Positions 1 to 64,000 of a stretch of 64,000 nt of DNA are shown here, piece after piece. Numbering within the stretch: position 1 is the first letter of the stretch; each line of letters begins with the position of its first letter. The translations under genes and the position numbers were made by a program. The stretch is from Candidatus Poribacteria bacterium (GTDB taxonomy: Bacteria; Poribacteria; WGA-4E; JAJDTR01), in NCBI GenBank assembly GCA_965208765.1, contig OZ242354.1, forward strand, positions 6,015,140 through 6,079,139. The letters run 5' to 3'. The notes under the pieces were generated by a model. The model did not search any database, was not told the origin of the DNA, and worked only from the letters and a program-made list of their open reading frames with translations.

Positions 1-243
1 CAAATAAGCCGTTAGCGCCAATTCTTATAACAACAGAGAGCCGCAATCAGCAGATAAGTTGCTACAGTATCTCTATCGTGTGCGTTGTCTGCGTTCTTGG
101 CTTGTTCGTTCGTTTAATCTCGCTCGATCCATCACAACCCACTCGGCAATCGGTGTTAATTCGATTTATCCTTATTAAGCAGGCGCAATTGGCCCGGCAG
201 ATGTATCGTCAGTAAAGTATTTCTTATCGAGTTTAACCCCGTC

Positions 244-272
244 TTGACGATTAGTTGTAGTATCGTTACAAT
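244..272 (+). promoter_or_regulatory. sigma70-type promoter upstream of the first LamG gene
   Basis: TTGACG-17 nt-TACAAT. Confidence 0.6.
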
Positions 273-444
273 CTTTCGTTGCGGCATCATAGGGGGGCGC
301 GTTTATTTCATCCGTCAATTGTCGGCAAGCCCATCTGTCCAAGTATTATGGGACAGAAGGAGTCCCAAGGACAGTGGATTTGCTGCAATAGATGCGTTAC
401 GGTCTTGGTCCTAGAGAATTACAACTTGGGGAGGATATAGAACG

Positions 445-1287
445 ATGAATCGTACAGTTCTATTCGCACTACACAGTTTCGTGGTCATCTTCTCTGTAGT
501 ACAATTTGCCCATGGAGCCATTGTCAAAGGCGATTTTGTTATGGCTTTTACTTTTGAAGGAGGGGATGAGAAGCTTGGCCAGTCAGCGGTAGGGATTCTC
601 AGAGATGTCTCCGGTAATGGCCATGACGGCGAGTTCAGGAAGAGTCCGAAATGGGTTGAAGGTGTAAGGGGCGCGGGGCTTGAGGTAGGCCCTGTTCGCA
701 AAGGTGTGAATGCTGGCTGGAATGCCGTTACTGTCCCGCATGCGAGCGAGATGGATCTTCAGAAGTTTGCAATTGCTGCGTGGGTTAAGGTGGATGAGCT
801 TGTAGGAGGATGCTGCAACATGATTGTAAGCAAGGAGAACTGGGCCGCGGACGCGACTCGCAATTATTCAATGTGGATGCGCGAGCAGGTTACCGTCGGA
901 TTTACGACGCGGAAGCCGTTCAATGATGTTCAGGCTCGCGGTATAGTCATAACCGATGGTGCATGGCATCACGCCGTTGGTACGTACGACGGTCAAACTC
1001 TTACCCAGTATGTGGATGGCGTGGCGTACGGCAAAGCCCCTTTTGCGGAACATGTACCGGCGTTTCATCTTTCGGAACGGCTACACATCGGTGCCATGGG
1101 GCCTTTCGGCAGCAGTCTAGGAATGTCAGGAATCGTTGATGAAGTTGCCATCTTCAACCGCGGTTTGACAGAAGATGAGGTGAACGACCTGATGACCAAC
1201 GGCCTTGAGAATCTTCTGGAATCTCAGGCTGTCGATCCGAGGTACAAAATGGCAACCACATGGGCGAAACTGAAATCAAACGAGTAG
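445..1287 (+). CDS. Secreted LamG-like jellyroll (ConA-like) protein with C-terminal TW[GA]xxK tail
   Basis: Signal peptide; DVSGNGHDG, WHHAVGTYDG, GIVDEVAIFNRGL motifs; ends VDPRYKMATTWAKLKSNE; GGAGG RBS. Confidence 0.85.
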   Translation: MNRTVLFALHSFVVIFSVVQFAHGAIVKGDFVMAFTFEGGDEKLGQSAVGILRDVSGNGHDGEFRKSPKWVEGVRGAGLEVGPVRKGVNAGWNAVTVPHASEMDLQKFAIAAWVKVDELVGGCCNMIVSKENWAADATRNYSMWMREQVTVGFTTRKPFNDVQARGIVITDGAWHHAVGTYDGQTLTQYVDGVAYGKAPFAEHVPAFHLSERLHIGAMGPFGSSLGMSGIVDEVAIFNRGLTEDEVNDLMTNGLENLLESQAVDPRYKMATTWAKLKSNE

Positions 1288-1595
1288 CAGCGTCATCGGG
1301 TTTAATTTTGGGAGTATCATTCAGTCTGTCACCGGGCGACTTCCCTACAATCGAGGGTGACGGAGGTTCGGCAAACTGCAAGCGATTCAGGGGATAATAG
1401 GAGGGGACGAAATCGTAAGATCTTCATGTGATTATTCTTAAACTTAAGCGCCGGTATCCTTAGGAGGTAAGCCAGATCATATCTGGCGTTTGGTGATATA
1501 TTAGCGATGCGCGATGACGGTTGGTTGCACTACAGAAACAAAGTCACAACCTCGCAGTTCATTGCACCAGCTTCATGACATAGGGAGGAATTGAC

Positions 1596-2633
1596 ATGAA
1601 AAGGCACGTCCGGATTGCACATGGATTAGTCGTCGTTTTGCTCTTGAGCATTGTTTCAATCGGTGACGCGCAGCCACAACAAGGGCTGTGGGAGGAGCGG
1701 AATGCGCCTATGCCTACCAAAAGACAAGGCTATGCCACCAGTGCCGTGGCTGGGAAGATTTATGCTATTGGCGGATACCTTTGGCATGATGACGAGCCAA
1801 AATTGGGGCGAGTACTTGGAACTGTAGAAGAATACGATCCTGCGACCAATCAATGGAGAGACAGAACGGGCATGCGAATAGCGCGCGCCTATCTTTCAAC
1901 CAGTGCTATAGATCGGACAACCAGTGCTATAGATGGGATTATCTATGCGATTGGGGGAGAAGTTCAAAGGTGGTGGTCGAGAAAACACGTGGAAGCGTAC
2001 GATCCTGCAGCAGACAACTGGGTAAAAAAGGCAGATATGATGACGGCGAGATCTTGGTTCTCCACGAGTGCAGCACATGGAAAGATCTATGCAATGGATC
2101 ACCAGTCGGTTGAGGCGTATGACCCGGTGGCAGATGTTTGGCAGAGGAGCGTTGCCGTGCCAACCAAAAGAAGTGGTTTTGGCATTAGCGTGGTGGGCGG
2201 TGTTATCTATGCCATGGGAGGATTGGATTGGGAACAGCACAAACACCTAGACGTCGTCGAAGCTTATGACCCTGCCACCGGAAGATGGACTACCAGAGCC
2301 GCGATGCCAGAAGCACGATACGGATTCACAGCTAGCGTTGTAAGGGATAAAATCTACGTGATGGGCGGTCGCGGAAGTGAAGGCCATCGACTTCTAACGA
2401 TCGATGTGTATGACCCCGACACGAATACCTGGGAGCCAAGAGGTGAGACGCCGGATCTATTCTCTCGCTACACCACGTGTGTTGTAGATGGAAAGATATA
2501 TATCTTCGCGGGGGTCTGGGACCTCGGACATAGTGTGTTAGTCTATACTCCGCCGGTTGCTGGAGGACCGCAAAGTGTCAATCCCGCAAGTAAGCTGGCT
2601 ACAACTTGGGGACAAGTGAAGGTGGGGCGGTAA
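1596..2633 (+). CDS. Secreted Kelch-repeat beta-propeller protein with C-terminal TWG tail
   Basis: Repeated GKIYAIGG...VEEYDPATNQW units; signal peptide; ends VNPASKLATTWGQVKVGR. Confidence 0.9.
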   Translation: MKRHVRIAHGLVVVLLLSIVSIGDAQPQQGLWEERNAPMPTKRQGYATSAVAGKIYAIGGYLWHDDEPKLGRVLGTVEEYDPATNQWRDRTGMRIARAYLSTSAIDRTTSAIDGIIYAIGGEVQRWWSRKHVEAYDPAADNWVKKADMMTARSWFSTSAAHGKIYAMDHQSVEAYDPVADVWQRSVAVPTKRSGFGISVVGGVIYAMGGLDWEQHKHLDVVEAYDPATGRWTTRAAMPEARYGFTASVVRDKIYVMGGRGSEGHRLLTIDVYDPDTNTWEPRGETPDLFSRYTTCVVDGKIYIFAGVWDLGHSVLVYTPPVAGGPQSVNPASKLATTWGQVKVGR

Positions 2634-2895
2634 ACGGCTAATGCGACTCATTAATGGACGCTGAGCAGCGCGCCTGTCAGAGAAAGCAGAAGTATTAACC
2701 AGTATGTCATTAGGGATTACGCATTGTTGTAGCGTACGTTACGCCGGGGTTCTGTAATGTGGCCGAAACTGGCGGTCGTCGTTATCTCATCGCTGATGCT
2801 GTTTGCGATTCGAGGCGACCAGAACATCGTGTCCAAGTCACGCACGCATGGGTGAAGATACGATTCCCAGAGTCATTATCCAGAAGGAAACAGCC

Positions 2896-3918
2896 ATGAA
2901 ACGACGAATATGTCTGCTAAAGTGTCTCGCTATCTTAGGGAGTGTGAGTATTTCTTCAACGGTTTGGGCGGCGCCCAAAGGAGATGTGTGGCTGAGCAAA
3001 CATACCCCGATGCCGAGCAAAAGGGTGGGGTTTTCCACGAGCGCCGTGAACGGGAAGATTTACGCTATTGGCGGTACGGATTGGGACGATGAGCCGCGAC
3101 ATGGAGTAGTCCTTCGTACTGTTGAAGAATATGACCCTTTAACTAACCAATGGAAGCGGCGTGAGGGCATGCGAGTCGCGAGAAGCTTTCTCGCCACAAC
3201 TGCCGCGAACGGGAAGATTTACGCTACCGGCGGCAGTGTTCAACTGTTTTGGGACAGGAGGCACGTGGAAGAATATAATCCTGTAACCGACACCTGGGAG
3301 ACGAAGGCGGATATGCTTGCGGCACGGTCTGATCACTTTGCAAACACCGTAGATGGGAAGATTTATGTGATAGGGCCAGCCGCCCATGGGTCGGTCGAAG
3401 CATACGATCCGGCCGCGGATAGATGGGAAGAAAAATCGGCGCTCCCAGAGCGTAGAAGTTTATTTGCCACAAGTGTTGTAGATGGGAAAATCTATGTAAT
3501 CGGAGGCGCGAGGTGGAATCCCACGAGAATCCTGGCGACAGTTGAAGTATATGATCCCGCCTCAGACACGTGGGAAACGAGAGCCGATATGCCAACGCCC
3601 AGATTTAATCTGTCTGCGAATGCTGTCAATGGGATTATTTACGCTATCGGCGGATCTACTGATGGAGGGCTTCGAGCATTACCAACGGTGGAAGCGTACA
3701 ACCCTGAAACGGACACCTGGGAAACGATGGCAGATATGCCAGAAGGGAGGTCTGGCTTCTCCTCCAGTGTAGTCAACGAGAAAATATATGTTTTTGCGAG
3801 TTTCAGGGAGTTCAGGCGAACCGTGCTAATCTATACGCCGCCATCTAGACCTCCTCGAAGCGTCCATCCGAAGGGCAAGATGGCAACAACGTGGGGGCAG
3901 ATAAAAGCACAGCGATAG
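2896..3918 (+). CDS. Secreted Kelch-repeat protein, paralog of 1596..2633
   Basis: Six Kelch repeats; ATG 2896 follows AAGGA; ends VHPKGKMATTWGQIKAQR. Confidence 0.9.
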   Translation: MKRRICLLKCLAILGSVSISSTVWAAPKGDVWLSKHTPMPSKRVGFSTSAVNGKIYAIGGTDWDDEPRHGVVLRTVEEYDPLTNQWKRREGMRVARSFLATTAANGKIYATGGSVQLFWDRRHVEEYNPVTDTWETKADMLAARSDHFANTVDGKIYVIGPAAHGSVEAYDPAADRWEEKSALPERRSLFATSVVDGKIYVIGGARWNPTRILATVEVYDPASDTWETRADMPTPRFNLSANAVNGIIYAIGGSTDGGLRALPTVEAYNPETDTWETMADMPEGRSGFSSSVVNEKIYVFASFREFRRTVLIYTPPSRPPRSVHPKGKMATTWGQIKAQR

Positions 3919-4131
3919 GCACGTTGTCCCACTCAGATAAACTCACGTAGGAAAGCATATAGCTTTCATGGATCACGTTGGGTTGCCATCTTTATTTGAA
4001 ATTTAGCCATGAGTTTCCAATGACGAGGTCAGTGTACCCGGTATTCTCCCGCCGGTTCCGCAGGAATCATAGAACAGAACGCCAAATCCTCACCAGACAA
4101 TACTCCCCACTGTCCTACTGAAATTAACCTC

Positions 4132-4160
4132 TTGACGAAGTTCAGAAAGTAAGATAATCT
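4132..4160 (+). promoter_or_regulatory. Putative sigma70 promoter
   Basis: TTGACG-17 nt-TAATCT, about 80 nt before ATG 4241. Confidence 0.4.
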
Positions 4161-4240
4161 AAGGAACTTCCGCAGATCTGGTTAAGTTCTGCTGAATCCC
4201 TCGCGCAAACTCCAAACTTAGGACCTAGTAAATCCTCTCA

Positions 4241-6184
4241 ATGGCTTTGAGTTCAAGCAAGCAGCCTCACTATCGGTCAAATGATGAATCTTTGAGGCAA
4301 ACACAGGTCACGTGGCGGGCGGTGCTTATCGCTCTCGTGTTGATACCGTTCAACTCATTTTGGATCGTTTACATGGAGACGGTCCATTATATCGCCCACT
4401 CCACCAATTTTAGCCTACTCTTCCATGCCATCTTCAATCTCACCCTTCTGCTTATGCTGAATGCCGTCCTGCGGCGAATTTCGCCGAGGTTGGTGCTCGG
4501 GCAGGGCGAGCTGGTCACCATCTATGTGATGCTCTGCATCGCTGGAACGCTCGCCGGACACAGCATGATGCAGATTCTCCCGCCTACCCTCGCCGCGCCC
4601 GTCGGTTTTGCCACTCCAGAGAACGACTGGAAAAACCTCTTCGGTCACCACTATCCCGACTGGCTTATCGTCACGGACACAAAGGCGCTGACCGGCTACA
4701 TGGCGACGGCTACGAAGCGACCCACCACGTTGTATATCGAAGCGCACATCCGACCGTGGATTGTGCCGGTGATCGCATGGACGGCGTTGATCTGTGTTTT
4801 CATGTTCGTCATGCTCTGCATAAACGCCATTCTCAGAAAACAGTGGACAGAACGCGAACGTCTCACCTATCCACTCACGCAGTTGCCGTATGAAATGACA
4901 AATCCGAAATCGGGGCTCCTTAAGAGTCGACTTCTTTGGATCAGCTTTGCGGTGGTTTGCATCATCAACATATTGAACGGTTTGCACACGTTCTATCCGG
5001 TTGTGCCATCGTTGCAGCTTCGCGCCTACAACTTGGGCAATTTCTTCACGACGAAACCGTGGGACGCCATCGGATATATGGCGTTGCTGGTGCGCCCATT
5101 TTTGCTCGGTCTCATCTTTCTCGTACCCCTCGACATCGCGTTCTCATGTTGGGTGTTCTTCTTTTTCTGGAAGGCGCAGTTGGTATTGGGCGAGGCGTGG
5201 GGATTTCAGAAGCGGCCCGAATTTCCCGAGCAGTCCGCCGGCGCTTATATTGCGCTCTGCGTCATCGCCGTCTGGACGGGCAAGCACCACTTTTCCAGAG
5301 TGATTCGCTCGGTCTGGGACCGTCGACTTGCCGGAGATAGCGAGAAGGAGGCGCTGCCGTACAATGTCGCCGTGTACGGCGTAATTGCGGGTTTCCTGTT
5401 TATCGTCATATTTTGTTGGCAGGCTGGCATGACATGGTGGGGCGCCGCCATATTCTTTGCGCTGCTGCTCATGACGAATATCGGAGTGACACGCATCCGC
5501 GCCGAGGTTGGTTCGCCCGTGCACGACCTGCACTTCGCAGGTCCGGAAATACTTATGCTGGACGCGTTTGGTACGCGGCGAGTGGGACCGCGGACATTGT
5601 CTATTATCTCGCTTTTCTGGTTTCTTACCCGGGCACACTACAGCGATCCGATGCCACACCAACTCGAAGGTTTCCGGATTGCTGATCGCTCGCGAATGAA
5701 TCAACGACGCGTTTTCGCCGTAATGCTCGTTGCCATTGTCGTTGGAACTGTAATCGCATTCTGGGCGCTGCTTGATGCCGGATACAAGCATGGCGCGAGT
5801 TGGGGCGGCGAGCCACTCGGCAGATTAAACCGCTGGTTAATCTATCCGATGCACCCCGATATGTACGGAATCGGCTATTTTAGTTTTGGATTACTGTTCG
5901 GTCTGTTTGTAATGTTTATGCGGGTGAGGTTCCTGTGGTGGCCGCTCCATCCTGCCGGTTACGCCGTATCCAGCACATACGGGATGCGGGATACGTGGTT
6001 CATGTTCTTTACGGCGTGGCTCATAAAATGGATTCTCCTGAAAGCGGGCGGTATGAAAGCGCACCGCGCCGCCATCCCGTTTTTCCTCGGCATGGTCTTG
6101 GCAGACTTCCTCGTCGGCGGCTGTTGGGCGTTGTTGGGTGTGCTGCTTAACGTGCGGACGTATGGATTCACCGCGTGGTGGTGA
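4241..6184 (+). CDS. Polytopic membrane protein, DUF6785/DUF6784-like (distantly OPT-transporter-like)
   Basis: Many hydrophobic segments; LRKQWTERERLTYPL, RIRAEVG and WWPLHPAGY motifs. Confidence 0.7.
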   Translation: MALSSSKQPHYRSNDESLRQTQVTWRAVLIALVLIPFNSFWIVYMETVHYIAHSTNFSLLFHAIFNLTLLLMLNAVLRRISPRLVLGQGELVTIYVMLCIAGTLAGHSMMQILPPTLAAPVGFATPENDWKNLFGHHYPDWLIVTDTKALTGYMATATKRPTTLYIEAHIRPWIVPVIAWTALICVFMFVMLCINAILRKQWTERERLTYPLTQLPYEMTNPKSGLLKSRLLWISFAVVCIINILNGLHTFYPVVPSLQLRAYNLGNFFTTKPWDAIGYMALLVRPFLLGLIFLVPLDIAFSCWVFFFFWKAQLVLGEAWGFQKRPEFPEQSAGAYIALCVIAVWTGKHHFSRVIRSVWDRRLAGDSEKEALPYNVAVYGVIAGFLFIVIFCWQAGMTWWGAAIFFALLLMTNIGVTRIRAEVGSPVHDLHFAGPEILMLDAFGTRRVGPRTLSIISLFWFLTRAHYSDPMPHQLEGFRIADRSRMNQRRVFAVMLVAIVVGTVIAFWALLDAGYKHGASWGGEPLGRLNRWLIYPMHPDMYGIGYFSFGLLFGLFVMFMRVRFLWWPLHPAGYAVSSTYGMRDTWFMFFTAWLIKWILLKAGGMKAHRAAIPFFLGMVLADFLVGGCWALLGVLLNVRTYGFTAWW

Positions 6185-6266
6185 TCCTTCCTTCGTCACT
6201 CCTATCAGATTTCCGACCTGCTGATGATGTTCAAATGACGCAATTGCTTCCGAAGAGGGACAAGCA

Positions 6267-7421
6267 ATGAAAATTACGCGCGTAGAATCGTTTTTGACGA
6301 ATGCCCGTTTGCGAAACTATTTGTTCATTCGGCTCACGACCGACAGCGGGTTGAGCGGGATTGGGGAAGCTTCTCTGGAGTGGCAGGAAAAAACGGTTCA
6401 CACCCTCATCGACGAATGGGTGACGGAGCGTGTTTTGGGAACGGATCCCTTTGACATCGAAACCGTCATCGGCGGAATGATTCGGGACCAATATCAGGGC
6501 GGTTCGACCGTGATGACCGCCATCAGCGGCGTGGAAATCGCGTTCTGGGACATCATCGGCAAAGCCTGCGGTCAACCGGCCTATAAGTTGCTCGGCGGTC
6601 GTTGCCATGATCGACTCGAGGCCTATGCCAACGGTTGGTACGGCGGGGCTGGGACTCCTCGGGAGTATGCGGAGGCAGCTAGAGACGCGGTAAGCCGCGG
6701 GTACAAAGCACTGAAGTTCGATCCGTTTGGCACGGCGTGGAAGGAAATGAGCCGCGATGAAATGGATGAAGCGGAATCCCTGGTCGCAGCTGTGCGTGAT
6801 GAGGTCGGCGACAGAATCAGGTTGATGATTGAGGCACACGGACGTTTATCCGTCGGAAGCGCAATTGAGATGGGGAGACGGTTGGAACAGTACGTGCCCG
6901 CGTGGTACGAGGAGCCGGTGTCGCCGAATAGCTTAGAGCTGCTGAAGGACGTCAAGAATGCTCTGCCATTCCCGATCGCGGCAGGAGAGCGGCTGTACAC
7001 CTTGGAAGATTTCTATCGATTCACGGCGATGCGGGCGGCGGACATCGTGCAGATGGACCCCGCTCATTGCGGCGGGTTACTCGTTACGAAGAAAATCGCC
7101 GCGATGGCGGAAGCGCAAGATATCAAGGTTTCGCCGCACTGTTCGATCGGTCCGGTGGCGTTATGCGCCGCGCTGCATGTGGATTGGTCAACGCCCAATG
7201 TAATAATTCAAGAAAACTTCGGGGATTACGATGTCCCGTGGCGTAATGAATTGGTTTTCGGCTGGAACCCCGTAGAGAATGGCGAATATTTGCTACCGGA
7301 AAAGCCGGGGCTCGGTATTGAACTCAATACGGCGCTTTGCGCCGAACACCCGTATAAGAAGAATAGCTTTCCATCACTTTGGGATAAGCGGTGGCTCAAA
7401 GACTTTACACAGAGTAGTTAG
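6267..7421 (+). CDS. Mandelate racemase/muconate lactonizing enzyme family protein (galactonate dehydratase-like)
   Basis: SGVEIAFWDIIGK, YANGW, KFDPFG, EEP, GERL motifs. Confidence 0.9.
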   Translation: MKITRVESFLTNARLRNYLFIRLTTDSGLSGIGEASLEWQEKTVHTLIDEWVTERVLGTDPFDIETVIGGMIRDQYQGGSTVMTAISGVEIAFWDIIGKACGQPAYKLLGGRCHDRLEAYANGWYGGAGTPREYAEAARDAVSRGYKALKFDPFGTAWKEMSRDEMDEAESLVAAVRDEVGDRIRLMIEAHGRLSVGSAIEMGRRLEQYVPAWYEEPVSPNSLELLKDVKNALPFPIAAGERLYTLEDFYRFTAMRAADIVQMDPAHCGGLLVTKKIAAMAEAQDIKVSPHCSIGPVALCAALHVDWSTPNVIIQENFGDYDVPWRNELVFGWNPVENGEYLLPEKPGLGIELNTALCAEHPYKKNSFPSLWDKRWLKDFTQSS

Positions 7422-7435
7422 ACATTCCTCTATAG

Positions 7436-7591
7436 TAACCCAAGTTGCCACCTCTGTTCAACCGAGGCACAGAAACCGAGTTTTTTCCGACGTGGATACA
7501 CGAGACTGCCGAAAATTAGTCCAATTTACCTGAAACTTGGCAAACGCGAACCAAAAACTCGGTTTCTTTGTTTAGGTAGCAACTTGCGTTA
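7436..7591. mobile_element. MITE/REPIN-like nested inverted repeat element
   Basis: Outer IR TAACCCAAGTTGCCACCT / AGGTAGCAACTTGCGTTA (16/18 match); inner IR AGAAACCGAGTTTTT / AAAAACTCGGTTTCT. Confidence 0.65.
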
Positions 7592-7751
7592 GTAATACAA
7601 AAAAATTAACCATACACCGTGGTAGGTTCGGCTTCCTAACCGAACCGATATTAACCCCGACTCGCAGCGCGGTTGGTAAACTCACCTACCGAGCACCTGA
7701 AGATGCGCATGGCAATTACTTTAGCAGACGTGTTGTCGCGCTTCGTTAGTT

Positions 7752-8504
7752 TCAGCCGAGCGCGGTCTTGATTACCTCAACGCACCTTTTGCAATTCGGA
7801 ACAGGATTTTCGACATCCCCTTCGTACTCTATGGTCAGGTATTGGTCATAACCGGTTTCACTCAATAACTGAATGAGCGCATCAAGGCGTAGATTCCCCT
7901 CTCCAATGACTGTATCTTCGGGGTGACCATCTCGCGCAGAGATAAAGTCTTTCAGGTGGACGCCGTGTAGTCTATCTCTGTATTTCTCCGCCATTTCTAC
8001 CGGATCATATCCGCTATCAAGCATCCAAGCCGTATCCAAACACAATCCGATGTTCTCCGATGTGCGCGAAAAAACTCGATCTAGCGCGTCAGGCGAGCCG
8101 AGGTTATGTTTTCGTCCATGATTGTGAATGGCAATTTTGATGTCAAATTCCTCGCATAGCGGCTCAATGCAGAGGGCGGTTTCTATCTCTTCGCCGCTTG
8201 GAAAACTAGCAGCCAAGCTATCCAGTCCAATCTCTTTCGCGAATTCAAACCAAGTGCGATTTTTCGCTATGTCGGCATTGAGTCCGTTTACCCCGTGACC
8301 ACTGACTTCAATGCCATTTGAACGATACTTATTGATTATCGACATGTAGTCGGAGTCCTGAAGCGGATCTACAAACATGCTTCCCAACTCAATGTAGTCG
8401 AGGCCGCAGGCTTTTGTGGCTTGGATAATCTCCTCGGGCTTGGACCATGTGCGAAAGCACCAACTCTGGATACTAATTCTCATTTTGAATTCCTTCGATT
8501 TCAT
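7752..8504 (-). CDS. Sugar phosphate isomerase/epimerase (xylose isomerase-like TIM barrel)
   Basis: IAIHNH, CLDTAW, VHLKD, TIEYE metal-binding motifs. Confidence 0.88.
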   Translation of the reverse strand: MKSKEFKMRISIQSWCFRTWSKPEEIIQATKACGLDYIELGSMFVDPLQDSDYMSIINKYRSNGIEVSGHGVNGLNADIAKNRTWFEFAKEIGLDSLAASFPSGEEIETALCIEPLCEEFDIKIAIHNHGRKHNLGSPDALDRVFSRTSENIGLCLDTAWMLDSGYDPVEMAEKYRDRLHGVHLKDFISARDGHPEDTVIGEGNLRLDALIQLLSETGYDQYLTIEYEGDVENPVPNCKRCVEVIKTALG

Positions 8505-8781
8505 TGTCAGTTTATCGCCGCGACTCTGCGGCTACGACGGCATATAATTCCCCTAGAAGGAGAGTTCCTAGATTCTACACTCTTCCGCTAAGTCGGTCAA
8601 TGGGATTCAAGATAATACTCGGGGGCGGTTGCATCCACATCTCACGTTTATTAACGCTCACTGCTTCGTTTTGAAGAGTTCGTGCAAGGATACGATATTA
8701 GCAAGAGTGAAACCAAGAAACCGGTCAAAGTCGAATCTTCTCTGTCTATTGCCAACATCTGTTCCATTCCACTGTTTTCTG

Positions 8782-8810
8782 TTGCGGAAATCATGAGGCG
8801 TTGCTATAAT
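8782..8810 (+). promoter_or_regulatory. Extended -10 sigma70 promoter; nearly leaderless epoxide hydrolase mRNA
   Basis: TTGCGG-17 nt-TATAAT with TGn; ATG at 8822 has no SD sequence. Confidence 0.55.
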
Positions 8811-8821
8811 TGGCATCTCCT

Positions 8822-10039
8822 ATGTCAATCGCAGTTCAACCCTACTTATTAGACGTTCCGCAAGACGTTCTGGACGATCTTCGGACACGACTGGAACGTA
8901 CGCGCTTACCGGGCACGGTGCCCGGAACCGGTTGGAGTCGAGGTGTGGACTTCAACTATATGCAAGATCTGATTGACTACTGGATTCACGAATACAACTG
9001 GCGCAAACAGGAAGCAAAACTCAATCGTTATCAGCAGTTTAGAGCAGAGGTTGACGGGCTCGGTATTCATTTTGTTCACGAAGAGGGCAAGGGGCCAAAT
9101 CCCATGCCGCTGTTCATGATGCACGGGTACCCGTGGTCGTTCATATTGTTGTTGCGAATCCTCCCGATGCTTACCGATCCCGCCTCCTACGGCGGCGATC
9201 CGGAAGATGCGTTCACGGTAGTTATCCCGTCCATTATCGGTTTTGGATTCTCTGATTATCCCACTGAGAGCGGATTTGGATTTCAGCACCACCCGAAGAT
9301 TTACGACAAATTGATGACGCAAGGGTTGGGCTATGGACGTTACGGAATTGAAGGCGGAGATTGGGGCGGTTTCATAACGGCTCCGTTTGGCTACCATCAT
9401 CCGGAAAACCTAATTGGCATTCACCTTAACTGCTTGTTTCCACGTCTCGGAGATGAGCGAGAACCTGAAGACAAAGATCCTGATATTCTGCGCGGACTTG
9501 GCATGAAATGGGCACCCGTCAAGCCCAAAGATCCCGATATGCTGCGTTATTGGAAGAACGTTGAGAACTACTGGATTGATGAAGGCGCCTACTGTCACCA
9601 ACAGATGACGCGCCCCCAGACGCTTGCCATCGGCATGACTGATTCGCCGGCGGGACTCGCGGCATGGATAATTGAAAAATGGCGTGCGTGGTGCGGGTGG
9701 GGCGACGATTTCGAGAAACTCTTTCCCCGGGACATGCTTATCACCAATGTCATGCTGTACTGGGTGACCAACTCGTTCTGGTCAGCGATACGCCTTTATA
9801 GCGAGTCCTACTATCACCCGTGGGAGCTTCCGCCGGGGGAACGGATCGAGGTGGCGACAGCGGTATCCGCGTACCCTCACGAATTGGCGCCGATCGTCCG
9901 AAAGCGAGCAGAACGCTACTATAACGTGGTGCATTACAACGATTATCCGGAAGGCGGACATTTCGCGATTCACGAGCGTCCGGAGGAGATGGCGGCGGAT
10001 CTGCGGGAGTTCTTCCGGCCGCTGCGTACACATGACTAA
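8822..10039 (+). CDS. Epoxide hydrolase (EHN domain plus alpha/beta hydrolase)
   Basis: LDDLRTRL, HGYPWSF, GGDWG, DSPAGLAAWIIEK, GGHFA motifs. Confidence 0.92.
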   Translation: MSIAVQPYLLDVPQDVLDDLRTRLERTRLPGTVPGTGWSRGVDFNYMQDLIDYWIHEYNWRKQEAKLNRYQQFRAEVDGLGIHFVHEEGKGPNPMPLFMMHGYPWSFILLLRILPMLTDPASYGGDPEDAFTVVIPSIIGFGFSDYPTESGFGFQHHPKIYDKLMTQGLGYGRYGIEGGDWGGFITAPFGYHHPENLIGIHLNCLFPRLGDEREPEDKDPDILRGLGMKWAPVKPKDPDMLRYWKNVENYWIDEGAYCHQQMTRPQTLAIGMTDSPAGLAAWIIEKWRAWCGWGDDFEKLFPRDMLITNVMLYWVTNSFWSAIRLYSESYYHPWELPPGERIEVATAVSAYPHELAPIVRKRAERYYNVVHYNDYPEGGHFAIHERPEEMAADLREFFRPLRTHD

Positions 10040-10267
10040 GCGGCGCCATGCGAGTTTAGTCCCTTCGATCACATGTTCATTACGAGCTTGGGTGATTGTA
10101 GATTAGCGTAGCTCAAGAGAGTATTGCGTGTCGAACTTCACGCATCTCGTATGTGCCTGATTGAATAATCGGTAGCCGAGCCGGTCTTGGTTGTTTCCAA
10201 GAAGTTTCTTCATGCGTTTACTTTGGACTGCTATGTACCTAATCGCACCTCAGGAAATTTTAAATTC

Positions 10268-10290
10268 TGGTGCGCGGTGCGCACCCTACA
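10268..10290. repeat. GTAG-type REP palindrome (family B)
   Basis: TGGTGCGCGGTGCGCACCCTACA; relatives at 11864-11887, 46591-46614, 50714-50735. Confidence 0.7.
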
Positions 10291-10332
10291 GATTCTTTTC
10301 AAACGGGCTCTATTGGCGGACAGGGCGGGATC

Positions 10333-11709
10333 ATGAAGTGTCTTGGGATTGACATCGGTACTACAAGTATCAAAGGGGCGGTATTGGATCTTGACCAATA
10401 CACGGTGGGGAACGTTATTAGGGAAGTTTTTCCGCCGCCTATTTCGGGTTTACCAACAGGATACTTCGAGGTTGAATCATCTCAAGTTCAAACCGCGGTC
10501 GAGAACCTGCTGGTAAAGTTGCTGGAGGCAACTCCTGATGTCTCAAGTATTCACTGGACGGGGCAGATGGGCGGCGTGATCTTGGTCGACGAGGCAGGAA
10601 ACGCACTGACAAACTATATTTCTTGGCGCGACCAACGTACGCTAAAGCCACACCCTTCCGAAGGCGGCAGCTACTATGAGGTGCTTGCACGGCGGCTGAC
10701 GCCAACGCGAATGGAGGAACTCGGCCACGACTGCAAGCCCGGCTCGGCGCTTAGCGTATTGTTTTGGTTAGCGGAACAGGGGAAACTACCCGACTCGTCA
10801 ACACCCTTGGCTCTCGCCGATTATGTTACGATGCGACTCTGTAATGCGAAACCGGTGGCCGAATACACCAGCGCCCTCGGCACGCTTAACGTGCAAACAA
10901 ATCTCTGGCATCAAGAGGCGTTCGACGTGACGGGGGTCGATGGGTTGAATTGGCCTCGGCTGTCCGATCCGTATCGGGCGGTGGGGAAGCTGCCGGCGCA
11001 TAGGAACGGGATTCCATCTTATCCGTCGGTGGGAGACCATCAATGCGCCCTCGTCGGAACGCGATTGCGGAAGGACGAGTTGTCCATCAACGTGTCGACG
11101 GGTTCGCAAATTGGCTTATTGACCGACGATTATCAACCCGGCGATTACCAAGTTCGCCCCTATTTCGACGGTCAGTATCTCAAAGCGCTGACTCATTTAC
11201 CCGCCGGCAGATCGCTAAACGTGCTGATCGACCTCTTGAGTGAGATTCCTCAATCTCAAGGGCTTAAGGTTGAAGATCCTTGGCATTACATCACTGAATC
11301 CGCGGCAGCCGTAGACACAGAGCTAACTGTTGATCTCGCATTCTTTGAGGGACCTATGGGCAGCCACGGCAAAATCGACGATATCACAGTCGACAATCTA
11401 AATGTCGGCACGCTCTTTCGCGCTGCTTTTGAGGACATGGCGGACAACTATGAGGTATGCGCCTCTCGACTTTCACCGGTGGAGGATTGGAATGGTTTGG
11501 TGCTTTCTGGCGGGCTAGTCGGGAATTGCGATATCCTGCGGAAGCTAATCACGGCACGATTCGGCTGTCCGGTTCGCTTATCATCGGCATCGGAAGAGAC
11601 GATGGAGGGGCTGCTGATCTTGGCATTGGTTGCGCATGGACTGTTCGACAATGTGGCGACTGCGAGGGCGGAAGTGGAACATCGGCAAACGGCATCAATC
11701 AAGGGATAA
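10333..11709 (+). CDS. FGGY-family carbohydrate kinase (sedoheptulokinase-like)
   Basis: LGIDIGTTSIK, TGQMGG, ISWRDQR, GDHQ, INVSTGSQ motifs. Confidence 0.88.
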   Translation: MKCLGIDIGTTSIKGAVLDLDQYTVGNVIREVFPPPISGLPTGYFEVESSQVQTAVENLLVKLLEATPDVSSIHWTGQMGGVILVDEAGNALTNYISWRDQRTLKPHPSEGGSYYEVLARRLTPTRMEELGHDCKPGSALSVLFWLAEQGKLPDSSTPLALADYVTMRLCNAKPVAEYTSALGTLNVQTNLWHQEAFDVTGVDGLNWPRLSDPYRAVGKLPAHRNGIPSYPSVGDHQCALVGTRLRKDELSINVSTGSQIGLLTDDYQPGDYQVRPYFDGQYLKALTHLPAGRSLNVLIDLLSEIPQSQGLKVEDPWHYITESAAAVDTELTVDLAFFEGPMGSHGKIDDITVDNLNVGTLFRAAFEDMADNYEVCASRLSPVEDWNGLVLSGGLVGNCDILRKLITARFGCPVRLSSASEETMEGLLILALVAHGLFDNVATARAEVEHRQTASIKG

Positions 11710-11863
11710 AGAAAAGCGGAGTGGGCAATTTGATTTAGCCTATCTGGTTGACCATTGAAAAAGTCGACAGCGGATGTTGATATCGTATAACTTGTGAAAA
11801 TCTGTATCACATTCGTTATCCACTCGTTTTTCAATCGTTTGATCCGCAGTTCGCACCTAAGAA

Positions 11864-11887
11864 ATGGTGGGCGGTGCCCACCCTACA
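11864..11887. repeat. REP palindrome (family B), identical to 46591-46614
   Basis: ATGGTGGGCGGTGCCCACCCTACA. Confidence 0.75.
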
Positions 11888-11919
11888 GTTGTACAAAGTT
11901 AAGCTAAAGGAGACAATGA

Positions 11920-14097
11920 ATGGAACAAGATATGTCTAACGATCAAAACTGGTCCGACGTGTTTTACGCGGAGGAACCTCACCCTACACTGAGTTACCGT
12001 TCGGGTATGGTTGTCTATGAAGAGTCACTCATCAAGGGAGGATTCGTCTCCAGAGCATGGAACGGTTCGGGCTATGTCAATTCTTGGGAGGATGTGAGGC
12101 TTGACCCGGCTCAGCATTCCGCGCCCCAGTCGTTCTGGCTTGAAATAGACGGGCAACTGCTTGCGTCGCATTGGGAATGGGTGGATTTCGAGAAGAATGA
12201 GGAAACTCGGCATGGATCCCACGGCGAGTGTACCTGTCTGCACGCAGTGGTGACGCTCCGGCACACGGTTCGCCCGGTTACGGTGAAAGTTCACATGTTA
12301 CTGGATGCGACGGCGGTTATGACTCGATGGCTCGAGATAACCAATACGGGAGACCAACACGCGGCGCTCTCGGCGGTTTACCCATGGAGCGGTGTGTTGA
12401 AGTTTTCGGGGCAATGGGGAAGTCACGGCGTACCGGTAGCGACAGATATGTCAGATCTCTATTCCATCGGTTACATGGCTAATTCCGCTTGGGGTGACGA
12501 GGGGAATTTCAAATGGCACGCGATTCCGACAGCGGGATATCGTGTGGATGGGCGGTATCGCCGAGACCGGCACCGCCACCCGATGTTTGTGCTGCGGAAC
12601 AACGCCACCGGCGAGCATTTTATATGCCAACTCGCCTGGTCGGGCGGCTTTTCGTTCGAGTTTGACCTTGATGGCCCTGTCGGGGACGTGGGACCTTATA
12701 GCCTCTTCTTCCGAGCTGGCCCCGACGCACCACCGCCTCATCGTGTCATTGGGCCGGGGGAGACGGTCACATCACCCGAGGTGCACTTGGGTATGGTCTT
12801 CGGGGACTTGGACGCCAGTATTCAAGCGATGCACGATCACCTTCGTCGGAGTGTCTTCATGCCGCAGCCTAGAGGGCGCGGCGGCTGGATCGAGTCCGGT
12901 ATCGGTCCCGAACTTGAAATCACGACCGATTACGTATTTCATCAGATTGAGAACGCAGCGGCTTGGGGCAGTGAGGTTTTCTTTATCGACGCAAGTTGGT
13001 ATGCCCCGCCGCATGGAAATTGGGCAACCACCGTTGGCGATTGGCAGGTGGACCGGCAGCGTTTCCCCGACGGAGTCGCACCGTTCCGTGATCGGTGCCA
13101 TGAACACGGTATGCTCTTCGGGCTTTGGATGGATGCGGAGCGCATCGGGGATGAAAGCCAGATTGCACAGGAACATCCGGAGTGGTTGGCAACAGCGTAC
13201 GATGGCGAAAAGAGACTTGGCCGCATGTTGGACTTGACCAATCCCGACGCGGCGAGATGGATGGAGGAGCAGATTTCTCGCGTAATTTCTGAAAACCAGT
13301 TGGAGTTTTTCCGACTGGATTACAACGTCGGGGGAATACGTCAAGGCGGACAAACCGTACGGAACGGTTATGTGGAGAGTCTCTACTGGCGCTACTACGA
13401 GGCGCTCTATAGTATGTACGATCGTTTGCGTGCGCGGTTCCCGGACGTGATATTGGAAAGCTGTGCCGGCGGAGGCGGCCGTACCGATATCGGCATGGTG
13501 CGGCGCTTCAGTCACTCTTGGGTTACGGATTGGCAGATTGCTCCGCGTTCGTTTTCCATTACCAACGGGATGACGATGGCGTTGCCACCGGAGCACGTAG
13601 ACCGTCTCGTAGCTGGTCAGAACGGGCACATTGTCGCAGAACTAGATTTCCAGTGGCGGTTGCTGCTTTTCGTCAGACCTACTCTGGCGTTCTTTCATCC
13701 TCTCGGCGCGAGTTGGAATCCCCATCAACTTGAACGCATTCGGCATTTCATAAACCTTTATAAGCATTTCGTTCGACCATTTATGAACACCGGACGCATT
13801 TATCACCACACGCCGGCATTCGAAGGCACCGAACCTACAGGTTGGGGAGTGTTGGAGCTTGCGTCAAGAGATCGAAGGCGTGCCGTTGCGGGCGTTTTTC
13901 AGTTGTCGGCGCCGCAAGAAAGCGAATACTGTTTGCGTTTTCGCGGCTTGGACGTTTCCAAACGCTATCTCGTGACGTGGGACAATAGCGGTCAGACCTG
14001 CGAAATAGACGGCTTCACTCTCATGAAACAGGGGTTGTCAATTCGGCTTGAAGGAGCGCTAACTTCAGAGTTGCTACGTTGCAATGCAATCGATTGA
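11920..14097 (+). CDS. Alpha-galactosidase, GH36 family
   Basis: FFIDASWY, GDW...RFPDG, FGLWMDAE, FRLDYN, ESCAGGGGR motifs; GH36 C-terminal domain. Confidence 0.88.
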   Translation: MEQDMSNDQNWSDVFYAEEPHPTLSYRSGMVVYEESLIKGGFVSRAWNGSGYVNSWEDVRLDPAQHSAPQSFWLEIDGQLLASHWEWVDFEKNEETRHGSHGECTCLHAVVTLRHTVRPVTVKVHMLLDATAVMTRWLEITNTGDQHAALSAVYPWSGVLKFSGQWGSHGVPVATDMSDLYSIGYMANSAWGDEGNFKWHAIPTAGYRVDGRYRRDRHRHPMFVLRNNATGEHFICQLAWSGGFSFEFDLDGPVGDVGPYSLFFRAGPDAPPPHRVIGPGETVTSPEVHLGMVFGDLDASIQAMHDHLRRSVFMPQPRGRGGWIESGIGPELEITTDYVFHQIENAAAWGSEVFFIDASWYAPPHGNWATTVGDWQVDRQRFPDGVAPFRDRCHEHGMLFGLWMDAERIGDESQIAQEHPEWLATAYDGEKRLGRMLDLTNPDAARWMEEQISRVISENQLEFFRLDYNVGGIRQGGQTVRNGYVESLYWRYYEALYSMYDRLRARFPDVILESCAGGGGRTDIGMVRRFSHSWVTDWQIAPRSFSITNGMTMALPPEHVDRLVAGQNGHIVAELDFQWRLLLFVRPTLAFFHPLGASWNPHQLERIRHFINLYKHFVRPFMNTGRIYHHTPAFEGTEPTGWGVLELASRDRRRAVAGVFQLSAPQESEYCLRFRGLDVSKRYLVTWDNSGQTCEIDGFTLMKQGLSIRLEGALTSELLRCNAID

Positions 14098-14116
14098 ACT
14101 ACTAGGAGAATTCCTC

Positions 14117-16030
14117 ATGCAAGTATTGAAATCTCACGCCAGAATCGTGCTAGTTATTTTCTTCTGTTCCGCAACCGTGCTCGCGATGCTAACCATGTCT
14201 GCCGCCGCGGCGGAACCGAAGCAGGTCCCCGTACCAGAGGATGCGCACAATCCGTCTTGGTTGGAACCCCGTAGGCAGGCCCAGTTGGAAACTGTCGATC
14301 AGTTCAACGTCTTTTACGATTTTCAATTCACCGACCAGATCATGGAAAGCGGCATTCAGTTCATTCACCAGATAGTGGATGACGCTGGAAAGGATTATAA
14401 GCTAGTTCATTATGACCACGGCAATGGAATCGTGATCGCGGATGTCGATCTGGACGAACGGTATGATATCTACTTCGTCAACCAACTGGGAAGCAACGAG
14501 TTGTGGAGAAACCTTGGCGGCGGAAGGTTTGAAAATATAACGGAATCGGCGGGTGTGGCGGTAGCGGATCGTATCAGCGTTACCGCGTCCTTTGCCGATA
14601 TTGACAACGATGGCGATCCGGACCTGTTTGTCACGACTGTCGGCATGGGCAATATCATGTTTGAAAATGACGGCAGCGGTGCGTTTAAGGACATAACAGA
14701 ATTGGCTGGCTTGGGCTATGTCGGACATTCGTCCGGTGCCATTTTCTTCGACTACAACCTCGACGGTATGCTAGACCTCTTTTTGACCAATGTTGGAGTC
14801 TACACCATTCCGCTCAAGGGGCGGGGCGGCTATTGGGTCGGGTTAAGGGATGCCTTCACCGGTCACCTGAAGCCGGATCGCACCGAAAACAGCATTCTTT
14901 ACAAGAATATGGGAGGCAACCGCTTTGTCGATGTCACGGAAGAGACGGGTTTGGTTGACGGAAGTTGGAGCGGAGACGCCTCGCCGATAGATGTCAACGG
15001 CGACAATTTCCCGGACCTGTACGTTCTGAACATGCAGGGGCATGATGAATATTACGAGAACGTAAATGGCGAGTCCTTTGTAAAAAAGAGCCGTGAAATC
15101 TTCCCGAAAACCCCGTGGGGAGCGATGGGGATTAAGGTATTCGACTATAACAACGACGGTTTGCTGGACATCATTATTTCGGACATGCACTCGGATATGT
15201 CCGAGGATATTGGCCCGGAGCGCGAGAAGCTAAAGTCACGGATGCAGTGGCCCGAGTCCTCGCTACGCTCCGGGGGTAACAGCATTTTCGGCAACGCGTT
15301 CTTCAGAAACGAGGGTGATGGCAATTATGTCGAAGTCTCGGACGAGATAGGCACCGAGAACTATTGGCCGTGGGGGCTAAGCGTCGGCGACTTGAATGCG
15401 GACGGATACGACGATGTGTTCCTTGCTTCAAGTATGAACTATCCGTTCCGATACGGCGTGAACTCCCTGCTACTGAATAATCGCGGCGACGAGTTTCTGG
15501 ACAGTGAGTTCATCGTGGGAGTCGAACCTCGCCGAGATGGAAGAACGACGAAGCCTTGGTTTGAACTTGAATGTTCTGGTGCGGATGCCGGACACAAGGA
15601 TTGCAAGGGACAAAGCGGACGGATTACAGTGCTTGGGGCGTTGGGGACCCGATCTTCAATCATCTTCGATCTGGATGATGACGGGGATTTGGACATCGTC
15701 ACAAACGAATTTAACTCCGAGCCGATGGTTCTAACGAGCAATCTCGCCGAGAAGAAAGCGGTTAATTATGTGAACGTGAAACTCATCGGCACAGACTCAA
15801 ACAGAGATGGACTCGGCGCGCAGGTTACCGTTACCGCGGGTTCAAAGTCCTACCTCAAAGTCCACGACGGGCAGTCCGGCTACCTTTCGCAGAGCCTGTA
15901 TCCGCTTTACTTCGGATTAGACGAGGCGGACAAGGTAGACCGGATCGATGTTCTCTGGCCGTCGGGAAAACGCCAGGTTGTTTCAGGGCCCCTTGATGCC
16001 AATGAGTTGATTGAAATACGAGAAGAATGA
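14117..16030 (+). CDS. CRTAC1-family FG-GAP repeat / ASPIC-UnbV protein
   Basis: Repeated D-x-D-N-D-G-x-x-D loops; C-terminal GYLSQSLYPLYFGL...WPSG; signal peptide; AGGAG RBS. Confidence 0.9.
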   Translation: MQVLKSHARIVLVIFFCSATVLAMLTMSAAAAEPKQVPVPEDAHNPSWLEPRRQAQLETVDQFNVFYDFQFTDQIMESGIQFIHQIVDDAGKDYKLVHYDHGNGIVIADVDLDERYDIYFVNQLGSNELWRNLGGGRFENITESAGVAVADRISVTASFADIDNDGDPDLFVTTVGMGNIMFENDGSGAFKDITELAGLGYVGHSSGAIFFDYNLDGMLDLFLTNVGVYTIPLKGRGGYWVGLRDAFTGHLKPDRTENSILYKNMGGNRFVDVTEETGLVDGSWSGDASPIDVNGDNFPDLYVLNMQGHDEYYENVNGESFVKKSREIFPKTPWGAMGIKVFDYNNDGLLDIIISDMHSDMSEDIGPEREKLKSRMQWPESSLRSGGNSIFGNAFFRNEGDGNYVEVSDEIGTENYWPWGLSVGDLNADGYDDVFLASSMNYPFRYGVNSLLLNNRGDEFLDSEFIVGVEPRRDGRTTKPWFELECSGADAGHKDCKGQSGRITVLGALGTRSSIIFDLDDDGDLDIVTNEFNSEPMVLTSNLAEKKAVNYVNVKLIGTDSNRDGLGAQVTVTAGSKSYLKVHDGQSGYLSQSLYPLYFGLDEADKVDRIDVLWPSGKRQVVSGPLDANELIEIREE

Positions 16031-16065
16031 TCGAGCAGGTTCCTAGTAACAATCAAGCGAGCAGG

Positions 16066-16305
16066 TAACGCAAGTTACTACCCATTCCCGTCGGTCAGGC
16101 TTCTAGCCAGACCCTCTTATAGGATGCGTCGCAATCCGGGGCAGTGTAAGTTAAATCGACTGAATCCGCTCGCAGTGGATTGACAAATCCACTGCACACA
16201 TGCGGATACGGCTTGGATATGTCTATCCAAGCCGAGCAGGGCTACAATATAACACTCGTAAAAATCCAAGTACAACTATTAACTAATGTGTAGCAACTTG
16301 GGTTA
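16066..16305. mobile_element. MITE-like element with the same terminal IR family as 7436-7591, carrying internal REP hairpins
   Basis: TAACGCAAGTTACTAC ... GTAGCAACTTGGGTTA; internal GCAGTGGATTGACAAATCCACTGC (16172-16195). Confidence 0.55.
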
Positions 16306-16537
16306 GGTAGGAGAAGCGAAATTCATCGACCGATTGAGCACGTACAGCATCGAGATCGGGAAAGCCGAGGTTTCTATTCCTCTCCGTGCTCGATCATCCG
16401 TTAGCGCCTACCGCATGGCGAGTGATCGGGATCTGCCAGACCGGCCAATTCAGCGGGTCGATGCGCGACGGTCTGAGTCGAAACGGCGAAAATCGATTCA
16501 GAATTGCTAAAATTACGTTGCGGCCGAAAAAAAATCG

Positions 16538-16566
16538 TTGACATGCAAATAGATTTTCATTATAAT
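16538..16566 (+). promoter_or_regulatory. Perfect consensus sigma70 promoter at the head of the LamG array
   Basis: TTGACA-17 nt-TATAAT with an upstream A-tract. Confidence 0.85.
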
Positions 16567-16818
16567 AGCTTGGACTGCCAACTATAGGTTGTCGGGCGCG
16601 GCGGCAAGTTGTTTTTTTGATGCCGCCGTTGAGTGATAATCGTTTAGTATTTGACGGACGGTTTTCTTCTAACGGCTGAAATGCCGTAGGGAGAAGCTAA
16701 AAGCCGGGTATTTGGAACCCGGAACGATATTTGCGGGCAGGCACAATTCCGCAAATCATAAATTGGTGGGACGCGCTTTGCCGCATCCGCACCTCAAATC
16801 AATATGAAGGAGATTAAC

Positions 16819-17649
16819 ATGAAAATGGGTTTTGTTAAATCAAGCCTATTATGCCTAGGCGTGCTCGTGGCATGCTTAGTTTTTACGAACGTCAGTGACG
16901 CGGTCAAGATGGACAACGCGCTTGCAATTTGGACGTTTGACGAAGGTCAAGGCGAGACGGTCGCGGACATGTCCGGCAGCGGCAACGATGCCAAATTCGC
17001 AGCCGGTAACCCCGAATGGGTCGCCGGCAAGTTCGGTGGCGCGTTGCGATTTGCCGGTGCCGACGATGACGGCTGGGTAGCTACAGATGCCCCGGTTGTT
17101 GTGGATACCGTTGATTTCAGCATGGGTTGCTACGTGAATCCCGGCGATGCTCAGAAAACCTGGACGAACATCCTCTCCAGTCACCAAGAACCGCCCCGGC
17201 GCGGCATGTCCTTTGAGCAGATTGAAAATAATGTCAATCTCTTTGGAATCGCCATCGGCGACGGTCCCAACTGGGCCGGGAACGGAAACGTCCAACTCGA
17301 AACCGGCGTTTGGAACCATATGGCTTTTGTCCGTGTCGGCGACAAGGGCTACTGGTACTACAATGGCGCACCAGATGAATTCGTCGGTCCGGGTGGCGAG
17401 GCTCAACTAGCTTCTGGCGACCCCGTGGTCGCCGCTACCGAGCCCTTCCGCATTGGCAACTGGATACTTGGCGGACGCGAATTCAACGGCGCGGTTGACG
17501 ACGCTTTCCTATTTAACAGAGCGCTCAGCGCCGAGGAGATTGCCGATATCGCTTCACGCGGTATTGCTGCCGCGCTTGCAGGCGGAACTTCAGTAGATCC
17601 AAGAGACAAAGCATCGGTTACTTGGGGAGATATTAAAGCCCTGAAGTAA
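16819..17649 (+). CDS. LamG-like jellyroll protein (array copy 1)
   Basis: AAGGAG RBS before ATG 16819 (16804 is an alternative start); signal peptide; ends VDPRDKASVTWGDIKALK. Confidence 0.88.
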   Translation: MKMGFVKSSLLCLGVLVACLVFTNVSDAVKMDNALAIWTFDEGQGETVADMSGSGNDAKFAAGNPEWVAGKFGGALRFAGADDDGWVATDAPVVVDTVDFSMGCYVNPGDAQKTWTNILSSHQEPPRRGMSFEQIENNVNLFGIAIGDGPNWAGNGNVQLETGVWNHMAFVRVGDKGYWYYNGAPDEFVGPGGEAQLASGDPVVAATEPFRIGNWILGGREFNGAVDDAFLFNRALSAEEIADIASRGIAAALAGGTSVDPRDKASVTWGDIKALK

Positions 17650-17823
17650 GCGCCGCGAGAAGTTACTTTCTTGGATAGTCTCACCCGTGAGGGCACATGT
17701 CACATGTGCCCTCATATCTGTTAACGGGCAATTCATGAAATGGGGAATCACAGAGGTCTTTGCCATCTCCTCGTATTCTGATGTTGCCTCGCGTCGATTA
17801 GAGTGTCTACGGCTCAACGCGAC

Positions 17824-17996
17824 ATGAGTTGCGCCTTAGGCGTTTGGTTGCTTGATGAAGGCAAGGGCAGCAATGTTAAGAACATCTCCGGAAGCAGCAA
17901 TTACGGGGATATCAGGCGCTATGCCAAGTGGGTGGGGTTGCAAATAACGACAAAACGGCTTCGACACGGGGAAAGATTAAGGCTTGGGACCGGTAA
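17824..17996 (+). pseudogene. Internally deleted LamG remnant
   Basis: N-terminal piece ALGVWLLDEGKGSNVKNISGSSNYG..KWV joined, in another frame, to the tail DKTASTRGKIKAWDR* (17946-17996). Confidence 0.7.
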
Positions 17997-18177
17997 GCCG
18001 GCGCGCTTCAGAAAACCTGTTATAAGGTTCTTTCGGTCGTTCGTACACGGCTGGGGCGAACTTGGGCCTGACCGCTAAACTCACGAAAGCAGTCGTATCA
18101 TGACGCTACGATCTTTATCCATTCCTGAAGGCACGCGTCGCAGGTGCCATCACATCTCGGCAAGGAGGATTCAGAAT

Positions 18178-18996
18178 ATGACCAAATTTACAAACTACAG
18201 GCTATTCCCCTTCGTTCTCCTCCTAAGTTTCTGCGCTTTTTTGTGGACGAGTTATGCTACGGCGCAGTTGGATCTTGACGGCGCTCTGGCAATTTGGCTG
18301 CTTGACGAAGGAAGAGGGGATGATGTCGAGGATTTCTCAGGCAACGACAACGGCGGGGCATTTGAACAGGGCCAACCCAAATGGGTGGATGGTAAGTTTG
18401 GAAAAGCGCTGGAGTTTGACCAGCAGAGCTGGGTGGCGATGAACAACCCTGTCGTCACCGTGCCAGACATGGTTGATTTCAGCATCGGATGCTGGGCGAA
18501 TCCCGGGGACAGCCAAAAGACGTGGACGAATATACTGTCCAGCCACCAAGAACCGCCGCGCCGAGGTCTGTCGTTTGAAATGTTTGAAGACCAAACCAAC
18601 TTTTTTGGGATTGCATTCGGTGACGGGGAAAATTGGGTGGGCGGAGGATGGGCGCAATTAAAAGCCGGTGTATGGAATCATATGGCATTCGTTCGCACGG
18701 GAAATATGGGAACTTGGTACCTCGACGGAGAAGTATCGATGGAAATCAGATTGCTAACGGATAATCCGGTTTTTCCCGCCACATCAAACTTCCGAATCGG
18801 AAACTTCGTGCTCGGCGGCCGTGAATACAACGGAGCCGTTGACGACGCTTTCCTTTTTGAGAGAGCCTTGAGCGCCGATGAAATCAAGGACATCGTTGAC
18901 AGCGGTATTGCCGCCGCACTTGCCGACACTGGAACAGTTGTAGATCCGAGAGACAGAGCATCCGTAACTTGGGGTCAGATTAAAGTCCGGAAGTAA
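18178..18996 (+). CDS. LamG-like jellyroll protein (copy 2)
   Basis: AAGGAGG RBS; signal peptide; ends VDPRDRASVTWGQIKVRK. Confidence 0.88.
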   Translation: MTKFTNYRLFPFVLLLSFCAFLWTSYATAQLDLDGALAIWLLDEGRGDDVEDFSGNDNGGAFEQGQPKWVDGKFGKALEFDQQSWVAMNNPVVTVPDMVDFSIGCWANPGDSQKTWTNILSSHQEPPRRGLSFEMFEDQTNFFGIAFGDGENWVGGGWAQLKAGVWNHMAFVRTGNMGTWYLDGEVSMEIRLLTDNPVFPATSNFRIGNFVLGGREYNGAVDDAFLFERALSADEIKDIVDSGIAAALADTGTVVDPRDRASVTWGQIKVRK

Positions 18997-19006
18997 CAGA
19001 GGCAGA

Positions 19007-19332
19007 TTACCGTCGGCGAGTGGAACCATTATCGCTTTCGTGCGCAGAGGTATCCGGGGAACGCAGTATCTAAACGGGAAAGAGACGACTGAAGTTAGGG
19101 TGGCTTCGGATAAGCGGTTGTACCTGCCGCATCAAACTTCCGACTCGGCAACTGGGTGCTGGGAGGTAGAGAGTTTAGCGGCATAGTTGACGAATCGTTT
19201 ATTTTTAGCAGGCCGCTAGAAGCAGAGGAAATCGAATCCATCTACACGAGAGGCTTCGAACATGCCCAAGCCGTCAGTTCACAGGGTAAAGCCGCTACAA
19301 CTTGGGGAAAGATAAAATCTTGGCATCAGTAA
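19007..19332 (+). pseudogene. C-terminal LamG gene fragment
   Basis: Degenerate WNH..FVR..YLNG, then SNFRLGNWVLGGREFSGIVDESFIFSRPLEAEEIESIYTRGFEHAQAVSSQGKAATTWGKIKSWHQ*; no start codon or N-terminal half. Confidence 0.8.
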
Positions 19333-19590
19333 CTCCATACGCAATTGGATTTATCTTTACGATTCTCCGGGCTTCACCTGCCTAGCGTGTCCACGCAGGA
19401 ATCATCTAGTAGCGGAAAACGAGGTGTCTATCGGAAAGATTCACACGAAACGTACATTTATTAATTTGGAATCTGGGACGCTGCGGGCTGAACTTACGAC
19501 ATTAATACAGTCGTGTCCTGCTAGTCTTAATCGTGGGCTATAGCGCGTGTCGCGTAATGCCCCAAACCGCAGAAAGGAACCTTACAAAAC

Positions 19591-20397
19591 ATGATGAAAA
19601 CTACAAAGTTCAGACTGTTCCACTTTGTTCTCTTCCTTTGTTGCTGCGCTCTCATGTGGACAACTTTCGCAGCCGCACAGTTAAACCTTGACGGCGCTCT
19701 GGGCATTTGGCTGCTAGACGAGGGAAGCGGTGACAAGGTTGAGGATTTCTCTGACAACGACAACGGCGGAGCGTTTGCACGGGGTAAACCGAAGTGGGTG
19801 GATGGGAAGTTCGGAAAAGCGCTGCAATTCGAGCAGGACAGTTGGGTGGCGATGAACAACCCTGTCGTGACCGTAAAAGACATGGTGGAATTCAGTATGG
19901 GATGCTGGGCGAATCCGGAGAACAGCCAAAAGACTTGGACAAACATCCTCTCCAGCCATCAGGAACCGCCGCGCCGGGGTATTTCGTTTGAGATGATCGA
20001 AAACAATCTCAACCTGTTTGGGATTGCTATTGGCGATGGACCGAACTGGGCCGGAAATGGACGCGTGCAGTTAAAAACCCGCGCATGGAATCATTTGGTG
20101 TTTGTTCGCACGGGAAATAAAGGCAAGTGGTATTTGAACGGTAAAAATCAAGGCAGGTACGATTTGGCTTCGGACAGGGCGGTCGTCCCCGCTACGTCAA
20201 ACTTCCGAATCGGCAACTGGGTGCTCAACAATAGAGAGTTCAACGGCAAGGTTGACGAGTCGTTTGTTTTCAGCAGGGCACTGGAGGACGAGGAAGTCGA
20301 AGCCATCTACAAGAGAGGTTTCGAAAATGCCCAAGCTGTCACTTCGAAAGGCAAATTCACTACGACTTGGGGAAAGATTAAGTCTTGGCATCAATGA
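19591..20397 (+). CDS. LamG-like jellyroll protein (copy 3)
   Basis: Paralog of neighbours; ends KFTTTWGKIKSWHQ. Confidence 0.88.
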   Translation: MMKTTKFRLFHFVLFLCCCALMWTTFAAAQLNLDGALGIWLLDEGSGDKVEDFSDNDNGGAFARGKPKWVDGKFGKALQFEQDSWVAMNNPVVTVKDMVEFSMGCWANPENSQKTWTNILSSHQEPPRRGISFEMIENNLNLFGIAIGDGPNWAGNGRVQLKTRAWNHLVFVRTGNKGKWYLNGKNQGRYDLASDRAVVPATSNFRIGNWVLNNREFNGKVDESFVFSRALEDEEVEAIYKRGFENAQAVTSKGKFTTTWGKIKSWHQ

Positions 20398-20451
20398 CCA
20401 ATCTCGCTGTAGAAATATGGTGTTGCGATTCGCTCTGTCTATCTAGCCTTA

Positions 20452-20590
20452 GAATCCGTTTGAAAAGTCATTTCGAGTTGAATCATGCGTGTCGAAACCG
20501 AGTTTTTTCTTGAAAACTCGGTTTCTTTCTCGCACAATTCTGTAGCGTGGGCAGTACGTACCTTACAATTCGTACTTTTCAAACAAGCTC
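20452..20590. mobile_element. MITE with TTA target duplication and IS5-like ends, carrying a family A REP
   Basis: TTA[GAATCCGTTTGAAAAGT ... ACTTTTCAAACAAGCTC]TTA; internal GAAACCGAGTTTTTTCTTGAAAACTCGGTTTC at 20494-20525. Confidence 0.6.
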
Positions 20591-20797
20591 TTAGCACTGC
20601 CTACCGCCTAAGGATCGCAACAGCCGTATTCGTCGGGTTGGTTACTGAGTAACGTCTTTCGCATTAAGGATTTTAGTGGTTTTTCCTTTTTTCCTCACGT
20701 TCAGAATAGTAGCCTTTGCTGCCTCCACCAACTGAATGCCCGTTTAATCCAGTGGCGACAGTGCCCTCACATTTCCGAAAGGAGCAGGTAGGAACCG

Positions 20798-21601
20798 ATG
20801 AAAATCTCCAATCTCAGTATCTTCCGCCTCTTTGTCCTCCTCAGTTGTTGCACTCTCATGTGGGAGCGTACCGCGCCTGCACAGCTAAACTTCGACGGTG
20901 CCCTGGCAATTTGGTTGCTTGACGAAGGTAGAGGGGTCGATGTCGAGGATTTCTCCGGCAACGACAACGGCGGGGCATTTGCCCAGGGCAAACCCGAATG
21001 GGTGGATGGGAAGTTTGGAAAAGCGCTGGAGTTCGACCAGCAGAGTTGGGTAACGATGAACAACCCGGTGGTGACTGTGAAAGGCATGATTGACTTCAGC
21101 ATCGGATGCTGGGCGAATCCCGAGAACCAGCAAAATACGTGGACAAACATTCTCTCCAGCCACCAGGAACCGCCTCGCCGAGGATTGTCGTTTGAAATGT
21201 TCGAAAACCAAACCAACTTTTTTGGGATTGCATTCGGGGATGGGGAAAATTGGGCAGGCGGAGGATGGGCGCAACTAAAAGCCGGTGTGTGGAATCATAT
21301 GGTATTCGTTCGCACGGGAAATATGGGAATTTGGTACGTGGACGGAGAAAAGTTCATGGATGTCCGGTTGCCATCGGATAAGCCGGTTCAGGCTGCCACT
21401 TCAAACTTCCGCATCGGCAATTGGGTTCTCGGTACGAGGGAGTATAACGGCATGGTTGACGAAGCGTTTATTTTTAGCAGGGCACTGGAGGTCGAGGAGG
21501 TTCAATCCATCTACAAGAGAGGCTTCGAAAATGCCCAAGCTGTCACCTCGAAAGGCAAATCCACTACGACGTGGGGAAAGATTAAGTCGTGGCACCAGTA
21601 G
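20798..21601 (+). CDS. LamG-like jellyroll protein (copy 4)
   Basis: Paralog; ends KSTTTWGKIKSWHQ. Confidence 0.88.
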   Translation: MKISNLSIFRLFVLLSCCTLMWERTAPAQLNFDGALAIWLLDEGRGVDVEDFSGNDNGGAFAQGKPEWVDGKFGKALEFDQQSWVTMNNPVVTVKGMIDFSIGCWANPENQQNTWTNILSSHQEPPRRGLSFEMFENQTNFFGIAFGDGENWAGGGWAQLKAGVWNHMVFVRTGNMGIWYVDGEKFMDVRLPSDKPVQAATSNFRIGNWVLGTREYNGMVDEAFIFSRALEVEEVQSIYKRGFENAQAVTSKGKSTTTWGKIKSWHQ

Positions 21602-21835
21602 TCCGCAGCGGTTAGAAGAGCTGTTTTGGAGTTTTCAGTGTGGGGCGATGAAACGCCCGTCTTTAACATTTCATCAATAATAAAGGAGGTGTCAATCGGG
21701 TTGATTCATTCGTTACGTCTTCTCCGTTGAATTCCTAGTTGGTCCCCGCTAAACCTCTCGGAAGAAGCGAGTCTCGACGTTGCGAACGTTCCGAGATTGC
21801 CTACCATATGTCTGAATCTTCCCGGCGAAAAATCC

Positions 21836-22672
21836 ATGAACACGATTATTCTTAGAAGCATGTTTTGTGTCATCAGCCTGCTGTTGGCAAGTCTGACTTT
21901 GACAAGCCTTAGTTTCGCACAACCCTTCTTCAAAGATGCTGTGGCGATTTGGCTCTTTGACGAAGAGAAGGGGAAGGAAGTCAAAGACTTTGCGCGCAAC
22001 GATCATGATGGCGTGTTTGAAGGGAGGCCCGAACGCGTGCCTGGGAAATTCGGATTGGCGTTGGAGTTTGGCGGTGCGGATGAGAATCAATGGGTTGAAA
22101 TAGAACGCCCGGTGGTAGTGGACAGCGTCGATCTCACCATAGGCTGCTGGCTGAATCCGGGGACCCCTCAGCATCACCATGCGAATGTGCTTGCTGGCCG
22201 GCCGGAGCAAGATTCAAACCAAGGTGTTGTACTGGCGCAGTATGAAAACGCTGTCAATAGTTATCGGATTGTCATTGGCGGCGTATTCAACTGGCAGGGG
22301 CTGGGCAATCCTAGAAACTCGGTTAGGATAGATAACGACGTGTGGACCCATGTGGTCTTCGTGCGAAAAGGCAGAGGAGGAACATGGTACAAGAACGGCG
22401 AACCGGATCGCCCGAAGCGCGGCAATTTTCATATCGATCTGGGATCAGAAAAGCCTGCAAATCCCTCTGATGTGAAGTTCCGCATTGGTGTTTCAGTCTT
22501 TAATCCAGACCGGCGATATCGGGGCATTCTTGACGAAGCGTTTATCTTTGAAAGGGCGATGAGTCAGGAGGAAGTTCAACTTATCATGAACGAGGGACTT
22601 GAGGAGGCACAGAACGTCGAATTCAAGCACAAAGCAGCAACCGTCTGGGGTCGGATAAAGTCGCCTAATTAG
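21836..22672 (+). CDS. LamG-like jellyroll protein (copy 5, second subfamily)
   Basis: Signal peptide; IGGVFNWQGLG; ends KAATVWGRIKSPN. Confidence 0.88.
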   Translation: MNTIILRSMFCVISLLLASLTLTSLSFAQPFFKDAVAIWLFDEEKGKEVKDFARNDHDGVFEGRPERVPGKFGLALEFGGADENQWVEIERPVVVDSVDLTIGCWLNPGTPQHHHANVLAGRPEQDSNQGVVLAQYENAVNSYRIVIGGVFNWQGLGNPRNSVRIDNDVWTHVVFVRKGRGGTWYKNGEPDRPKRGNFHIDLGSEKPANPSDVKFRIGVSVFNPDRRYRGILDEAFIFERAMSQEEVQLIMNEGLEEAQNVEFKHKAATVWGRIKSPN

Positions 22673-22877
22673 TCGAATGTTCTCGTTCCCAAGCCGTCTC
22701 TGGAAGATACCCAATCCTCTGAAGTCGATCTTCACAATTGATCGGCTTCAGCGAATTTCTACGAGCCATGTAATTCAGCTAGTTTAATAGACTTCCAATT
22801 GGTGAGCGCCCAACCGTCTGGAAGAAGATTCTTGATAGTGTGCACGTATTTCTTAAATTATCTCGGAAGGTGATTTT

Positions 22878-23714
22878 ATGCATAGGATTATCGAAAGATT
22901 CACCGCGATTGCCCTCAGTGTATGTCTCGTAAGCTTAGGGTTCGCGGGTGTCGCCCATTCACAGAACCTCATGAAAAACGCGGTTGCAGTTTGGCTTTTT
23001 GACGAAGGCAGAGGCAAGGATGTTAACGATTTTGCCAGAAATAGCCACGATGGTAAGTTCGGCGGTAAACCCGAGTGGGTTCCTGGCAAATTTGGCACAG
23101 CCTTGGAATTTGAAGGTGAGGACAACAACCATTGGGTGGACATTGAACGTCCGGTAGTCGTAGACTCGGTTGATTTGAGCATCGGTTGCTGGCTGAAACC
23201 CGGCTCGCCGCAACTGCGGTTTCAGAATGTGCTCGGCGGCCGGCCGGCTGAAGACTCGGCTGACGGGATTTCTTTGCTGCAGTATGAAAACACCGTGAAC
23301 AATTATAGAGTTGCCATTGGCGGGGTGTTCAATTGGCAAGGGCTGGGAAGTCCCAGACATGTTGCCAGGCTGCTTACCGATGTATGGACGCATCTGGTTT
23401 TCGTGCGTGAGGGTCGAGGAGGCACCTGGTACGTGAACGGCGAACCGGACCGACGGAAGGTCGGAGAATATTACATCGATATAAAAAGCGAGAAACCCGC
23501 GAATCCGACTGATATTAACTTTCGCATTGGAGGCGCGCCATTCAACGAATCCCGAAAATATCGCGGTATCCTGGACGAGGCGTTCATTTTTGAGCGAGCG
23601 CTCAGTCAAGAGGAAGTGCAACGCATCATGAACGAAGGGTTTCAGGAAGCGCAACATGTTGACACCAAGGGCAAAGCCGCAACCGTCTGGGGAAAGATAA
23701 AGTCGCCGCGTTAG
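22878..23714 (+). CDS. LamG-like jellyroll protein (copy 6)
   Basis: Paralog of copy 5; ends KAATVWGKIKSPR. Confidence 0.88.
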   Translation: MHRIIERFTAIALSVCLVSLGFAGVAHSQNLMKNAVAVWLFDEGRGKDVNDFARNSHDGKFGGKPEWVPGKFGTALEFEGEDNNHWVDIERPVVVDSVDLSIGCWLKPGSPQLRFQNVLGGRPAEDSADGISLLQYENTVNNYRVAIGGVFNWQGLGSPRHVARLLTDVWTHLVFVREGRGGTWYVNGEPDRRKVGEYYIDIKSEKPANPTDINFRIGGAPFNESRKYRGILDEAFIFERALSQEEVQRIMNEGFQEAQHVDTKGKAATVWGKIKSPR

Positions 23715-24005
23715 CCCGATGTATCCGCCCCTAATGCTGCTGTTAAAAATTCTCAAAAAAATGGCGGCGACATTTGTTATTGACTGTTAACAGGATGTCG
23801 GGTGTGTTTATGTGTTAGGTCTGTTCCGGTTTATTATCAGTTGATATGCTTTGCCACACGAAAGAAGCGCATCTTGACATTCTAACCTTTCCATTCGAGC
23901 GCCGGCCGACTTCTGAAACTTCCCCTTGATGATGTCCGTCGAATCGGAATATCCATCCCATTCCTTGGTCGTCATTCGACCGATATGATCGCTTGATTAC
24001 CGGGT

Positions 24006-24905
24006 ATGCCATGCAAGAGTGCTGATGTGGAATTTGGTATAAGCAAAAGGCGTCGCAAAAAGGGGCTGTTTCTTCAATCACGCTCTAAAGTCACGCCATT
24101 CGCCATCGGTTTTCTGTCCGTATGTTTAATATGGGCAAACGCCGCCCATTCACAGCCGTTTCTGAGAGATGTCGTGGCAATATGGCTATTTGACGAAGGC
24201 GAGGGGAAGAACGTCAACGATTTCACCCGTAACCGCCACGATGGCGAGTTTAATGGACAACCCGAATGGGTGCCCGGTAAATTCGGAACAGCTTTGAAGT
24301 TCGCGGGTGAGGACGCTAATCAGTGGGTTGACATTGAGCGTCCGGTCGTCGTAGACACGGTCGATTTTAGCATCGGCTGCTGGATGTTACCGGGCGCGCC
24401 GCAGCACTGGCACCAGAATCCGCTGTCCGGTCGGCCCGCTGTAGCGTCGGATGAAGGGTTTGCCATTGCACAGTTCGAAAACGCGGTCAACAGCTATCGA
24501 ATGGTTATCGGAGGAGTGTTCAATTGGGCGGGGCTGGGTAATCCGAGAAACTCCGCCAGGTTGAAGCAGGATGAATGGGCACATCTAGTTTTCGTACGTG
24601 AGGGCAAGGGCGGAATATGGTACATAAACGGCGAGCCCGATCGCCCGAAGCGCGGCAATTTTTACATCAATATTGGAAACGATAATCCCGTAAATCCTAC
24701 CGAGAAGAATTTCCGCATCGGAGCCGCGTCATTTGATGACTTGCGGCGTTACCGCGGTATTCTTGACGAGGCGTTTGTATTTGAACGAGCGCTGAATCAA
24801 GAGGATGTTCAACGAATTATGAACGAAGGATTTCAAGAAGCCCAGAACGTAGACCCCAAGGGTAAAACGGCAACTGTCTGGGGCCGAGTAAAGTCGTCGC
24901 ATTAG
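24006..24905 (+). CDS. LamG-like jellyroll protein (copy 7; start uncertain)
   Basis: Paralog of copies 5 and 6; ends KTATVWGRVKSSH. Confidence 0.82.
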   Translation: MPCKSADVEFGISKRRRKKGLFLQSRSKVTPFAIGFLSVCLIWANAAHSQPFLRDVVAIWLFDEGEGKNVNDFTRNRHDGEFNGQPEWVPGKFGTALKFAGEDANQWVDIERPVVVDTVDFSIGCWMLPGAPQHWHQNPLSGRPAVASDEGFAIAQFENAVNSYRMVIGGVFNWAGLGNPRNSARLKQDEWAHLVFVREGKGGIWYINGEPDRPKRGNFYINIGNDNPVNPTEKNFRIGAASFDDLRRYRGILDEAFVFERALNQEDVQRIMNEGFQEAQNVDPKGKTATVWGRVKSSH

Positions 24906-24976
24906 TCTGATGTTCTCGTTCCCATGCCCATCGATGGCGATTCTAACCTTCGTGCTTCATTAGTTTGAAACTAACG

Positions 24977-25014
24977 AACCCCATCTCTACACGTTCGAGG
25001 TGGGGTTATTTTTT
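24977..25014 (+). terminator. Intrinsic terminator closing the LamG array
   Basis: AACCCCATCTC-loop-GAGGTGGGGTT followed by ATTTTTT. Confidence 0.65.
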
Positions 25015-25043
25015 GTTCTGCCACAAATGAAAAGGTTGATGCA

Positions 25044-26936
25044 GTGGTGATTCGGGTGTGTCCAATGCGTCGAAACGATTGCAAAGTAGATAGGGGTAAA
25101 AGTATACACTTCGCGAATGTGTCGGTCAGGACGTTAGAGTTCCGTTTTAAGTTCCTAATCCTGATCCAGCTCTGCTTGATTTGCCCTATCTTAGTTGCCC
25201 GAGCTAGCGAGTCGCTCGATTTTACCGTGCTCGTACCTAAATACGAAGAGGCGGTTAGGGAGAATGAGTTATCGGCAGCCGCCCACATGGATCTGGGTTT
25301 CATCTATCTCGCGTTGGCGGCGATGGACCAAGCGACACTGGAATTTGAGGAGGCGCTTCGGCTGGATGCCATGCCAGTCGAACAATACTATTGGCTCGGC
25401 CGGCTTAGTTACCTGCGCACGAAGTTTGACGATGCGATCCCGCTTTTTCAAGCAGCGTTACAGTTGCGGCCGGACTGGGGGGAGGCGTATGCCGAGATGG
25501 GACTGTGTTACTATCAACTGCATCGGTATGATGAAGCGGAAGCCGCTTTCAAGCAAGCCCTCTCGCTATTTGCTTCGACACCTCCGCGACGCTTTAGATT
25601 TGCTCCACCCTCAATCCTTGAGAAAGATCCACATTGGGCTGATAAGGTAAGACCGCTGCCTCAAGGAAATATCGCATACTATCTCAGTCAAATAGCCTTT
25701 TCGCGCAGTCAATTTGAGCAATCCGCGGATTACTGCCGCCAGGCGATCGCGTCAGATCCGGATCTTGCCGAAGCGCACCTGCAGCTAGGTATGGTATATC
25801 TTCAAGAGAAGGAATTGGATGCGGCCGAGAACGCATTCCAAGAAGCGATTCGGATTGCACCTACACTGGCGAGCGCTCATTACCAGTTGGGATTGCTCTA
25901 TTTCAAACGCGGCAAGGTACAGGCAGCCGCGGCATCAATGGAACGATCTCAGGAACTCAACAAGGCGGAGGAGCGGGTTCTCGAAGAGCGCCTCGGGATT
26001 ATGCGAAACAGGGAGAAGGGACCCGTACTTTCCAACCTTGCTCGGATATTCCTGAACGAAAAGAAGATTGACGCCGCAATTCGAGAATATAGAAAGGCTT
26101 TGTGGCATGAACCGGAACTTGCGGAAGCACACAACGGACTCGGATTCGCCTATGCGATGCGCGGTCAGTTCGAGGAAGCGGTAGCCGCCCAACAACGGGC
26201 AATTGAGCTGAAGCCGGAAATGCCCGATGCGTATATAGGTCTCGGAATGGCTTGGCTGAAAAAGGCGGAGATGTCTCACAGTGCGGCGGACTATGAAGCC
26301 GCGCTTTCCGCCTATCGCAAGGCGGCGGCGCTAAGACCCGATCTTCCGGAGGCACTGCGAAATGTCGGCAATATCGCGTCGCGGTTGTCACGAGATAAAG
26401 AAGCCGAGGCTGCTTACCTAGCGTTGTCAAAACTTCAGCCAAATCTTCCCAGTGTGCACATGGCTCTCGGACGCATCTATAAAGCGCAGGACGATTTCGA
26501 GAAGGCCATTCACCACTATCGGGAAGCACTAAGGCACAATTCCAATCTCGTTCAAGCGCATCACAATCTAGGATTCATCGCAGCCCACCGCGAGAAATTT
26601 GAAGATGCCATCAAACATTTCGAGGCGGCGCTCGAAATTCGACCCGAAAGACCAGACACACATTATTTCATTGCGGAGGTCTATTTTCAACAGAAGGAGT
26701 TCGAGAAAGCGGAGCGGATGTATTTGCGTGCGCTGGAACTTGACCCTGCTTTCGCAAATGCATCAAAGCGCCTCGCACATCTTTACAATACACTCTCGCG
26801 TACGGCGTATCTGGAGAATGATTACGTCAGCGCCGAGCGGTCCATGAAGGCGGCGCTGGCTTTACAACCGGATAATGCATTCTATAAAGAACTGCTGAAC
26901 GCTATTCAGAAGGCTATCGGTGAGGAGGGAAAATGA
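25044..26936 (+). CDS. Tetratricopeptide repeat protein (start uncertain)
   Basis: More than 10 TPR units, e.g. AEAHNGLGFAYAMRGQFEEAVAAQQRAIELKP. Confidence 0.85.
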   Translation: MVIRVCPMRRNDCKVDRGKSIHFANVSVRTLEFRFKFLILIQLCLICPILVARASESLDFTVLVPKYEEAVRENELSAAAHMDLGFIYLALAAMDQATLEFEEALRLDAMPVEQYYWLGRLSYLRTKFDDAIPLFQAALQLRPDWGEAYAEMGLCYYQLHRYDEAEAAFKQALSLFASTPPRRFRFAPPSILEKDPHWADKVRPLPQGNIAYYLSQIAFSRSQFEQSADYCRQAIASDPDLAEAHLQLGMVYLQEKELDAAENAFQEAIRIAPTLASAHYQLGLLYFKRGKVQAAAASMERSQELNKAEERVLEERLGIMRNREKGPVLSNLARIFLNEKKIDAAIREYRKALWHEPELAEAHNGLGFAYAMRGQFEEAVAAQQRAIELKPEMPDAYIGLGMAWLKKAEMSHSAADYEAALSAYRKAAALRPDLPEALRNVGNIASRLSRDKEAEAAYLALSKLQPNLPSVHMALGRIYKAQDDFEKAIHHYREALRHNSNLVQAHHNLGFIAAHREKFEDAIKHFEAALEIRPERPDTHYFIAEVYFQQKEFEKAERMYLRALELDPAFANASKRLAHLYNTLSRTAYLENDYVSAERSMKAALALQPDNAFYKELLNAIQKAIGEEGK

Positions 26937-27179
26937 ATTAATCCTCCTTCGCTAGAATGGTGTGAATTTAGCTGTTACCAAGGCAGGTCGGTTGGGTGGT
27001 CAATTCACTCTTTGGATCTAGCTTGGTCTCCTGATTCAGCCGCTTAATCTATCCGCTCGTTTAATCCTCTCCTATCGGAATCAATTTTTCCCTTCCATTG
27101 CTGTCTAGATTGCGATAGAATTCGTCTTGAGTTTACTTCCGAAGATCAAAGGCTATCAAAGAGTCCAAGAGAAGTTCAG

Positions 27180-27452
27180 TTGAGACAGAAAATCCTTGTA
27201 CTTTACCTACATACCCCAAATTTGGATAGTTCCGTAGTTGCGTGGTCGATCTACGATGGAACCGACAAACAAGGACATACGACTGGTGATAGTAATCAGC
27301 CACCTTACAGCTCTGTTCTCCACGCCATGAAGGACGGCTGGAGGGTGATTCAATTTCCCCAACAGTTTCCGGCTTTTCCCGGTATGGAATACGACACGTC
27401 TTACCTTAGATTTGAATACATTCTCGAAAAACTGGAGGAGATGGATGGCTGA
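27180..27452 (+). CDS. Small hypothetical protein translationally coupled to PhyH
   Basis: 90-aa ORF whose stop overlaps the PhyH start (ATGGCTGA); YSSVLHAMKDGWRVIQ. Confidence 0.7.
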   Translation: MRQKILVLYLHTPNLDSSVVAWSIYDGTDKQGHTTGDSNQPPYSSVLHAMKDGWRVIQFPQQFPAFPGMEYDTSYLRFEYILEKLEEMDG

Positions 27453-28263
27453 CGAACGATACTTGCTCAATTCCAAGCAGATGGCGAATTTCGTATCAGA
27501 CGGGTACCTACGTTTCGACGAGCTGGTGCCGGCGGAGTTGAACGAAGCCGCCCATGCCGAGATGGAGGCTGGCGGGATCGCGACGAAGGGGGCTGGAACC
27601 ATCCTGGATGATACATGGTCGGAAGATTCGGCTGTCGGAGATGTCTTTCGTCTACCCGAGATTCGCGGGATAATACATAGTGTGGTTGGGCCAAAACCAC
27701 TTTACGATCACCATGCGGTTCATGTCGTACAGGCGAATCGAAAGAGTGGTCAGATATGGCACGCCGATGCCATCATCGACCTTCGTTTACATTTTGACAT
27801 TCAGTTCTTCTACTTTTGCCATGATACGCCGCGCGAGATGGGAGGGACGATGATACTTCCCGGCAGTCATTACCGCCGCGTGTGCGAAACCGATGTGGCA
27901 CGGTATCAGAACTTCTTGGGACAGTTGCCGATTGTCTGTAAAGCCGGGACGGTTGTGGTTGTTCACCACGGCATTTGGCATTGCGGCCAGCCGAATCTGA
28001 CCGATCAGACGAGGTACATGTTTAAGCTCAGGCTCAACCCAACCGTTCGGCAACTCTGTTTGTGGAATACTGAGGATATAGATGACCCGTCGATACCCGG
28101 GATTCTCAGTCGCAATCACGAATGGTACGGCAACGAAGTGCGATTAGAAATTGTCAATAGAATCAAGTTCTGGCGATTTTTGACCGGCGACAGCAAGTTT
28201 GATGTCAGCTATTGGCTTTCCCGTCTTGAGAACCTTCCCGAGAATGTCCTTGAAGCGGCCTGA
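27445..28263 (+). CDS. Phytanoyl-CoA dioxygenase (PhyH) family Fe(II)/2OG oxygenase
   Basis: F..DGYL, WHAD (HxD), GGTMILPGSH, IWHCG; GGAGG RBS. Confidence 0.88.
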   Translation: MADERYLLNSKQMANFVSDGYLRFDELVPAELNEAAHAEMEAGGIATKGAGTILDDTWSEDSAVGDVFRLPEIRGIIHSVVGPKPLYDHHAVHVVQANRKSGQIWHADAIIDLRLHFDIQFFYFCHDTPREMGGTMILPGSHYRRVCETDVARYQNFLGQLPIVCKAGTVVVVHHGIWHCGQPNLTDQTRYMFKLRLNPTVRQLCLWNTEDIDDPSIPGILSRNHEWYGNEVRLEIVNRIKFWRFLTGDSKFDVSYWLSRLENLPENVLEAA

Positions 28264-28420
28264 GCTAGTACCTAAGGTTTGAAAGCCGACCCAAGTTGCT
28301 ACCTATCGTAAGCGCTGAGATCTGTGCTTCTTTCAAGTGTTTGATGATTTGTTCGGCTACTATACCGCTCACGGGTTGGTATGGACGGGATCCCCAAGGC
28401 AGGATTGTCTATCGTGCTTA

Positions 28421-29467
28421 CTAATCGTTAGCTTGATCGATTTCGATTCGATCTCCCTCCGATAGGAGGCCTGCCTCATACACTTTCATGACTTCAAGCG
28501 CGAATTCCAGTGAGCCTTTTACGGCGGGTGTCGACTTCAGAACACAGTCGCAAAAATACCGCATCTCGTTGTAGAAGCCCTGCTTGAACAGCGCCTTGTT
28601 TTCCAAGGTGGCGACACAGTTTTGTGCCTCCCAGACGATAGCACCGCTATCAAAGCCCTCCGGTGCGTACGTCGTCGTCCGTCCAAAGTCGGGGATTATG
28701 CCGCGTTGAAGAGTAACGCTCAGATAACTGTCGATGACAACGTGGCAGCTACCACCGAAGAAACTGTACCTTTCCAGGGGTTGTGAATCAGCCAAGTGGA
28801 AGTTGCCGATGGCGCCGGTTGCGAACTCGAGGACGCACACACCTCCAGCGGGGTTCCCGCGGTGAACAGTCACCGCAGACACTTTGCCGCCAACAGCAAG
28901 AAGCAGGGAAAGCGGGTGGCAACCATTTTGCAACCAATTGGTGTGTTGAAACTCTCGGAGGATGTGCCTACCATTTTCCGGCAGGGTCATGGGGTAAACC
29001 GCCAAGGCGCTCACGAGCGGCGCGTAGGTTTCGGTCGAGAAGACCTCAATGACCTTTTCAGTGGATGGCATGAAGGCTTTTTTGAATCCGACGACGGCGA
29101 CATTGTCTTTGCGGCAACGAATCATCGTCTCAACTTCTGAAACGCTTAATCCGGGAGGTTTTTCAAGCCAGACGTTCAGACCTGCGTCAAACGCATCGCA
29201 CGTCAAGTCCAGGAATGTTCGAGGCGGTGTGCACAGAAAGACAGCATCCAGATCCTCGCTGTCGTACATTGTCTTGGCGTTGTCATAATATGCCGGCGCG
29301 CCGTATTGCGAAGCGGTAAGTTTTGCGCGCTGCAAGTCAATGTCACACACGGCGGCAAGTGACACGGGGAGGAAAGTCATTGTCGGCAGGATATTTCGAT
29401 AGGCATGCGAACCTACGCCGACAAGACCAACTTTCAGCTTCTTTTCGAATTCCCGTTGCTCATTCAT
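28421..29467 (-). CDS. Gfo/Idh/MocA family oxidoreductase
   Basis: VGLVGVGSH Rossmann motif; EKP motif. Confidence 0.9.
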
Positions 29468-29972
29468 TTAAACTTCTCCGTGGTTCAAGTACGGTAGGAT
29501 TGGCGTGATTTACTCGACGGGATGCGCAAGGTTACGCTCACGCGCCCTTTAGGCATGTTGACTCGGGCAGCGACGTAAGAAGAGATAGTATAGTATCACG
29601 AAACTGATTAAAATGTTTAAACCAAATGTGGGTTCTGAAAAATAGATCTCACTCCTAAGACAGGAAAAATGCGAGGGAACGGAAAAGAAGGAATACAACA
29701 CCACCGTTCTAACCAAGAGGTGTATTGACTCAGGTTGGTAGTAGGTTTTGGGGGTTGACAATCAACATTGGCTGAAATCTGATTTACCGGATCATGGCAT
29801 TAGGTAAATGGTCTGCGGCTAGTTGCGGATGATGAGTTGACTAAGCTGCTACCTTGAGGCCCAATAGGATTCGTGGAAGATCCAAGATTTCAAGATTGAA
29901 CTTGATTTAGACATGTGTTAAACACATCCAGAGAAACCAGTTAGGGATGGCACAGGAAAAGAGGGAGGTCAT

Positions 29973-30365
29973 ATGGCTTCAGCAACGCTCACAGATGTTA
30001 ACGACGGTGAGTCGCTTCAATTTCCTTGGGGCGCGATCAAATGGCTATGTAACGATGAGATTGATTCGCAGGCTGAGATGACCTTCGGATTGGTTTTTCT
30101 GAACGTAGGTGAATCGAACCCAATGCATATTCACCCGAATTGTGAAGAACTCCTATATATAATTTCAGGGGAGTGCGATCACCGCCTTGGCGATGAAACG
30201 TTTCCGATGAAGGCGGGAACGATGATCCGAATACCGCGCGGCGTGAAACACAATGCGGTCAATACGGGCTGGCAACCGGTAACCATGATTGTGTGCTATT
30301 CCGCCGCGGATCGCCAAACCGTTTTTTGCGATGAAGACGGGACCACGCCGTCAGCTAATGGGTGA
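29973..30365 (+). CDS. Cupin domain protein
   Basis: HIHPNCEE and IPRGVKH cupin motifs. Confidence 0.88.
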   Translation: MASATLTDVNDGESLQFPWGAIKWLCNDEIDSQAEMTFGLVFLNVGESNPMHIHPNCEELLYIISGECDHRLGDETFPMKAGTMIRIPRGVKHNAVNTGWQPVTMIVCYSAADRQTVFCDEDGTTPSANG

Positions 30366-30446
30366 GAGCTTGGGAGAATGTACGGATTCTTCTTCCTGCT
30401 TTGTGATGAAGGCAGGTAGGCGGTCGTTCCACCGCCTGTAATTAGA

Positions 30447-32891
30447 TTGACAATGAAAAAAGGTATTCCAATGCGAGTATTTCGGGTTATTCTAGCGGTG
30501 TTTTTGATAGCGTTAATAGTCGTATTCGGCACCATCTTCGTCGGGATCGGCTTCGTCGGCGGGGTAGTGCTCGCTTCCTGGGAAGACATCAAGGAGGTAA
30601 ATCTTCAGCAACTTGAATACAGGAAAGATGTTGACACGTGGCAGCAACATCTTGAAATATACTCTTCCATCTGTACGGTGCAACGGGGAGATTCGATCGA
30701 CTTTCTGCTAAGGAAACTTCAGCGTCTAGGCTACGAAGAAACACAACAGGGCTATATTAAACCCAGCGAGCCCGGCCAACTTACCAGGACTTTCGGTTCA
30801 TCGCGGACTTCGGGGATCATGTGGATATATCTCCTTGGTTTCCATTACCCATATTCGGACCGGAAACCGTATAGAGTAGAAATTGATGTGCGCGATCGAA
30901 AGGTTGAATCCATCCGCAACGATCTGGGCGAATATATGACTAGCTTTGATTTACAGCCGGAGTTGATTAGCGAGCTTTACGGTAAAGGAGATGAGGCGCG
31001 CGAACTCATTTCGCTTTCGGACATGCCGGACACGCTGTTGAAGGCGTTCCTCGCCGTGGAGGACAAGCGGTTTTACCAACATTGGGGTGTTGACATCATA
31101 GCTATAGGCCGCGCGCTTCTCCGAAACATACAGGATGGTACGCTACAGGGCGCAAGCACAATTACGCAGCAACTTACTCGAAATATTTATCTCGACCGCC
31201 AGAAGCGGATTCTGCGCAAAATCAAAGAGGCACTTCTTGCCGTGCGAATCGAGCGAGCTTTTTCCAAGGACGAAATATTCGAACGGTACCTAAATCTAAT
31301 TAACCTGGGACGCTACGGTTCTCGGGAAGTATTCGGTGTCCAAGAAGCCGCGAACAGTTACTTCGGAAAGCCCGTCTGGGAACTCGAAGTGCAAGAATGC
31401 GCGACACTTGCGGGCATACCCAAGTCTCCAACACTTTATTCACCGATCCGCAACCCCAAGGAATCGATGAACCGTCGTAATCTTGTTCTCGAACTGATGC
31501 GTAACGCGAGATACATTTCGCAAGATACTTACGAAGTAAGCCTAACTACACCTCTCGCGGTTGATTCGCCCGAGGACAATCAAAGACGGGAGGCTGGGCA
31601 TTTTATCGAGTACGTTCATCAACAGCTGGCGGACATGGAGCACCTCAAGGATCGGTTGTATAACCAGGGGTTGAAGGTGTATACGACGCTTGATATGTCC
31701 ATGCAGGAGGTCGCCGAGAAAGCAGTGGCGGATCATCTACGGCATCTGGACAAGGGCTTTTCAAGTCTGCCCGACTACGACGGCAACAAACTTAATCCCA
31801 ACGGGATAGACCCGAGGGAGAACTACCTGCAAGCAGCACTGGTTGCCTTTGAACCCCAGACAGGGTATATCAAATCAATGGTAGGGGGACGCGACTACTA
31901 TATCGCCCGTGGAGAGTTCAACTTCTTTAATCGCGCGGCAAATGCGCTCCGACAGCCAGGGTCTGCTTTCAAACCGATTGTACTTGCAGCTTTCTTTAAT
32001 CTACCGGTCCCGTTGGCAAACCCAGCAACCGTTGTCCGAGATGAGGCGTGGTCCTCTATTAGCAAATCGTGGAAGAAATGGACGCCACGAAATTACACAG
32101 ATAGGTACTTCGGGGACGTAACGTTACGCACGGTCCTTGAGAAGTCGATTAATGTTGCAACCGCAAAATTAATGAACGATCCCAATACGGTTAAACTCAG
32201 CGACGAGAAGGACGGGATTCGACGGACAATTGCCTTCGCCAAACGCTTGGGAATCGAAAGCAAACTGCCGGAATATCCCTCGCTTTCTCTGGGCGCAGGC
32301 GATGTGACGTTGCTTGAACTTACCGCAGCCTACTCGGTTTTTGCCAACGGCGGAATACGTGCGCAGCCTTGCAGCATTCAATATATCGAAGACCGTAACG
32401 GCGAGCTTCTATATGAGAACGAAATGAAACCCAAGAGAGTAGTTGCGGAGAGCGTGTCCTTTGTAATTACGAATGTAATGAAGGGCGTAATCGAGAACGG
32501 AACCGGCAGAAGAGCAATTCGAACTGGATTAAGGCGACCGGCAGCCGGCAAAACCGGAACGACGGATGACTACAAAGATGCGTGGTTCGTCGGGTACACG
32601 CCGCGTCTTGCTGCTGGCGTGTGGGTAGGATTTGACGATTCCCAGAAGAAGAACAAGAGAAGTCAAGGGGAGGGCGCCAAAGCCGCATTACCGATCTGGG
32701 CGCGATTTATGATTGAAGGGGCGAGGGGACCTATTGAGGACTTCCGTGAACCCCCAGGGGTTGCATTCCACGAAATTGACAAAGAAACAGGTTTGCTGAA
32801 GTACCCCGGCAAGTGCAATCCCGAGAATGTCATTCGCGAGGCGTTTCTTGAAGGCTATGCCCCTACTATGCTGTGTACAGCGCACAACTGA
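30447..32891 (+). CDS. mrcB: Class A penicillin-binding protein, PBP1B-like (UB2H-like segment, transglycosylase, transpeptidase)
   Basis: N-terminal TM helix; EDKRFYQHWG, GASTITQQL, RKIKE; SAFK, SIN, KTGT; LQRLGY..SEPG UB2H-like segment. PBP1B versus PBP1A assignment is tentative. Confidence 0.8.
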   Translation: MTMKKGIPMRVFRVILAVFLIALIVVFGTIFVGIGFVGGVVLASWEDIKEVNLQQLEYRKDVDTWQQHLEIYSSICTVQRGDSIDFLLRKLQRLGYEETQQGYIKPSEPGQLTRTFGSSRTSGIMWIYLLGFHYPYSDRKPYRVEIDVRDRKVESIRNDLGEYMTSFDLQPELISELYGKGDEARELISLSDMPDTLLKAFLAVEDKRFYQHWGVDIIAIGRALLRNIQDGTLQGASTITQQLTRNIYLDRQKRILRKIKEALLAVRIERAFSKDEIFERYLNLINLGRYGSREVFGVQEAANSYFGKPVWELEVQECATLAGIPKSPTLYSPIRNPKESMNRRNLVLELMRNARYISQDTYEVSLTTPLAVDSPEDNQRREAGHFIEYVHQQLADMEHLKDRLYNQGLKVYTTLDMSMQEVAEKAVADHLRHLDKGFSSLPDYDGNKLNPNGIDPRENYLQAALVAFEPQTGYIKSMVGGRDYYIARGEFNFFNRAANALRQPGSAFKPIVLAAFFNLPVPLANPATVVRDEAWSSISKSWKKWTPRNYTDRYFGDVTLRTVLEKSINVATAKLMNDPNTVKLSDEKDGIRRTIAFAKRLGIESKLPEYPSLSLGAGDVTLLELTAAYSVFANGGIRAQPCSIQYIEDRNGELLYENEMKPKRVVAESVSFVITNVMKGVIENGTGRRAIRTGLRRPAAGKTGTTDDYKDAWFVGYTPRLAAGVWVGFDDSQKKNKRSQGEGAKAALPIWARFMIEGARGPIEDFREPPGVAFHEIDKETGLLKYPGKCNPENVIREAFLEGYAPTMLCTAHN

Positions 32892-33010
32892 TGCGTGTGT
32901 AGACAACGCCGTCCCTTCAGACTGATCCCTTGTACGACCGTTGATGGTGCAGGGCAAAGGTCTTAGCTCTTAGTGCCAATAGCACTAAGCGTTGTAAATG
33001 CGGAAAATAG

Positions 33011-33036
33011 GTCGCGATTCGGAAATCGCTCCTACA
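33011..33036. repeat. REP palindrome (family C), near-identical to 60700-60725
   Basis: GTCGCGATTCGGAAATCGCTCCTACA vs GTCGCGATTCGGAGATCGCTCCTACA. Confidence 0.7.
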
Positions 33037-33146
33037 GGGATTTACGCCACTCGAAAGCCCGTTTTCAGTTTGGCTATCCAATAAACCGACGCGTGTGAAT
33101 CCTAGATGCAGAGTTTTCTGTTGCAGCGACAACAAATCCAATTGTA

Positions 33147-33503
33147 CTAGTTTTTGTTTCTTCGGGGATTGCCCGCAGTGTTCTTATGGTGGAGGAATTG
33201 ATAAAACTCGAACATTGTCTCTTTGTCTTTTTCGGGTAGTTCGGTTATCCCTCTAAGCATTGTGCCGACTTTGGGATCTGCCAACAAATCATCGTAACGG
33301 CTGCGCGGCTTGCCAAACAGATAGTCGGTTGTCACTTTCAGAGCCTCAGCCAAACTCGGAACTGTGTCAAAAGATGGCTTTCTTGCGCCCGATTCAAATT
33401 GTGAAATAGCCGCGGGCGTAATATTGGCAGCTTTGGCAAGTCCTGTCTGTGTCAAATTGAGTTCACGACGACGCTTTCTAATCCGTGAAACAACGTTTTC
33501 CAT
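33147..33503 (-). CDS. XRE-family HTH transcriptional regulator
   Basis: RIRKRRRELNLTQTGLAKAANITPAAISQFESGARKPS...VTTDYLFG. Confidence 0.88.
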   Translation of the reverse strand: MENVVSRIRKRRRELNLTQTGLAKAANITPAAISQFESGARKPSFDTVPSLAEALKVTTDYLFGKPRSRYDDLLADPKVGTMLRGITELPEKDKETMFEFYQFLHHKNTAGNPRRNKN

Positions 33504-34263
33504 CGGTAGTACCTTTCGCTGTGAACATCCAACCACTCGCCAGCAACGAGATAGTTCGCTGTCGGGGGTGATGTAAATCTAAACATGCGAATTTTCCCAT
33601 TACAACGTTAATACTAGTCAAACGATACGAGAAATTTTCTTCCTCCCGCCCGCCACCGTCTTCATTCCCGTACAAAAATCAGCATATCTTCATCAGCCAG
33701 TTGCGTTGCCGCGAGCATACCACAGAGATTCTCGCCCGCGTGAGATCTTCTACGGGGCACGCTATTTGCTTGATTGATCTATTCGTTCCGTTGAGTAATC
33801 CTTGTTGGCACGAGATTCACTCGCTTGATTACTGTTCACTCGTTCCTTTGCCGAGCACCCTACAAACTATGGCGATGGCGCTCCTCCGGATCGCAACGCA
33901 CGGCTGCCAAACCACTACTCACATAACACTCTGCCGATGGGTACGAAGCGATTGCCGCATACAGAGTTCATAGAACAGTGCGCGAGAGGGTTTCTATCGA
34001 CGAAACTTCCTATGGGAACTCTATCACACGGGATTCGCTATCAGCACCTTCAATCACCTCCGGCAAATAGATGTCGCAACTATTGAACGATTAAGTTATA
34101 GCGGCGGTAAGTGTTTAAAGTCTTGTAGGTAGTAACTCCCCTCGCCTGAGCGTCCGTATAATGAGATCCGAATTTTAGCCGCACGCCACCGAAAGCCGTC
34201 AACAGGGTGTGATTCTTGAGCGGAACTTGCACGAAATCTTTGTGTATCCATCGCTTTTGTGTC

Positions 34264-34292
34264 TTGACAAGGTAAAACGACTATGATAGAAT
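34264..34292 (+). promoter_or_regulatory. sigma70 promoter (extended -10) of the giant-permease operon
   Basis: TTGACA-17 nt-TAGAAT with TGn. Confidence 0.75.
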
Positions 34293-34356
34293 CAGATAAG
34301 TTGGGAACAGTGATTGTAATCCTTTGTGCCTACAGAGTCCTTTAGGAGGAAGCAAG

Positions 34357-37300
34357 ATGGGTAGAGCAGCAACATTTAGTGCAATGTTGTCATTTGGTTT
34401 GTTTATCTTGTCTATGGTCGCGCCCGCCAGCAGTACCGCCGATGGGCAGCAGACCTTAGGGCTCTCCGAGATTGCGGTGCAGATTCGAGACGAAGTTTCC
34501 GTAGGCGCCATGCGGAAAGACATCGCTCGGCTTTCCAGTCTCTCCACGCGTGTTACAGGCTATGACGAAGCAGCAAACGGTGCCAAATATGTCTTCGATC
34601 GTTTTGTTGAAATTGGCTTACAAAATATCGAGGCACGCGGTTTTGAAGTAACCGTGCCGATTGACGCAGAGGATGGAAAGCTTGAAATACTCTCGTCGGA
34701 TGGAGCAGTGATCAAGAGCGTCAAAATCTCTCCTTGTTGGCCCAACCTCGTACGAACCTCCCTTCTTCCTGACGGAATCAAGCATTTTGTCGATTCCGAT
34801 GAAACCCTTGAAGAGATTGCCGAATCCTACCAAGTTGAGGTTCAATCTATTCTCACCAATCCCCGCAATCAGTATCTACAGGATCAGGCGACTGACGGTC
34901 GCGACAATGACAGTGACGGCGACGTTGATGAAGCAGGCGAATTTGCACTGATTGAGGGGAATACCGTGTTCATTCCTACGGGCGGATTAACGGCGCCGTT
35001 GTTGTACGCCGGCGATGCCGAGCTTGTTGATTTTAACGGATTGGAGGTCGGCGGATTTTGGTACGAAGTGCAACCCGGCGACACTCTCGATAATGTTTCG
35101 CGCCGGTTTCGAGTGAGTCGAGGAAGCATTACCGATGACGTTCTGAACGGGCACCTGCAAAAGACGGAAGACGGCATCGACAATGATGAAGATTCCGAAG
35201 TAGACGAATATGGAGAGATTCCGCCACTTGAAGAAATCGCCCATTGGGGTAACGACGGGATTGACAATGACGGTGACGGTTACGTGGACGAAGTTCCCGG
35301 CGATGATAGAGATAGCGTAGACAATAATGGAGACGGGCAGATAGATGAGCCGGGCGAGTTTGTGGCGGCCGGTGAATCCAGCATCTTCATCCCGCAAGGA
35401 AGTATTGTTCTCGTAGACTTCAATTCCGGCACTCGCTGGATTAACGCCGCAATGTTGGGAGCCAAAGCGGCGATTTTCATCCAACCGGAGACCTCTATCC
35501 GCGGTGAAGCAGAGAACAAATTTCTGACTGTTCCCGCCAACATTCCTCGCTTCTGGATTTCCAAGGAGGACGCCGAGGAACTCCGGGAAATGATAGCCCA
35601 AGAAAATATATCCGCTCGTTTAACCTGTACCATGACGTGGGAACGTCGTACGGGACAAAATATCCGCGGGTTTCTTGAAGGCGGCGACCCCGTATTGAAA
35701 GATGAACTCGTCGTCCTTACGGCCTACTACGATTCGATGTCAATCGTTCCCGCCATGGCTCCCGGCGCTGATCCGACAGGGGGCATTGCCGCACTGCTTG
35801 AATTGGCGCGCATCTTCAGCCTCGATGAATTCCGCCCCGGTCGTTCCATGCTGTTCGTTGCAACCGACGCGCATTTCCAAGGTTTGACGGGTATGCGAGC
35901 TTTCATGGAGGGAATCGGGCAGGACACCGTAGGCGGAGCTACGGATTCACCGGGGACGCCTACGATGCAGGGTCTACGTCGGGGTTTATCCGCAGACATG
36001 TTTGAATTCCAGGAACTCGGGCGGAAACTGCTACTCTCCATTGACCGGAGCGTATTGGTGGACCTGCCTCCGGACTTCTACTACGATGTCCACGAGATTG
36101 AAGCGGATCTTGACTCACTAGCAACAACCCTCGGTGCTTTGTCCGGGACCCAAGGGAAAATCAGTTCTCTCCGCAACGCTCAACGCGACTTCAAAGAGAA
36201 ACAGAAGAAAAAAATCGAAACCACGAAAAAACGTGAGAAACAGGGTTTTACGGCGGAGGAAAAATCGCGTCTTGAAACATACCTGGCTTCCTTCAAGAAA
36301 AATTCTCTGCAAACAACTCACTTTCTACGTGACCTCGTATCACGGGTAGATCGACTTCGATCACAGGCATTGGAGGAATCTCGAAAAGCGCAGCGGGAGT
36401 TGCTTGAAAACGTGGCGCTGCCTATGGCGTATCTTGACGTCTGGGCGCTTGAACAGATGAAAAGGGATCTTGAGGAAAATCGGATATCGGACAGTTTTTC
36501 GCGTGAACCCTCAGAATCCTACGTTTTGCCCAGAAGAGTCGGCGACGCGTACGAGCTTCCAATCAATGCCGCCGGCGATACGCTGCTCCGGGAATACGTC
36601 AACATTCTCTCAGAGTATCTGGAAGGGTGGGAGCTGGGAGATTCTCGAAAATTCGCGCTCCAATACACGCAGGAAAAGCTGCTAGACCGCCACCTAGATT
36701 TTCACGGTCTTCAGCAGATTAAGAAATCGCGTAAGATCGCCAATAGAGCCACTAAACCGTTGGCGGACTATATCGCCCTTGAACGAGAGATGTTAGAACG
36801 CGCATTGGCGAAGATTCCCGACAGCGTTGACGCTGAAAACCAAATTAAATCGGCAATCACACAGCTTGCTACCAACCCGGCATACTATCCGCCGGAAGTC
36901 ATCTCAGAGCTAAATCAATATCTGAGTCAACCGACCATTGAGCGCTTGCATCGCACCCAGACCGGACTGCAGCAAAAGCTCAGAGAGGCGAAGACCACCG
37001 AAACAGATGATGCTTCACATGCGATTCTAGTCGCTGACTTTGCTAAGGACAAGCAGTCCATCTTTGAGACGGCGCTGCGAAATGCTCGACTGGAAAAGAA
37101 CCGGATCCGCAATCTACTGCGAAATCACGGAGAGTTGGTACGTGCCTATCTGGCAGAAGAGGAGCAGGTGCTTCATCACTATTTGTCGGAGGATGAAGTA
37201 GATCAGACTGTTGAAGCGCGTTCCCAGATCTTTGCCCACCTGTCCGAAGAGATGCTTCTTTCCTACGTGCAAAGAAAGGCTGCGAATGACGTTGTTGAGC

Positions 37301-40300
37301 TAAACAACCTCCTGAACCGATTGGATACGCTAGATCGCGATCTTAGCGAGGAGACAAAGATTCTTCTGCGTGACAACATGCTCACGCTCAGGAATTCCCG
37401 GTTTCGCAACCTGCAAAGCCGCATCGAGAAGATAGCCCGAATCAGTAAGTCCGAATACAACCGCAAGATTTCTCAGATAGAGCAAGCCATAACCCTCCAG
37501 GATCTCTTCAATCGCTACTACACCTCCCTCTTTATATCAATAGACCTCTCCACCCAGAGCGACAAATTCGGCGTATTCAATAAAGGTTGGTTCTACAATC
37601 AGCAGCCCGAATTTGTTCTGCGGCGGGAGTTTGCGTCGATCGGCAACAAACTCGCGGAGTATGCGGAGGACGCGGACTTCGGCGCACGAATCCGAAACCT
37701 GTGGACGTTCACCGATGATCAGATTCGGCAAGGCGTGTTGGATAATCAGTGGACCGTCGCGGGAACCATTGAATCAAAAGCGGCGGTGGAAGGGAAGACG
37801 CTTGAAACGCTTGTCAGCGAGCATTTTGACACACTCGTCAAACTTTCCGGAGTCTCGCGTTTGATGAAGATGCAGTTTGAGCAGATGCGCGATCGCGGAG
37901 AACCGTCCGAGGATATGGTCAAGGATATGGACTACATCCGGCAGGAGGTCGAACGATTTATCCGTAACGACGTGCGGACGGCTAGAAAAAACCGGAAGAA
38001 TAGTATTCGATTGCTAAATCGGCTTAACGCGATGCTGCAGCTAAGGCATGAGGATGCTTCGACACTATCGCAGGACGAAATCGAGGACATAAAATCATTG
38101 ATTGGACTCGTCGGTCTCGGCGGAGAAACAAACTTCGTGAATGCGATCTCCGCCAGCGGCGGAAAAACGTGGCAGACGTACATACCCGGAAAGATAGCAT
38201 TCGACAGCGAGGTTGCCACGCTAACCGGCAAAACCGGAATCGCATTCGCCACGATCGAAGACGCACGAATCCTTACGGACACTCCGCTGGATACGATTGA
38301 TCGAATGCATGTGGAGGAAGATGGGAATCTTCACCAACAGGTGAAAACGCTGGCAGCCATATTGGTACAAGCAATGCGCGACCCGAAGATGCCAACAGCC
38401 GCCAAGGTCGGAAACTTTTACTGTAATCTATTCGGGGATGTAGTAGAGTTTGATGCCCGTGAGAGCGCCTTGCCCAATAAACCGGTTCCTTATCCAATCT
38501 TGACGTTGCGGCGCAAACACAAGACGATGATGGGCGTTAGAGGCGACCTGTTCACCATGGGAGACAACAAGGGTAACTTTGAGGTCGCCGGACTGGCAAT
38601 GGAGGGGCGTGCGACACATCGAATCGCCGGCACTCAGGAGGTAGAAGCGTATATTCTTGATCCCGACTCCGGAGATATTGTTTACGCGCCGGACCTCGGA
38701 AACTACGGCGCCAAGTTACTGCCCAATAAAGTTCCGATTGACACGCGCCGCCGTGGTTGCCGCGTCGTCGTGTTTCCATGCGTGTCAACGACCATTTACG
38801 ACCTGGTTGACCAGCGTTATTTGCGCACCTTGCGCGAGCTTCAAGTCTACGAAGCCGCATCGGATAGCGCTCCGGAGAAATATGGGATATCCAAACCCTG
38901 GCAGCAAGAGGGCGTTTCGGCTGCCGAACCGATTGCGCTCGTCTATTCCGAGCCGGACGAACGCATTAAGATCGGTATGGCGTATGGACAGATTGGGAAA
39001 CGGTTGTTGTTGATTAAGGCGACGAAGAGCGGGATGAAGAATCCGACGCTCTACACAGGAGAGGGCTTCGTCGTACGAGAGAATGGCAGCATCCGTATGA
39101 CCCCTTACGTCGTGGTACGGGATATGTGGTGGCTCGATGAGAACCGGTCGCGCCTATACAAACGATTCGGGATCTCAAGCGACCGTCTTGACAGGTTGCA
39201 CGAATTTGCGCACGAATATCTTGAGCAAGCGGAACTGGCACTTCAGCAAAACGACTACCAGCAGGCACTGAAACTAGCCCGTGCGGCATGGGGTTATGAA
39301 TCCCGCGCCTACCCCGATGTCAAGAAGACGGGCAACGATGTGGTAAGCGGCGTGATGTTTTATCTTGCCCTCCTGATTCCATTCGCATATTTCATGGAAC
39401 GTCTGCTTTTCGCCTCTCCGAGCGTGAATAAGCAGATTCTCTGGACAGGAGTCATCTTCCTAACCGTCTTTTTCTTCCTATCTCAGGTGCACCCGGCTTT
39501 CCAAATTACGACTACCCCCGTGATAATCCTGATCGCTTTTATCGTTCTTGCTCTCACCGTGATTGTCATCTCAATCATCATCCGCAAGTTTGAGGAGCAA
39601 CTGGAAAAGATCAAACAGGAGGGTAGCACCGTATATAAGGCGGACGTTGGCAGGTTGTCGGCATCAGCGGCAGCGTTTAGCTTGGGGATTTCGAATATGA
39701 GGAAGAGGGGCGGACGGACGATATTGACGTGCGCCACATTAGTCATACTTACGTTCACGGTTATCTCATTCACGTCGGTCCGTACCTTCATGCACCCCAA
39801 CAAGACTAGCTTGCCCGCCGTTACGCCGCGTTATACGGGAATGTTGATTCGCGACCAATATTGGCGTCCATTAGAAGAGCCCGTATTGACCTCCGTTATG
39901 AACGACATGCGCAAGACCAAGATTCCCGAAGATGATGCGCGGCTTCTGTTCAAAAGGAGAGGAAAGACGGATGCCGAGATTAAATCACTCTTAGCGCCAT
40001 ATGTTGAGTCGGCGGAAGAGTCTTCGAATCTTGAGGGGGCTTCGGGCGATGTGACAACTGTTCGAGCATCGGTTGCGGGGTCTACGGGCGCGAATGAGCC
40101 TACACGATTCATCACCGTGCACAACGTGGTGGCACCCCGTGCATGGTACCAATCGTCCGGTACTGGGGACCAATCATTCGTGCAGTTGACGCGCACTCCG
40201 AATCCGGCGGATCCTGTCCCGCCTCGAGATCCGAAGACCGGTCAACTACTGCCCTATGCCGCAAATATGCTCATTGGAATGACGCCTAACGAGCCTTCCG

Positions 40301-41766
40301 CTACCGGCATCGATTTGCACCTCCAATACGGGAAATGGTTTGATCCGATGGATGAAGATTCTTGGCCCACGTCGTGGCCGTATGCCTGCATCCTGCCCAA
40401 AGGGATAGCGGACGTACTGAAGATATCAGAGACTGACGTAGGCAAAGCTACGGTTTCCGTCTACGGTGCGGATTTCACGGTCGTGGGAGTGCTTGGAATC
40501 GGATTTAAAGACTTGACCGACAACGACGGCGAAGAGATGACACCCGTCGACTACCAACTGATGCAACAGCAGCAGTCTCGCGGGGCACAGGGAGATGAAA
40601 CTTTGGAAGGGGAGTTGCAGAAGTACCTCCATTTGGTGCCGGACAGTGTGGCAATACTTCCGTATGAGGTGGTTATGAATCAGGGCGGTACCCTACGAAG
40701 CGTTGCTGTCAATATGGACCCCCTGGAAGGCGACCCGGACATCTTTAGCGGAATCGACAAACTTGATTTGATCATGTCGCCTTTGATGAGTCGAGTTGCC
40801 CTTGACTTCTTTGTTGGACGCGATAAAGATACGTACCTGTACAGTTCAATCGGGATGACCTCCTTCAGCGGGATGGGTAATCTATTCATACCGATTCTCA
40901 TTGCCGCGCTGATCGTGCTGAATACGATGCTTGGCGCTGTCTACGAACGCGTGAGAGAAATCGGGATTTACAGCTCGGTTGGGCTTGCACCCGTGCATAT
41001 CGCTTTCCTTTTCCTCGCGGAAGCCTGCGTCTATGCGATCGTCGGCGCCGTTTTAGGTTATCTTTTGGGACAAGCCACTGCGACAGTCATGGTGAACTTT
41101 GGCTGGCTCGCCGGTTTGACGCTGAACTACTCCTCTATGTCCACGGTGGTGGCAACCATCATTGTCATGATTGTGGTCATCGGGAGTACACTCTATCCTG
41201 CAATCAAAGCCTCGCGCATGGCGGTGCCCGACATCGAGCGCAAGTGGAAATTACCGGAGCCCGAGGGTGACGAATGGCACTTCAGCCTTCCGTTCACCGT
41301 ATTGTCCGAGGAATCGCTCGGTTTGAACGTATTCATGCGCGACTATTTCGATGCACATGCGGACGAATCCGCGAGCGACTTTTACACGGATCAGGTTACG
41401 TTCAGCGAAACGAGCACGGCGGAGAATGGTGAAGGGGAGGGTTCCTATTCGATAAGCATGATGGTTTGGCTTGCCCCCTATGATTTAGGTGTCAGCCAGT
41501 CGATCCGATTCGTTACCTCCCCAGTGGGCGGAGAAGAGGAGGATCTGTATAGTATTACACTAGATGTGCATCGGGAAAGCGGCGAAATCGCTTCGTGGAA
41601 ACGAGTTAACCGGCGTTTCTTGAATCTCGTTCGGAAGCAACTCTTAATTTGGCGGACTTTCAGTGCCGATATTCGCGGCGAGTTTCATGATCGAGGGCGA
41701 CAAGAGCGCGAAGCGGATGAGGGCACAAACGGCGCCCCGGAACTCGCGCCCCAGCCAGCCGATTAA
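34357..41766 (+). CDS. Giant membrane protein: signal peptide, 2 LysM-like domains, acidic DGxDNDxD repeats, PA/M28-like domain with helical inserts, TM bundle, MacB/FtsX-type ABC permease
   Basis: AGGAGG RBS before ATG 34357; YEVQPGDTLDNVSRRF; TAYYDSMSIVPAMAPGAD; NMRKRGGRTILT; LNTMLGAVYERVREIGIYSSVG..FLAEA. Confidence 0.85.
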   Translation: MGRAATFSAMLSFGLFILSMVAPASSTADGQQTLGLSEIAVQIRDEVSVGAMRKDIARLSSLSTRVTGYDEAANGAKYVFDRFVEIGLQNIEARGFEVTVPIDAEDGKLEILSSDGAVIKSVKISPCWPNLVRTSLLPDGIKHFVDSDETLEEIAESYQVEVQSILTNPRNQYLQDQATDGRDNDSDGDVDEAGEFALIEGNTVFIPTGGLTAPLLYAGDAELVDFNGLEVGGFWYEVQPGDTLDNVSRRFRVSRGSITDDVLNGHLQKTEDGIDNDEDSEVDEYGEIPPLEEIAHWGNDGIDNDGDGYVDEVPGDDRDSVDNNGDGQIDEPGEFVAAGESSIFIPQGSIVLVDFNSGTRWINAAMLGAKAAIFIQPETSIRGEAENKFLTVPANIPRFWISKEDAEELREMIAQENISARLTCTMTWERRTGQNIRGFLEGGDPVLKDELVVLTAYYDSMSIVPAMAPGADPTGGIAALLELARIFSLDEFRPGRSMLFVATDAHFQGLTGMRAFMEGIGQDTVGGATDSPGTPTMQGLRRGLSADMFEFQELGRKLLLSIDRSVLVDLPPDFYYDVHEIEADLDSLATTLGALSGTQGKISSLRNAQRDFKEKQKKKIETTKKREKQGFTAEEKSRLETYLASFKKNSLQTTHFLRDLVSRVDRLRSQALEESRKAQRELLENVALPMAYLDVWALEQMKRDLEENRISDSFSREPSESYVLPRRVGDAYELPINAAGDTLLREYVNILSEYLEGWELGDSRKFALQYTQEKLLDRHLDFHGLQQIKKSRKIANRATKPLADYIALEREMLERALAKIPDSVDAENQIKSAITQLATNPAYYPPEVISELNQYLSQPTIERLHRTQTGLQQKLREAKTTETDDASHAILVADFAKDKQSIFETALRNARLEKNRIRNLLRNHGELVRAYLAEEEQVLHHYLSEDEVDQTVEARSQIFAHLSEEMLLSYVQRKAANDVVELNNLLNRLDTLDRDLSEETKILLRDNMLTLRNSRFRNLQSRIEKIARISKSEYNRKISQIEQAITLQDLFNRYYTSLFISIDLSTQSDKFGVFNKGWFYNQQPEFVLRREFASIGNKLAEYAEDADFGARIRNLWTFTDDQIRQGVLDNQWTVAGTIESKAAVEGKTLETLVSEHFDTLVKLSGVSRLMKMQFEQMRDRGEPSEDMVKDMDYIRQEVERFIRNDVRTARKNRKNSIRLLNRLNAMLQLRHEDASTLSQDEIEDIKSLIGLVGLGGETNFVNAISASGGKTWQTYIPGKIAFDSEVATLTGKTGIAFATIEDARILTDTPLDTIDRMHVEEDGNLHQQVKTLAAILVQAMRDPKMPTAAKVGNFYCNLFGDVVEFDARESALPNKPVPYPILTLRRKHKTMMGVRGDLFTMGDNKGNFEVAGLAMEGRATHRIAGTQEVEAYILDPDSGDIVYAPDLGNYGAKLLPNKVPIDTRRRGCRVVVFPCVSTTIYDLVDQRYLRTLRELQVYEAASDSAPEKYGISKPWQQEGVSAAEPIALVYSEPDERIKIGMAYGQIGKRLLLIKATKSGMKNPTLYTGEGFVVRENGSIRMTPYVVVRDMWWLDENRSRLYKRFGISSDRLDRLHEFAHEYLEQAELALQQNDYQQALKLARAAWGYESRAYPDVKKTGNDVVSGVMFYLALLIPFAYFMERLLFASPSVNKQILWTGVIFLTVFFFLSQVHPAFQITTTPVIILIAFIVLALTVIVISIIIRKFEEQLEKIKQEGSTVYKADVGRLSASAAAFSLGISNMRKRGGRTILTCATLVILTFTVISFTSVRTFMHPNKTSLPAVTPRYTGMLIRDQYWRPLEEPVLTSVMNDMRKTKIPEDDARLLFKRRGKTDAEIKSLLAPYVESAEESSNLEGASGDVTTVRASVAGSTGANEPTRFITVHNVVAPRAWYQSSGTGDQSFVQLTRTPNPADPVPPRDPKTGQLLPYAANMLIGMTPNEPSATGIDLHLQYGKWFDPMDEDSWPTSWPYACILPKGIADVLKISETDVGKATVSVYGADFTVVGVLGIGFKDLTDNDGEEMTPVDYQLMQQQQSRGAQGDETLEGELQKYLHLVPDSVAILPYEVVMNQGGTLRSVAVNMDPLEGDPDIFSGIDKLDLIMSPLMSRVALDFFVGRDKDTYLYSSIGMTSFSGMGNLFIPILIAALIVLNTMLGAVYERVREIGIYSSVGLAPVHIAFLFLAEACVYAIVGAVLGYLLGQATATVMVNFGWLAGLTLNYSSMSTVVATIIVMIVVIGSTLYPAIKASRMAVPDIERKWKLPEPEGDEWHFSLPFTVLSEESLGLNVFMRDYFDAHADESASDFYTDQVTFSETSTAENGEGEGSYSISMMVWLAPYDLGVSQSIRFVTSPVGGEEEDLYSITLDVHRESGEIASWKRVNRRFLNLVRKQLLIWRTFSADIRGEFHDRGRQEREADEGTNGAPELAPQPAD

Positions 41767-41803
41767 CGAAGTGTATTGCAGGAATAGGGAGATTTAGCGC
41801 GTT

Positions 41804-41995
41804 ATGGAACGATTGATCAGCATTATTATCGTTGTTGGGGCTCTAATATGGCTTTGCTCGGTTCTCTTCTTGGAAGCACGATGGGAATGGCAGATGCTTT
41901 CTGCGGCGATAGTGTTTGTCGGTATTATCGCTGCCCACATCTGGGAGGAAGTTTACCAAAACAAAGATGAGGAAGAAGAACCTACAAAGGATTGA
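41804..41995 (+). CDS. Small 2-TM protein with acidic tail
   Basis: 63 aa; two hydrophobic segments; GGGAG RBS; lies inside the operon. Confidence 0.6.
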   Translation: MERLISIIIVVGALIWLCSVLFLEARWEWQMLSAAIVFVGIIAAHIWEEVYQNKDEEEEPTKD

Positions 41996-42192
41996 TAAAG
42001 GTGGGTACGGAGTTGTAGTCTTGAGCAGCTAAGTCAGTTATAGAGATGCGGTTACACTCTGAAGAGAGATAGACGGTATGAAGATTCGGCTAGAACGAGA
42101 ACCTGGCAGGTGATAGGTGACCGGCTATTTCTCGGAAGAGTGGAGCAGTTTGTATAGCTTACTTGAGCTAAACAGAAAGGAGAAAACTACAT

Positions 42193-44184
42193 TTGGCGAG
42201 AGAGAGAGTATCTCAAGCAGATGAGTGGCAGGCTTGGGCGCAGCGATACGACATAGACGGCGGGATCCGAACGTTTGAGTCCGGATTGACGTTGAAGGTC
42301 TTCTTAGGCGCGCTTTTTGTCGGGCTGCTGATGATGCCGGGGTCAATTTATCTTAGCTATGTATCCGGACAATCCGGAGCAGGGGCGGCGCCGTGGGTAG
42401 CTGTCATTCTGTTTACGGAATTGGCGCGCCGCTCGTTTACGACCGCTCGTCGGCAGGAGTTGTATATGCTGCTTGGATTGACAGGGGCTGCCGTCGGCGC
42501 GGGCACTCAGTATCGCGGTTTCATCTGGTATGCGTATTTTATCAATACCCCGCAAGCGGAATCTTATGAGATTGCGGACAAGATTCCCTTCTGGATCGCG
42601 CCCGCGAGGGATTCAATCGCCATTGCCGAGAGATCGCTTTTGCACATGGATTGGTTCTGGCCCATCGCCTTCTTCCTGATCTTCAAATTCCTAGGAACCA
42701 TCCGCGGTATCAGTGCCGGTTATATTCTTTTTCGACTAACCGCTGACCTGGAGCGGCTACCTTATCCGTTGGCGCCGATAGATGCACAAGGGGCGACAGC
42801 ATTGGCTGAAACTACCGGAAGAACCGAGACCTGGCGCTGGCGAGTCTTTTCAATCGGATCAATGGCAGGTCTAATTTGGGGATTCATCTACGTTGGTGTA
42901 CCGTCGCTTACCGGCGTCATGATGACGAAACCGATCGAGATCTTGAAAATCCCATTCATCGACTTCACGCCGAGCATTGAGGGTTTTGCGCCGACCGGGG
43001 TGTTCGCGTTATCCACCGATTTCGGGCAGATGCTGGTCGGATTCGTGATGCCGTTCCCGATAATCATCTCGGAATTCATCACCGCGATGTTATCCCAGTT
43101 TATTTTAAACCCGCAAATCTTACATCGTTTCGAGATACTACATCAGTGGAAAGCCGGATTGGATGTACGGGGTGTCGGGTTGTATAACGGACTTGATTTC
43201 TGGATTAGTTACGGTATGGGCAAGTCCTTCAGCTTCGCGGTTGTCGGTATAGCGGCATCTGTCCCAATGCTGATTAAATTCAGGAAGTCGCAAGCTCAGA
43301 AGACGGGGCAGCGCGGTTCGCTCCGTCCCCCGCCGGGACGCGGTGATTTTCCAATCTGGTTGATGGGACTTCTGTGGCTCTTCGGCATGGGAACGTTCGT
43401 GTGGCTGGTGCACTGGATGGTACCGAACTTTCCGCTTACATTCCTTCTAGGTTTTGCGTTCCTGTACACCCCGTTGAACTCCTACATTACCGCGCGTACA
43501 TTCGGAATCTTGGGACGCGACCTCTTTGAAATCCCTTATATCCATGAAACCACCTTTATCCTCAGCCGCTACGAGGAGATTGACATCTGGTTCGTTCCGC
43601 TACCCGACGAAGATTACGGGCGCGGGACACAGGGTTGGCGTGTGCTTGAACTGACAGGGACGACATTTACCAGTAATATCGCGGCTCAACTGCTTATCAT
43701 GCCAATTCTGCTGGTCTCGGGAATTGTTGTCTACCATTTCATTTGGAAGATCGCGCCGATTCCTTCATCGCAGTATCCTTACGTACAAACGTGGTGGCCG
43801 ATTCATGCTACCAATGAAGCACTCTGGAAGACCTCGCTTCGCGATGGAAACAGTCAGATGTTGCAGGCGATTCGAGGTGATTATGTTGCCGCCGGGTTCT
43901 CGTCAACCCTCGCTTTGTACGGGCTGTTGTGGGTCGTGAAGATGCCGAGTATGTGGTTCTACGGGATCGCAGGTGGAATCGGCGGCGACCCGGGAATGAT
44001 GATACCCCGACTGCTCGGCGCGGTAATTGGACGATTCTATATGATTAAGCGGTTTGGATTGAAGCGGTGGTTCATGTTTAATCCGGTGTTGGCAGCCGGG
44101 TTTGCCTGCGGCGTCGGTCTTATCGGCATGGGCACGGTGGCGATTGCATTGGTGTCGAAAGCCGTGATTGTGAAGCCGTTCTGA
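42193..44184 (+). CDS. OPT/peptide-transporter-like polytopic membrane protein
   Basis: TTG start after AAAGGAG; many TM segments; ERLPYPLAP motif shared with 4241..6184. Confidence 0.72.
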   Translation: MARERVSQADEWQAWAQRYDIDGGIRTFESGLTLKVFLGALFVGLLMMPGSIYLSYVSGQSGAGAAPWVAVILFTELARRSFTTARRQELYMLLGLTGAAVGAGTQYRGFIWYAYFINTPQAESYEIADKIPFWIAPARDSIAIAERSLLHMDWFWPIAFFLIFKFLGTIRGISAGYILFRLTADLERLPYPLAPIDAQGATALAETTGRTETWRWRVFSIGSMAGLIWGFIYVGVPSLTGVMMTKPIEILKIPFIDFTPSIEGFAPTGVFALSTDFGQMLVGFVMPFPIIISEFITAMLSQFILNPQILHRFEILHQWKAGLDVRGVGLYNGLDFWISYGMGKSFSFAVVGIAASVPMLIKFRKSQAQKTGQRGSLRPPPGRGDFPIWLMGLLWLFGMGTFVWLVHWMVPNFPLTFLLGFAFLYTPLNSYITARTFGILGRDLFEIPYIHETTFILSRYEEIDIWFVPLPDEDYGRGTQGWRVLELTGTTFTSNIAAQLLIMPILLVSGIVVYHFIWKIAPIPSSQYPYVQTWWPIHATNEALWKTSLRDGNSQMLQAIRGDYVAAGFSSTLALYGLLWVVKMPSMWFYGIAGGIGGDPGMMIPRLLGAVIGRFYMIKRFGLKRWFMFNPVLAAGFACGVGLIGMGTVAIALVSKAVIVKPF

Positions 44185-44191
44185 CGCAGTG

Positions 44192-44220
44192 ACCGAGTTT
44201 TTTCTTGAAACCTCGGTTTC
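44192..44220. repeat. REP palindrome (family A)
   Basis: ACCGAGTTTTTTCTTGAAACCTCGGTTTC; relatives at 20494, 46673, 49369, 7471. Confidence 0.7.
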
Positions 44221-44365
44221 TTCATGAACAGTCCAAGTTAATCCACTCACAGTTGTTTCCCGCTCGGCTTGGATCGCCAAATTCAAGCCGTCACCGATGA
44301 CGTTGTTAATCCGCGGGATCAGAATTAGATGCAGCACGGCTAATTTGTTTGAAGCTAAACCGACC

Positions 44366-45295
44366 ATGGATTGGACGACATTTGGATGGGCGGGTATTCG
44401 ACTTGAGATTCCTTCCAACTGGGAGTTGAGCGGATTATCGGGAGATGAGAAAGATGGTTACCTACGGTTAGACGGGGAGGAGATGCCCCGCTTGGAGTTG
44501 AAGTGGGCGCAGTCGAAAAAGAAAAAACCGGATCTTGGCCGCGTGCTGGATGAGTACTTCAAACTCGTGCGCAAGAACTACAAGCGTAAAGAGGCTAAGT
44601 TGCACATTCAGCGGCATGTGAACTTGGTAAAAGATGAGGCTGTATTCGAAGGGCGCGAAGTAATCAGTTTCACGTGGAAAGGGGACATACGCGCAAACGG
44701 TATCATTTTTCATTGCCATACGTGTAAGCGCATTACGATAGTTCAGGTAATGGGGCATCTCAAGGAGAATCTGCGCGCAACAACTGTTAGAGTGTTGCAA
44801 TCGGTGCAAGACCATCCGACCGACCAAAACGTGCTTTGGAGCGCCTATAATCTCAATGTGGAGGTCCCGCGCCGCTATCGCTTGGGGAAGCACCAACTGC
44901 TTTCCGGTTACTTACTTTTCTCGTTTGCCGACGGGAGCCGTAAAATCAGCATCGAACGGTACGGAGTAGCGGATGTAACGCTCAAAGAGCAGGACCTCGA
45001 GTCGTGGTTCCGAGCGAAATACGCAAAAGCCATCGGCGGATACGGTTTTGAAATAACCTCGCGGACGCATGACGGGGACGAGCAACTTCAGGTGATTGGC
45101 GAACAAACACGCGTCACCGATCGCATTCCGTTCGCCCCTGTGTTGGCGGTGGATAAGGTGATGCGCCGTCAGGTATTCGCGGCACATCTTTGGCGCTGCC
45201 ATCAATCAAATCGGATTTATGTTGTGCAGGCGACCGCCAAACGTGACGCTGCCAAGATCGGCCGAGATGTTGCGGCGAGTATAAAGTGTCATTAG
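44366..45295 (+). CDS. Hypothetical cytoplasmic protein with two similar halves
   Basis: GWAGIRLEIPSNWEL..GYLRL vs WSAYNLNVEVPRRYRL..GYLLF; inside the operon. Confidence 0.7.
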   Translation: MDWTTFGWAGIRLEIPSNWELSGLSGDEKDGYLRLDGEEMPRLELKWAQSKKKKPDLGRVLDEYFKLVRKNYKRKEAKLHIQRHVNLVKDEAVFEGREVISFTWKGDIRANGIIFHCHTCKRITIVQVMGHLKENLRATTVRVLQSVQDHPTDQNVLWSAYNLNVEVPRRYRLGKHQLLSGYLLFSFADGSRKISIERYGVADVTLKEQDLESWFRAKYAKAIGGYGFEITSRTHDGDEQLQVIGEQTRVTDRIPFAPVLAVDKVMRRQVFAAHLWRCHQSNRIYVVQATAKRDAAKIGRDVAASIKCH

Positions 45296-45316
45296 AAACG
45301 TTGGAGTTGCTGAGGC

Positions 45317-45736
45317 ATGCTTAACGCACTTCTTTATAAACTGCGGCTAAAAAAGCGGCCGGATTCCGACTTTAATCGCGGCGATGTCCTGAAAGCGCTA
45401 CCGCTGCGGAATCAGCTCATCACGTGGGAGGTTGACGACAAACAGGAGGTGTCGCTCGTAATCCCGCAGAAACAGAGATTTTGGATTCGGATTGCGTCAA
45501 AGCTGTTTACGCTGCCGGATAAGAGAGTCATCGTACTGGATGATGTCGGGTCCTTTGTTTGGCAGCTTTGCGACGGACAGAATACGGTGGGTCACGTCGT
45601 CAAGCAACTTTGCAACCGCTATCAGATGACTCGCAAAGAGGCGGAGACATCGCTGTTCACGTATATGCGTCAGCTAGGAAAACGCGGTATTATCGGATTT
45701 GCTGTACCGAAAGACATGAAGGGAGGAAAGAAATAA
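45317..45736 (+). CDS. PqqD-family / RiPP recognition element-like protein
   Basis: LDDVGSFVWQLCDGQNTVGHVVKQLCNRY...LFTYMRQLGKRGII. Confidence 0.82.
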   Translation: MLNALLYKLRLKKRPDSDFNRGDVLKALPLRNQLITWEVDDKQEVSLVIPQKQRFWIRIASKLFTLPDKRVIVLDDVGSFVWQLCDGQNTVGHVVKQLCNRYQMTRKEAETSLFTYMRQLGKRGIIGFAVPKDMKGGKK

Positions 45737-45739
45737 CAT

Positions 45740-46555
45740 ATGGCAGACGTTCAGACAACTCAGCCCGCCGCCGGCGCGACGGCGCCTGAGATCCCAACAC
45801 GGCTTCGGCGAGATTTGCCGAAGGAAAACACGGTGCGGGTACGGAATCTTATCAAGAAGTATGAGATGGGTACGACAGTCGTCGAAGCATTACGGGGCGC
45901 CAACTTTCAAATCGCCCGGGGAGAGTATATCTCAATCATGGGACCGTCGGGCTCCGGGAAGTCAACGCTCTTCAATATGATTGGCGGATTGGATAAGCCA
46001 ACGGAGGGCAGGGTATATATCGACGAGGTCGACATCGCTCAACTGGATGCTTACGAGTTGGCGTGGCTGCGGTGCCGAAAAATCGGGTACATCTTCCAAT
46101 CGTTCAACCTGATTCCGGTGATGACCGCGCTTGAGAATGTGTCACTGCCGATGGTTTTCGCAGGTATGTCCGCCGACGAAAGCCGTGACAAAGCGGTTGA
46201 CTTGTTGACACTTGTCGGTCTGGGTGAGCGGGTTCAGCATAAACCGCTGGAACTCTCGGGCGGACAGCAGCAGCGCGTCGCCATAGCGCGCTCGCTTGCG
46301 AACGATCCGGCGATTGTGTTGGCGGACGAGCCAACCGGAAACTTGGATACTCGAACCGGACTGGAGATTATCGCGTTGCTGAGGAAGCTAAACGAGGACA
46401 ACGGTGTGACGGTCATTACCGCTACGCACGACACCAAGATGCTTGATGTGTCCGACAGAATCTTCCATATGGTCGATGGACGCGTGAGCAAGATTGAGTC
46501 GCGCGACGAGATCGACCTGCATGTCGGCAGGCTTGACGGGGAAGAAGTGGGTTAA
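45740..46555 (+). CDS. ABC transporter ATP-binding protein, LolD/MacB type
   Basis: [43 protein letters not shown]-loop. Confidence 0.95.
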
Positions 46556-46590
46556 GAACCCGTCACGCGGAAAGCGGAACCCGGCAAAAG

Positions 46591-46704
46591 ATGGTGGGCG
46601 GTGCCCACCCTACAATATAGTCTGGATTTGTCAATCCAGACCGAGCGATTAGGGAGTGTGGCGAGCAGGGAAGAAACCGAGTTTTGAGGAAAAAACTTGG
46701 TTTC
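46591..46704. repeat. Cluster of three different REP palindromes (families B, D, A)
   Basis: 46591-46614; GTCTGGATTTGTCAATCCAGAC at 46620-46641; 46673-46704. Confidence 0.7.
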
Positions 46705-46711
46705 AGGTCAT

Positions 46712-46755
46712 AAAAAAAGGGAGCGAAAGGCGATAAGCCTTTCGCTCCCTTTTTT
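46712..46755. terminator. Bidirectional intrinsic terminator between the ABC ATPase gene and groEL
   Basis: AAAAAAAGGGAGCGAAAGGC-GATAA-GCCTTTCGCTCCCTTTTTT. Confidence 0.9.
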
Positions 46756-46771
46756 CTGTATGGTAAACGGT

Positions 46772-48418
<1,647 letters not shown>

Positions 48419-48426
48419 CTAAAGAT

Positions 48427-48717
48427 TTAGGTGATTTTTGCCAAGATATCGTCTTCGCGCAGAATCAGATACTCAAGGTTGTCGTGAGTGGCTTCGGTGC
48501 CACCATACTTGCCGAACAGCACCTTGTCTCCAGCGACGACATCGACAGGTTGACGGTCACCATTGTCAAGCAGGCGGCCCTTGCCAACGGCGATAACCTC
48601 GCCTTCCTGCGGCTTTTCTTTGGCGGTGTCCGGAATGATGATTCCGCCGCTCGTTTTCTGTTCGTCTTCTTCAATACGCTTAACGAGAATTCTATCACCA
48701 AGCGGTACGAGTGCCAT
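48427..48717 (-). CDS. groES: Co-chaperonin GroES
   Basis: [24 protein letters not shown]. Confidence 0.99.
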
Positions 48718-48812
48718 TATTCGTGTTCCTCCTTATAGGCTTATTCTGACACTGTAGGATTAGATTACATGACTCTGCTCAAAAGGCAGAGGTTTCTGTC
48801 AGCATGTTTAAC

Positions 48813-48828
48813 AGCAAGAGCCGTGCCA
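48813..48828 (-). promoter_or_regulatory. sigma54 (-24/-12) promoter of groESL
   Basis: Minus strand reads TGGCAC-GGCTC-TTGCT, about 95 nt before groES. Confidence 0.78.
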
Positions 48829-48867
48829 TGGCAGGATGCTTGATTTTGGTGCGCTTGGCGAGGCTTG

Positions 48868-48946
48868 GTGACAAATTGTCACGCTTCGAGATGGTGCTAA
48901 AATGTCGTGATTTATGTCCTGAGCCGGAGGAGTGACATAATGTCTC
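48868..48946. promoter_or_regulatory. Putative enhancer-binding protein sites (TGACA-N3-TGTCA)
   Basis: GTGACAAATTGTCAC (48868-48882) and GTGACATAATGTCTC (48932-48946), upstream of the sigma54 site. Confidence 0.55.
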
Positions 48947-49048
48947 TATCATGGTAGAATCAGCCGCCTGAATTGGGAGGGCGATCGAGGTCCCCGTATG
49001 CCGTCGCCGCATTGCTAATCTACCGCCTCCGTAACTCCAATTTTCTCA

Positions 49049-49077
49049 TTGAGTAAATCTCGCGAAGTGGATATAAT
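49049..49077 (+). promoter_or_regulatory. Orphan sigma70 promoter divergent from groES
   Basis: TTGAGT-17 nt-TATAAT. Confidence 0.55.
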
Positions 49078-49211
49078 TGTAGTCGTCTGCCAATAGCATA
49101 AGCCACCCGCAGAGAGCATTCCTAGACGACTGAAAAAGCAGATTACAACTCGAAATCTAATATGTCGTACACTTTTTTCGCAACAAAATCAAATCCCCAA
49201 TCTATCGCTAA

Positions 49212-49432
49212 GTGGTTTATTCGCTAAGTGGATATTGCATATGGGATGTTTTGGTGATTGTCTGAACTGTGATTTGTGGGATTCTTGTGATTTCCTTGAT
49301 TGCTTGTGGCTAATCGCTAGTGATGAGTTAACTGAACCGTTTACTTGAAGCCCACTGGGATTTAGGAAGAAACCAAGTTTTCAAGAAAAAACTTGGTTTC
49401 GACATTCGTTAAATACTTAGCGAATAGACCAC
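49212..49432. mobile_element. MITE with 18-bp TIR and TAA target duplication, carrying a family A REP
   Basis: TAA[GTGGTTTATTCGCTAAGT ... ACTTAGCGAATAGACCAC]TAA; REP at 49369-49400. Confidence 0.65.
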
Positions 49433-49694
49433 TAAGCAACACTCGCTTGTTTTAGCCTGCGTTAGCCTGCGTTAGCCAGGATGACGATTTAACCGGGTGG
49501 TTTAGCCAGTAGACGGAGGTAGATTAATGTAGTCGTAGTCTGCGTTGACGGCGTTCCGGCTCGGGCTAAAACAGAAGGTTGTTGCGTTTCCGGGCTAACG
49601 CTCATGATTTGGCGGTTTCCGCCATTGGATGGTTGTACCAAACACCCACGACTGGCACTCCCTTATTCGTTGTTTGGTCGTCTATTTCGGTTTA

Positions 49695-49723
49695 ATCATA
49701 CTATACGTGTGTAAAGTTGTCAA
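49695..49723 (-). promoter_or_regulatory. Orphan sigma70 promoter, near twin of 62741-62769
   Basis: Minus strand reads TTGACA-ACTTTACACACGTATAG-TATGAT. Confidence 0.6.
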
Positions 49724-50141
49724 TGCAAAAATAAAACTGGTACGATTTCAAAATCTAAATATTACATCAGATTTGAAACGTGCAATGAATGGGATCCCTA
49801 TCGCACTCGCTATTCACTCGCTTGATTACTACTACGACCCCCGTGTTTTGTAACTTATGGATTACAAATTAGTATGAGTGGTTAGTGGAGGTTGAATATA
49901 CTGAACTGTAAAGTGCCGAACCAAACTCTGTGTTTGGGCACTAATTCAATCAATGCATCAGCCGAAGGGAAGAAAAAACTTGGGTGACAGGGATAAAGTG
50001 GTCTTCTCGCTCAAATATTCAATAATTACCAGACGGTCACAATAAACTGTTTTACCACGCCGGTCGGTTCGGTTTCTAACCGCGCCGACACCCAACAGTT
50101 AATCATATTTACTTACCGATAGAACCCCGAAACACTTACGA

Positions 50142-50708
50142 ATGTCCGATACCGATTCCAGTTCAATTGATGAGAATTATAAAGGTTTGCTGCAAGAGTA
50201 TTGTCATGTGAGGAATCTCGGAGATCCGTCTTACGAGGTGACGCAATTCGGGAGCCCGAATGAGCCGAGTTGGGGTGTGGAGGTCAGGTACGGCGGCGCG
50301 CGGCATAGTACGCCGGAACCACTGCCCGGCTCCAAACGATTGGCGGAGCAGATTGCAGCGAGGCAGGTGCTTGAGATCTTGAAATCACGGCAGGAGGCGT
50401 TCTTGGCAGGAGAATCGCTAGAAGATAACGAATCGGCTACAGCAGCATTCACGCACGAGGCGCAGTCCAACTCCATAGAGGATGCAGCGCTGCCGCCCAT
50501 TGATGCGCCGGTTGAACTCGTTGCAACAGCCTTAACCGTGGCAAGTCAGCGCATGGCTGGGGTTTCGCGCCGCGGGGCAAAGTACCGCGAATCCTCGGAT
50601 TCAAGAAAAGACAATGAACTCTACGCTCGAAACTTGGCGGAGCTAACGGTACAAATCGTAAGAGAACTCACCGCCGCCGCCGAATTAAACAACGTCAAGA
50701 TTACATAG
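50142..50708 (+). CDS. Stand-alone dsRNA-binding motif (dsRBD) protein
   Basis: NYKGLLQEYC...PSYEV..GSPNEPSW.VEV...GSKRLAEQIAARQVL. Confidence 0.75.
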   Translation: MSDTDSSSIDENYKGLLQEYCHVRNLGDPSYEVTQFGSPNEPSWGVEVRYGGARHSTPEPLPGSKRLAEQIAARQVLEILKSRQEAFLAGESLEDNESATAAFTHEAQSNSIEDAALPPIDAPVELVATALTVASQRMAGVSRRGAKYRESSDSRKDNELYARNLAELTVQIVRELTAAAELNNVKIT

Positions 50709-50766
50709 AGATAGTAGGGTGCGCACTGCGCACCAGCCTTTTTGTACCTCTCACCCTCCTTTCTTC

Positions 50767-51480
50767 ATGAACAACCCGACCCACCCACCTGACCGAATCT
50801 CCAAAATAAAACATCGCCTGCGCCAGTCCCGCTTTCTTTCGATCTTTATGGGATGCCCCTATCCGGCGCCGCGCTGGAAAAAAGCCGTGAAGCGGGTTTT
50901 GCGCGAGCTTGGACCGGATGCGAGAATCCTGGACCTGGGATCAGGGCTTGATCGGCGCACGCCAAACACCATCAACCTCGAAATCGAAGCTACGCCGAAT
51001 GTGGATGTGCTCGGCGACGGGCATAGGCTGCCGTTCAAGGACGCGGTTTTCGATGCCGTCATCTCGGAAGCGGTGCTGGAGCATGTGCAGGATCCGAATC
51101 GGGTGGTCTCGGAAATGCATCGCGTTCTGAAACCCGGCGGTTATGTGTGCGCCGCGGTGCCGTTCCTGCAGGGGTTTCATGCCTCGCCGCACGACTACCA
51201 GCGTTACACCGTGCCCGGGTTCGATCATCTCTTTTCGGCGTTCACGAGGATTGAGAGCGGCGCGTGCGCTGGACCGACGACGTCGTTGCACTGGATTTTC
51301 CGGGAGTACGTGGGGCTGCTTTTCTCGTTCGGGAATCTGCTGTTGGCGAAACTGATTTCCCTGATCGTGGGATGGATTACGTTTCCTGCTGTGTGGCTGG
51401 ATTACCTCCTGATGCGGAACAGGCATGCGCATATTCTCGCGTCGGCGGTGTATTTTATTGGCAGGAAGGGGGAGAGGTAG
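50767..51480 (+). CDS. Class I SAM-dependent methyltransferase (type 11-like)
   Basis: ILDLGSG, LPFKDAVFDAVI, VLEH, RVLKPGG. Confidence 0.88.
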   Translation: MNNPTHPPDRISKIKHRLRQSRFLSIFMGCPYPAPRWKKAVKRVLRELGPDARILDLGSGLDRRTPNTINLEIEATPNVDVLGDGHRLPFKDAVFDAVISEAVLEHVQDPNRVVSEMHRVLKPGGYVCAAVPFLQGFHASPHDYQRYTVPGFDHLFSAFTRIESGACAGPTTSLHWIFREYVGLLFSFGNLLLAKLISLIVGWITFPAVWLDYLLMRNRHAHILASAVYFIGRKGER

Positions 51481-51488
51481 AAAGGATT

Positions 51489-51533
51489 GTCTGAATCGCG
51501 GATTAAGAGGATTAGGCAGATTACGCGGATTTA
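51489..51533 (-). repeat. AATCCGYGATTCAGAC repeat (family E)
   Basis: Opposite-orientation copies at 60447-60462, 60809-60824 and 62967-62982; two of them are preceded by AATCC-like microrepeats. Confidence 0.65.
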
Positions 51534-54500
51534 ATACGTGCTTTGCTCGGTGCACGGGAATCGTCCGTGGTATCCTCCGAACCGTGCAAATCCGCGATTT
51601 GGGTTTTTATACAAACACTCATGAGTTGGGTTTCACGAAGTTCAACCCAACCTACGGACCGAGAAAGAGGGTATCTAACCTTAACCAAAACATACGGAGA
51701 ATAAGACATGAGCGAACCAAAAAAGAAAATCGAAGATGCGCTTCACCAATTCACTGACGATAACCTCGCCAACAACGCCAAACACCTTCTCAATGTCCTC
51801 GGATACGAAAGCGGGCGAACCATGCGTCTTAGGCCGAACACGGCCGACGGATTCCTTGAATTTTACAATCAAGACCCTGAGAGTTGCACGCACCAAGGTG
51901 GTGCGCTTAAAGAGGAATGCGAGTCAATTGATTTCATATTTCAGGTGACCAAAGATGAAGTCCCATATATTAGGGAATCGTCAGAGAATCACGGCGATGC
52001 TAAATACGATGAAAGCATCTTTAGGTCCTACCTCTTCTTCGCTCTGAAACTTCGTGGCGACCAATACTCTCGCACAAAACTATCCCAGATTACCCGCGAA
52101 ATCAACAAACTGGATAATAAGCCCGCCATGATTCTCTTCCAACACGGAGAGGCGCTCACCTTGGCGGTCATCGACCGCCGACTTAATAAACAGGTGCCAG
52201 ACAGAGATGTGCTCCTGAAAGCAACCCTCATCAAAGACATCAACTTTGCCAATCCTCACCGCGCGCACATCGACATCCTGTTTGATCTTTCGATTGACGA
52301 ACTACATGGGGAGCACAGATTCAGAAACTTTGATCAACTTCATGAAGCGTGGAGACAGGCACTAGACACCGAGCCGCTCAACAGGCAATTCTACCAAAAG
52401 CTATTTAAATGGTTTGAGTGGGCAGTACGCGAGGCAAAGTTTCCAGACAAGGAGAAACGCAATTTGAAGCCCGAGGAGCACGTCATTCGGCTAATCACAC
52501 GCTTGTTGTTCGTCTGGTTTATCAAAGAGAAAGGACTGGTATCGGAAGAACTATTCGACGAAACGAAAGTTGGTCGCTTACTAGAGGATTATGACACCGA
52601 GACTGGAGATTCCTATTACCGTGCTGTATTGCAGAACCTATTCTTTGCCACGTTGAACACCGAAATTGAGAAGCGTCGGTTCAGCAAAGGCAAATCCGAC
52701 CATCGCAACTTTTCCGTGTATCGCTACAGAGATCAGATGGAAGATTCAGATGCGCTTCAGAAGCTGTTCGATAAAACCCCATTCATCAATGGAGGATTAT
52801 TTGACTGCCTTGATGACTTCAAGGGAATAAAAGCGGGCGGCTCGCGCATTGACTGTTTTTCAAACGAGCATTACGGGAAGCTGTCGATCCCTAATCGACT
52901 CTTCTTTGACGAAGACCGGGGTTTATACTCTCTTCTGACACACTACAAGTTCACGGTGGAGGAGAACACGCCGATAGAGCTAGAGGTCGCACTGGATCCT
53001 GAGTTGCTTGGTCGGGTGTTTGAAAACCTGCTAGCCGCATACAACCCTGAAACTGGTGAGACTGTGCGTAGGCAAACTGGCTCATACTATACGCCGCGCG
53101 CTATTGTGGACTATATGGTGGAGGAGGCATTGGTAGCCATACTAACAAGACAAGTGGCACCAACGAATGAAAATACAGAATTGTGGGAAGAGGAGTTGCG
53201 TTATCTCTTCGATTATGCACAGGAATGTGACGATGCGAACGAATGGTTTAATGACGATGAGACAGACAGGATTGTGCAGGCAATTTCAGAATTGAAGATT
53301 CTGGATCCGGCTGTCGGATCGGGTGCATTTCCGATGGGTGTATTGCACAAATTGACTTTGGCACTGCGACGACTAGATCCAGACAACACCCGTTGGAAAC
53401 AATTACAGGAACAACATGCCGGAAAGCGTGCCTCTGGAGTGTTTAGGACGCAAGATGACAAGACGCGACGCGAAAAACTCCTTGAAATCGATGAGACCTT
53501 CAAGCGATATCGGGATTCCGACTTTGGACGAAAGTTGTACCTCATCCAAAATGGTATATATGGTGTGGACATTCAACCTGTGGCTTGCCAAATCGCCAAA
53601 CTTCGCTTCTTTATATCCCTTGTAATTGAGCAAGAACCGGATAGAGATGCCAGTAACTTCGGTATTAAGCCCCTGCCGAATCTAGAAACTCGCTTTGTCG
53701 CCGCGGACACACTCATTGCGTTGGAGTTGTCAGAAACGCGTTTGTTACTGCAAGAGGATAGTGTGCAGCGATTGATCAACGAGATTGAGGGAATTCGTGA
53801 TCAGCATTTTCTTACAAACAACCGGCAGCGGAAACTTGATCTTGAAGACCAGGAAGATGAATTTCGCGAACGGTTGAAACAGGAATTAGAAGATCAGAGA
53901 GCAAAATGGGTCGAGATTCAGCGGCGAGAAATTGAACGAAAGATCGACCGCCTTCCGAAACCGGAACAACGCGAGCAATTACGGGAAGTGGAGGAGAAAA
54001 AGTATGAGAAGCGCAAAAAAGAATTTGATTCCGCCTTTGAAGATGCCCGGAAAATCGCAGACTGGAAGCCCTACGACCAGAATGCAAGTGCGGACTGGTT
54101 TGACCCAGAAGGGATGTTCGGCATCGCCAACGGTTTTGATTTAGTGATTGGTAACCCGCCTTATGTTCAATTGCAGAAAAACGGCGGTAAATTAGGACGA
54201 TTATATGCACCGTGCAATTTTGACAGTTTTACAAAAACGGGGGACATCTATTGTCTATTCTATGAGAAAGGAATCCAACTGCTAACGGAGCGCGGACATT
54301 TGTGTTTCATCACATCCAATAAGTGGATGCGCACAGCCTATGGCAAAAGGCTACGGGATTATTTTATCCACAACATTCAACCCGTACAACTGCTGGACAT
54401 GGGGCCTGATGTGTTCGATGCTACAGTGGACACGAACATTCTGTTGTTACGGGACGCCGCGAATGCAGAACGCACCGCCTTCAAAGCCGTGACCATCAAA

Positions 54501-55136
54501 CCTGACTTCGACCAACAGGAAGGGAACATCGCCCAATATCTGGAAGATAATGGAATGGTTATGGAAATACCTGCCAAAGGCGAACCTTGGGCTATACTCT
54601 CCCCTGCAGAGATTGTCATGAAGCGCAAAATTGAGGATATCGGTAGACCTCTCCGAGACTGGGAAGCAGATGTCTATCGTGGAATAATCACAGGCTGCAA
54701 CGAAGCTTTTGTCATAGACGAATCCAAGCGCGAGGAGTTGGTTGCGCAAGACTCAAAGTCTGCAGAAATCATAAAGCCACTCTTGCGAGGGCGAGACATC
54801 GCGCGTTACTATGTCCGGCCATCTAAATTATATTTACTTATTACCGGTTATGATCTTGATGTTCCGAACATGTATCCCGCCGTCTATAATCACCTTGAAA
54901 CCATGGGAAAACAGATAGAAGCGGGAGAAATACGAGTAAAGGGTAAAGGGTTATTCAACAGAGATGATCAAGGTGAAAACTGGTGGAATCTCAGGGCTTG
55001 CAGTTACTACGCCGACTTTGATAAGGACAAAATTGTGTGGCAAGAGATGGTAAGTCACGGCACATTCTCTGTTGATAATTCCAATTCCTATTCGCTCGAC
55101 ACTACTAGTACACGTTGGCAGAAATAGTTAAGAGGT

Positions 55137-55880
55137 TTAGGCAGTTAAAGGCCTGCCTTTGTACGTCCATTTAAACGGTTTAGCCATCGTTTGATTAAAG
55201 TAAGAAATAAAAGATAAAATGCGTTGATGTAATTCTTGTACAGAACCGAAAGATGCCCGTTTGAGCAATCGACGAACGAGAATTGAAAACCAAATTTCAA
55301 CTTGATTTAACCAACTGGTGTGCTTCGGGAGATAAACGAACCGTATCCGATGGGTTTTGTCTTTGAGGAATTCGGATCGACTCCCCATTGATTTTAGAAT
55401 GCCTCGTCTACCTTTTTCTCCCAAATCTCCCTCAATACCACATTGTTTGGCCACTAACCGAACCAGAGATTCGGATTTGTGAGTATTGAGTTGATCGACG
55501 ATAAATATCCACTCGCCGTGGCTATCGCTGTCTATAGTCGTTTGGATATGGGCTGCAAAATCGACTTCGGTTCGTGTGGGAGCTAGACTTGGGCAAAGCA
55601 CAAGTCCGGTTGCCACTTCAAAGTTGGCAATTAAACTCAAGGTACCATGACGAATGTATTCAAATTCTTGGCGTTCGATAATCCCGGGTCTCATCGGTTT
55701 TGTGGGTGCTTTTCGCTCTGTTGCTTGTATACCTGTCATCTCATCACAACTCACCAGGTGAGTGGATTGTTGAGCCAACTCTTGAGCTTGATGGTACAAG
55801 TCACACACTTCCTTCACTTCAGCATCGAACGTCTCCTCTTTTTTCGGGTTGAGCCAATACCGACATTGGTGAGGTTTCAA
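55137..55880 (-). CDS. IS630 transposase OrfB (DDE domain)
   Basis: SCDE, EYIRHGT, VDQLNTH, PKHTSWLNQVEIWFS. Confidence 0.9.
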   Translation of the reverse strand: MKPHQCRYWLNPKKEETFDAEVKEVCDLYHQAQELAQQSTHLVSCDEMTGIQATERKAPTKPMRPGIIERQEFEYIRHGTLSLIANFEVATGLVLCPSLAPTRTEVDFAAHIQTTIDSDSHGEWIFIVDQLNTHKSESLVRLVAKQCGIEGDLGEKGRRGILKSMGSRSEFLKDKTHRIRFVYLPKHTSWLNQVEIWFSILVRRLLKRASFGSVQELHQRILSFISYFNQTMAKPFKWTYKGRPLTA

Positions 55881-56376
55881 ATCGAACTGCTTTTAAAAAA
55901 CGCCCCACATGTCGGGGCGAAATCGACTTGACTATACCCCGTTTTATCGACTCATCGGCGAGGTCTGTGGGTGTCCAATGGGTGATGGGGCGTCCACTTT
56001 GGGAGGGAGGTTCACAAGCTAAGGCGACAATTTGACAGATTTGCTGGGCACTAAAGGTGGGGGGTGCTCCGCTACGCGCGTTGTCTGAAAGGAGATTGAC
56101 AATTCGGTTGCTATAGTCCTTCTCCGTTTCTTCAACTTCACACACCGCTAAGTTCTCCGACGCCTTCGCCCATCTCAAACGCCAGGTTCGGACTGTATAA
56201 CAGCTTACGGCAAGTGTTCGGGAAATCTGTTCATTGGCAGCACCTTGATTGGCAGCCAAAATAATACGGCTGCGTCGCACCAGTTGCTGCGAACTTTTCT
56301 CTCGACGAACTATCCGCTCAAGTATACTTTCTTGGGTTGGCGTCAACTCAATCAATTCTGGCTTAGGCCCTGGCAT
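55819..56376 (-). CDS. IS630 transposase OrfA (HTH)
   Basis: RRSRIILAA...TVRTWRLRW...DNARSGAPPTF...THWT; GGAG RBS. Confidence 0.88.
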   Translation of the reverse strand: MPGPKPELIELTPTQESILERIVRREKSSQQLVRRSRIILAANQGAANEQISRTLAVSCYTVRTWRLRWAKASENLAVCEVEETEKDYSNRIVNLLSDNARSGAPPTFSAQQICQIVALACEPPSQSGRPITHWTPTDLADESIKRGIVKSISPRHVGRFLKAVRFETSPMSVLAQPEKRGDVRC

Positions 56377-56922
56377 GGTAGACTCCTTGTATGCTAATAT
56401 GTTCAAAATCAATTCACCGCACCTCATAAGTCTCAATATTATAACATGCCTATAACCCATAAGACAATTGCGCTGAACTGTACTAGGATAATGACAGGCG
56501 ACAATTTAATATACCTGGTTGGTATCCTGAATTCGAAATTCTTCCTTTTCGCGTTCAAGAACTATTACGCTGGTGGTCATCTAGGATCTAAGGGAGTGAG
56601 GTTCAAAAGTGAATTCATGAAACAATTCCCTGTACCGACCATTACGGAAGAAAATCGATACATTGTTCATGATCTCGAAACACGAGTGGGGAGTATTCTT
56701 GCTACCAAGCGCCGTTGTCCAGACGAAGACACAACCGTCCTTGAAAATGAGATTGATGACATTGTATACTCATTGTACGAATTGACATCCGAAGAAATTG
56801 CGATTGTAGAAACGGCAACGGACTGTTAGCGAGTAGATAACGTGCGACCACTGGAATCGCGTTAGTGTCTGTAATGTCGGTCCCCGGCACGAGACGACTG
56901 AAACGAAATCAGTAATGAAGTA

Positions 56923-57870
56923 ATGAATGCGAAGAGTTACGGATACTTGACTAAGAACAATATGATTAGCAGATTTTTGGGAACAGAAGGGCGTGCTCGC
57001 TTCATTTCCGCGTTACGCAAACAAATTATTCTTCATAACAACGATGACCTATGTTCGAAACTCGCGGACCGCGCTGAACTTCTTCAACTAGAGTCTGGAG
57101 AGAGCATAATCGTCCAAGGGGATATAGACGACGAGATTTATTTTCTTCTGTCCGGGCAGTTGTCTATTGTTGTTAACGGACGCGAAGTGGCTATTAGGCG
57201 GCCCGGGGAACATGTAGGGGAAATGGCGCTGATAGATCCTTCTGCGAGACGCTCTGCCACTGTTGTTGCTATTGAACAGTCAGTTGTCGCGAGAATTTCT
57301 GAGACATCGTTCCGCACATTGGCGGATAAACATCCTAAGGTCTGGCAGTTAATCGCAGTAGAACTCTCTGAGAGGTTGCGACAAAGGAATAGGTTGGTTG
57401 CTTCTACGAACCCGTGTCCTTATCTGTTTGTGGGTTCTTCAAAGGAATCTCTTGATATTGCAGGGGCAATTCGTTCTAATTTAGAATGTGAGAATCTTGT
57501 TGTGCGATTGTGGACAGATCGAGTGTTCGGTGCTTCTCAATTCCCATTAATTGAACTTGAAAAACAGATCCAAAAAGCCGACTTTGCGGTGTTGGTGCTG
57601 GGGCCCGACGATGAAGTCGTAAGTCGCAACAAGGTATCTGATGCGCCTCGTGACAATGTAATTTTTGAACTAGGATTGTTCATGGGAGCATTGTCACATG
57701 AACGAACTTTTATGATTATCCCTGATAAGAGTGAAATTAAGATTCCTACGGATTTGCTTGGTCTTATTCCTTTGAGTTATAGATTGGGTGATTCTAACGA
57801 CTTTGCTGCTTTATTGACACCAACTTGCGATGAGCTTCGGCGGATTATTAATGAAGTCGGTGTCAAGTAA
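56923..57870 (+). CDS. pycTIR: Pycsar effector: cyclic nucleotide-binding domain plus TIR (NADase) domain
   Basis: CNBD (IIVQGD, GEHVGEMAL, RSATVVA) fused to a Cap12-type TIR (FVGSS, DFAVLVLGPDD, RDNVIFELGLF); adjacent to a cyclase. Confidence 0.88.
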   Translation: MNAKSYGYLTKNNMISRFLGTEGRARFISALRKQIILHNNDDLCSKLADRAELLQLESGESIIVQGDIDDEIYFLLSGQLSIVVNGREVAIRRPGEHVGEMALIDPSARRSATVVAIEQSVVARISETSFRTLADKHPKVWQLIAVELSERLRQRNRLVASTNPCPYLFVGSSKESLDIAGAIRSNLECENLVVRLWTDRVFGASQFPLIELEKQIQKADFAVLVLGPDDEVVSRNKVSDAPRDNVIFELGLFMGALSHERTFMIIPDKSEIKIPTDLLGLIPLSYRLGDSNDFAALLTPTCDELRRIINEVGVK

Positions 57871-57894
57871 ATATCAATAAGGAGGAGTATCCAA

Positions 57895-58590
57895 ATGAGT
57901 TTGAGCGACGATTATGCTGAAGCAGTTCGGCAGGTATTTCGGAATAAATGGTCTACGCGGAAAGGCACAAAAGTTCCAGAGTCGGGGGATGTGGGGTTAG
58001 GTAATGATGCCGTGGAGTTGGATGGGACTGTCTTATATGCAGACCTTGATGCGTCCACTAACCTTGTGGATTCTCACATACCTGCCTTTGCGGCTAAAAT
58101 ATATAAAACGTATCTCAATTGTGCTGCCAAAATCATACGAGCTGAAAATGGGGTTATTACTTCTTACGATGGTGATCGTATCATGGCCGTGTATCTTGGA
58201 GATTCGAAAAATACTGCCGCTGCCAATTCTGCGCTAAAAATCAATTATGCTGTTACAAAACTCATTAATCCTATCTTAAAAGAGTGTTATCCCGACGCGA
58301 CTTACGTTGTTAGACAGATTGTAGGTATCGACACTAGTCCGTTGTTTGTAGCACGTACTGGAATACGAGGATCGAACGATCTGGTTTGGGTTGGACGCGC
58401 CGCGAACTACGCCGCGAAATTGTGTTCACTTTCGGCTGATTATCCTTCGCGACTGACAGGAACGGTCTACGATCAGTTAAATGAATCAGCCAAGAATTCA
58501 CAGGATGGACGTTGCATGTGGGAGCAAGTGAAGTGGAACACTATGAATGATATGAGGGTTTATCGATCGACTTGGTGGCGGTCGGTTTAA
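57895..58590 (+). CDS. pycC: Pycsar pyrimidine cyclase (class III nucleotide cyclase fold)
   Basis: VLYADLDAST, YDGDRIMAV, GID, NDLVWVGRAANYAAKL; AGGAGG RBS; next to CNBD-TIR. Confidence 0.85.
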   Translation: MSLSDDYAEAVRQVFRNKWSTRKGTKVPESGDVGLGNDAVELDGTVLYADLDASTNLVDSHIPAFAAKIYKTYLNCAAKIIRAENGVITSYDGDRIMAVYLGDSKNTAAANSALKINYAVTKLINPILKECYPDATYVVRQIVGIDTSPLFVARTGIRGSNDLVWVGRAANYAAKLCSLSADYPSRLTGTVYDQLNESAKNSQDGRCMWEQVKWNTMNDMRVYRSTWWRSV

Positions 58591-58600
58591 AGGAGGAGGC

Positions 58601-60196
58601 ATGGTAGCGAAAGAATCTCGAATTGTCGCCACTCTAAGCGAATTTTTGGAATGGACGGCCCAATTCAACGATGGACAATATTTGTTTCGCGGTGTGAAGA
58701 ACGAGACCTATAAAATGGCAGCATCTGCTTCACGTCGCTTGCCAGAGGAACACAGGGATAATCCTAGCAGATTATTCAGAATCACTAAGCGACTCATAGA
58801 AGACGCGCGGAGCAGGGGACACGACCAGAAAGACGGCAAAACACTGTCGGATTTGGAACTGCTTGCGGAACTACAGCACTTCGGAGCAGCGACTTGCCTG
58901 ATTGATTTTACACGTAATGCATTGATTGCGCTCTGGTTTGCTTGTGAAAGTGGCACCGAAGAGGAAAACAACGCCACCGGCAAGGTAGTCGCTGTCCGTC
59001 GTGATATACGATTAAAAACAGTGACATCCGATGTGACAAAAAAATCTGTCGACCACTTTTTCGAGGTCGATAGAGAAACCCCATATCAGTTATATCAGTG
59101 GGAACCAAGGTTTCAGAATAATCGCATTGTTGCTCAGCATTCGATTTTCGTATTTGGAGGTGCCGAAGTTGAGGTGGAAGCTGAGTGTGTAATTACAACG
59201 GATAGTAAACTCTCTATCTCGAAGACATTGCGTGAAGCGTCAGACATCACTGAAGCCAGTATGTATCCCGATTTTGACGGATTCGCGCGTTTACATGCCC
59301 ACGATAGGCTATACACTGAACCGGATATTCAGGCCTATTTTCAGCGCGGTACTGAAGCATTTCAAAGGGATGATTGGGATACTGCTATCGAATACTACAC
59401 CGAAGTCATATCGTCGGTTGCCGCATCCACTTCTCTTCTTGCATGGGTCTATAACAATCGTGGTGCTGCTTATAATCAAAAAGGTGAATATGATCGTGCT
59501 ATTGCAGACCTAACCGAAAGAATAGAACTTAAGCCGCATGATCCGGAAGGTTATCGTAATCGTGGTGCTGCTTATAACAATAAAGGGGAGTATGAACTAG
59601 CCATTGAGGATTATAACAGGGCAATAGATTTGCGTCCGGACAATGCAAATCTGTACTACATGCGTGGTACCGCCTATTTGACAAAGGACGAGTATGGGTT
59701 TGCAACCGCCGATTTTAACAAAGCAATAGAGCTGAACCCAAATCATGCTGAGGCGTATGGCAACCGAGGGATTACGCACTATTGGAACCGCGATTTTATC
59801 TCCGCTATCGCAGATTACAACCAAGCTATAGAACTCAATCCCGATTTCGCACAAGACTACGGCAACCGCGGTGAGGCGTGGTTGCACTTAAGAGAGTGGG
59901 AGAAAGCTAGATCGGACCTAATGATTGCTAGGGGAAAAGAAGTGGATATTATAGCATCATTTCGTAACGAGTATGAAAGCGCGGACGATTTTGAGCAGAA
60001 GAATAACGTGAAGTTACCGGAAGACATCGCCGAAATGCTGACACCTCAAGCACTTTCCATCAGAGAAGATGCAGAGTGGGAAGCCACACACGAATTGGCG
60101 AGTGATCCCGAGATCGTCAAGAGTTTAGAACGTGCGGAAGCAAATGTGAAAGCGGGAAGGCTAAAACGTTGGAGCGATGTTAGACGGGACGTTTGA
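58601..60196 (+). CDS. FRG domain plus TPR protein with an antitoxin-like C-terminal extension
   Basis: YLFRG, LQHFGAATCLIDFT.NALIALWFAC, NNRIVAQHSIF; about 6 TPRs; tail WEATHELASDPEIVKSLERAEANVKAGRL. Confidence 0.88.
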   Translation: MVAKESRIVATLSEFLEWTAQFNDGQYLFRGVKNETYKMAASASRRLPEEHRDNPSRLFRITKRLIEDARSRGHDQKDGKTLSDLELLAELQHFGAATCLIDFTRNALIALWFACESGTEEENNATGKVVAVRRDIRLKTVTSDVTKKSVDHFFEVDRETPYQLYQWEPRFQNNRIVAQHSIFVFGGAEVEVEAECVITTDSKLSISKTLREASDITEASMYPDFDGFARLHAHDRLYTEPDIQAYFQRGTEAFQRDDWDTAIEYYTEVISSVAASTSLLAWVYNNRGAAYNQKGEYDRAIADLTERIELKPHDPEGYRNRGAAYNNKGEYELAIEDYNRAIDLRPDNANLYYMRGTAYLTKDEYGFATADFNKAIELNPNHAEAYGNRGITHYWNRDFISAIADYNQAIELNPDFAQDYGNRGEAWLHLREWEKARSDLMIARGKEVDIIASFRNEYESADDFEQKNNVKLPEDIAEMLTPQALSIREDAEWEATHELASDPEIVKSLERAEANVKAGRLKRWSDVRRDV

Positions 60197-60673
60197 TGTA
60201 CAACTCACAAACGAAGCAGAAACTTAGTGGATCGTACAACTTCAACGAATTAAATCCGAGAAATCCGTTTAATCAGATCAACCGAGTGAACAGCGAGCAC
60301 GATCGAGATCCCATAATCCGCAATTCAGGCAATTTGAGCAGGAGCAGTTTGAAGGAAGGCCGATTAATCCAATCCGCTCCTACACGCATAAAAAGCGCGT
60401 CATCACATAAGTTCGTTTTTAATCCCTTAATCCTTTATTCCGTGGTAATCCGTGATTCAGACAATGTGAGCGAGTTGGATCTGCTGGATTTGTCAATCCA
60501 GCAGGAGCCGCGTGGGGTTGGAGTGGTTTGGAGGAAGGTTGTTTGGTCTACGCCCGCGATTATGCAGAGCCCACTATCACCTTTACTGTTCAGTCGGTCG
60601 AGGGGATTATTCTCTACACTGTTAGAAGTTGCACTTTTAAGAGTCGAGAAATGGAGCGTGAGTTTTGCAGGTG

Positions 60674-60725
60674 GTAGGAGGGAATTCCGATTCCCGACCG
60701 TCGCGATTCGGAGATCGCTCCTACA
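60674..60725. repeat. REP doublet (family C)
   Basis: GTAGGAG...CTCCTAC inverted pair with internal hairpins. Confidence 0.65.
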
Positions 60726-60844
60726 CACCTTCGGTGCACAATTGCGCAATATTAACCGATGCTGAGTATAGATGCGAGTCGTCACATTAGTTGGTTTTAA
60801 TACATGAAAATCCGTGATTCAGACGATCCCTTGGAAGATTAACC

Positions 60845-62056
60845 ATGTTTGACAGCCTAACTGAGCTCCGTGAAAAAATATACTTGGGAGAGGATTCGAC
60901 AATCGAATTCAAGAGAGAGTTGCCCGAACGAAAAGAACTCTCCGATGAGATGGCGGCTTTCGCTAACGACCGTGGCGGGGTGATACTCATCGGTGTTGAA
61001 GATAACGGCGGCATCGTCGGGATTGATCGCGAGAGCTTGGACAGGGTTGAGAAAACGGTGGTTGAGATATGCCAAGACAGCATCGATCCGCCGGTCCACA
61101 TTGTGACGGAGAAGTTGTGCATTGACGGGAAGAACCTGATAAAAATTGATGTGTCTCGCACCCCGTTTGTGCATCGATCAGCCAACGGTTATTTCATCCG
61201 TCAGGGCAGCACCAAGAGAGAGATGACCACCGAGCAGTTAGGGCGATTGTTACAAAATCGTTCGCAAGTGCATCGTATGGCTTTTGATGAACAGTTCGTG
61301 CCGAATACTCACAGAGACACATTGAGCAGATCGCTTTATCAGCGGTTTATAACCCCTGGCGTGGCTGAAGGCGAAGAGGAGAACCTGCTCCTTAAGAGGC
61401 GGTTGCTTGTCAAAGAAGATGGGAATTACCGAGCCTCCGTCGCCGGGGTGTTGATGTGTCATCAGAGTCCCGATGATTACCTCTATAACAGTTTCATTCA
61501 GGCGGTCTATTACAATGACGTGGAAAAGGATGCTAACTACCAGATTGACGCCAAGGATTTCAAGGGACCGCTGGATGAACAAATTGTGGACGCCTTCAAA
61601 TTCGTTGAAAAGCATAACCAAGTATCCGCACGGAAGGAGATTGGCAGAATCGAGCGAGCACAGTACAGCATGAGAGCCGTTTTTGAGGCAATCGTTAATG
61701 CCGTCGTGCACAGAGATTACTCAAAAACCGGTTCCAAGATTCGCCTGTTTATGTTTGCGAATCGGCTGGAGCTCTACTCCCCCGGCGCCTTGGCAAACAC
61801 CTTGACCGTGGAAGATCTGCCCTATAACCAAGCGACCCGTAATGAACTCCTCGCCCGGTTGCTTTCGGAAACGACGCTTGAGGACCATCTGGAAGTGAAG
61901 ACAACTCGACGCCATTTTTTGGAACGCCGCGGCGAAGGCGTCGGTATCATTCTGAACGAGAGTGAGAAACTGAGCGGTAAGACGCCGCTGTACGAGGTGT
62001 TTGGCGAAGAATTACGCTTGACCATCTTCGCGGCGGAATCCTTGCAGAAAGTATAG
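60845..62056 (+). CDS. AlbA_2 (Schlafen-like) domain plus HATPase_c_4-like protein
   Basis: GEDSTIEFK, AAFANDRGGVILIGVEDNG, EAIVNAVVHRDYS, YSPGAL, LERRGEGV. Confidence 0.85.
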   Translation: MFDSLTELREKIYLGEDSTIEFKRELPERKELSDEMAAFANDRGGVILIGVEDNGGIVGIDRESLDRVEKTVVEICQDSIDPPVHIVTEKLCIDGKNLIKIDVSRTPFVHRSANGYFIRQGSTKREMTTEQLGRLLQNRSQVHRMAFDEQFVPNTHRDTLSRSLYQRFITPGVAEGEEENLLLKRRLLVKEDGNYRASVAGVLMCHQSPDDYLYNSFIQAVYYNDVEKDANYQIDAKDFKGPLDEQIVDAFKFVEKHNQVSARKEIGRIERAQYSMRAVFEAIVNAVVHRDYSKTGSKIRLFMFANRLELYSPGALANTLTVEDLPYNQATRNELLARLLSETTLEDHLEVKTTRRHFLERRGEGVGIILNESEKLSGKTPLYEVFGEELRLTIFAAESLQKV

Positions 62057-62075
62057 ACCCGGAAGGATTACCACC

Positions 62076-62663
62076 ATGAACGAAACCCGCGCCTCAACCC
62101 ACTCCCCCGCCCAACCGCAAATGACGCTCCTCGGATACAAAGAGCTAAGCGCCTGGAACGAGTCCGACCTCCGAACCGTGACCCTATTCGACATAATCTT
62201 CCTGCCCCTCACCATGGGTTCTTGGGCGTTGTCATTGGCAAGAGCCGCGCCTTCATTCGTGTATGTGTACATCGTCACCTGGCTGCTGCTGACGTTCTGG
62301 GTGTTCTTGACAAGCCGTTGCAAGAGCAGAATGGCCGAAAGATTCCGCTTGATGAAGGGGATGGAAGCCGATTTGGATATCCCCGCTCATAGCCGCGTAT
62401 CCGGGTATCCCGGAACGCCAAACGGCATCAGGCTGAGATGGTCCTTTTACATCGTAGCCGTTGTCCTGGGCGCCGCCGAAGCCGTACTTAGCGCTCAGCG
62501 CTTCAGTCGAATTTCCGCAGAGTTCCTCGAAGCCGGTCTGCCAATCATGCCCGCCATCCATCCCCAAGTAGTCGCTGTGCTGCTTGGGCTATGCGGCGTC
62601 GGTTTTTGGATCCGTTTTTCAGTGTCTCGCAGGCGGAGCGGTCGAGATAAAAACGGACAATAG
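62076..62663 (+). CDS. Hypothetical 4-TM membrane protein
   Basis: 195 aa with four hydrophobic segments; starts 20 nt after the AlbA_2 gene; AAGGA RBS. Confidence 0.6.
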   Translation: MNETRASTHSPAQPQMTLLGYKELSAWNESDLRTVTLFDIIFLPLTMGSWALSLARAAPSFVYVYIVTWLLLTFWVFLTSRCKSRMAERFRLMKGMEADLDIPAHSRVSGYPGTPNGIRLRWSFYIVAVVLGAAEAVLSAQRFSRISAEFLEAGLPIMPAIHPQVVAVLLGLCGVGFWIRFSVSRRRSGRDKNGQ

Positions 62664-62740
62664 TCGTGCTCTCCGCGCCGCGCGAAATCCGAGTCCTCAT
62701 GAACCGCGAGCCGCAGCCAACCGTCCAACCGGAATGTCGC

Positions 62741-62769
62741 TTGACAACTTTACAAATGTGTAGTACAAT
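62741..62769 (+). promoter_or_regulatory. Orphan sigma70 promoter
   Basis: TTGACA-ACTTTACAAATGTGTAG-TACAAT; no credible downstream ORF. Confidence 0.65.
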
Positions 62770-63092
62770 CAGGGCACTTTTGCAGACGTATTCCCGAAGA
62801 AAACCCCAAAAGAACACCCCCAAGACTACGGATCGATCTTCAGCTATCAAGCGAGTGAATAACGAGATCAAGCGAACGGATAGATCAAGTGACTGAATAA
62901 GGAACGCGATAGAAATCCCAGCGCGATAGAGTTCCCATGGAACTCCCTAATCCTTTAATCTGCGCGAATCCGCGATTCAGACGATCATAGCGGTTTGGGA
63001 TGTGGCTTAACACGCGTGGAGAGGGGAATAGGAAACTGGAAGGAGTTGTAGCGGAGACTGTTCACACCTTACTGATTTAGGTGTGTTCGGAT

Positions 63093-63635
63093 TTATTGAA
63101 GAGCGGTGTCGCGTTCAATTTCGGCAGGATTCATGACACGGTGGGCGATTTCGTGCTTGATGTTTTCCGCAACGTCGTTTTCATCAGGGGAGGACATGAC
63201 GGATTCATGCAGGAGTGTCGTAGTCCGCGAGTTAGCGTCCGCTTCCGTCACGCGGGGATTGTAGGCGCTCCAGAGGTTATAACAGGCTCGGTGGAAATAC
63301 GTAAGGGCGCGATCGTTATCGCCGCTCTGGTAATATGCCAGTGTCCGGTAAATATGAACCATTGAATCGGCGGGATTCAGTTCCAATACGGTGTTATAGT
63401 CCTCCACCGCGCTGTCATACTGTTTGAGTGAGTGGTGGACTAGCCCTCGCATCAGGTAAACTTGCGGGGCAAGTTTGCTATTCTTGCCTTGGGCTTCAAT
63501 TATACTCTCAAGATCAAGCAAGAATGCGAGGTTGTCGTGATCTTTTTCGTATTCCTCCAGTACCACCTGAAAGAAGGTCACGGCTTCTTCATAATCGGCA
63601 AGTTCCTCGACCAGATAGTCTCTATATTTTCTCAT
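63093..63635 (-). CDS. Addiction-module antidote N-terminal domain fused to TPR repeats
   Basis: MRKYRDYLVEELADYEEA...FLLDLESIIEAQG, then YLMRGLVHHSLKQYDSAVEDYNTVLELNP; GGAG RBS; overlaps the toxin stop. Confidence 0.75.
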   Translation of the reverse strand: MRKYRDYLVEELADYEEAVTFFQVVLEEYEKDHDNLAFLLDLESIIEAQGKNSKLAPQVYLMRGLVHHSLKQYDSAVEDYNTVLELNPADSMVHIYRTLAYYQSGDNDRALTYFHRACYNLWSAYNPRVTEADANSRTTTLLHESVMSSPDENDVAENIKHEIAHRVMNPAEIERDTALQ

Positions 63636-63963
63636 TTTGGTTCTCCGCATATTCCGCCCAACAAATCTTTGCATTTTGAATGTCCTTCTGCTGCGAAGAT
63701 TTGTCACCGCCGCCGAGTAGCAGGATGATGGTGTTACCCACTTTTCCGAAATAGATTCGGTAGCCAATCCTAAAACGAAGTTCAAACACGCCCGGTGCAA
63801 TCTGCTTGCAATCACCAAGATTGCCCGCTTCAACACGACTGAGCCGCGTCTGAATCCGTTTTCGCGCGGTTTTATCTGGGAGTGAGATAAGCCATTTTGT
63901 AAAAGGTTCTTGCCCCCTTCGATTACGAAAGATTCGTAACTCTCTGGGCTGTGTTTCATTCAA
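63622..63963 (-). CDS. RelE/HigB-superfamily toxin (addiction module killer protein)
   Basis: PFTKWL.SL.D..ARKRI..RL.RV..GNLGD.K...GVFELRF..GYRIYF...LLLGGGDKSSQ..DI..A. Confidence 0.9.
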   Translation of the reverse strand: MNETQPRELRIFRNRRGQEPFTKWLISLPDKTARKRIQTRLSRVEAGNLGDCKQIAPGVFELRFRIGYRIYFGKVGNTIILLLGGGDKSSQQKDIQNAKICWAEYAENQNEKI

Positions 63964-64000
63964 CTTGCAAGTAACCTTTCAGTGATTTACGCCAGCATGG

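Follow-up and report, generated by a model that had tools for sequence, protein, structure and literature searches.

A short conserved peptide lying close to the C-terminus of numerous exported proteins of a Candidatus Poribacteria bacterium is, judged from its distribution in the sequence, most likely an undescribed address or anchoring tag of exported single-domain binding proteins, and the places where its motif recurs indicate that it is linked to type IX secretion (T9SS). Tentatively, with slightly less than an even chance of being right, we read this tail as a sorting or attachment tag that a divergent T9SS-like apparatus of the envelope would recognise. Poribacteria are dominant, uncultured symbionts of sponges. 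A 2014 report (PMC3909097) remarked that their numerous eukaryote-like binding proteins bear possible Por-type sorting domains, although secretion genes had not been found.

A recurrent C-terminal tail in the window

The window analysed is a stretch of 64,000 nt (GCA_965208765.1, contig OZ242354.1, positions 6,015,140-6,079,139, forward strand). A search of its six-frame translation for V-x-[PSTF]-x-x-[KR]-x-[AST]-[TV]-[TV]-W-[GA]-x-[IVL]-K returned 11 matches, all on the + strand and each followed by 3-4 residues and a stop codon, and none in 100 triplet-shuffled windows. The tail thus stands where the initial annotation had placed it, close to the C-terminus and at the coordinates given. Ten of the matches end intact open reading frames (ORFs), eight with LamG and two with Kelch bodies, and the eleventh ends a clear remnant. 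The eight LamG bodies all match PF13385 Laminin_G_3 (E 1e-21 to 2e-15; 57-78 bits against a gathering score of 27.6), and both Kelch bodies match PF01344 (171 and 203 bits against 20.1). The signal peptides that had been claimed for the intact tailed genes were recovered as signal-peptide-like N-termini on 10/10, some of them from an internal start.

The features described here are all on the + strand. A seven-gene array that begins 5.3 kb upstream of the window includes its first three tailed genes. These are a LamG gene at 445..1287 (280 aa, signal peptide; PF13385 E 1.1e-21; tail 1231-1284, VDPRYKMATTWAKLK and 3 aa) and two Kelch beta-propeller genes, one at 1596..2633 (345 aa, signal peptide; Kelch_1 E 2.5e-51; tail 2577-2630, VNPASKLATTWGQVK and 3 aa) and the other at 2803..3918 (Kelch_1 E 2.4e-61; tail 3862-3915, VHPKGKMATTWGQIK and 3 aa), whose start is likely an internal ATG about 30 codons in. 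The exported FG-GAP/UnbV_ASPIC protein at 14084..16030 (FG-GAP_3 E 2.9e-40; UnbV_ASPIC E 3.2e-16) serves as a tail-less negative example, for it has a signal-peptide-like start and no C-terminal motif, just as had been reported.

The remaining LamG genes lie at 16804..17649 (281 aa, 276 aa in its database form P0001; PF13385 E 4e-16; tail 17593-17646), where contigs from metatranscriptome runs overlap the 3' end; at 18100..18996 (E 9.1e-19; tail 18940-18993, VDPRDRASVTWGQIK and 3 aa), with a likely start about 26 codons in; at 19591..20397 (268 aa; E 1.4e-18; tail 20338-20394); at 20798..21601 (267 aa; E 9.5e-19; tail 21542-21598); at 21797..22672 (E 1.7e-15; tail 22616-22669), likely starting at codon 14; at 22878..23714 (278 aa; E 9.9e-18; tail 23658-23711); and at 24006..24905 (a 299-aa ORF, probably with an internal start; E 2.4e-15; tail 24849-24902). 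The remnant at 19114..19332, a 72-codon open frame, is what is left of a LamG paralog, namely its last helix and its tail (tail 19273-19329; 35.5 bits with the tail HMM), and its sequence is near that of the 3' ends of the genes at 19591-20397 and 20798-21601. A second open frame, at 17880..17993, is probably the other remnant of the initial annotation; it is degenerate, with R where the others have W, and its score with the tail HMM, 1.5 bits, carries no significance by itself. Of the twelve features once counted, eleven stand clearly, namely the eight LamG proteins, the two Kelch proteins and one remnant.

A portable peptide across genome and phylum

Although annotated as a feature of the window, the tail extends far beyond it. 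A genome-wide count with a tail HMM, as the initial annotation had proposed (20 columns, 177 seed tails, one iteration), found, among 35,733 six-frame ORFs, 291 with the motif at most 17 aa from the C-terminal end; of the matches scoring at least 12 bits, 290 lay near the C-terminal end and 3 elsewhere. The tail genes occupy 90 genomic locations, with tandem arrays among them, and their bodies fall into 30 unrelated, mostly beta-rich clusters, including 129 PD40, 67+16+6 LamG, 21 BNR/sortilin-like and 6 Kelch proteins. The representative of a further 12-member cluster has only a weak, sub-threshold match to a 3-keto-disaccharide hydrolase, and several clusters have no Pfam match. By a crude test, 258 of the 276 tail ORFs of at least 190 aa (93%) have a hydrophobic N-terminal 10-mer, against 1085/2870 background long ORFs, so that the proposed selectivity for signal-peptide-bearing proteins of unrelated folds is borne out over about 30 body families. 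The tail is also lineage-wide, being present in 41/41 and in 121/121 of the Poribacteria genomes tested. No Pfam or NCBIfam model covers it, and we found no printed description of it.

Genome-wide, the 16-residue consensus reads [AS]-V-x-P-x-G-K-L-A-T-T-W-G-x-[IL]-K and is followed by 0-17 basic or polar residues (mode 3, mostly 2-7; R 17.7%, S 11.3%, K 8.7%). With only these R/K/S-rich residues after the final K the tail has no transmembrane segment, and the statement that it is not a transmembrane-type sorting signal holds. The LPXTG/sortase, PEP-CTERM/exosortase and GlyGly-CTERM/rhombosortase signals (bioRxiv 10.64898/2026.02.05.703148) resemble it as short motifs near the C-terminus of exported proteins with a basic end, and GlyGly-CTERM keeps secreted proteins at the surface; they depend, however, on a transmembrane helix that separates the motif from the basic end, and all three were rejected as assignments, since the tail has no such helix in the few residues after its motif. 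The outer-membrane-protein beta-signal, which needs an aromatic last residue, was likewise rejected: among the eight commonest last residues of 288 tails (R 109, K 45, P 34, Q 20, D 18, H 11, Y 11, E 10) the only aromatic one is Y.

Every synonymous codon is in use at the conserved positions, for example GTT 83, GTG 80, GTC 80 and GTA 28 at the conserved V and AAA 154 and AAG 131 at the conserved K, and this free variation points to selection on the tail peptide. In the AF2 model of the LamG protein encoded at 16804..17649, the core has pLDDT >90, and the last 26 residues (66/58/47) are predicted to be unpacked and without strands; in that of an FG-GAP protein with a T9SS-type CTD, residues 455-488, which cover most of a tail-like motif, fall below 50. 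The beta-prone residues of the tail (V, T, T, W, I) and the tandem arrays of its genes would also fit a strand built into the folds, or conservation imposed at the DNA level, for instance by a recombination site or a terminator. We regard this as hardly credible, because the bodies are unrelated and include propellers and jelly rolls, third codon positions are free to vary at conserved residues, and AF2 leaves the segment unpacked and at low confidence in two different contexts, which suggests that it is not a strand. The structural-strand possibility, which would have undercut the initial annotation, did not hold as far as the models tell, and this reading is largely refuted.

An exposed, flexible C-terminal peptide that most often ends in R or K could also be the site that a periplasmic C-terminal protease recognises, with a role in maturation or the control of turnover and none in localisation. 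Tags for such proteases are usually recognised at their terminal residues, whereas the conserved part of the tail is set back from the extreme C-terminus by a variable extension, and a degradation tag so strongly kept on some 290 binding proteins per genome throughout the phylum would be hard to explain. A protease site would also leave unexplained the fixed position of the motif ahead of the CTD, described below, and we consider it very improbable.

The tail motif and the T9SS-type CTD

The genome holds 136 TIGR04183 matches, none of them in the window, and 133 ORFs with a full TIGR04183-type CTD, which in this genome folds as a beta-sandwich of about 87 aa. In two cargo families, 33 of these 133 ORFs have the tail motif immediately ahead of the CTD, within the junction: 19 have the full 16-residue motif with L, F or I replacing W at a single fixed distance (13 residues from the motif end to the end of the upstream stretch examined, which itself runs 5 residues into the CTD match), and 14 have the core TTWGxIK about 32 aa upstream. 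The two patterns occur 0 and 3 times, respectively, in 4.02 million residues of other ORFs. With only 33/133 carrying it, the motif does not belong to CTD recognition or cleavage in general.

The T9SS type A CTD (TIGR04183/PF18962 Por_Secre_tail; FlgD_ig-like) is similar to the tail in being a C-terminal tag on Sec-exported proteins of unrelated folds, hundreds per genome. The tail differs from it in having about 20 residues, unstructured in the AF2 model, and was rejected as a CTD of this type, which is a beta-sandwich of 40-100 residues. None of the 10 window tail proteins matched TIGR04183 at E up to 10. Inside PD40 bodies lie two fragments below the threshold (12.4 bits, E ~0.85), and no CTD remnant follows any of the 291 tails (best E 0.65). 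Nor is the tail a shortened CTD, since its motif lies N-terminal to the CTD where both occur. The initial annotation was thus right that the tail is unlike the T9SS CTD in length and HMM match, but the two are not independent.

According to PMC11969387, the short T9SS CTDs of Prevotella intermedia, of 43-55 aa and three strands, show that T9SS signals are much reducible, and a conserved linear cleavage motif lies in the disordered junction between mature domain and CTD, at the point of PorU cleavage and anchor attachment. In the poribacterial proteins the motif sits in the same pre-CTD junction. There are nevertheless differences, as far as PMC11969387 describes: the short CTDs retain motifs B, D and E and the fold, and the tail has none of these; and the cleavage motif is a few residues (PT/GI) never found alone at a C-terminus, whereas the tail is a 16-residue block.

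The tail could instead be, as the initial annotation proposed, the address label of an unrelated export or anchoring system, its occurrence ahead of the CTD being incidental module shuffling. The limited share of CTD proteins with the motif is in favour of this, as are the absence of a CTD or CTD remnant from tail-only proteins, the lack of genomic linkage between tail genes and T9SS-like genes, and the small size of tail proteins (median 325 aa) relative to CTD proteins (median 808 aa), which suggests two separate cargo classes. We find it somewhat doubtful, given that 33 motifs at fixed distances ahead of CTDs, against so low a background, are hard to dismiss as incidental. Nor did another candidate machinery come to light; the window's ABC operon looks cell-wall related.

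Another reading is that of a non-covalent docking or assembly peptide which, by a dockerin-cohesin logic, would join the binding modules to a scaffold or to each other as a surface coat, with no processing. A conserved linear motif in a disordered segment is the usual form of peptide-docking motifs, and the bodies are lectin-like or propeller binding modules. The remaining CTD proteins of this genome bear dockerin-like repeats and a helical module upstream of the CTD, and one tail protein has a weak cohesin match (E 7.9e-5, below the cut-off). The tail resembles a dockerin in being a portable C-terminal module that may join diverse proteins to a common partner, but it lacks EF-hand calcium-binding repeats, has about one-third of the length, and PF00404 matched none of 30 tail proteins (the window's 10 plus 20 representatives). 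As no scaffold with repeated receptor modules was found and the variable basic extension after K has no obvious docking role, this too seems quite unlikely.

Candidate machinery and its implications

The selective, lineage-wide tag of the initial annotation stands, but its machinery, there called unknown, now has a leading candidate in a T9SS-like apparatus. Three PorV-like proteins score above the NF033709 PorV/PorQ cut-off (189-221 bits against 90), and one of the three is found in 41/41 phylum genomes sampled, single-copy in 35 and with two matches in 6. Two PorU-like ORFs (281 and 266 bits) lie below the cut-off of 420, one of them directly followed by a PorV-like gene. An SprA-like ORF of 2147 aa matches in pieces (67.5, 47.4, 35.9, 20.6 and 14.9 bits against a cut-off of 200); such an ORF of about 2150 aa is present in 41/41 Poribacteria genomes and 0/14 control genomes. 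Matches to GldK fall mainly in the C-terminal half of the model, on more than 10 separate short ORFs, and are read as a putative generic domain match; the GldM and GldN models gave no match, a weak test in which the controls were also silent. CTD genes adjoin the T9SS-like genes, and no tail gene lies near them, the nearest being 5 kb to 165 kb away.

In the T9SS-like reading that we favour, the tail would be a portable linear peptide, flexibly linked to Sec-exported single-domain beta-rich binding proteins and standing outside their LamG, Kelch, PD40, BNR and DUF1080-like folds. After export to the periplasm a shared envelope component would recognise it, a candidate being part of a divergent type-IX-like apparatus with an SprA-like channel, PorV/PorQ-family barrels and PorU-like sortases, and the tail would remain on the mature protein and place or hold it at the cell surface. 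The binding or processing of the tail, its agent and the surface location of the tailed proteins are what we infer. This reading is prompted by the two cargo families with the motif in the disordered junction before the CTD, where removal of the CTD would leave a C-terminus resembling that of tail-only proteins. In known T9SS the CTD carries cargo across the outer membrane, and tail-only proteins, having no CTD, might remain in the periplasm. That the tail alone could be a sufficient signal, in a CTD-independent type-IX-like branch where a PorV/PorQ shuttle or PorU-like sortase displays or covalently attaches ~290 different lectin and propeller modules on the cell surface, we regard as rather unlikely.

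As a tag on ~290 genes per genome and in every phylum genome tested, the tail defines a large exported 'binding proteome' and offers a simple sequence handle for finding it. Should a T9SS-like apparatus read it, type-IX-style sorting would reach a new phylum and a new minimal kind of signal, with a portable peptide for surface display. If the tail alone were sufficient, it would be the first surface-sorting signal of a diderm bacterium that is short and neither transmembrane nor a domain, and Poribacteria would have in it the means to a programmable binding coat for their life in sponges. The state of the tail in mature proteins (intact, trimmed or modified) becomes directly testable by metaproteomics.

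The initial annotation had offered, as a speculation, the operon at 34-46 kb of the window as the tail's machinery. Its products are a giant protein of 2480 aa (M28 peptidase, LysM, MacB_PCD and FtsX domains), two unknowns and an ABC ATPase. The operon follows the LamG array at a distance of 9 kb, the giant protein occurs in 61/61 Poribacteria genomes, and MacB-type pumps are able to move periplasmic proteins. Against this, no specific link to the tail was found, tail genes lie throughout the genome, and universal presence cannot set the operon apart from other core genes. We therefore give this proposal next to no weight. By its composition the operon looks cell-wall related: LysM, M28 and the class A PBP gene immediately upstream point to FtsEX-type cell-wall work, and a second paralog of the giant protein is found at 2.278 Mb.

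Tail-bearing proteins in the window and in the genome

The motif proposed in the initial annotation, V-x-[PSTF]-x-x-[KR]-x-[AST]-[TV]-[TV]-W-[GA]-x-[IVL]-K, is recovered 11 times from the six-frame translation of the window. Every match lies on the + strand, 3-4 residues short of a stop codon; 100 triplet-shuffled windows contain none. Ten intact ORFs end in it, namely eight Laminin_G_3 (LamG) proteins and two Kelch propellers, and the tail genes of the window belong to one 7-gene array and one 8-gene array. Two gene remnants had also been reported. That at 19114-19329 (+ strand, 72 codons) is clear and ends in a motif match. The second is probably a degenerate stretch at 17880-17993, in which R replaces W and which does not reach significance by itself. 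As had been stated, no tail is present on the FG-GAP/UnbV_ASPIC protein at 14084-16030. No NCBIfam model covers the tail of the window proteins, the LamG bodies giving just weak TafC-like matches.

Three sponge metatranscriptome runs of a single study yield contigs that cover the LamG array partly, at 92-99% likeness, and include the tail-coding end of the LamG gene at 16804-17649. Their presence over several LamG genes is a weak hint of expression: contigs of RNA libraries are no proof of transcription, and nothing follows from stretches without coverage. One such contig (run X3, depth 70) bridges 18815 to 19168, omitting 352 bases; the LamG gene at 18100 may, in a related strain, be continuous with the 3' end now represented here by the remnant 19114-19329. 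The joint hints at swapping of tails or 3' ends among paralogs, although joints at such likeness could also come from other organisms.

The genome is a single contig (G000:C1 below) of 6.49 Mb with a GC of 0.508. Its six frames contain 235 instances of the loose core [TVS]W[GA]x[IVLM]K, 186 of them at 0-7 residues before a stop. The initial annotation had suggested counting the tail genome-wide with an HMM, and a profile of 20 columns was built from 177 seed tails, iterated once and searched against 35,733 six-frame ORFs: 291 ORFs carry the motif within 17 residues of the C-terminus, and matches of at least 12 bits number 290 near the C-terminus vs 3 elsewhere. A tail of 19.9 bits at G000:C1:3117290-3118189, in a member of a 12-gene family, lies 25 residues before the stop rather than 10 or fewer, and may reflect read-through or a lost stop codon.

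The tail ORFs encode single-domain proteins with a median of 325 aa (5-95%: 186-374), dispersed over 90 genomic places that range from 42 singletons to arrays of up to 37 genes. A signal-peptide-like N-terminus, by a crude hydrophobicity criterion, is present in 258 of the 276 tail ORFs of at least 190 aa vs 1085 of 2870 background long ORFs. Their bodies fall into 30 BLASTP clusters, and families were assigned by Pfam from representatives of 20 clusters together with the window genes. PD40/TolB-like propellers (129 members) are joined by LamG bodies (four clusters of 67, 16, 6 and 1), BNR/sortilin-like propellers (two clusters of 21 and 2), Kelch bodies (6) and, by a weak match, 3-keto-disaccharide-hydrolase-like bodies (12). 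A DUF3108-like body is found among the cluster representatives, cohesin and YncE-like bodies give weak matches, and eleven representatives have no Pfam match.

A portable linear peptide

The seed tails share the consensus [AS]-V-x-P-x-G-K-L-A-T-T-W-G-x-[IL]-K. Its V is present in 166 of the 177; its W and last K never vary, both being fixed by the seed pattern itself. All synonymous codons occur at the conserved residues (V: GTT 83, GTG 80, GTC 80, GTA 28; K: AAA 154, AAG 131; G: four codons), which indicates that selection acts on the peptide and not on the DNA. The K is followed by 0-17 residues (modes 3, 7 and 5), among which R (17.7%), S and K are frequent; of 288 tails, 109 end in R and 45 in K. 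The composition and length of this segment rule out a transmembrane-type sorting signal, in agreement with the initial description of the tail as not transmembrane, and together with the last residue exclude a beta-signal of outer-membrane proteins.

An AlphaFold2 model of the LamG protein at 16804-17649, built with 67 homologs, has a mean pLDDT of 89 and a jelly-roll core above 90. Its last 26 residues fall to pLDDT 66/58/47 and form a weak helix without packing, so the tail is not an integral strand of the fold. Structural and processing readings share the small probability that is left by the readings discussed below. Overall, exported binding modules carry the tail as a portable and flexible linear tag under strong selection.

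The tail motif next to T9SS-type sorting domains

The type A C-terminal sorting domain (CTD) of type IX secretion (T9SS) is abundant in this genome, with 136 TIGR04183 matches. A local profile finds the full CTD of about 87 aa in 133 ORFs (median 808 aa), nearly always 2 residues from the end, and two families among them contain the tail motif internally. In an FG-GAP propeller family (525-565 aa, 19 of the 133), the full 16-residue motif, in which L/F/I replaces W and L replaces the first K, directly precedes the CTD at one fixed distance. In a WD40 family of about 760 aa (14 of the 133), the CTD is preceded at a distance of about 32 residues by the core TTWGxIK, which comes right after the final WD repeat. 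The FG-GAP-type and WD40-type patterns occur 0 and 3 times, respectively, in 4.02 million residues of other ORFs. The FG-GAP family has at least 4321 database relatives at E<=1e-10 among 8000 candidates scored, some of them annotated as 'T9SS type A sorting domain-containing protein [Candidatus Poribacteria bacterium]'.

A model of the FG-GAP protein with its CTD (AF2, 71 sequences) is confident for propeller and CTD, while residues 455-488, which take in the bulk of the motif together with the initial CTD residues, have pLDDT below 50. Given the low pLDDT in both the LamG and FG-GAP models, the motif appears in either context as a conserved linear peptide within a disordered segment. In Bacteroidota, PorU cuts at the junction of mature domain and CTD, where a short conserved cleavage-site motif lies, and attaches the surface anchor there, according to two reports (PMC11969387; PMC4560394). 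Were the poribacterial CTD removed in the same manner, the FG-GAP proteins would then resemble, at their C-terminus, the proteins that carry the tail without a CTD (tail-only proteins).

The other CTD proteins examined have a dockerin-like and a helical module before the CTD in place of the motif, and in many CTD ORFs this takes the form of a dockerin-like EF-hand pair and a helical connector. A purely docking or assembly function of the tail itself is also conceivable and seems improbable to us. In a 1006-aa CTD protein (G000:C1:2301987-2305007), the LamG domain is 60% identical to a tail-only LamG protein, so that one body is combined with both kinds of C-terminal module. The possibility that tail-only genes are recently truncated CTD genes was rejected, since no CTD remnant was found downstream of the 291 tail ORFs (best E 0.65).

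Candidate machinery and phyletic range

Three PorV-like proteins score above the PorV/PorQ family cut-off (189-221 bits vs 90) and all end in a typical barrel terminus; one of them is found in 41/41 genomes of the phylum at 44-93% identity, single-copy in 35 and with two matches in six. Two PorU-like ORFs of about 2080-2090 aa reach 281 and 266 bits, under the equivalog cut-off of 420, and each has a CTD of its own. At G000:C1:5115526-5122949, a PorV/PorQ-like barrel gene comes immediately after one of these PorU-like genes (2092 aa), an order also known for porU-porV in Porphyromonas. Three other PorV-like genes lie 125-900 bp from CTD genes, two of which code for very large proteins (3649 and 4498 aa).

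A single SprA/Sov-like ORF of about 2147 aa (G000:C1:5473758-5480198) gives collinear partial TIGR04189 matches of 67.5, 47.4, 35.9, 20.6 and 14.9 bits, all below the cut-off of 200. It has a counterpart in 41/41 Poribacteria genomes vs 0/14 controls, about 2120-2340 aa long where the ORF is complete. GldM and GldN models find no match in the genome, a weak test in that the controls are equally silent. The GldK model matches mainly through its C-terminal half, on more than 10 separate short ORFs, and these are probably generic domain matches rather than GldK.

With their PorV-, PorU- and SprA-like genes, Poribacteria therefore possess T9SS-like outer-membrane parts. These genes qualify a 2014 statement (PMC3909097) that no Por structural genes were found in Poribacteria; supplementary tables S8 and S9 of the same paper list genes with TIGR04183 matches. 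A sorting or attachment role of the tail, tied to this T9SS-like apparatus, is the reading we favour, tentatively and at somewhat less than an even chance. No tail genes were found near T9SS-like genes, and a system unrelated to that apparatus is a rather unlikely alternative owner of the tail. Co-folding residues 26-361 of a PorV/PorQ-family ortholog (alignment of 28 rows) with an alignment of 35-residue tails gave no answer (score 0.00) and is evidence neither way.

The initial annotation had speculatively named the 34-46 kb operon of the window as tail machinery. Nothing ties this operon to the tail, and its composition points to the cell wall. It encodes four proteins: an ABC ATPase, two proteins without Pfam matches and a 2480-aa giant (34324-41766) that fuses M28 peptidase, LysM, MacB_PCD and FtsX domains; the operon is immediately preceded by a class A PBP gene. 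The giant is found in 61/61 Poribacteria genomes at 47-92% identity and has a second paralog at G000:C1:2278073-2285674. This domain composition indicates cell-wall work, and the operon probably encodes an unusually large FtsEX/MacB-type machine that acts on the cell wall.

Homologs whose source name includes an organism are all labelled Candidatus Poribacteria, the remaining names being 'hypothetical protein'. The 20-column tail profile matches 41/41 relatives (4 families, 10 genera) and 121/121 genomes of the phylum (8 families, 19 genera, other classes included), with 15 to at least 74 matches per genome and only 15-24 in the small genome G010 (3.8 Mb). A scan of 185,579 species genomes for back-translated K-L-x-T-T-W-G-x-I-K found at least 120 loci; among the matches listed, 126 of 128 lie within 10 aa of a stop. 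The 80 loci listed comprise 71 from Poribacteria, 7 from 'uncultured bacterium', and one each from Pseudomonadota and Deltaproteobacteria. The latter two are probably misbinned contigs, since the genomes so labelled hold only 4 and 1 matches vs 61 to more than 150 in three unlabelled ones. Restriction of the tail to the phylum Poribacteria is thus likely, not proven. A word-index protein search with Kelch tail residues 301-345 returned 11 candidates, all close Kelch orthologs, and was of no use for tracing the tail. No description of the tail was found in the literature on C-terminal signals, sorting, secretion or T9SS in Poribacteria, nor under a TTWG motif.

Several further features of the window deserve mention. 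A PhyH (phytanoyl-CoA dioxygenase) family gene lies at 27412-28263; expansion of this family in Poribacteria is reported, and PMC3909097 includes supplementary tables on phyH. A 647-aa membrane protein with DUF6785 (E 1e-154) and DUF6784 is encoded at 4241-6184, flanked on one side by the Kelch genes and on the other by genes of sugar metabolism (enolase-superfamily, xylose-isomerase-like, FGGY kinase and GH36 alpha-galactosidase). Finally, an Eco57I-like type IIG restriction-modification enzyme of 1139 aa (51708-55127) lies in the stretch at 52-60 kb, where GC is 0.45-0.46 vs 0.50-0.54 elsewhere and which is probably an acquired island.

Follow-up and report, generated by a model that had tools for sequence, protein, structure and literature searches.

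M28-derived pseudo-enzymes, such as the transferrin receptor, nicastrin, nicalin and GPAA1, are known from eukaryotic membrane complexes, in which they are receptor or scaffold subunits; their mode of substrate binding is still debated. Within the ER multipass translocon, nicalin is part of the BOS complex (7tm3 chain 7, 6w6l chain 5, 9c7u); nicastrin belongs to gamma-secretase (5a63, 4uis, 4r12), together with presenilin, APH-1 and PEN-2. Active members of the M28 fold include the PA-M28 aminopeptidases of Aneurinibacillus AM-1 (2ek8) and Bacillus subtilis (BSAP/YwaD, 6hc6), and the leucyl aminopeptidase of Aeromonas/Vibrio (AAP; 1amp, 1rtq). Type VII ABC systems (MacAB-TolC, LolCDE, FtsEX-EnvC and YbbAP-TesA) have an FtsX-type core of four helices, with TM1 and TM2 flanking a periplasmic domain, and work with an ATPase of the LolD/MacB/FtsE type. 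These systems are described as doing their work outside the membrane, by 'mechanotransmission', and FtsEX as working with the coiled-coil EnvC, whose LytM domain is degenerate. A literature search for papers linking an M28 domain to FtsX/MacB permeases found none, nor any on such an architecture. In the window analysed here, 64,000 nucleotides of a sponge-symbiont Poribacteria genome, a giant membrane protein joins an M28 fold to such a permease. The M28 pseudo-enzyme idea would thus appear in bacteria as well, fused to a mechanotransmitting ABC engine and spread over many phyla.

Architecture of the permease and its operon

The permease gene is a real gene at 34357..41766 (+) and encodes 2469 aa. 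The reading frame is open over 34324..41766 (+), and ATG 34357 is the probable start because a database copy (P0002) corresponds to ORF residues 12-2480 and is identical from M12; residues are numbered here with residue 1 at 34324, not at the probable start. The features of the permease and the four genes downstream are as follows.

34366..34422, +, N-terminal hydrophobic segment (aa 15-33, by hydropathy), either a signal peptide or a membrane anchor
34441..34773, +, first segment of the M28 fold (aa ~40-150); the family profile aligns to 2ek8 from position 39
34774..35643, +, PA (protease-associated) domain (aa ~151-440); PA 23.7 bits against a cut-off of 23.9
35644..35910, +, M28 catalytic lobe part 1 (aa 441-529), from the Pfam M28 profile, AAP alignment and column counts; pocket residues Y468 (35725-35727), D470, S473, APGA-D483 (35770-35772), H517 (35872-35874) and F518
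35911..37503, +, helical insert 1 (aa 530-1060); alignment occupancy 0.02-0.2, most family members lacking it
37504..37683, +, M28 catalytic lobe part 2 (aa 1061-1120); its strand ends in D1074 (37543-37545)
37684..38103, +, helical insert 2 (aa 1121-1260), Poribacteria-specific; occupancy 0.02-0.03, helices in the model
38104..38373, +, M28 catalytic lobe part 3 (aa 1261-1350), from the family alignment and the YwaD second-domain alignment; D1294-S-E1296, T1310, R1315, D1319 (38278-38280, the H256 position) and T-P-x-D1323
38374..39339, +, conserved beta-rich domains and helical hairpin (aa ~1351-1672); occupancy 0.73-1.0
39340..39579, +, three extra transmembrane segments (aa 1673-1752, by hydropathy scan) before the MacB core
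39718..41220, +, MacB/FtsX core: TM1 (aa 1799-1817), periplasmic domain, TM2-4 (aa 2188-2290)
42193..44184, +, gene for a 663-aa multipass membrane protein; it follows the permease gene in 51 of 79 related loci
44297..45295, +, gene for a 332-aa protein; present in 41 of 79 related loci
45317..45736, +, gene for a 139-aa protein with a PqqD-like (peptide-chaperone) domain, from NCBIfam matches
45740..46555, +, gene for a LolD/MacB/FtsE-type ABC ATPase; Pfam ABC_tran E 1.2e-34, NCBIfam LolD E 6e-69

Pfam searches of the whole permease matched FtsX, M28, LysM and MacB_PCD. The protein is a MacB/FtsX-type (Type VII) ABC permease: it has an FtsX domain (46.3 bits against a cut-off of 25.5), its TM1 and TM2 are separated by a periplasmic domain, and a cognate ATPase is encoded in the operon. 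MacB_PCD scored 20.3 bits, under its cut-off of 27, and the family profile matched MacB at E 2.6e-22 as well as LolC, LolE, LolF and YtrF. A hydropathy scan gave eight hydrophobic segments, consistent with MacB topology; from these and the known MacB layout, aa ~40-1350 are predicted to lie outside the membrane, on the outer face of the cytoplasmic membrane, and the N-terminal segment would place the next 1640 aa outside the cytoplasm. The logic of this topology and the conservation of the operon we regard as established, as we do the fold, the residue replacements and the family-wide conservation described below.

Residues ~40-1350 form a PA + M28 aminopeptidase fold, interrupted in sequence by inserts that comprise LysM units, acidic repeats and long helices. 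Judged by profile scores, the M28 assignment is not due to chance: Pfam Peptidase_M28 (PF04389, cut-off 21.3) scored the whole protein at 31.5 bits (E 1.8e-7) and aa 350-559 at 36 bits (E 7.8e-9), the match being limited to profile positions 1-78 of 193, and the profile matched the catalytic lobes of 21/21 family members. Against the PDB, the whole-family profile found 2ek8 at E 2e-33 (118.1 bits) and YwaD at 5e-25. The M28 alpha/beta fold was recovered in the window protein's own model (aa 151-1350, pLDDT 80), where three separated sequence pieces build the same fold. AAP aligns to residues 28-484 of a homologue, and the fold thus starts before the stretch 35650..38330 to which the original prediction had assigned it.

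The lineage-specific inserts are large (together ~850 aa in Poribacteria) and, in the family alignment, lie in surface loops of both M28 lobes. Two Poribacteria-specific inserts in the PA domain (aa ~150-220 and 241-355; occupancy 0.02-0.16) each carry one LysM-like unit and Asp-rich repeats, LysM scoring 26.7 bits in two stretches. Helical insert 1 contains long helices, e.g., aa 583-630 and 644-717 (window model, block pLDDT mostly 80-94). The compact majority of the family is without LysM and helical arms. The beta-rich domains and hairpin sit between the M28 fold and the membrane (strands 497-692 and helices 720-768 in a homologue model), and helices 772-880 of that model match the three extra transmembrane segments. 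Compared with known Type VII systems, then, the permease has a same-chain N-terminal extension of ~1640 aa (~800 aa in compact members), made up of the putative pseudo-aminopeptidase, the beta domains and three extra TM helices, which those systems do not have.

The operon partners also differ from those of known Type VII systems, consisting of the 663-aa membrane protein, the 332-aa protein and the PqqD-like protein. No match to the 663-aa protein was found in Pfam, NCBIfam or PDB sequence searches, and no significant family match to the 332-aa protein in family-profile searches. The 139-aa protein matched two NCBIfam profiles, SCM_PqqD_rel (E 1.3e-8) and PQQ_PqqD (E 2.3e-8), with scores under their curated cut-offs. 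The ATPase gene was present in at least 26 of the 79 related loci, a lower bound set by flank length. The operon partners are ABC-type, and the presence of a PqqD-like chaperone with a LolD/MacB-type ATPase suggests a peptide-handling machine.

The former zinc site

The five zinc ligands of AAP we take to be H97, D117, E152, D179 and H256 (numbering matched to the chain), with E152 and H256 as Zn1 ligands, H97 as a Zn2 ligand, and E151 as the general base. Residue equivalences came from an HMMER alignment to AAP chain residues 88-159. The original prediction had described the domain as apparently catalytically dead, citing three segments that are all present in the ORF: TAYYDSMS...LELAR (aa 466-496, 35719-35811), FVATDAHFQG (aa 511-520, 35854-35883) and TDTPLDT (aa 1318-1324, 38275-38295). 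Its reading of HxD as YYD agrees with the alignment, in which H97 corresponds to Y468 and D99 is kept as D470. The EE pair is indeed replaced, but by HF and not DAH, because E151 aligns to H517 and E152 to F518; the prediction was one position off, and the general-base Glu is absent. Replacement of the C-terminal YHT..DT motif is supported by a second-domain alignment, a weak one, between the family profile ('vDtPlDt') and YwaD ('YHTPEDS') that pairs H256 with D1319. The serine-containing motif had been given as DS-x-S-x4-APGA[DE]; the actual spacing is DS-x-S-x5-APGAD.

D116 and D117 correspond to D483 and P484, in a loop that is one residue shorter than in the enzyme; the register here is ambiguous. 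The acid D483 adjoins the position of the bridging Asp, whose status is uncertain, and which is not simply lost. D1074, in LFISIDLS, is the likely kept equivalent of D179, a placement resting on the family alignment and on its position at the end of the strand formed by aa 1066-1074 in the model; the prediction, correct in that zinc ligands are replaced, did not mention it. The five ligand positions in the window protein would thus be occupied by Y468, D483/P484, F518, D1074 and D1319, with three of the five ligands and the general-base Glu replaced. By these alignments the domain no longer has the co-catalytic two-zinc site of M28 enzymes.

Column counts over 107 family representatives gave a family-wide pattern of conservation. 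Metal-capable residues stood at all six positions in 1/107; a Zn1-like set was present in 15 and a Zn2-like set in 10. The H97 position was Tyr in 77 and His in 19; the E152 position was mostly aromatic (F40, Y12, W10), with His in 21; and the H256 position was variable, with D in only 66. The commonest six-position signature was Y-E-H-F-D-D (22/107), and that of the window protein, Y-D-H-F-D-D, was found in 6/107. D470, on the other hand, was kept in all 107, the H517 position was His in 106, the D1074 position was D or E in 97 (D91, E6), and D1323 and E1296 were kept in 99 and 90, respectively. The strongest conservation of the ectodomain is at former active-site positions (D470, S473, the APGA loop, H517, D1074 and D1323). 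On this pattern, a family-wide pocket around the invariant H517 and the conserved D470, S473, D1074, D1294/E1296 and D1323 appears to replace the zinc site, which looks rebuilt, not decayed. The label catalytically dead therefore has support only as regards the canonical mechanism, and not in the sense of plain decay.

Resemblance to nicalin and nicastrin

The domain had also been predicted to be nicastrin/nicalin-like, a claim that survives locally and for nicalin only. Nicalin was the best solved match to the motif segment (E 7.9e-5 versus 0.44 for the next protein), and with the 44-column family motif profile it scored E 4.6e-6 against 0.002-0.005 for others, being the best match for the motif of 44-46 residues; loop length in this segment is equal in nicalin and the family. 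With the catalytic-lobe profile nicalin was third (38.5 bits versus 44.4 for YwaD), and with the whole-family profile (E 3.5e-12, 47.8 bits) it stood behind 2ek8, YwaD, MacB, TfR, LolC, AAP and YtrF. The family profile thus favours active PA-M28 aminopeptidases over nicalin, the outcome that the prediction had named as counting against it. Nicalin keeps His at the H97 position, has Gly-Lys where the family has His-aromatic, and has no ABC fusion; it also resides in another cell compartment with other partners (NOMO and TMEM147).

Similarity to nicastrin is marginal, with E 0.038 for the whole-family profile and E 0.011 for the domain profile, and nicastrin was not among the 16 motif-profile matches. 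Pfam Nicastrin (PF05450) gave no match at E<=10 on window protein aa 350-559, and matched 4 of 21 family members without significance (best E 0.054). The nicastrin DYIGS motif comprises residues 336-340 and is preceded by the conserved Glu E333 (PMC2647162). A D[YF]IGS pattern was found nowhere in the permease, where the general-base position is His. Comparison with TfR1 and glutamate carboxypeptidase II (M28B) identified no TfR/GCPII-type helical dimerisation domain in the permease and different substitutions, and TfR and GCPIII scored only 13-14 bits with the catalytic-lobe profile alone. With the two-zinc site lost, a conserved pocket kept and a merely local resemblance to nicalin, the domain probably serves for binding and is unlikely to be a special relative of nicastrin.

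Possible roles of the outer domain

The reading we favour, to which we give about even chances, is that the M28-fold domain fused to the ABC permease is no longer a peptidase, that its old pocket holds a ligand, and that it is coupled to the MacB core. The outer PA-M28 domain, membrane-tethered and ABC-fused unlike the PA-M28 enzymes, most likely no longer trims peptides; the former substrate pocket would bind a ligand, in all likelihood a peptide by its free N-terminus, and ATP-driven movements of the MacB core would be passed to the domain or its cargo. Its partners in this would be other products of the operon, namely the 663-aa multipass membrane protein, the PqqD-like chaperone and the LolD-type ATPase. 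The Poribacteria version of the module is enlarged by LysM-like units and acidic repeats, probably for wall or cation contacts, and by ~670 aa of long helices that project from the catalytic lobe. Peptidase loss, peptide binding and mechanical coupling are what we infer here.

The invariant His at the general-base position argues for chemistry and not just binding, as does the top single-sequence PDB match, an E151H mutant of AAP whose entry title says 'Functional'. Also to be set against the favoured reading are the members with His at the H97 or E152 position, those with a Zn1-like or Zn2-like set, and the PqqD matches under cut-off. The domain might still be an enzyme, a hydrolase or transferase with a rebuilt active site, mono-metal or metal-free, that uses H517 with D470, D1074 and E1296 and is fed or regulated by the ABC engine. 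We consider this rather unlikely, given the mostly aromatic E152 position, the inconstant Asp at the H256 position, the prevalence of Tyr at the H97 position, the single representative with a full metal-capable set, and the recognition by Pfam M28 of only the beginning of its profile. The M28 fold might instead be a mere scaffold with a functionless pocket: a rigid platform for PA, LysM and helical arms that serves as spacer, wall anchor or docking surface. The large inserts tolerated in surface loops, the LysM-like units, and the precedent of FtsEX-EnvC, described as a Type VII pair in which the part moved is a coiled-coil adaptor whose peptidase-like domain is dead, are consistent with this. 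The strongest ectodomain conservation nevertheless falls exactly at former active-site positions, and LysM and helical arms are missing from the compact majority of the family, so that a pure scaffold seems unlikely. We consider it improbable that, in line with the original prediction, nicalin and/or nicastrin have a specific prokaryotic relative in this domain, which would serve, as proposed for them, as an inactive M28-fold ectodomain where substrates are received or sterically gated for the machine it is tethered to.

Returning to the favoured ligand-holding module, the pocket is conserved and rebuilt, and its role is therefore testable; identifying the ligand would give a function to an uncharacterised envelope system. 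A link to nicalin, if true, would bear on the origin of eukaryotic pseudo-aminopeptidase subunits. There is a slim chance that this widespread family is sister, on the prokaryotic side, to nicalin and at a greater distance to nicastrin, with the receptor/gate design inherited from a bacterial envelope machine. The eukaryotic inactive-aminopeptidase receptor/gate design would then not have been invented twice, and the shared 10-residue HxD-to-GA[DE] loop and two-lobe arrangement would be inherited characters.

Nearly every Poribacteria genome sampled (99 of 101) had a match to the family. At E<=1e-30 it comprised 248 cluster representatives, typically 1450-1700 aa long, and relatives were found on contigs labelled Armatimonadota, Latescibacterota, Gemmatimonadota, Kiritimatiellia, Zixiibacteriota, Planctomycetota and Omnitrophota.

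Domain layout and the former active site

The window protein, a PA and M28-like ectodomain fused to a MacB/FtsX-type ABC permease, is encoded by an open reading frame at 34324 to 41766 (+). Because its database copy (P0002, 2469 aa) starts with the Met at 34357 and shows no difference from there on, that ATG is the probable start; residue numbers here count from 34324.

Features of the window protein (+ strand)
aa 15-33, three in 1673-1752, 1799-1817, 2188-2206, 2226-2244, 2272-2290: eight hydrophobic segments (hydropathy)
aa 446-529: Peptidase_M28, Pfam 31.5 bits (cut-off 21.3), profile positions 1-78 of 193 only
aa 2188-2299: FtsX, Pfam 46.3 bits, whole protein
whole protein: LysM, Pfam borderline
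whole protein: MacB_PCD, Pfam score under its cut-off
sub-sequence: PA, Pfam 23.7 bits (cut-off 23.9)
sub-sequence: LysM, two stretches, Pfam 26.7 bits

Hydropathy and the known MacB layout place aa about 34-1672 and 1818-2187 presumptively outside the cytoplasm. No Pfam match at E<=10 was obtained for the C-terminal half of the M28 domain (aa 1060-1459 or 1359-1692), and aa 1160-1459 gave only chance-level sequence matches in the PDB; the second half was positioned through the family alignment and models rather than by sequence recognition. Asp-rich repeats (D-G-I-D-N-D-G-D-G-x-V-D-E; window 34864-34968 and 35161-35373, aa about 181-215 and 280-350) flank LysM-like units within the PA domain. 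They presumably resemble calcium-binding repeats, matched the NCBIfam 'acidic double-disulfide repeat' weakly (E 0.0013), and had pLDDT <50 in the window model.

Of 7159 candidates in a whole-length search, 622 were homologues at E<=0.001. The best 120 of these, at 68-100% identity and 2233-2731 aa, are named, where a name is given, as Candidatus Poribacteria 'LysM peptidoglycan-binding domain-containing protein', 'M28 family peptidase' or 'hypothetical protein'. Scanning 1.84 billion cluster representatives in full with aa 350-559 (HMMER) gave 3624 matches at E<=0.001, of which 967 reached <=1e-10 and 248 reached <=1e-30. Since most of the best 150 matches listed are 1400-1700 aa long, the Poribacterial protein is an enlarged form; alignment occupancy marks five lineage-specific inserts, at aa about 150-220, 241-355, 530-1060, 1121-1260 and 1861-1935. 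An alignment of 58 rows (A1) was picked from the scan matches in which a regular expression had found the APGA motif, so its 58/58 for APGA is partly circular. The counts below come from a second alignment (A2) of the window protein and 106 of the 150 listed matches, including rows missed by the regular expression; the 44 rows left out are almost all fragments of <about 1000 aa, together with the longer P0177, P0217, P0220, P0231, P0240 and P0245.

Residues at positions of Aeromonas aminopeptidase (AAP) in A2 (n=107); H97, D117, E152, D179 and H256 are zinc ligands and E151 the general base
H97: window Y468; Y 77, H 19, F 4, other 7
D99: window D470; D 107
D116: window D483; E 58, D 20, other 29
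E151: window H517; H 106, T 1
E152: window F518; F 40, H 21, Y 12, W 10, C 7, other 17
D179: window D1074; D 91, E 6, Q 6, other 4
H256: window D1319; D 66, other 41
no AAP equivalent: window D1323; D 99
no AAP equivalent: window E1296; E 90

The original prediction had read the zinc-ligand motifs as replaced, in three strings that we located at aa 466-496, 511-520 and 1318-1324. In a HMMER alignment to AAP, whose chain numbering allows the classical residue numbers to be read directly, H97 and D99 correspond to Y468 and D470, as the predicted change of HxD to YYD requires. Replacement of the EE motif was also borne out, but the pair is H-F (E151 to H517, E152 to F518) and not the proposed DAH. 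D116 and D117 align with D483 and P484, the window loop being one residue shorter than that of AAP. The predicted C-terminal replacement by TDTPLDT agrees with the family alignment and with a weak second-domain alignment to YwaD ('vDtPlDt' versus 'YHTPEDS'), which put D1319 at the H256 position. From the alignment and its place at a strand end, D1074 is likely the retained equivalent of D179. The best single-sequence PDB match was 2anp, the AAP E151H mutant (E 1.4e-5, versus 1.8e-4 for wild type); it outscores wild-type AAP because it too has His at this position.

The commonest six-position signature is Y-E-H-F-D-D (22/107), and the window's Y-D-H-F-D-D occurs in 6/107. All six positions are metal-capable in only one of the 107 sequences, a Zn1-like set is present in 15 and a Zn2-like set in 10, and the canonical two-zinc site is therefore no family property. 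As judged from the aligned sequences, the former pocket is nonetheless strongly conserved, with an invariant His at the enzyme's general-base position. The claim that the domain is catalytically dead is supported for the canonical two-zinc mechanism only, and the conservation of the pocket speaks against plain decay. Because the window domain has the M28 profile match and fold but lacks the catalytic features, it counts as a pseudo-enzyme or neo-enzyme of M28 descent and not as an M28 peptidase.

Comparison with nicalin, nicastrin and active aminopeptidases

The domain had also been called nicastrin/nicalin-like. With the whole-family profile (58 rows), 2ek8 (E 2.1e-33), YwaD (5.4e-25), MacB (2.6e-22), TfR (about 3e-15) and AAP (8e-14) came ahead of nicalin (3.5e-12, both lobe halves covered), and nicastrin gave 0.038. 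A catalytic-lobe profile from 21 loci of other phyla gave YwaD 44.4 bits, AAP-E151H 40.3, nicalin 38.5 and 35.7, wild-type AAP 34.8, 2ek8 28.1, nicastrin 18.3 (E 0.011) and TfR 13.9. Nicalin was the top match for the window motif segment alone (E 7.9e-5 versus 0.44), for the Armatimonadota motif segment (0.035 versus 0.46-0.71) and for a 44-column motif profile (4.6e-6 versus 0.002-0.005). It ranks first here because its spacing from the HxD Asp to GA[DE] equals that of the family; this stretch is four residues shorter in YwaD and 2ek8 and four longer in AAP. At the general-base position nicalin has Gly-Lys where the family has His-aromatic. Nicastrin was not among the 16 matches of the 44-column profile, and a special link to it through the motif was rejected.

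For nicastrin, one paper (PMC2647162) covers E333, the DYIGS motif, the substrate-receptor proposal and assignment to the aminopeptidase/TfR superfamily. No DYIGS motif occurs in the window protein, and the Pfam Nicastrin model matched 4/21 family lobes (best E 0.054), versus 21/21 for M28. The window domain is not a Nicastrin-family member. The proposed likeness survives for nicalin in the motif segment only, and these sequence comparisons do not prove any kinship with nicalin closer than shared M28 ancestry.

A fold of the compact homologue P0141 (881 aa, contig-truncated, ending in the first TM cluster; 54-row alignment) had pLDDT 92.4 and pTM 0.88. Foldseek placed 2ek8 (E 2.6e-26), BSAP/YwaD, PaAP and 3iib on top, then TfR and GCPII; nicalin and nicastrin were absent from the best 50 matches listed and from both VIA lists, which means only that both scored below the listed rows. 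The window model (aa 151-1350, which omits 110 residues at the start of the fold) had pLDDT 80 and pTM 0.52. In it three separated core pieces assemble as the strands and helices of the M28 lobe, and the inserts are long helices (e.g., aa 583-630, 644-717 and 956-1002). Its first Foldseek match was BSAP (E 3.6e-4), with nicalin at rank 23 (E 2.8e-3). Structural comparison gave 16.0 for 2ek8 (rmsd 8.3 A), 15.3-15.7 for AAP (199-203 aligned), 14.0-14.9 for nicastrin (318-339 aligned, rmsd 3.6-4.6 A) and 14.0-15.0 for TfR.

Partner genes, distribution and a proposed role of the pocket

Genes downstream of the permease
42193-44184 (+): multipass membrane protein, 663 aa
44297-45295 (+): 332-aa protein
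45317-45736 (+): 139-aa protein carrying a domain like the peptide chaperone PqqD (RiPP recognition element type); NCBIfam E 1.3e-8 to 4.7e-7, under curated cut-offs
45740-46555 (+): LolD/MacB/FtsE-type ATPase, E 6e-69

The 663-aa partner had no match in Pfam, NCBIfam or PDB sequences. The PqqD-like gene hints, from its sequence, that the system may handle a peptide. Scanning species genomes with the patterns [IV]ESYYDSM and WPN..RTS confirmed 230 relatives; the 79 loci retained from them are labelled Armatimonadota, Latescibacterota, Gemmatimonadota, Kiritimatiellia, Zixiibacteriota, Planctomycetota and Omnitrophota; alignments built on them (A6 and A7) are biased to Tyr at the H97 position by these patterns. 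By tblastn the 663-aa partner was found in 51 of the 79 loci, the 332-aa partner in 41 and the ATPase in 26, all lower bounds since the sequence stops early at many loci. In one block of Latescibacterota loci the partners are absent within 10 kb. The permease gene is present in 99/101 sampled genomes of the phylum at E<=1e-20, and all seven other genomes sampled from the family to which the window belongs also carry two copies. The system is therefore a conserved Type VII ABC machine, and the operon hints at peptide handling.

We prefer the reading, to which we give about an even chance, that a putative ligand, with the N-terminus of a peptide as the simplest candidate, binds in the rebuilt pocket and that mechanical coupling links this pocket to the ABC core. 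That the pocket was instead rebuilt as an enzyme is unlikely but deserves weight: the near-universal His at the general-base position would suit it, and the mostly aromatic E152 position and the single sequence with a full metal-capable set speak against it. Less probable still is an M28 fold serving as mere scaffold, for which the large lineage-specific inserts and the LysM-like units would speak, and against which the conserved pocket speaks. Specific kinship with nicalin or nicastrin and a gating role, as first proposed, is the least probable of these, given nicalin's lead in the motif segment on one side and the whole-family ranking of 2ek8 and YwaD on the other. Outside subscription journals, which our literature search did not cover, we found no description of an architecture in which a pseudo-aminopeptidase shares one chain with a MacB-type permease, and nothing relevant on FtsX and M28 peptidase permeases, bacterial nicastrin homologues or prokaryotic nicalin relatives; the papers listed there on Type VII ABC mechanotransmission never mention 'aminopeptidase'.

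Other genes in the genome and window

The same genome has four M28 genes whose Pfam match extends from profile position 1 to 180-191 (of 193). A second giant paralogue lies outside the window (G000:C1:2277935-2285677, +; 2580-aa open frame). Across aa 351-559 its identity to the window protein is 71%, and the YYD, GH-F, SVDLS and TDTPLDT residues are shared. Upstream, a class A penicillin-binding protein, PBP1a (30447-32891, +; transglycosylase and transpeptidase, Pfam E 2.9e-60 and 1.7e-25), was rejected as a member of the system, as it adjoins the permease in 1/79 related loci. One related locus, L044 (JBPBQB010000001.1), belongs to a MAG that carries the name Janthinobacterium lividum and groups with Armatimonadales and Capsulimonadaceae loci by 272-aa lobe and motifs alike; it is probably a mis-binned contig.

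A 543-aa ORF at 46772-48403 (-) was recognised by eye as GroEL-like, with a GGM-type tail, and the long antisense ORF overlapping it is probably spurious. The translation of a 1139-aa ORF at 51708-55127 (+) contains 'GNPPYV', which we take to be an N6-adenine-methyltransferase-type motif. It sits where the GC profile of 52000-60000 falls from about 0.52 to 0.45-0.47, and could encode a restriction-modification enzyme within an acquired island.
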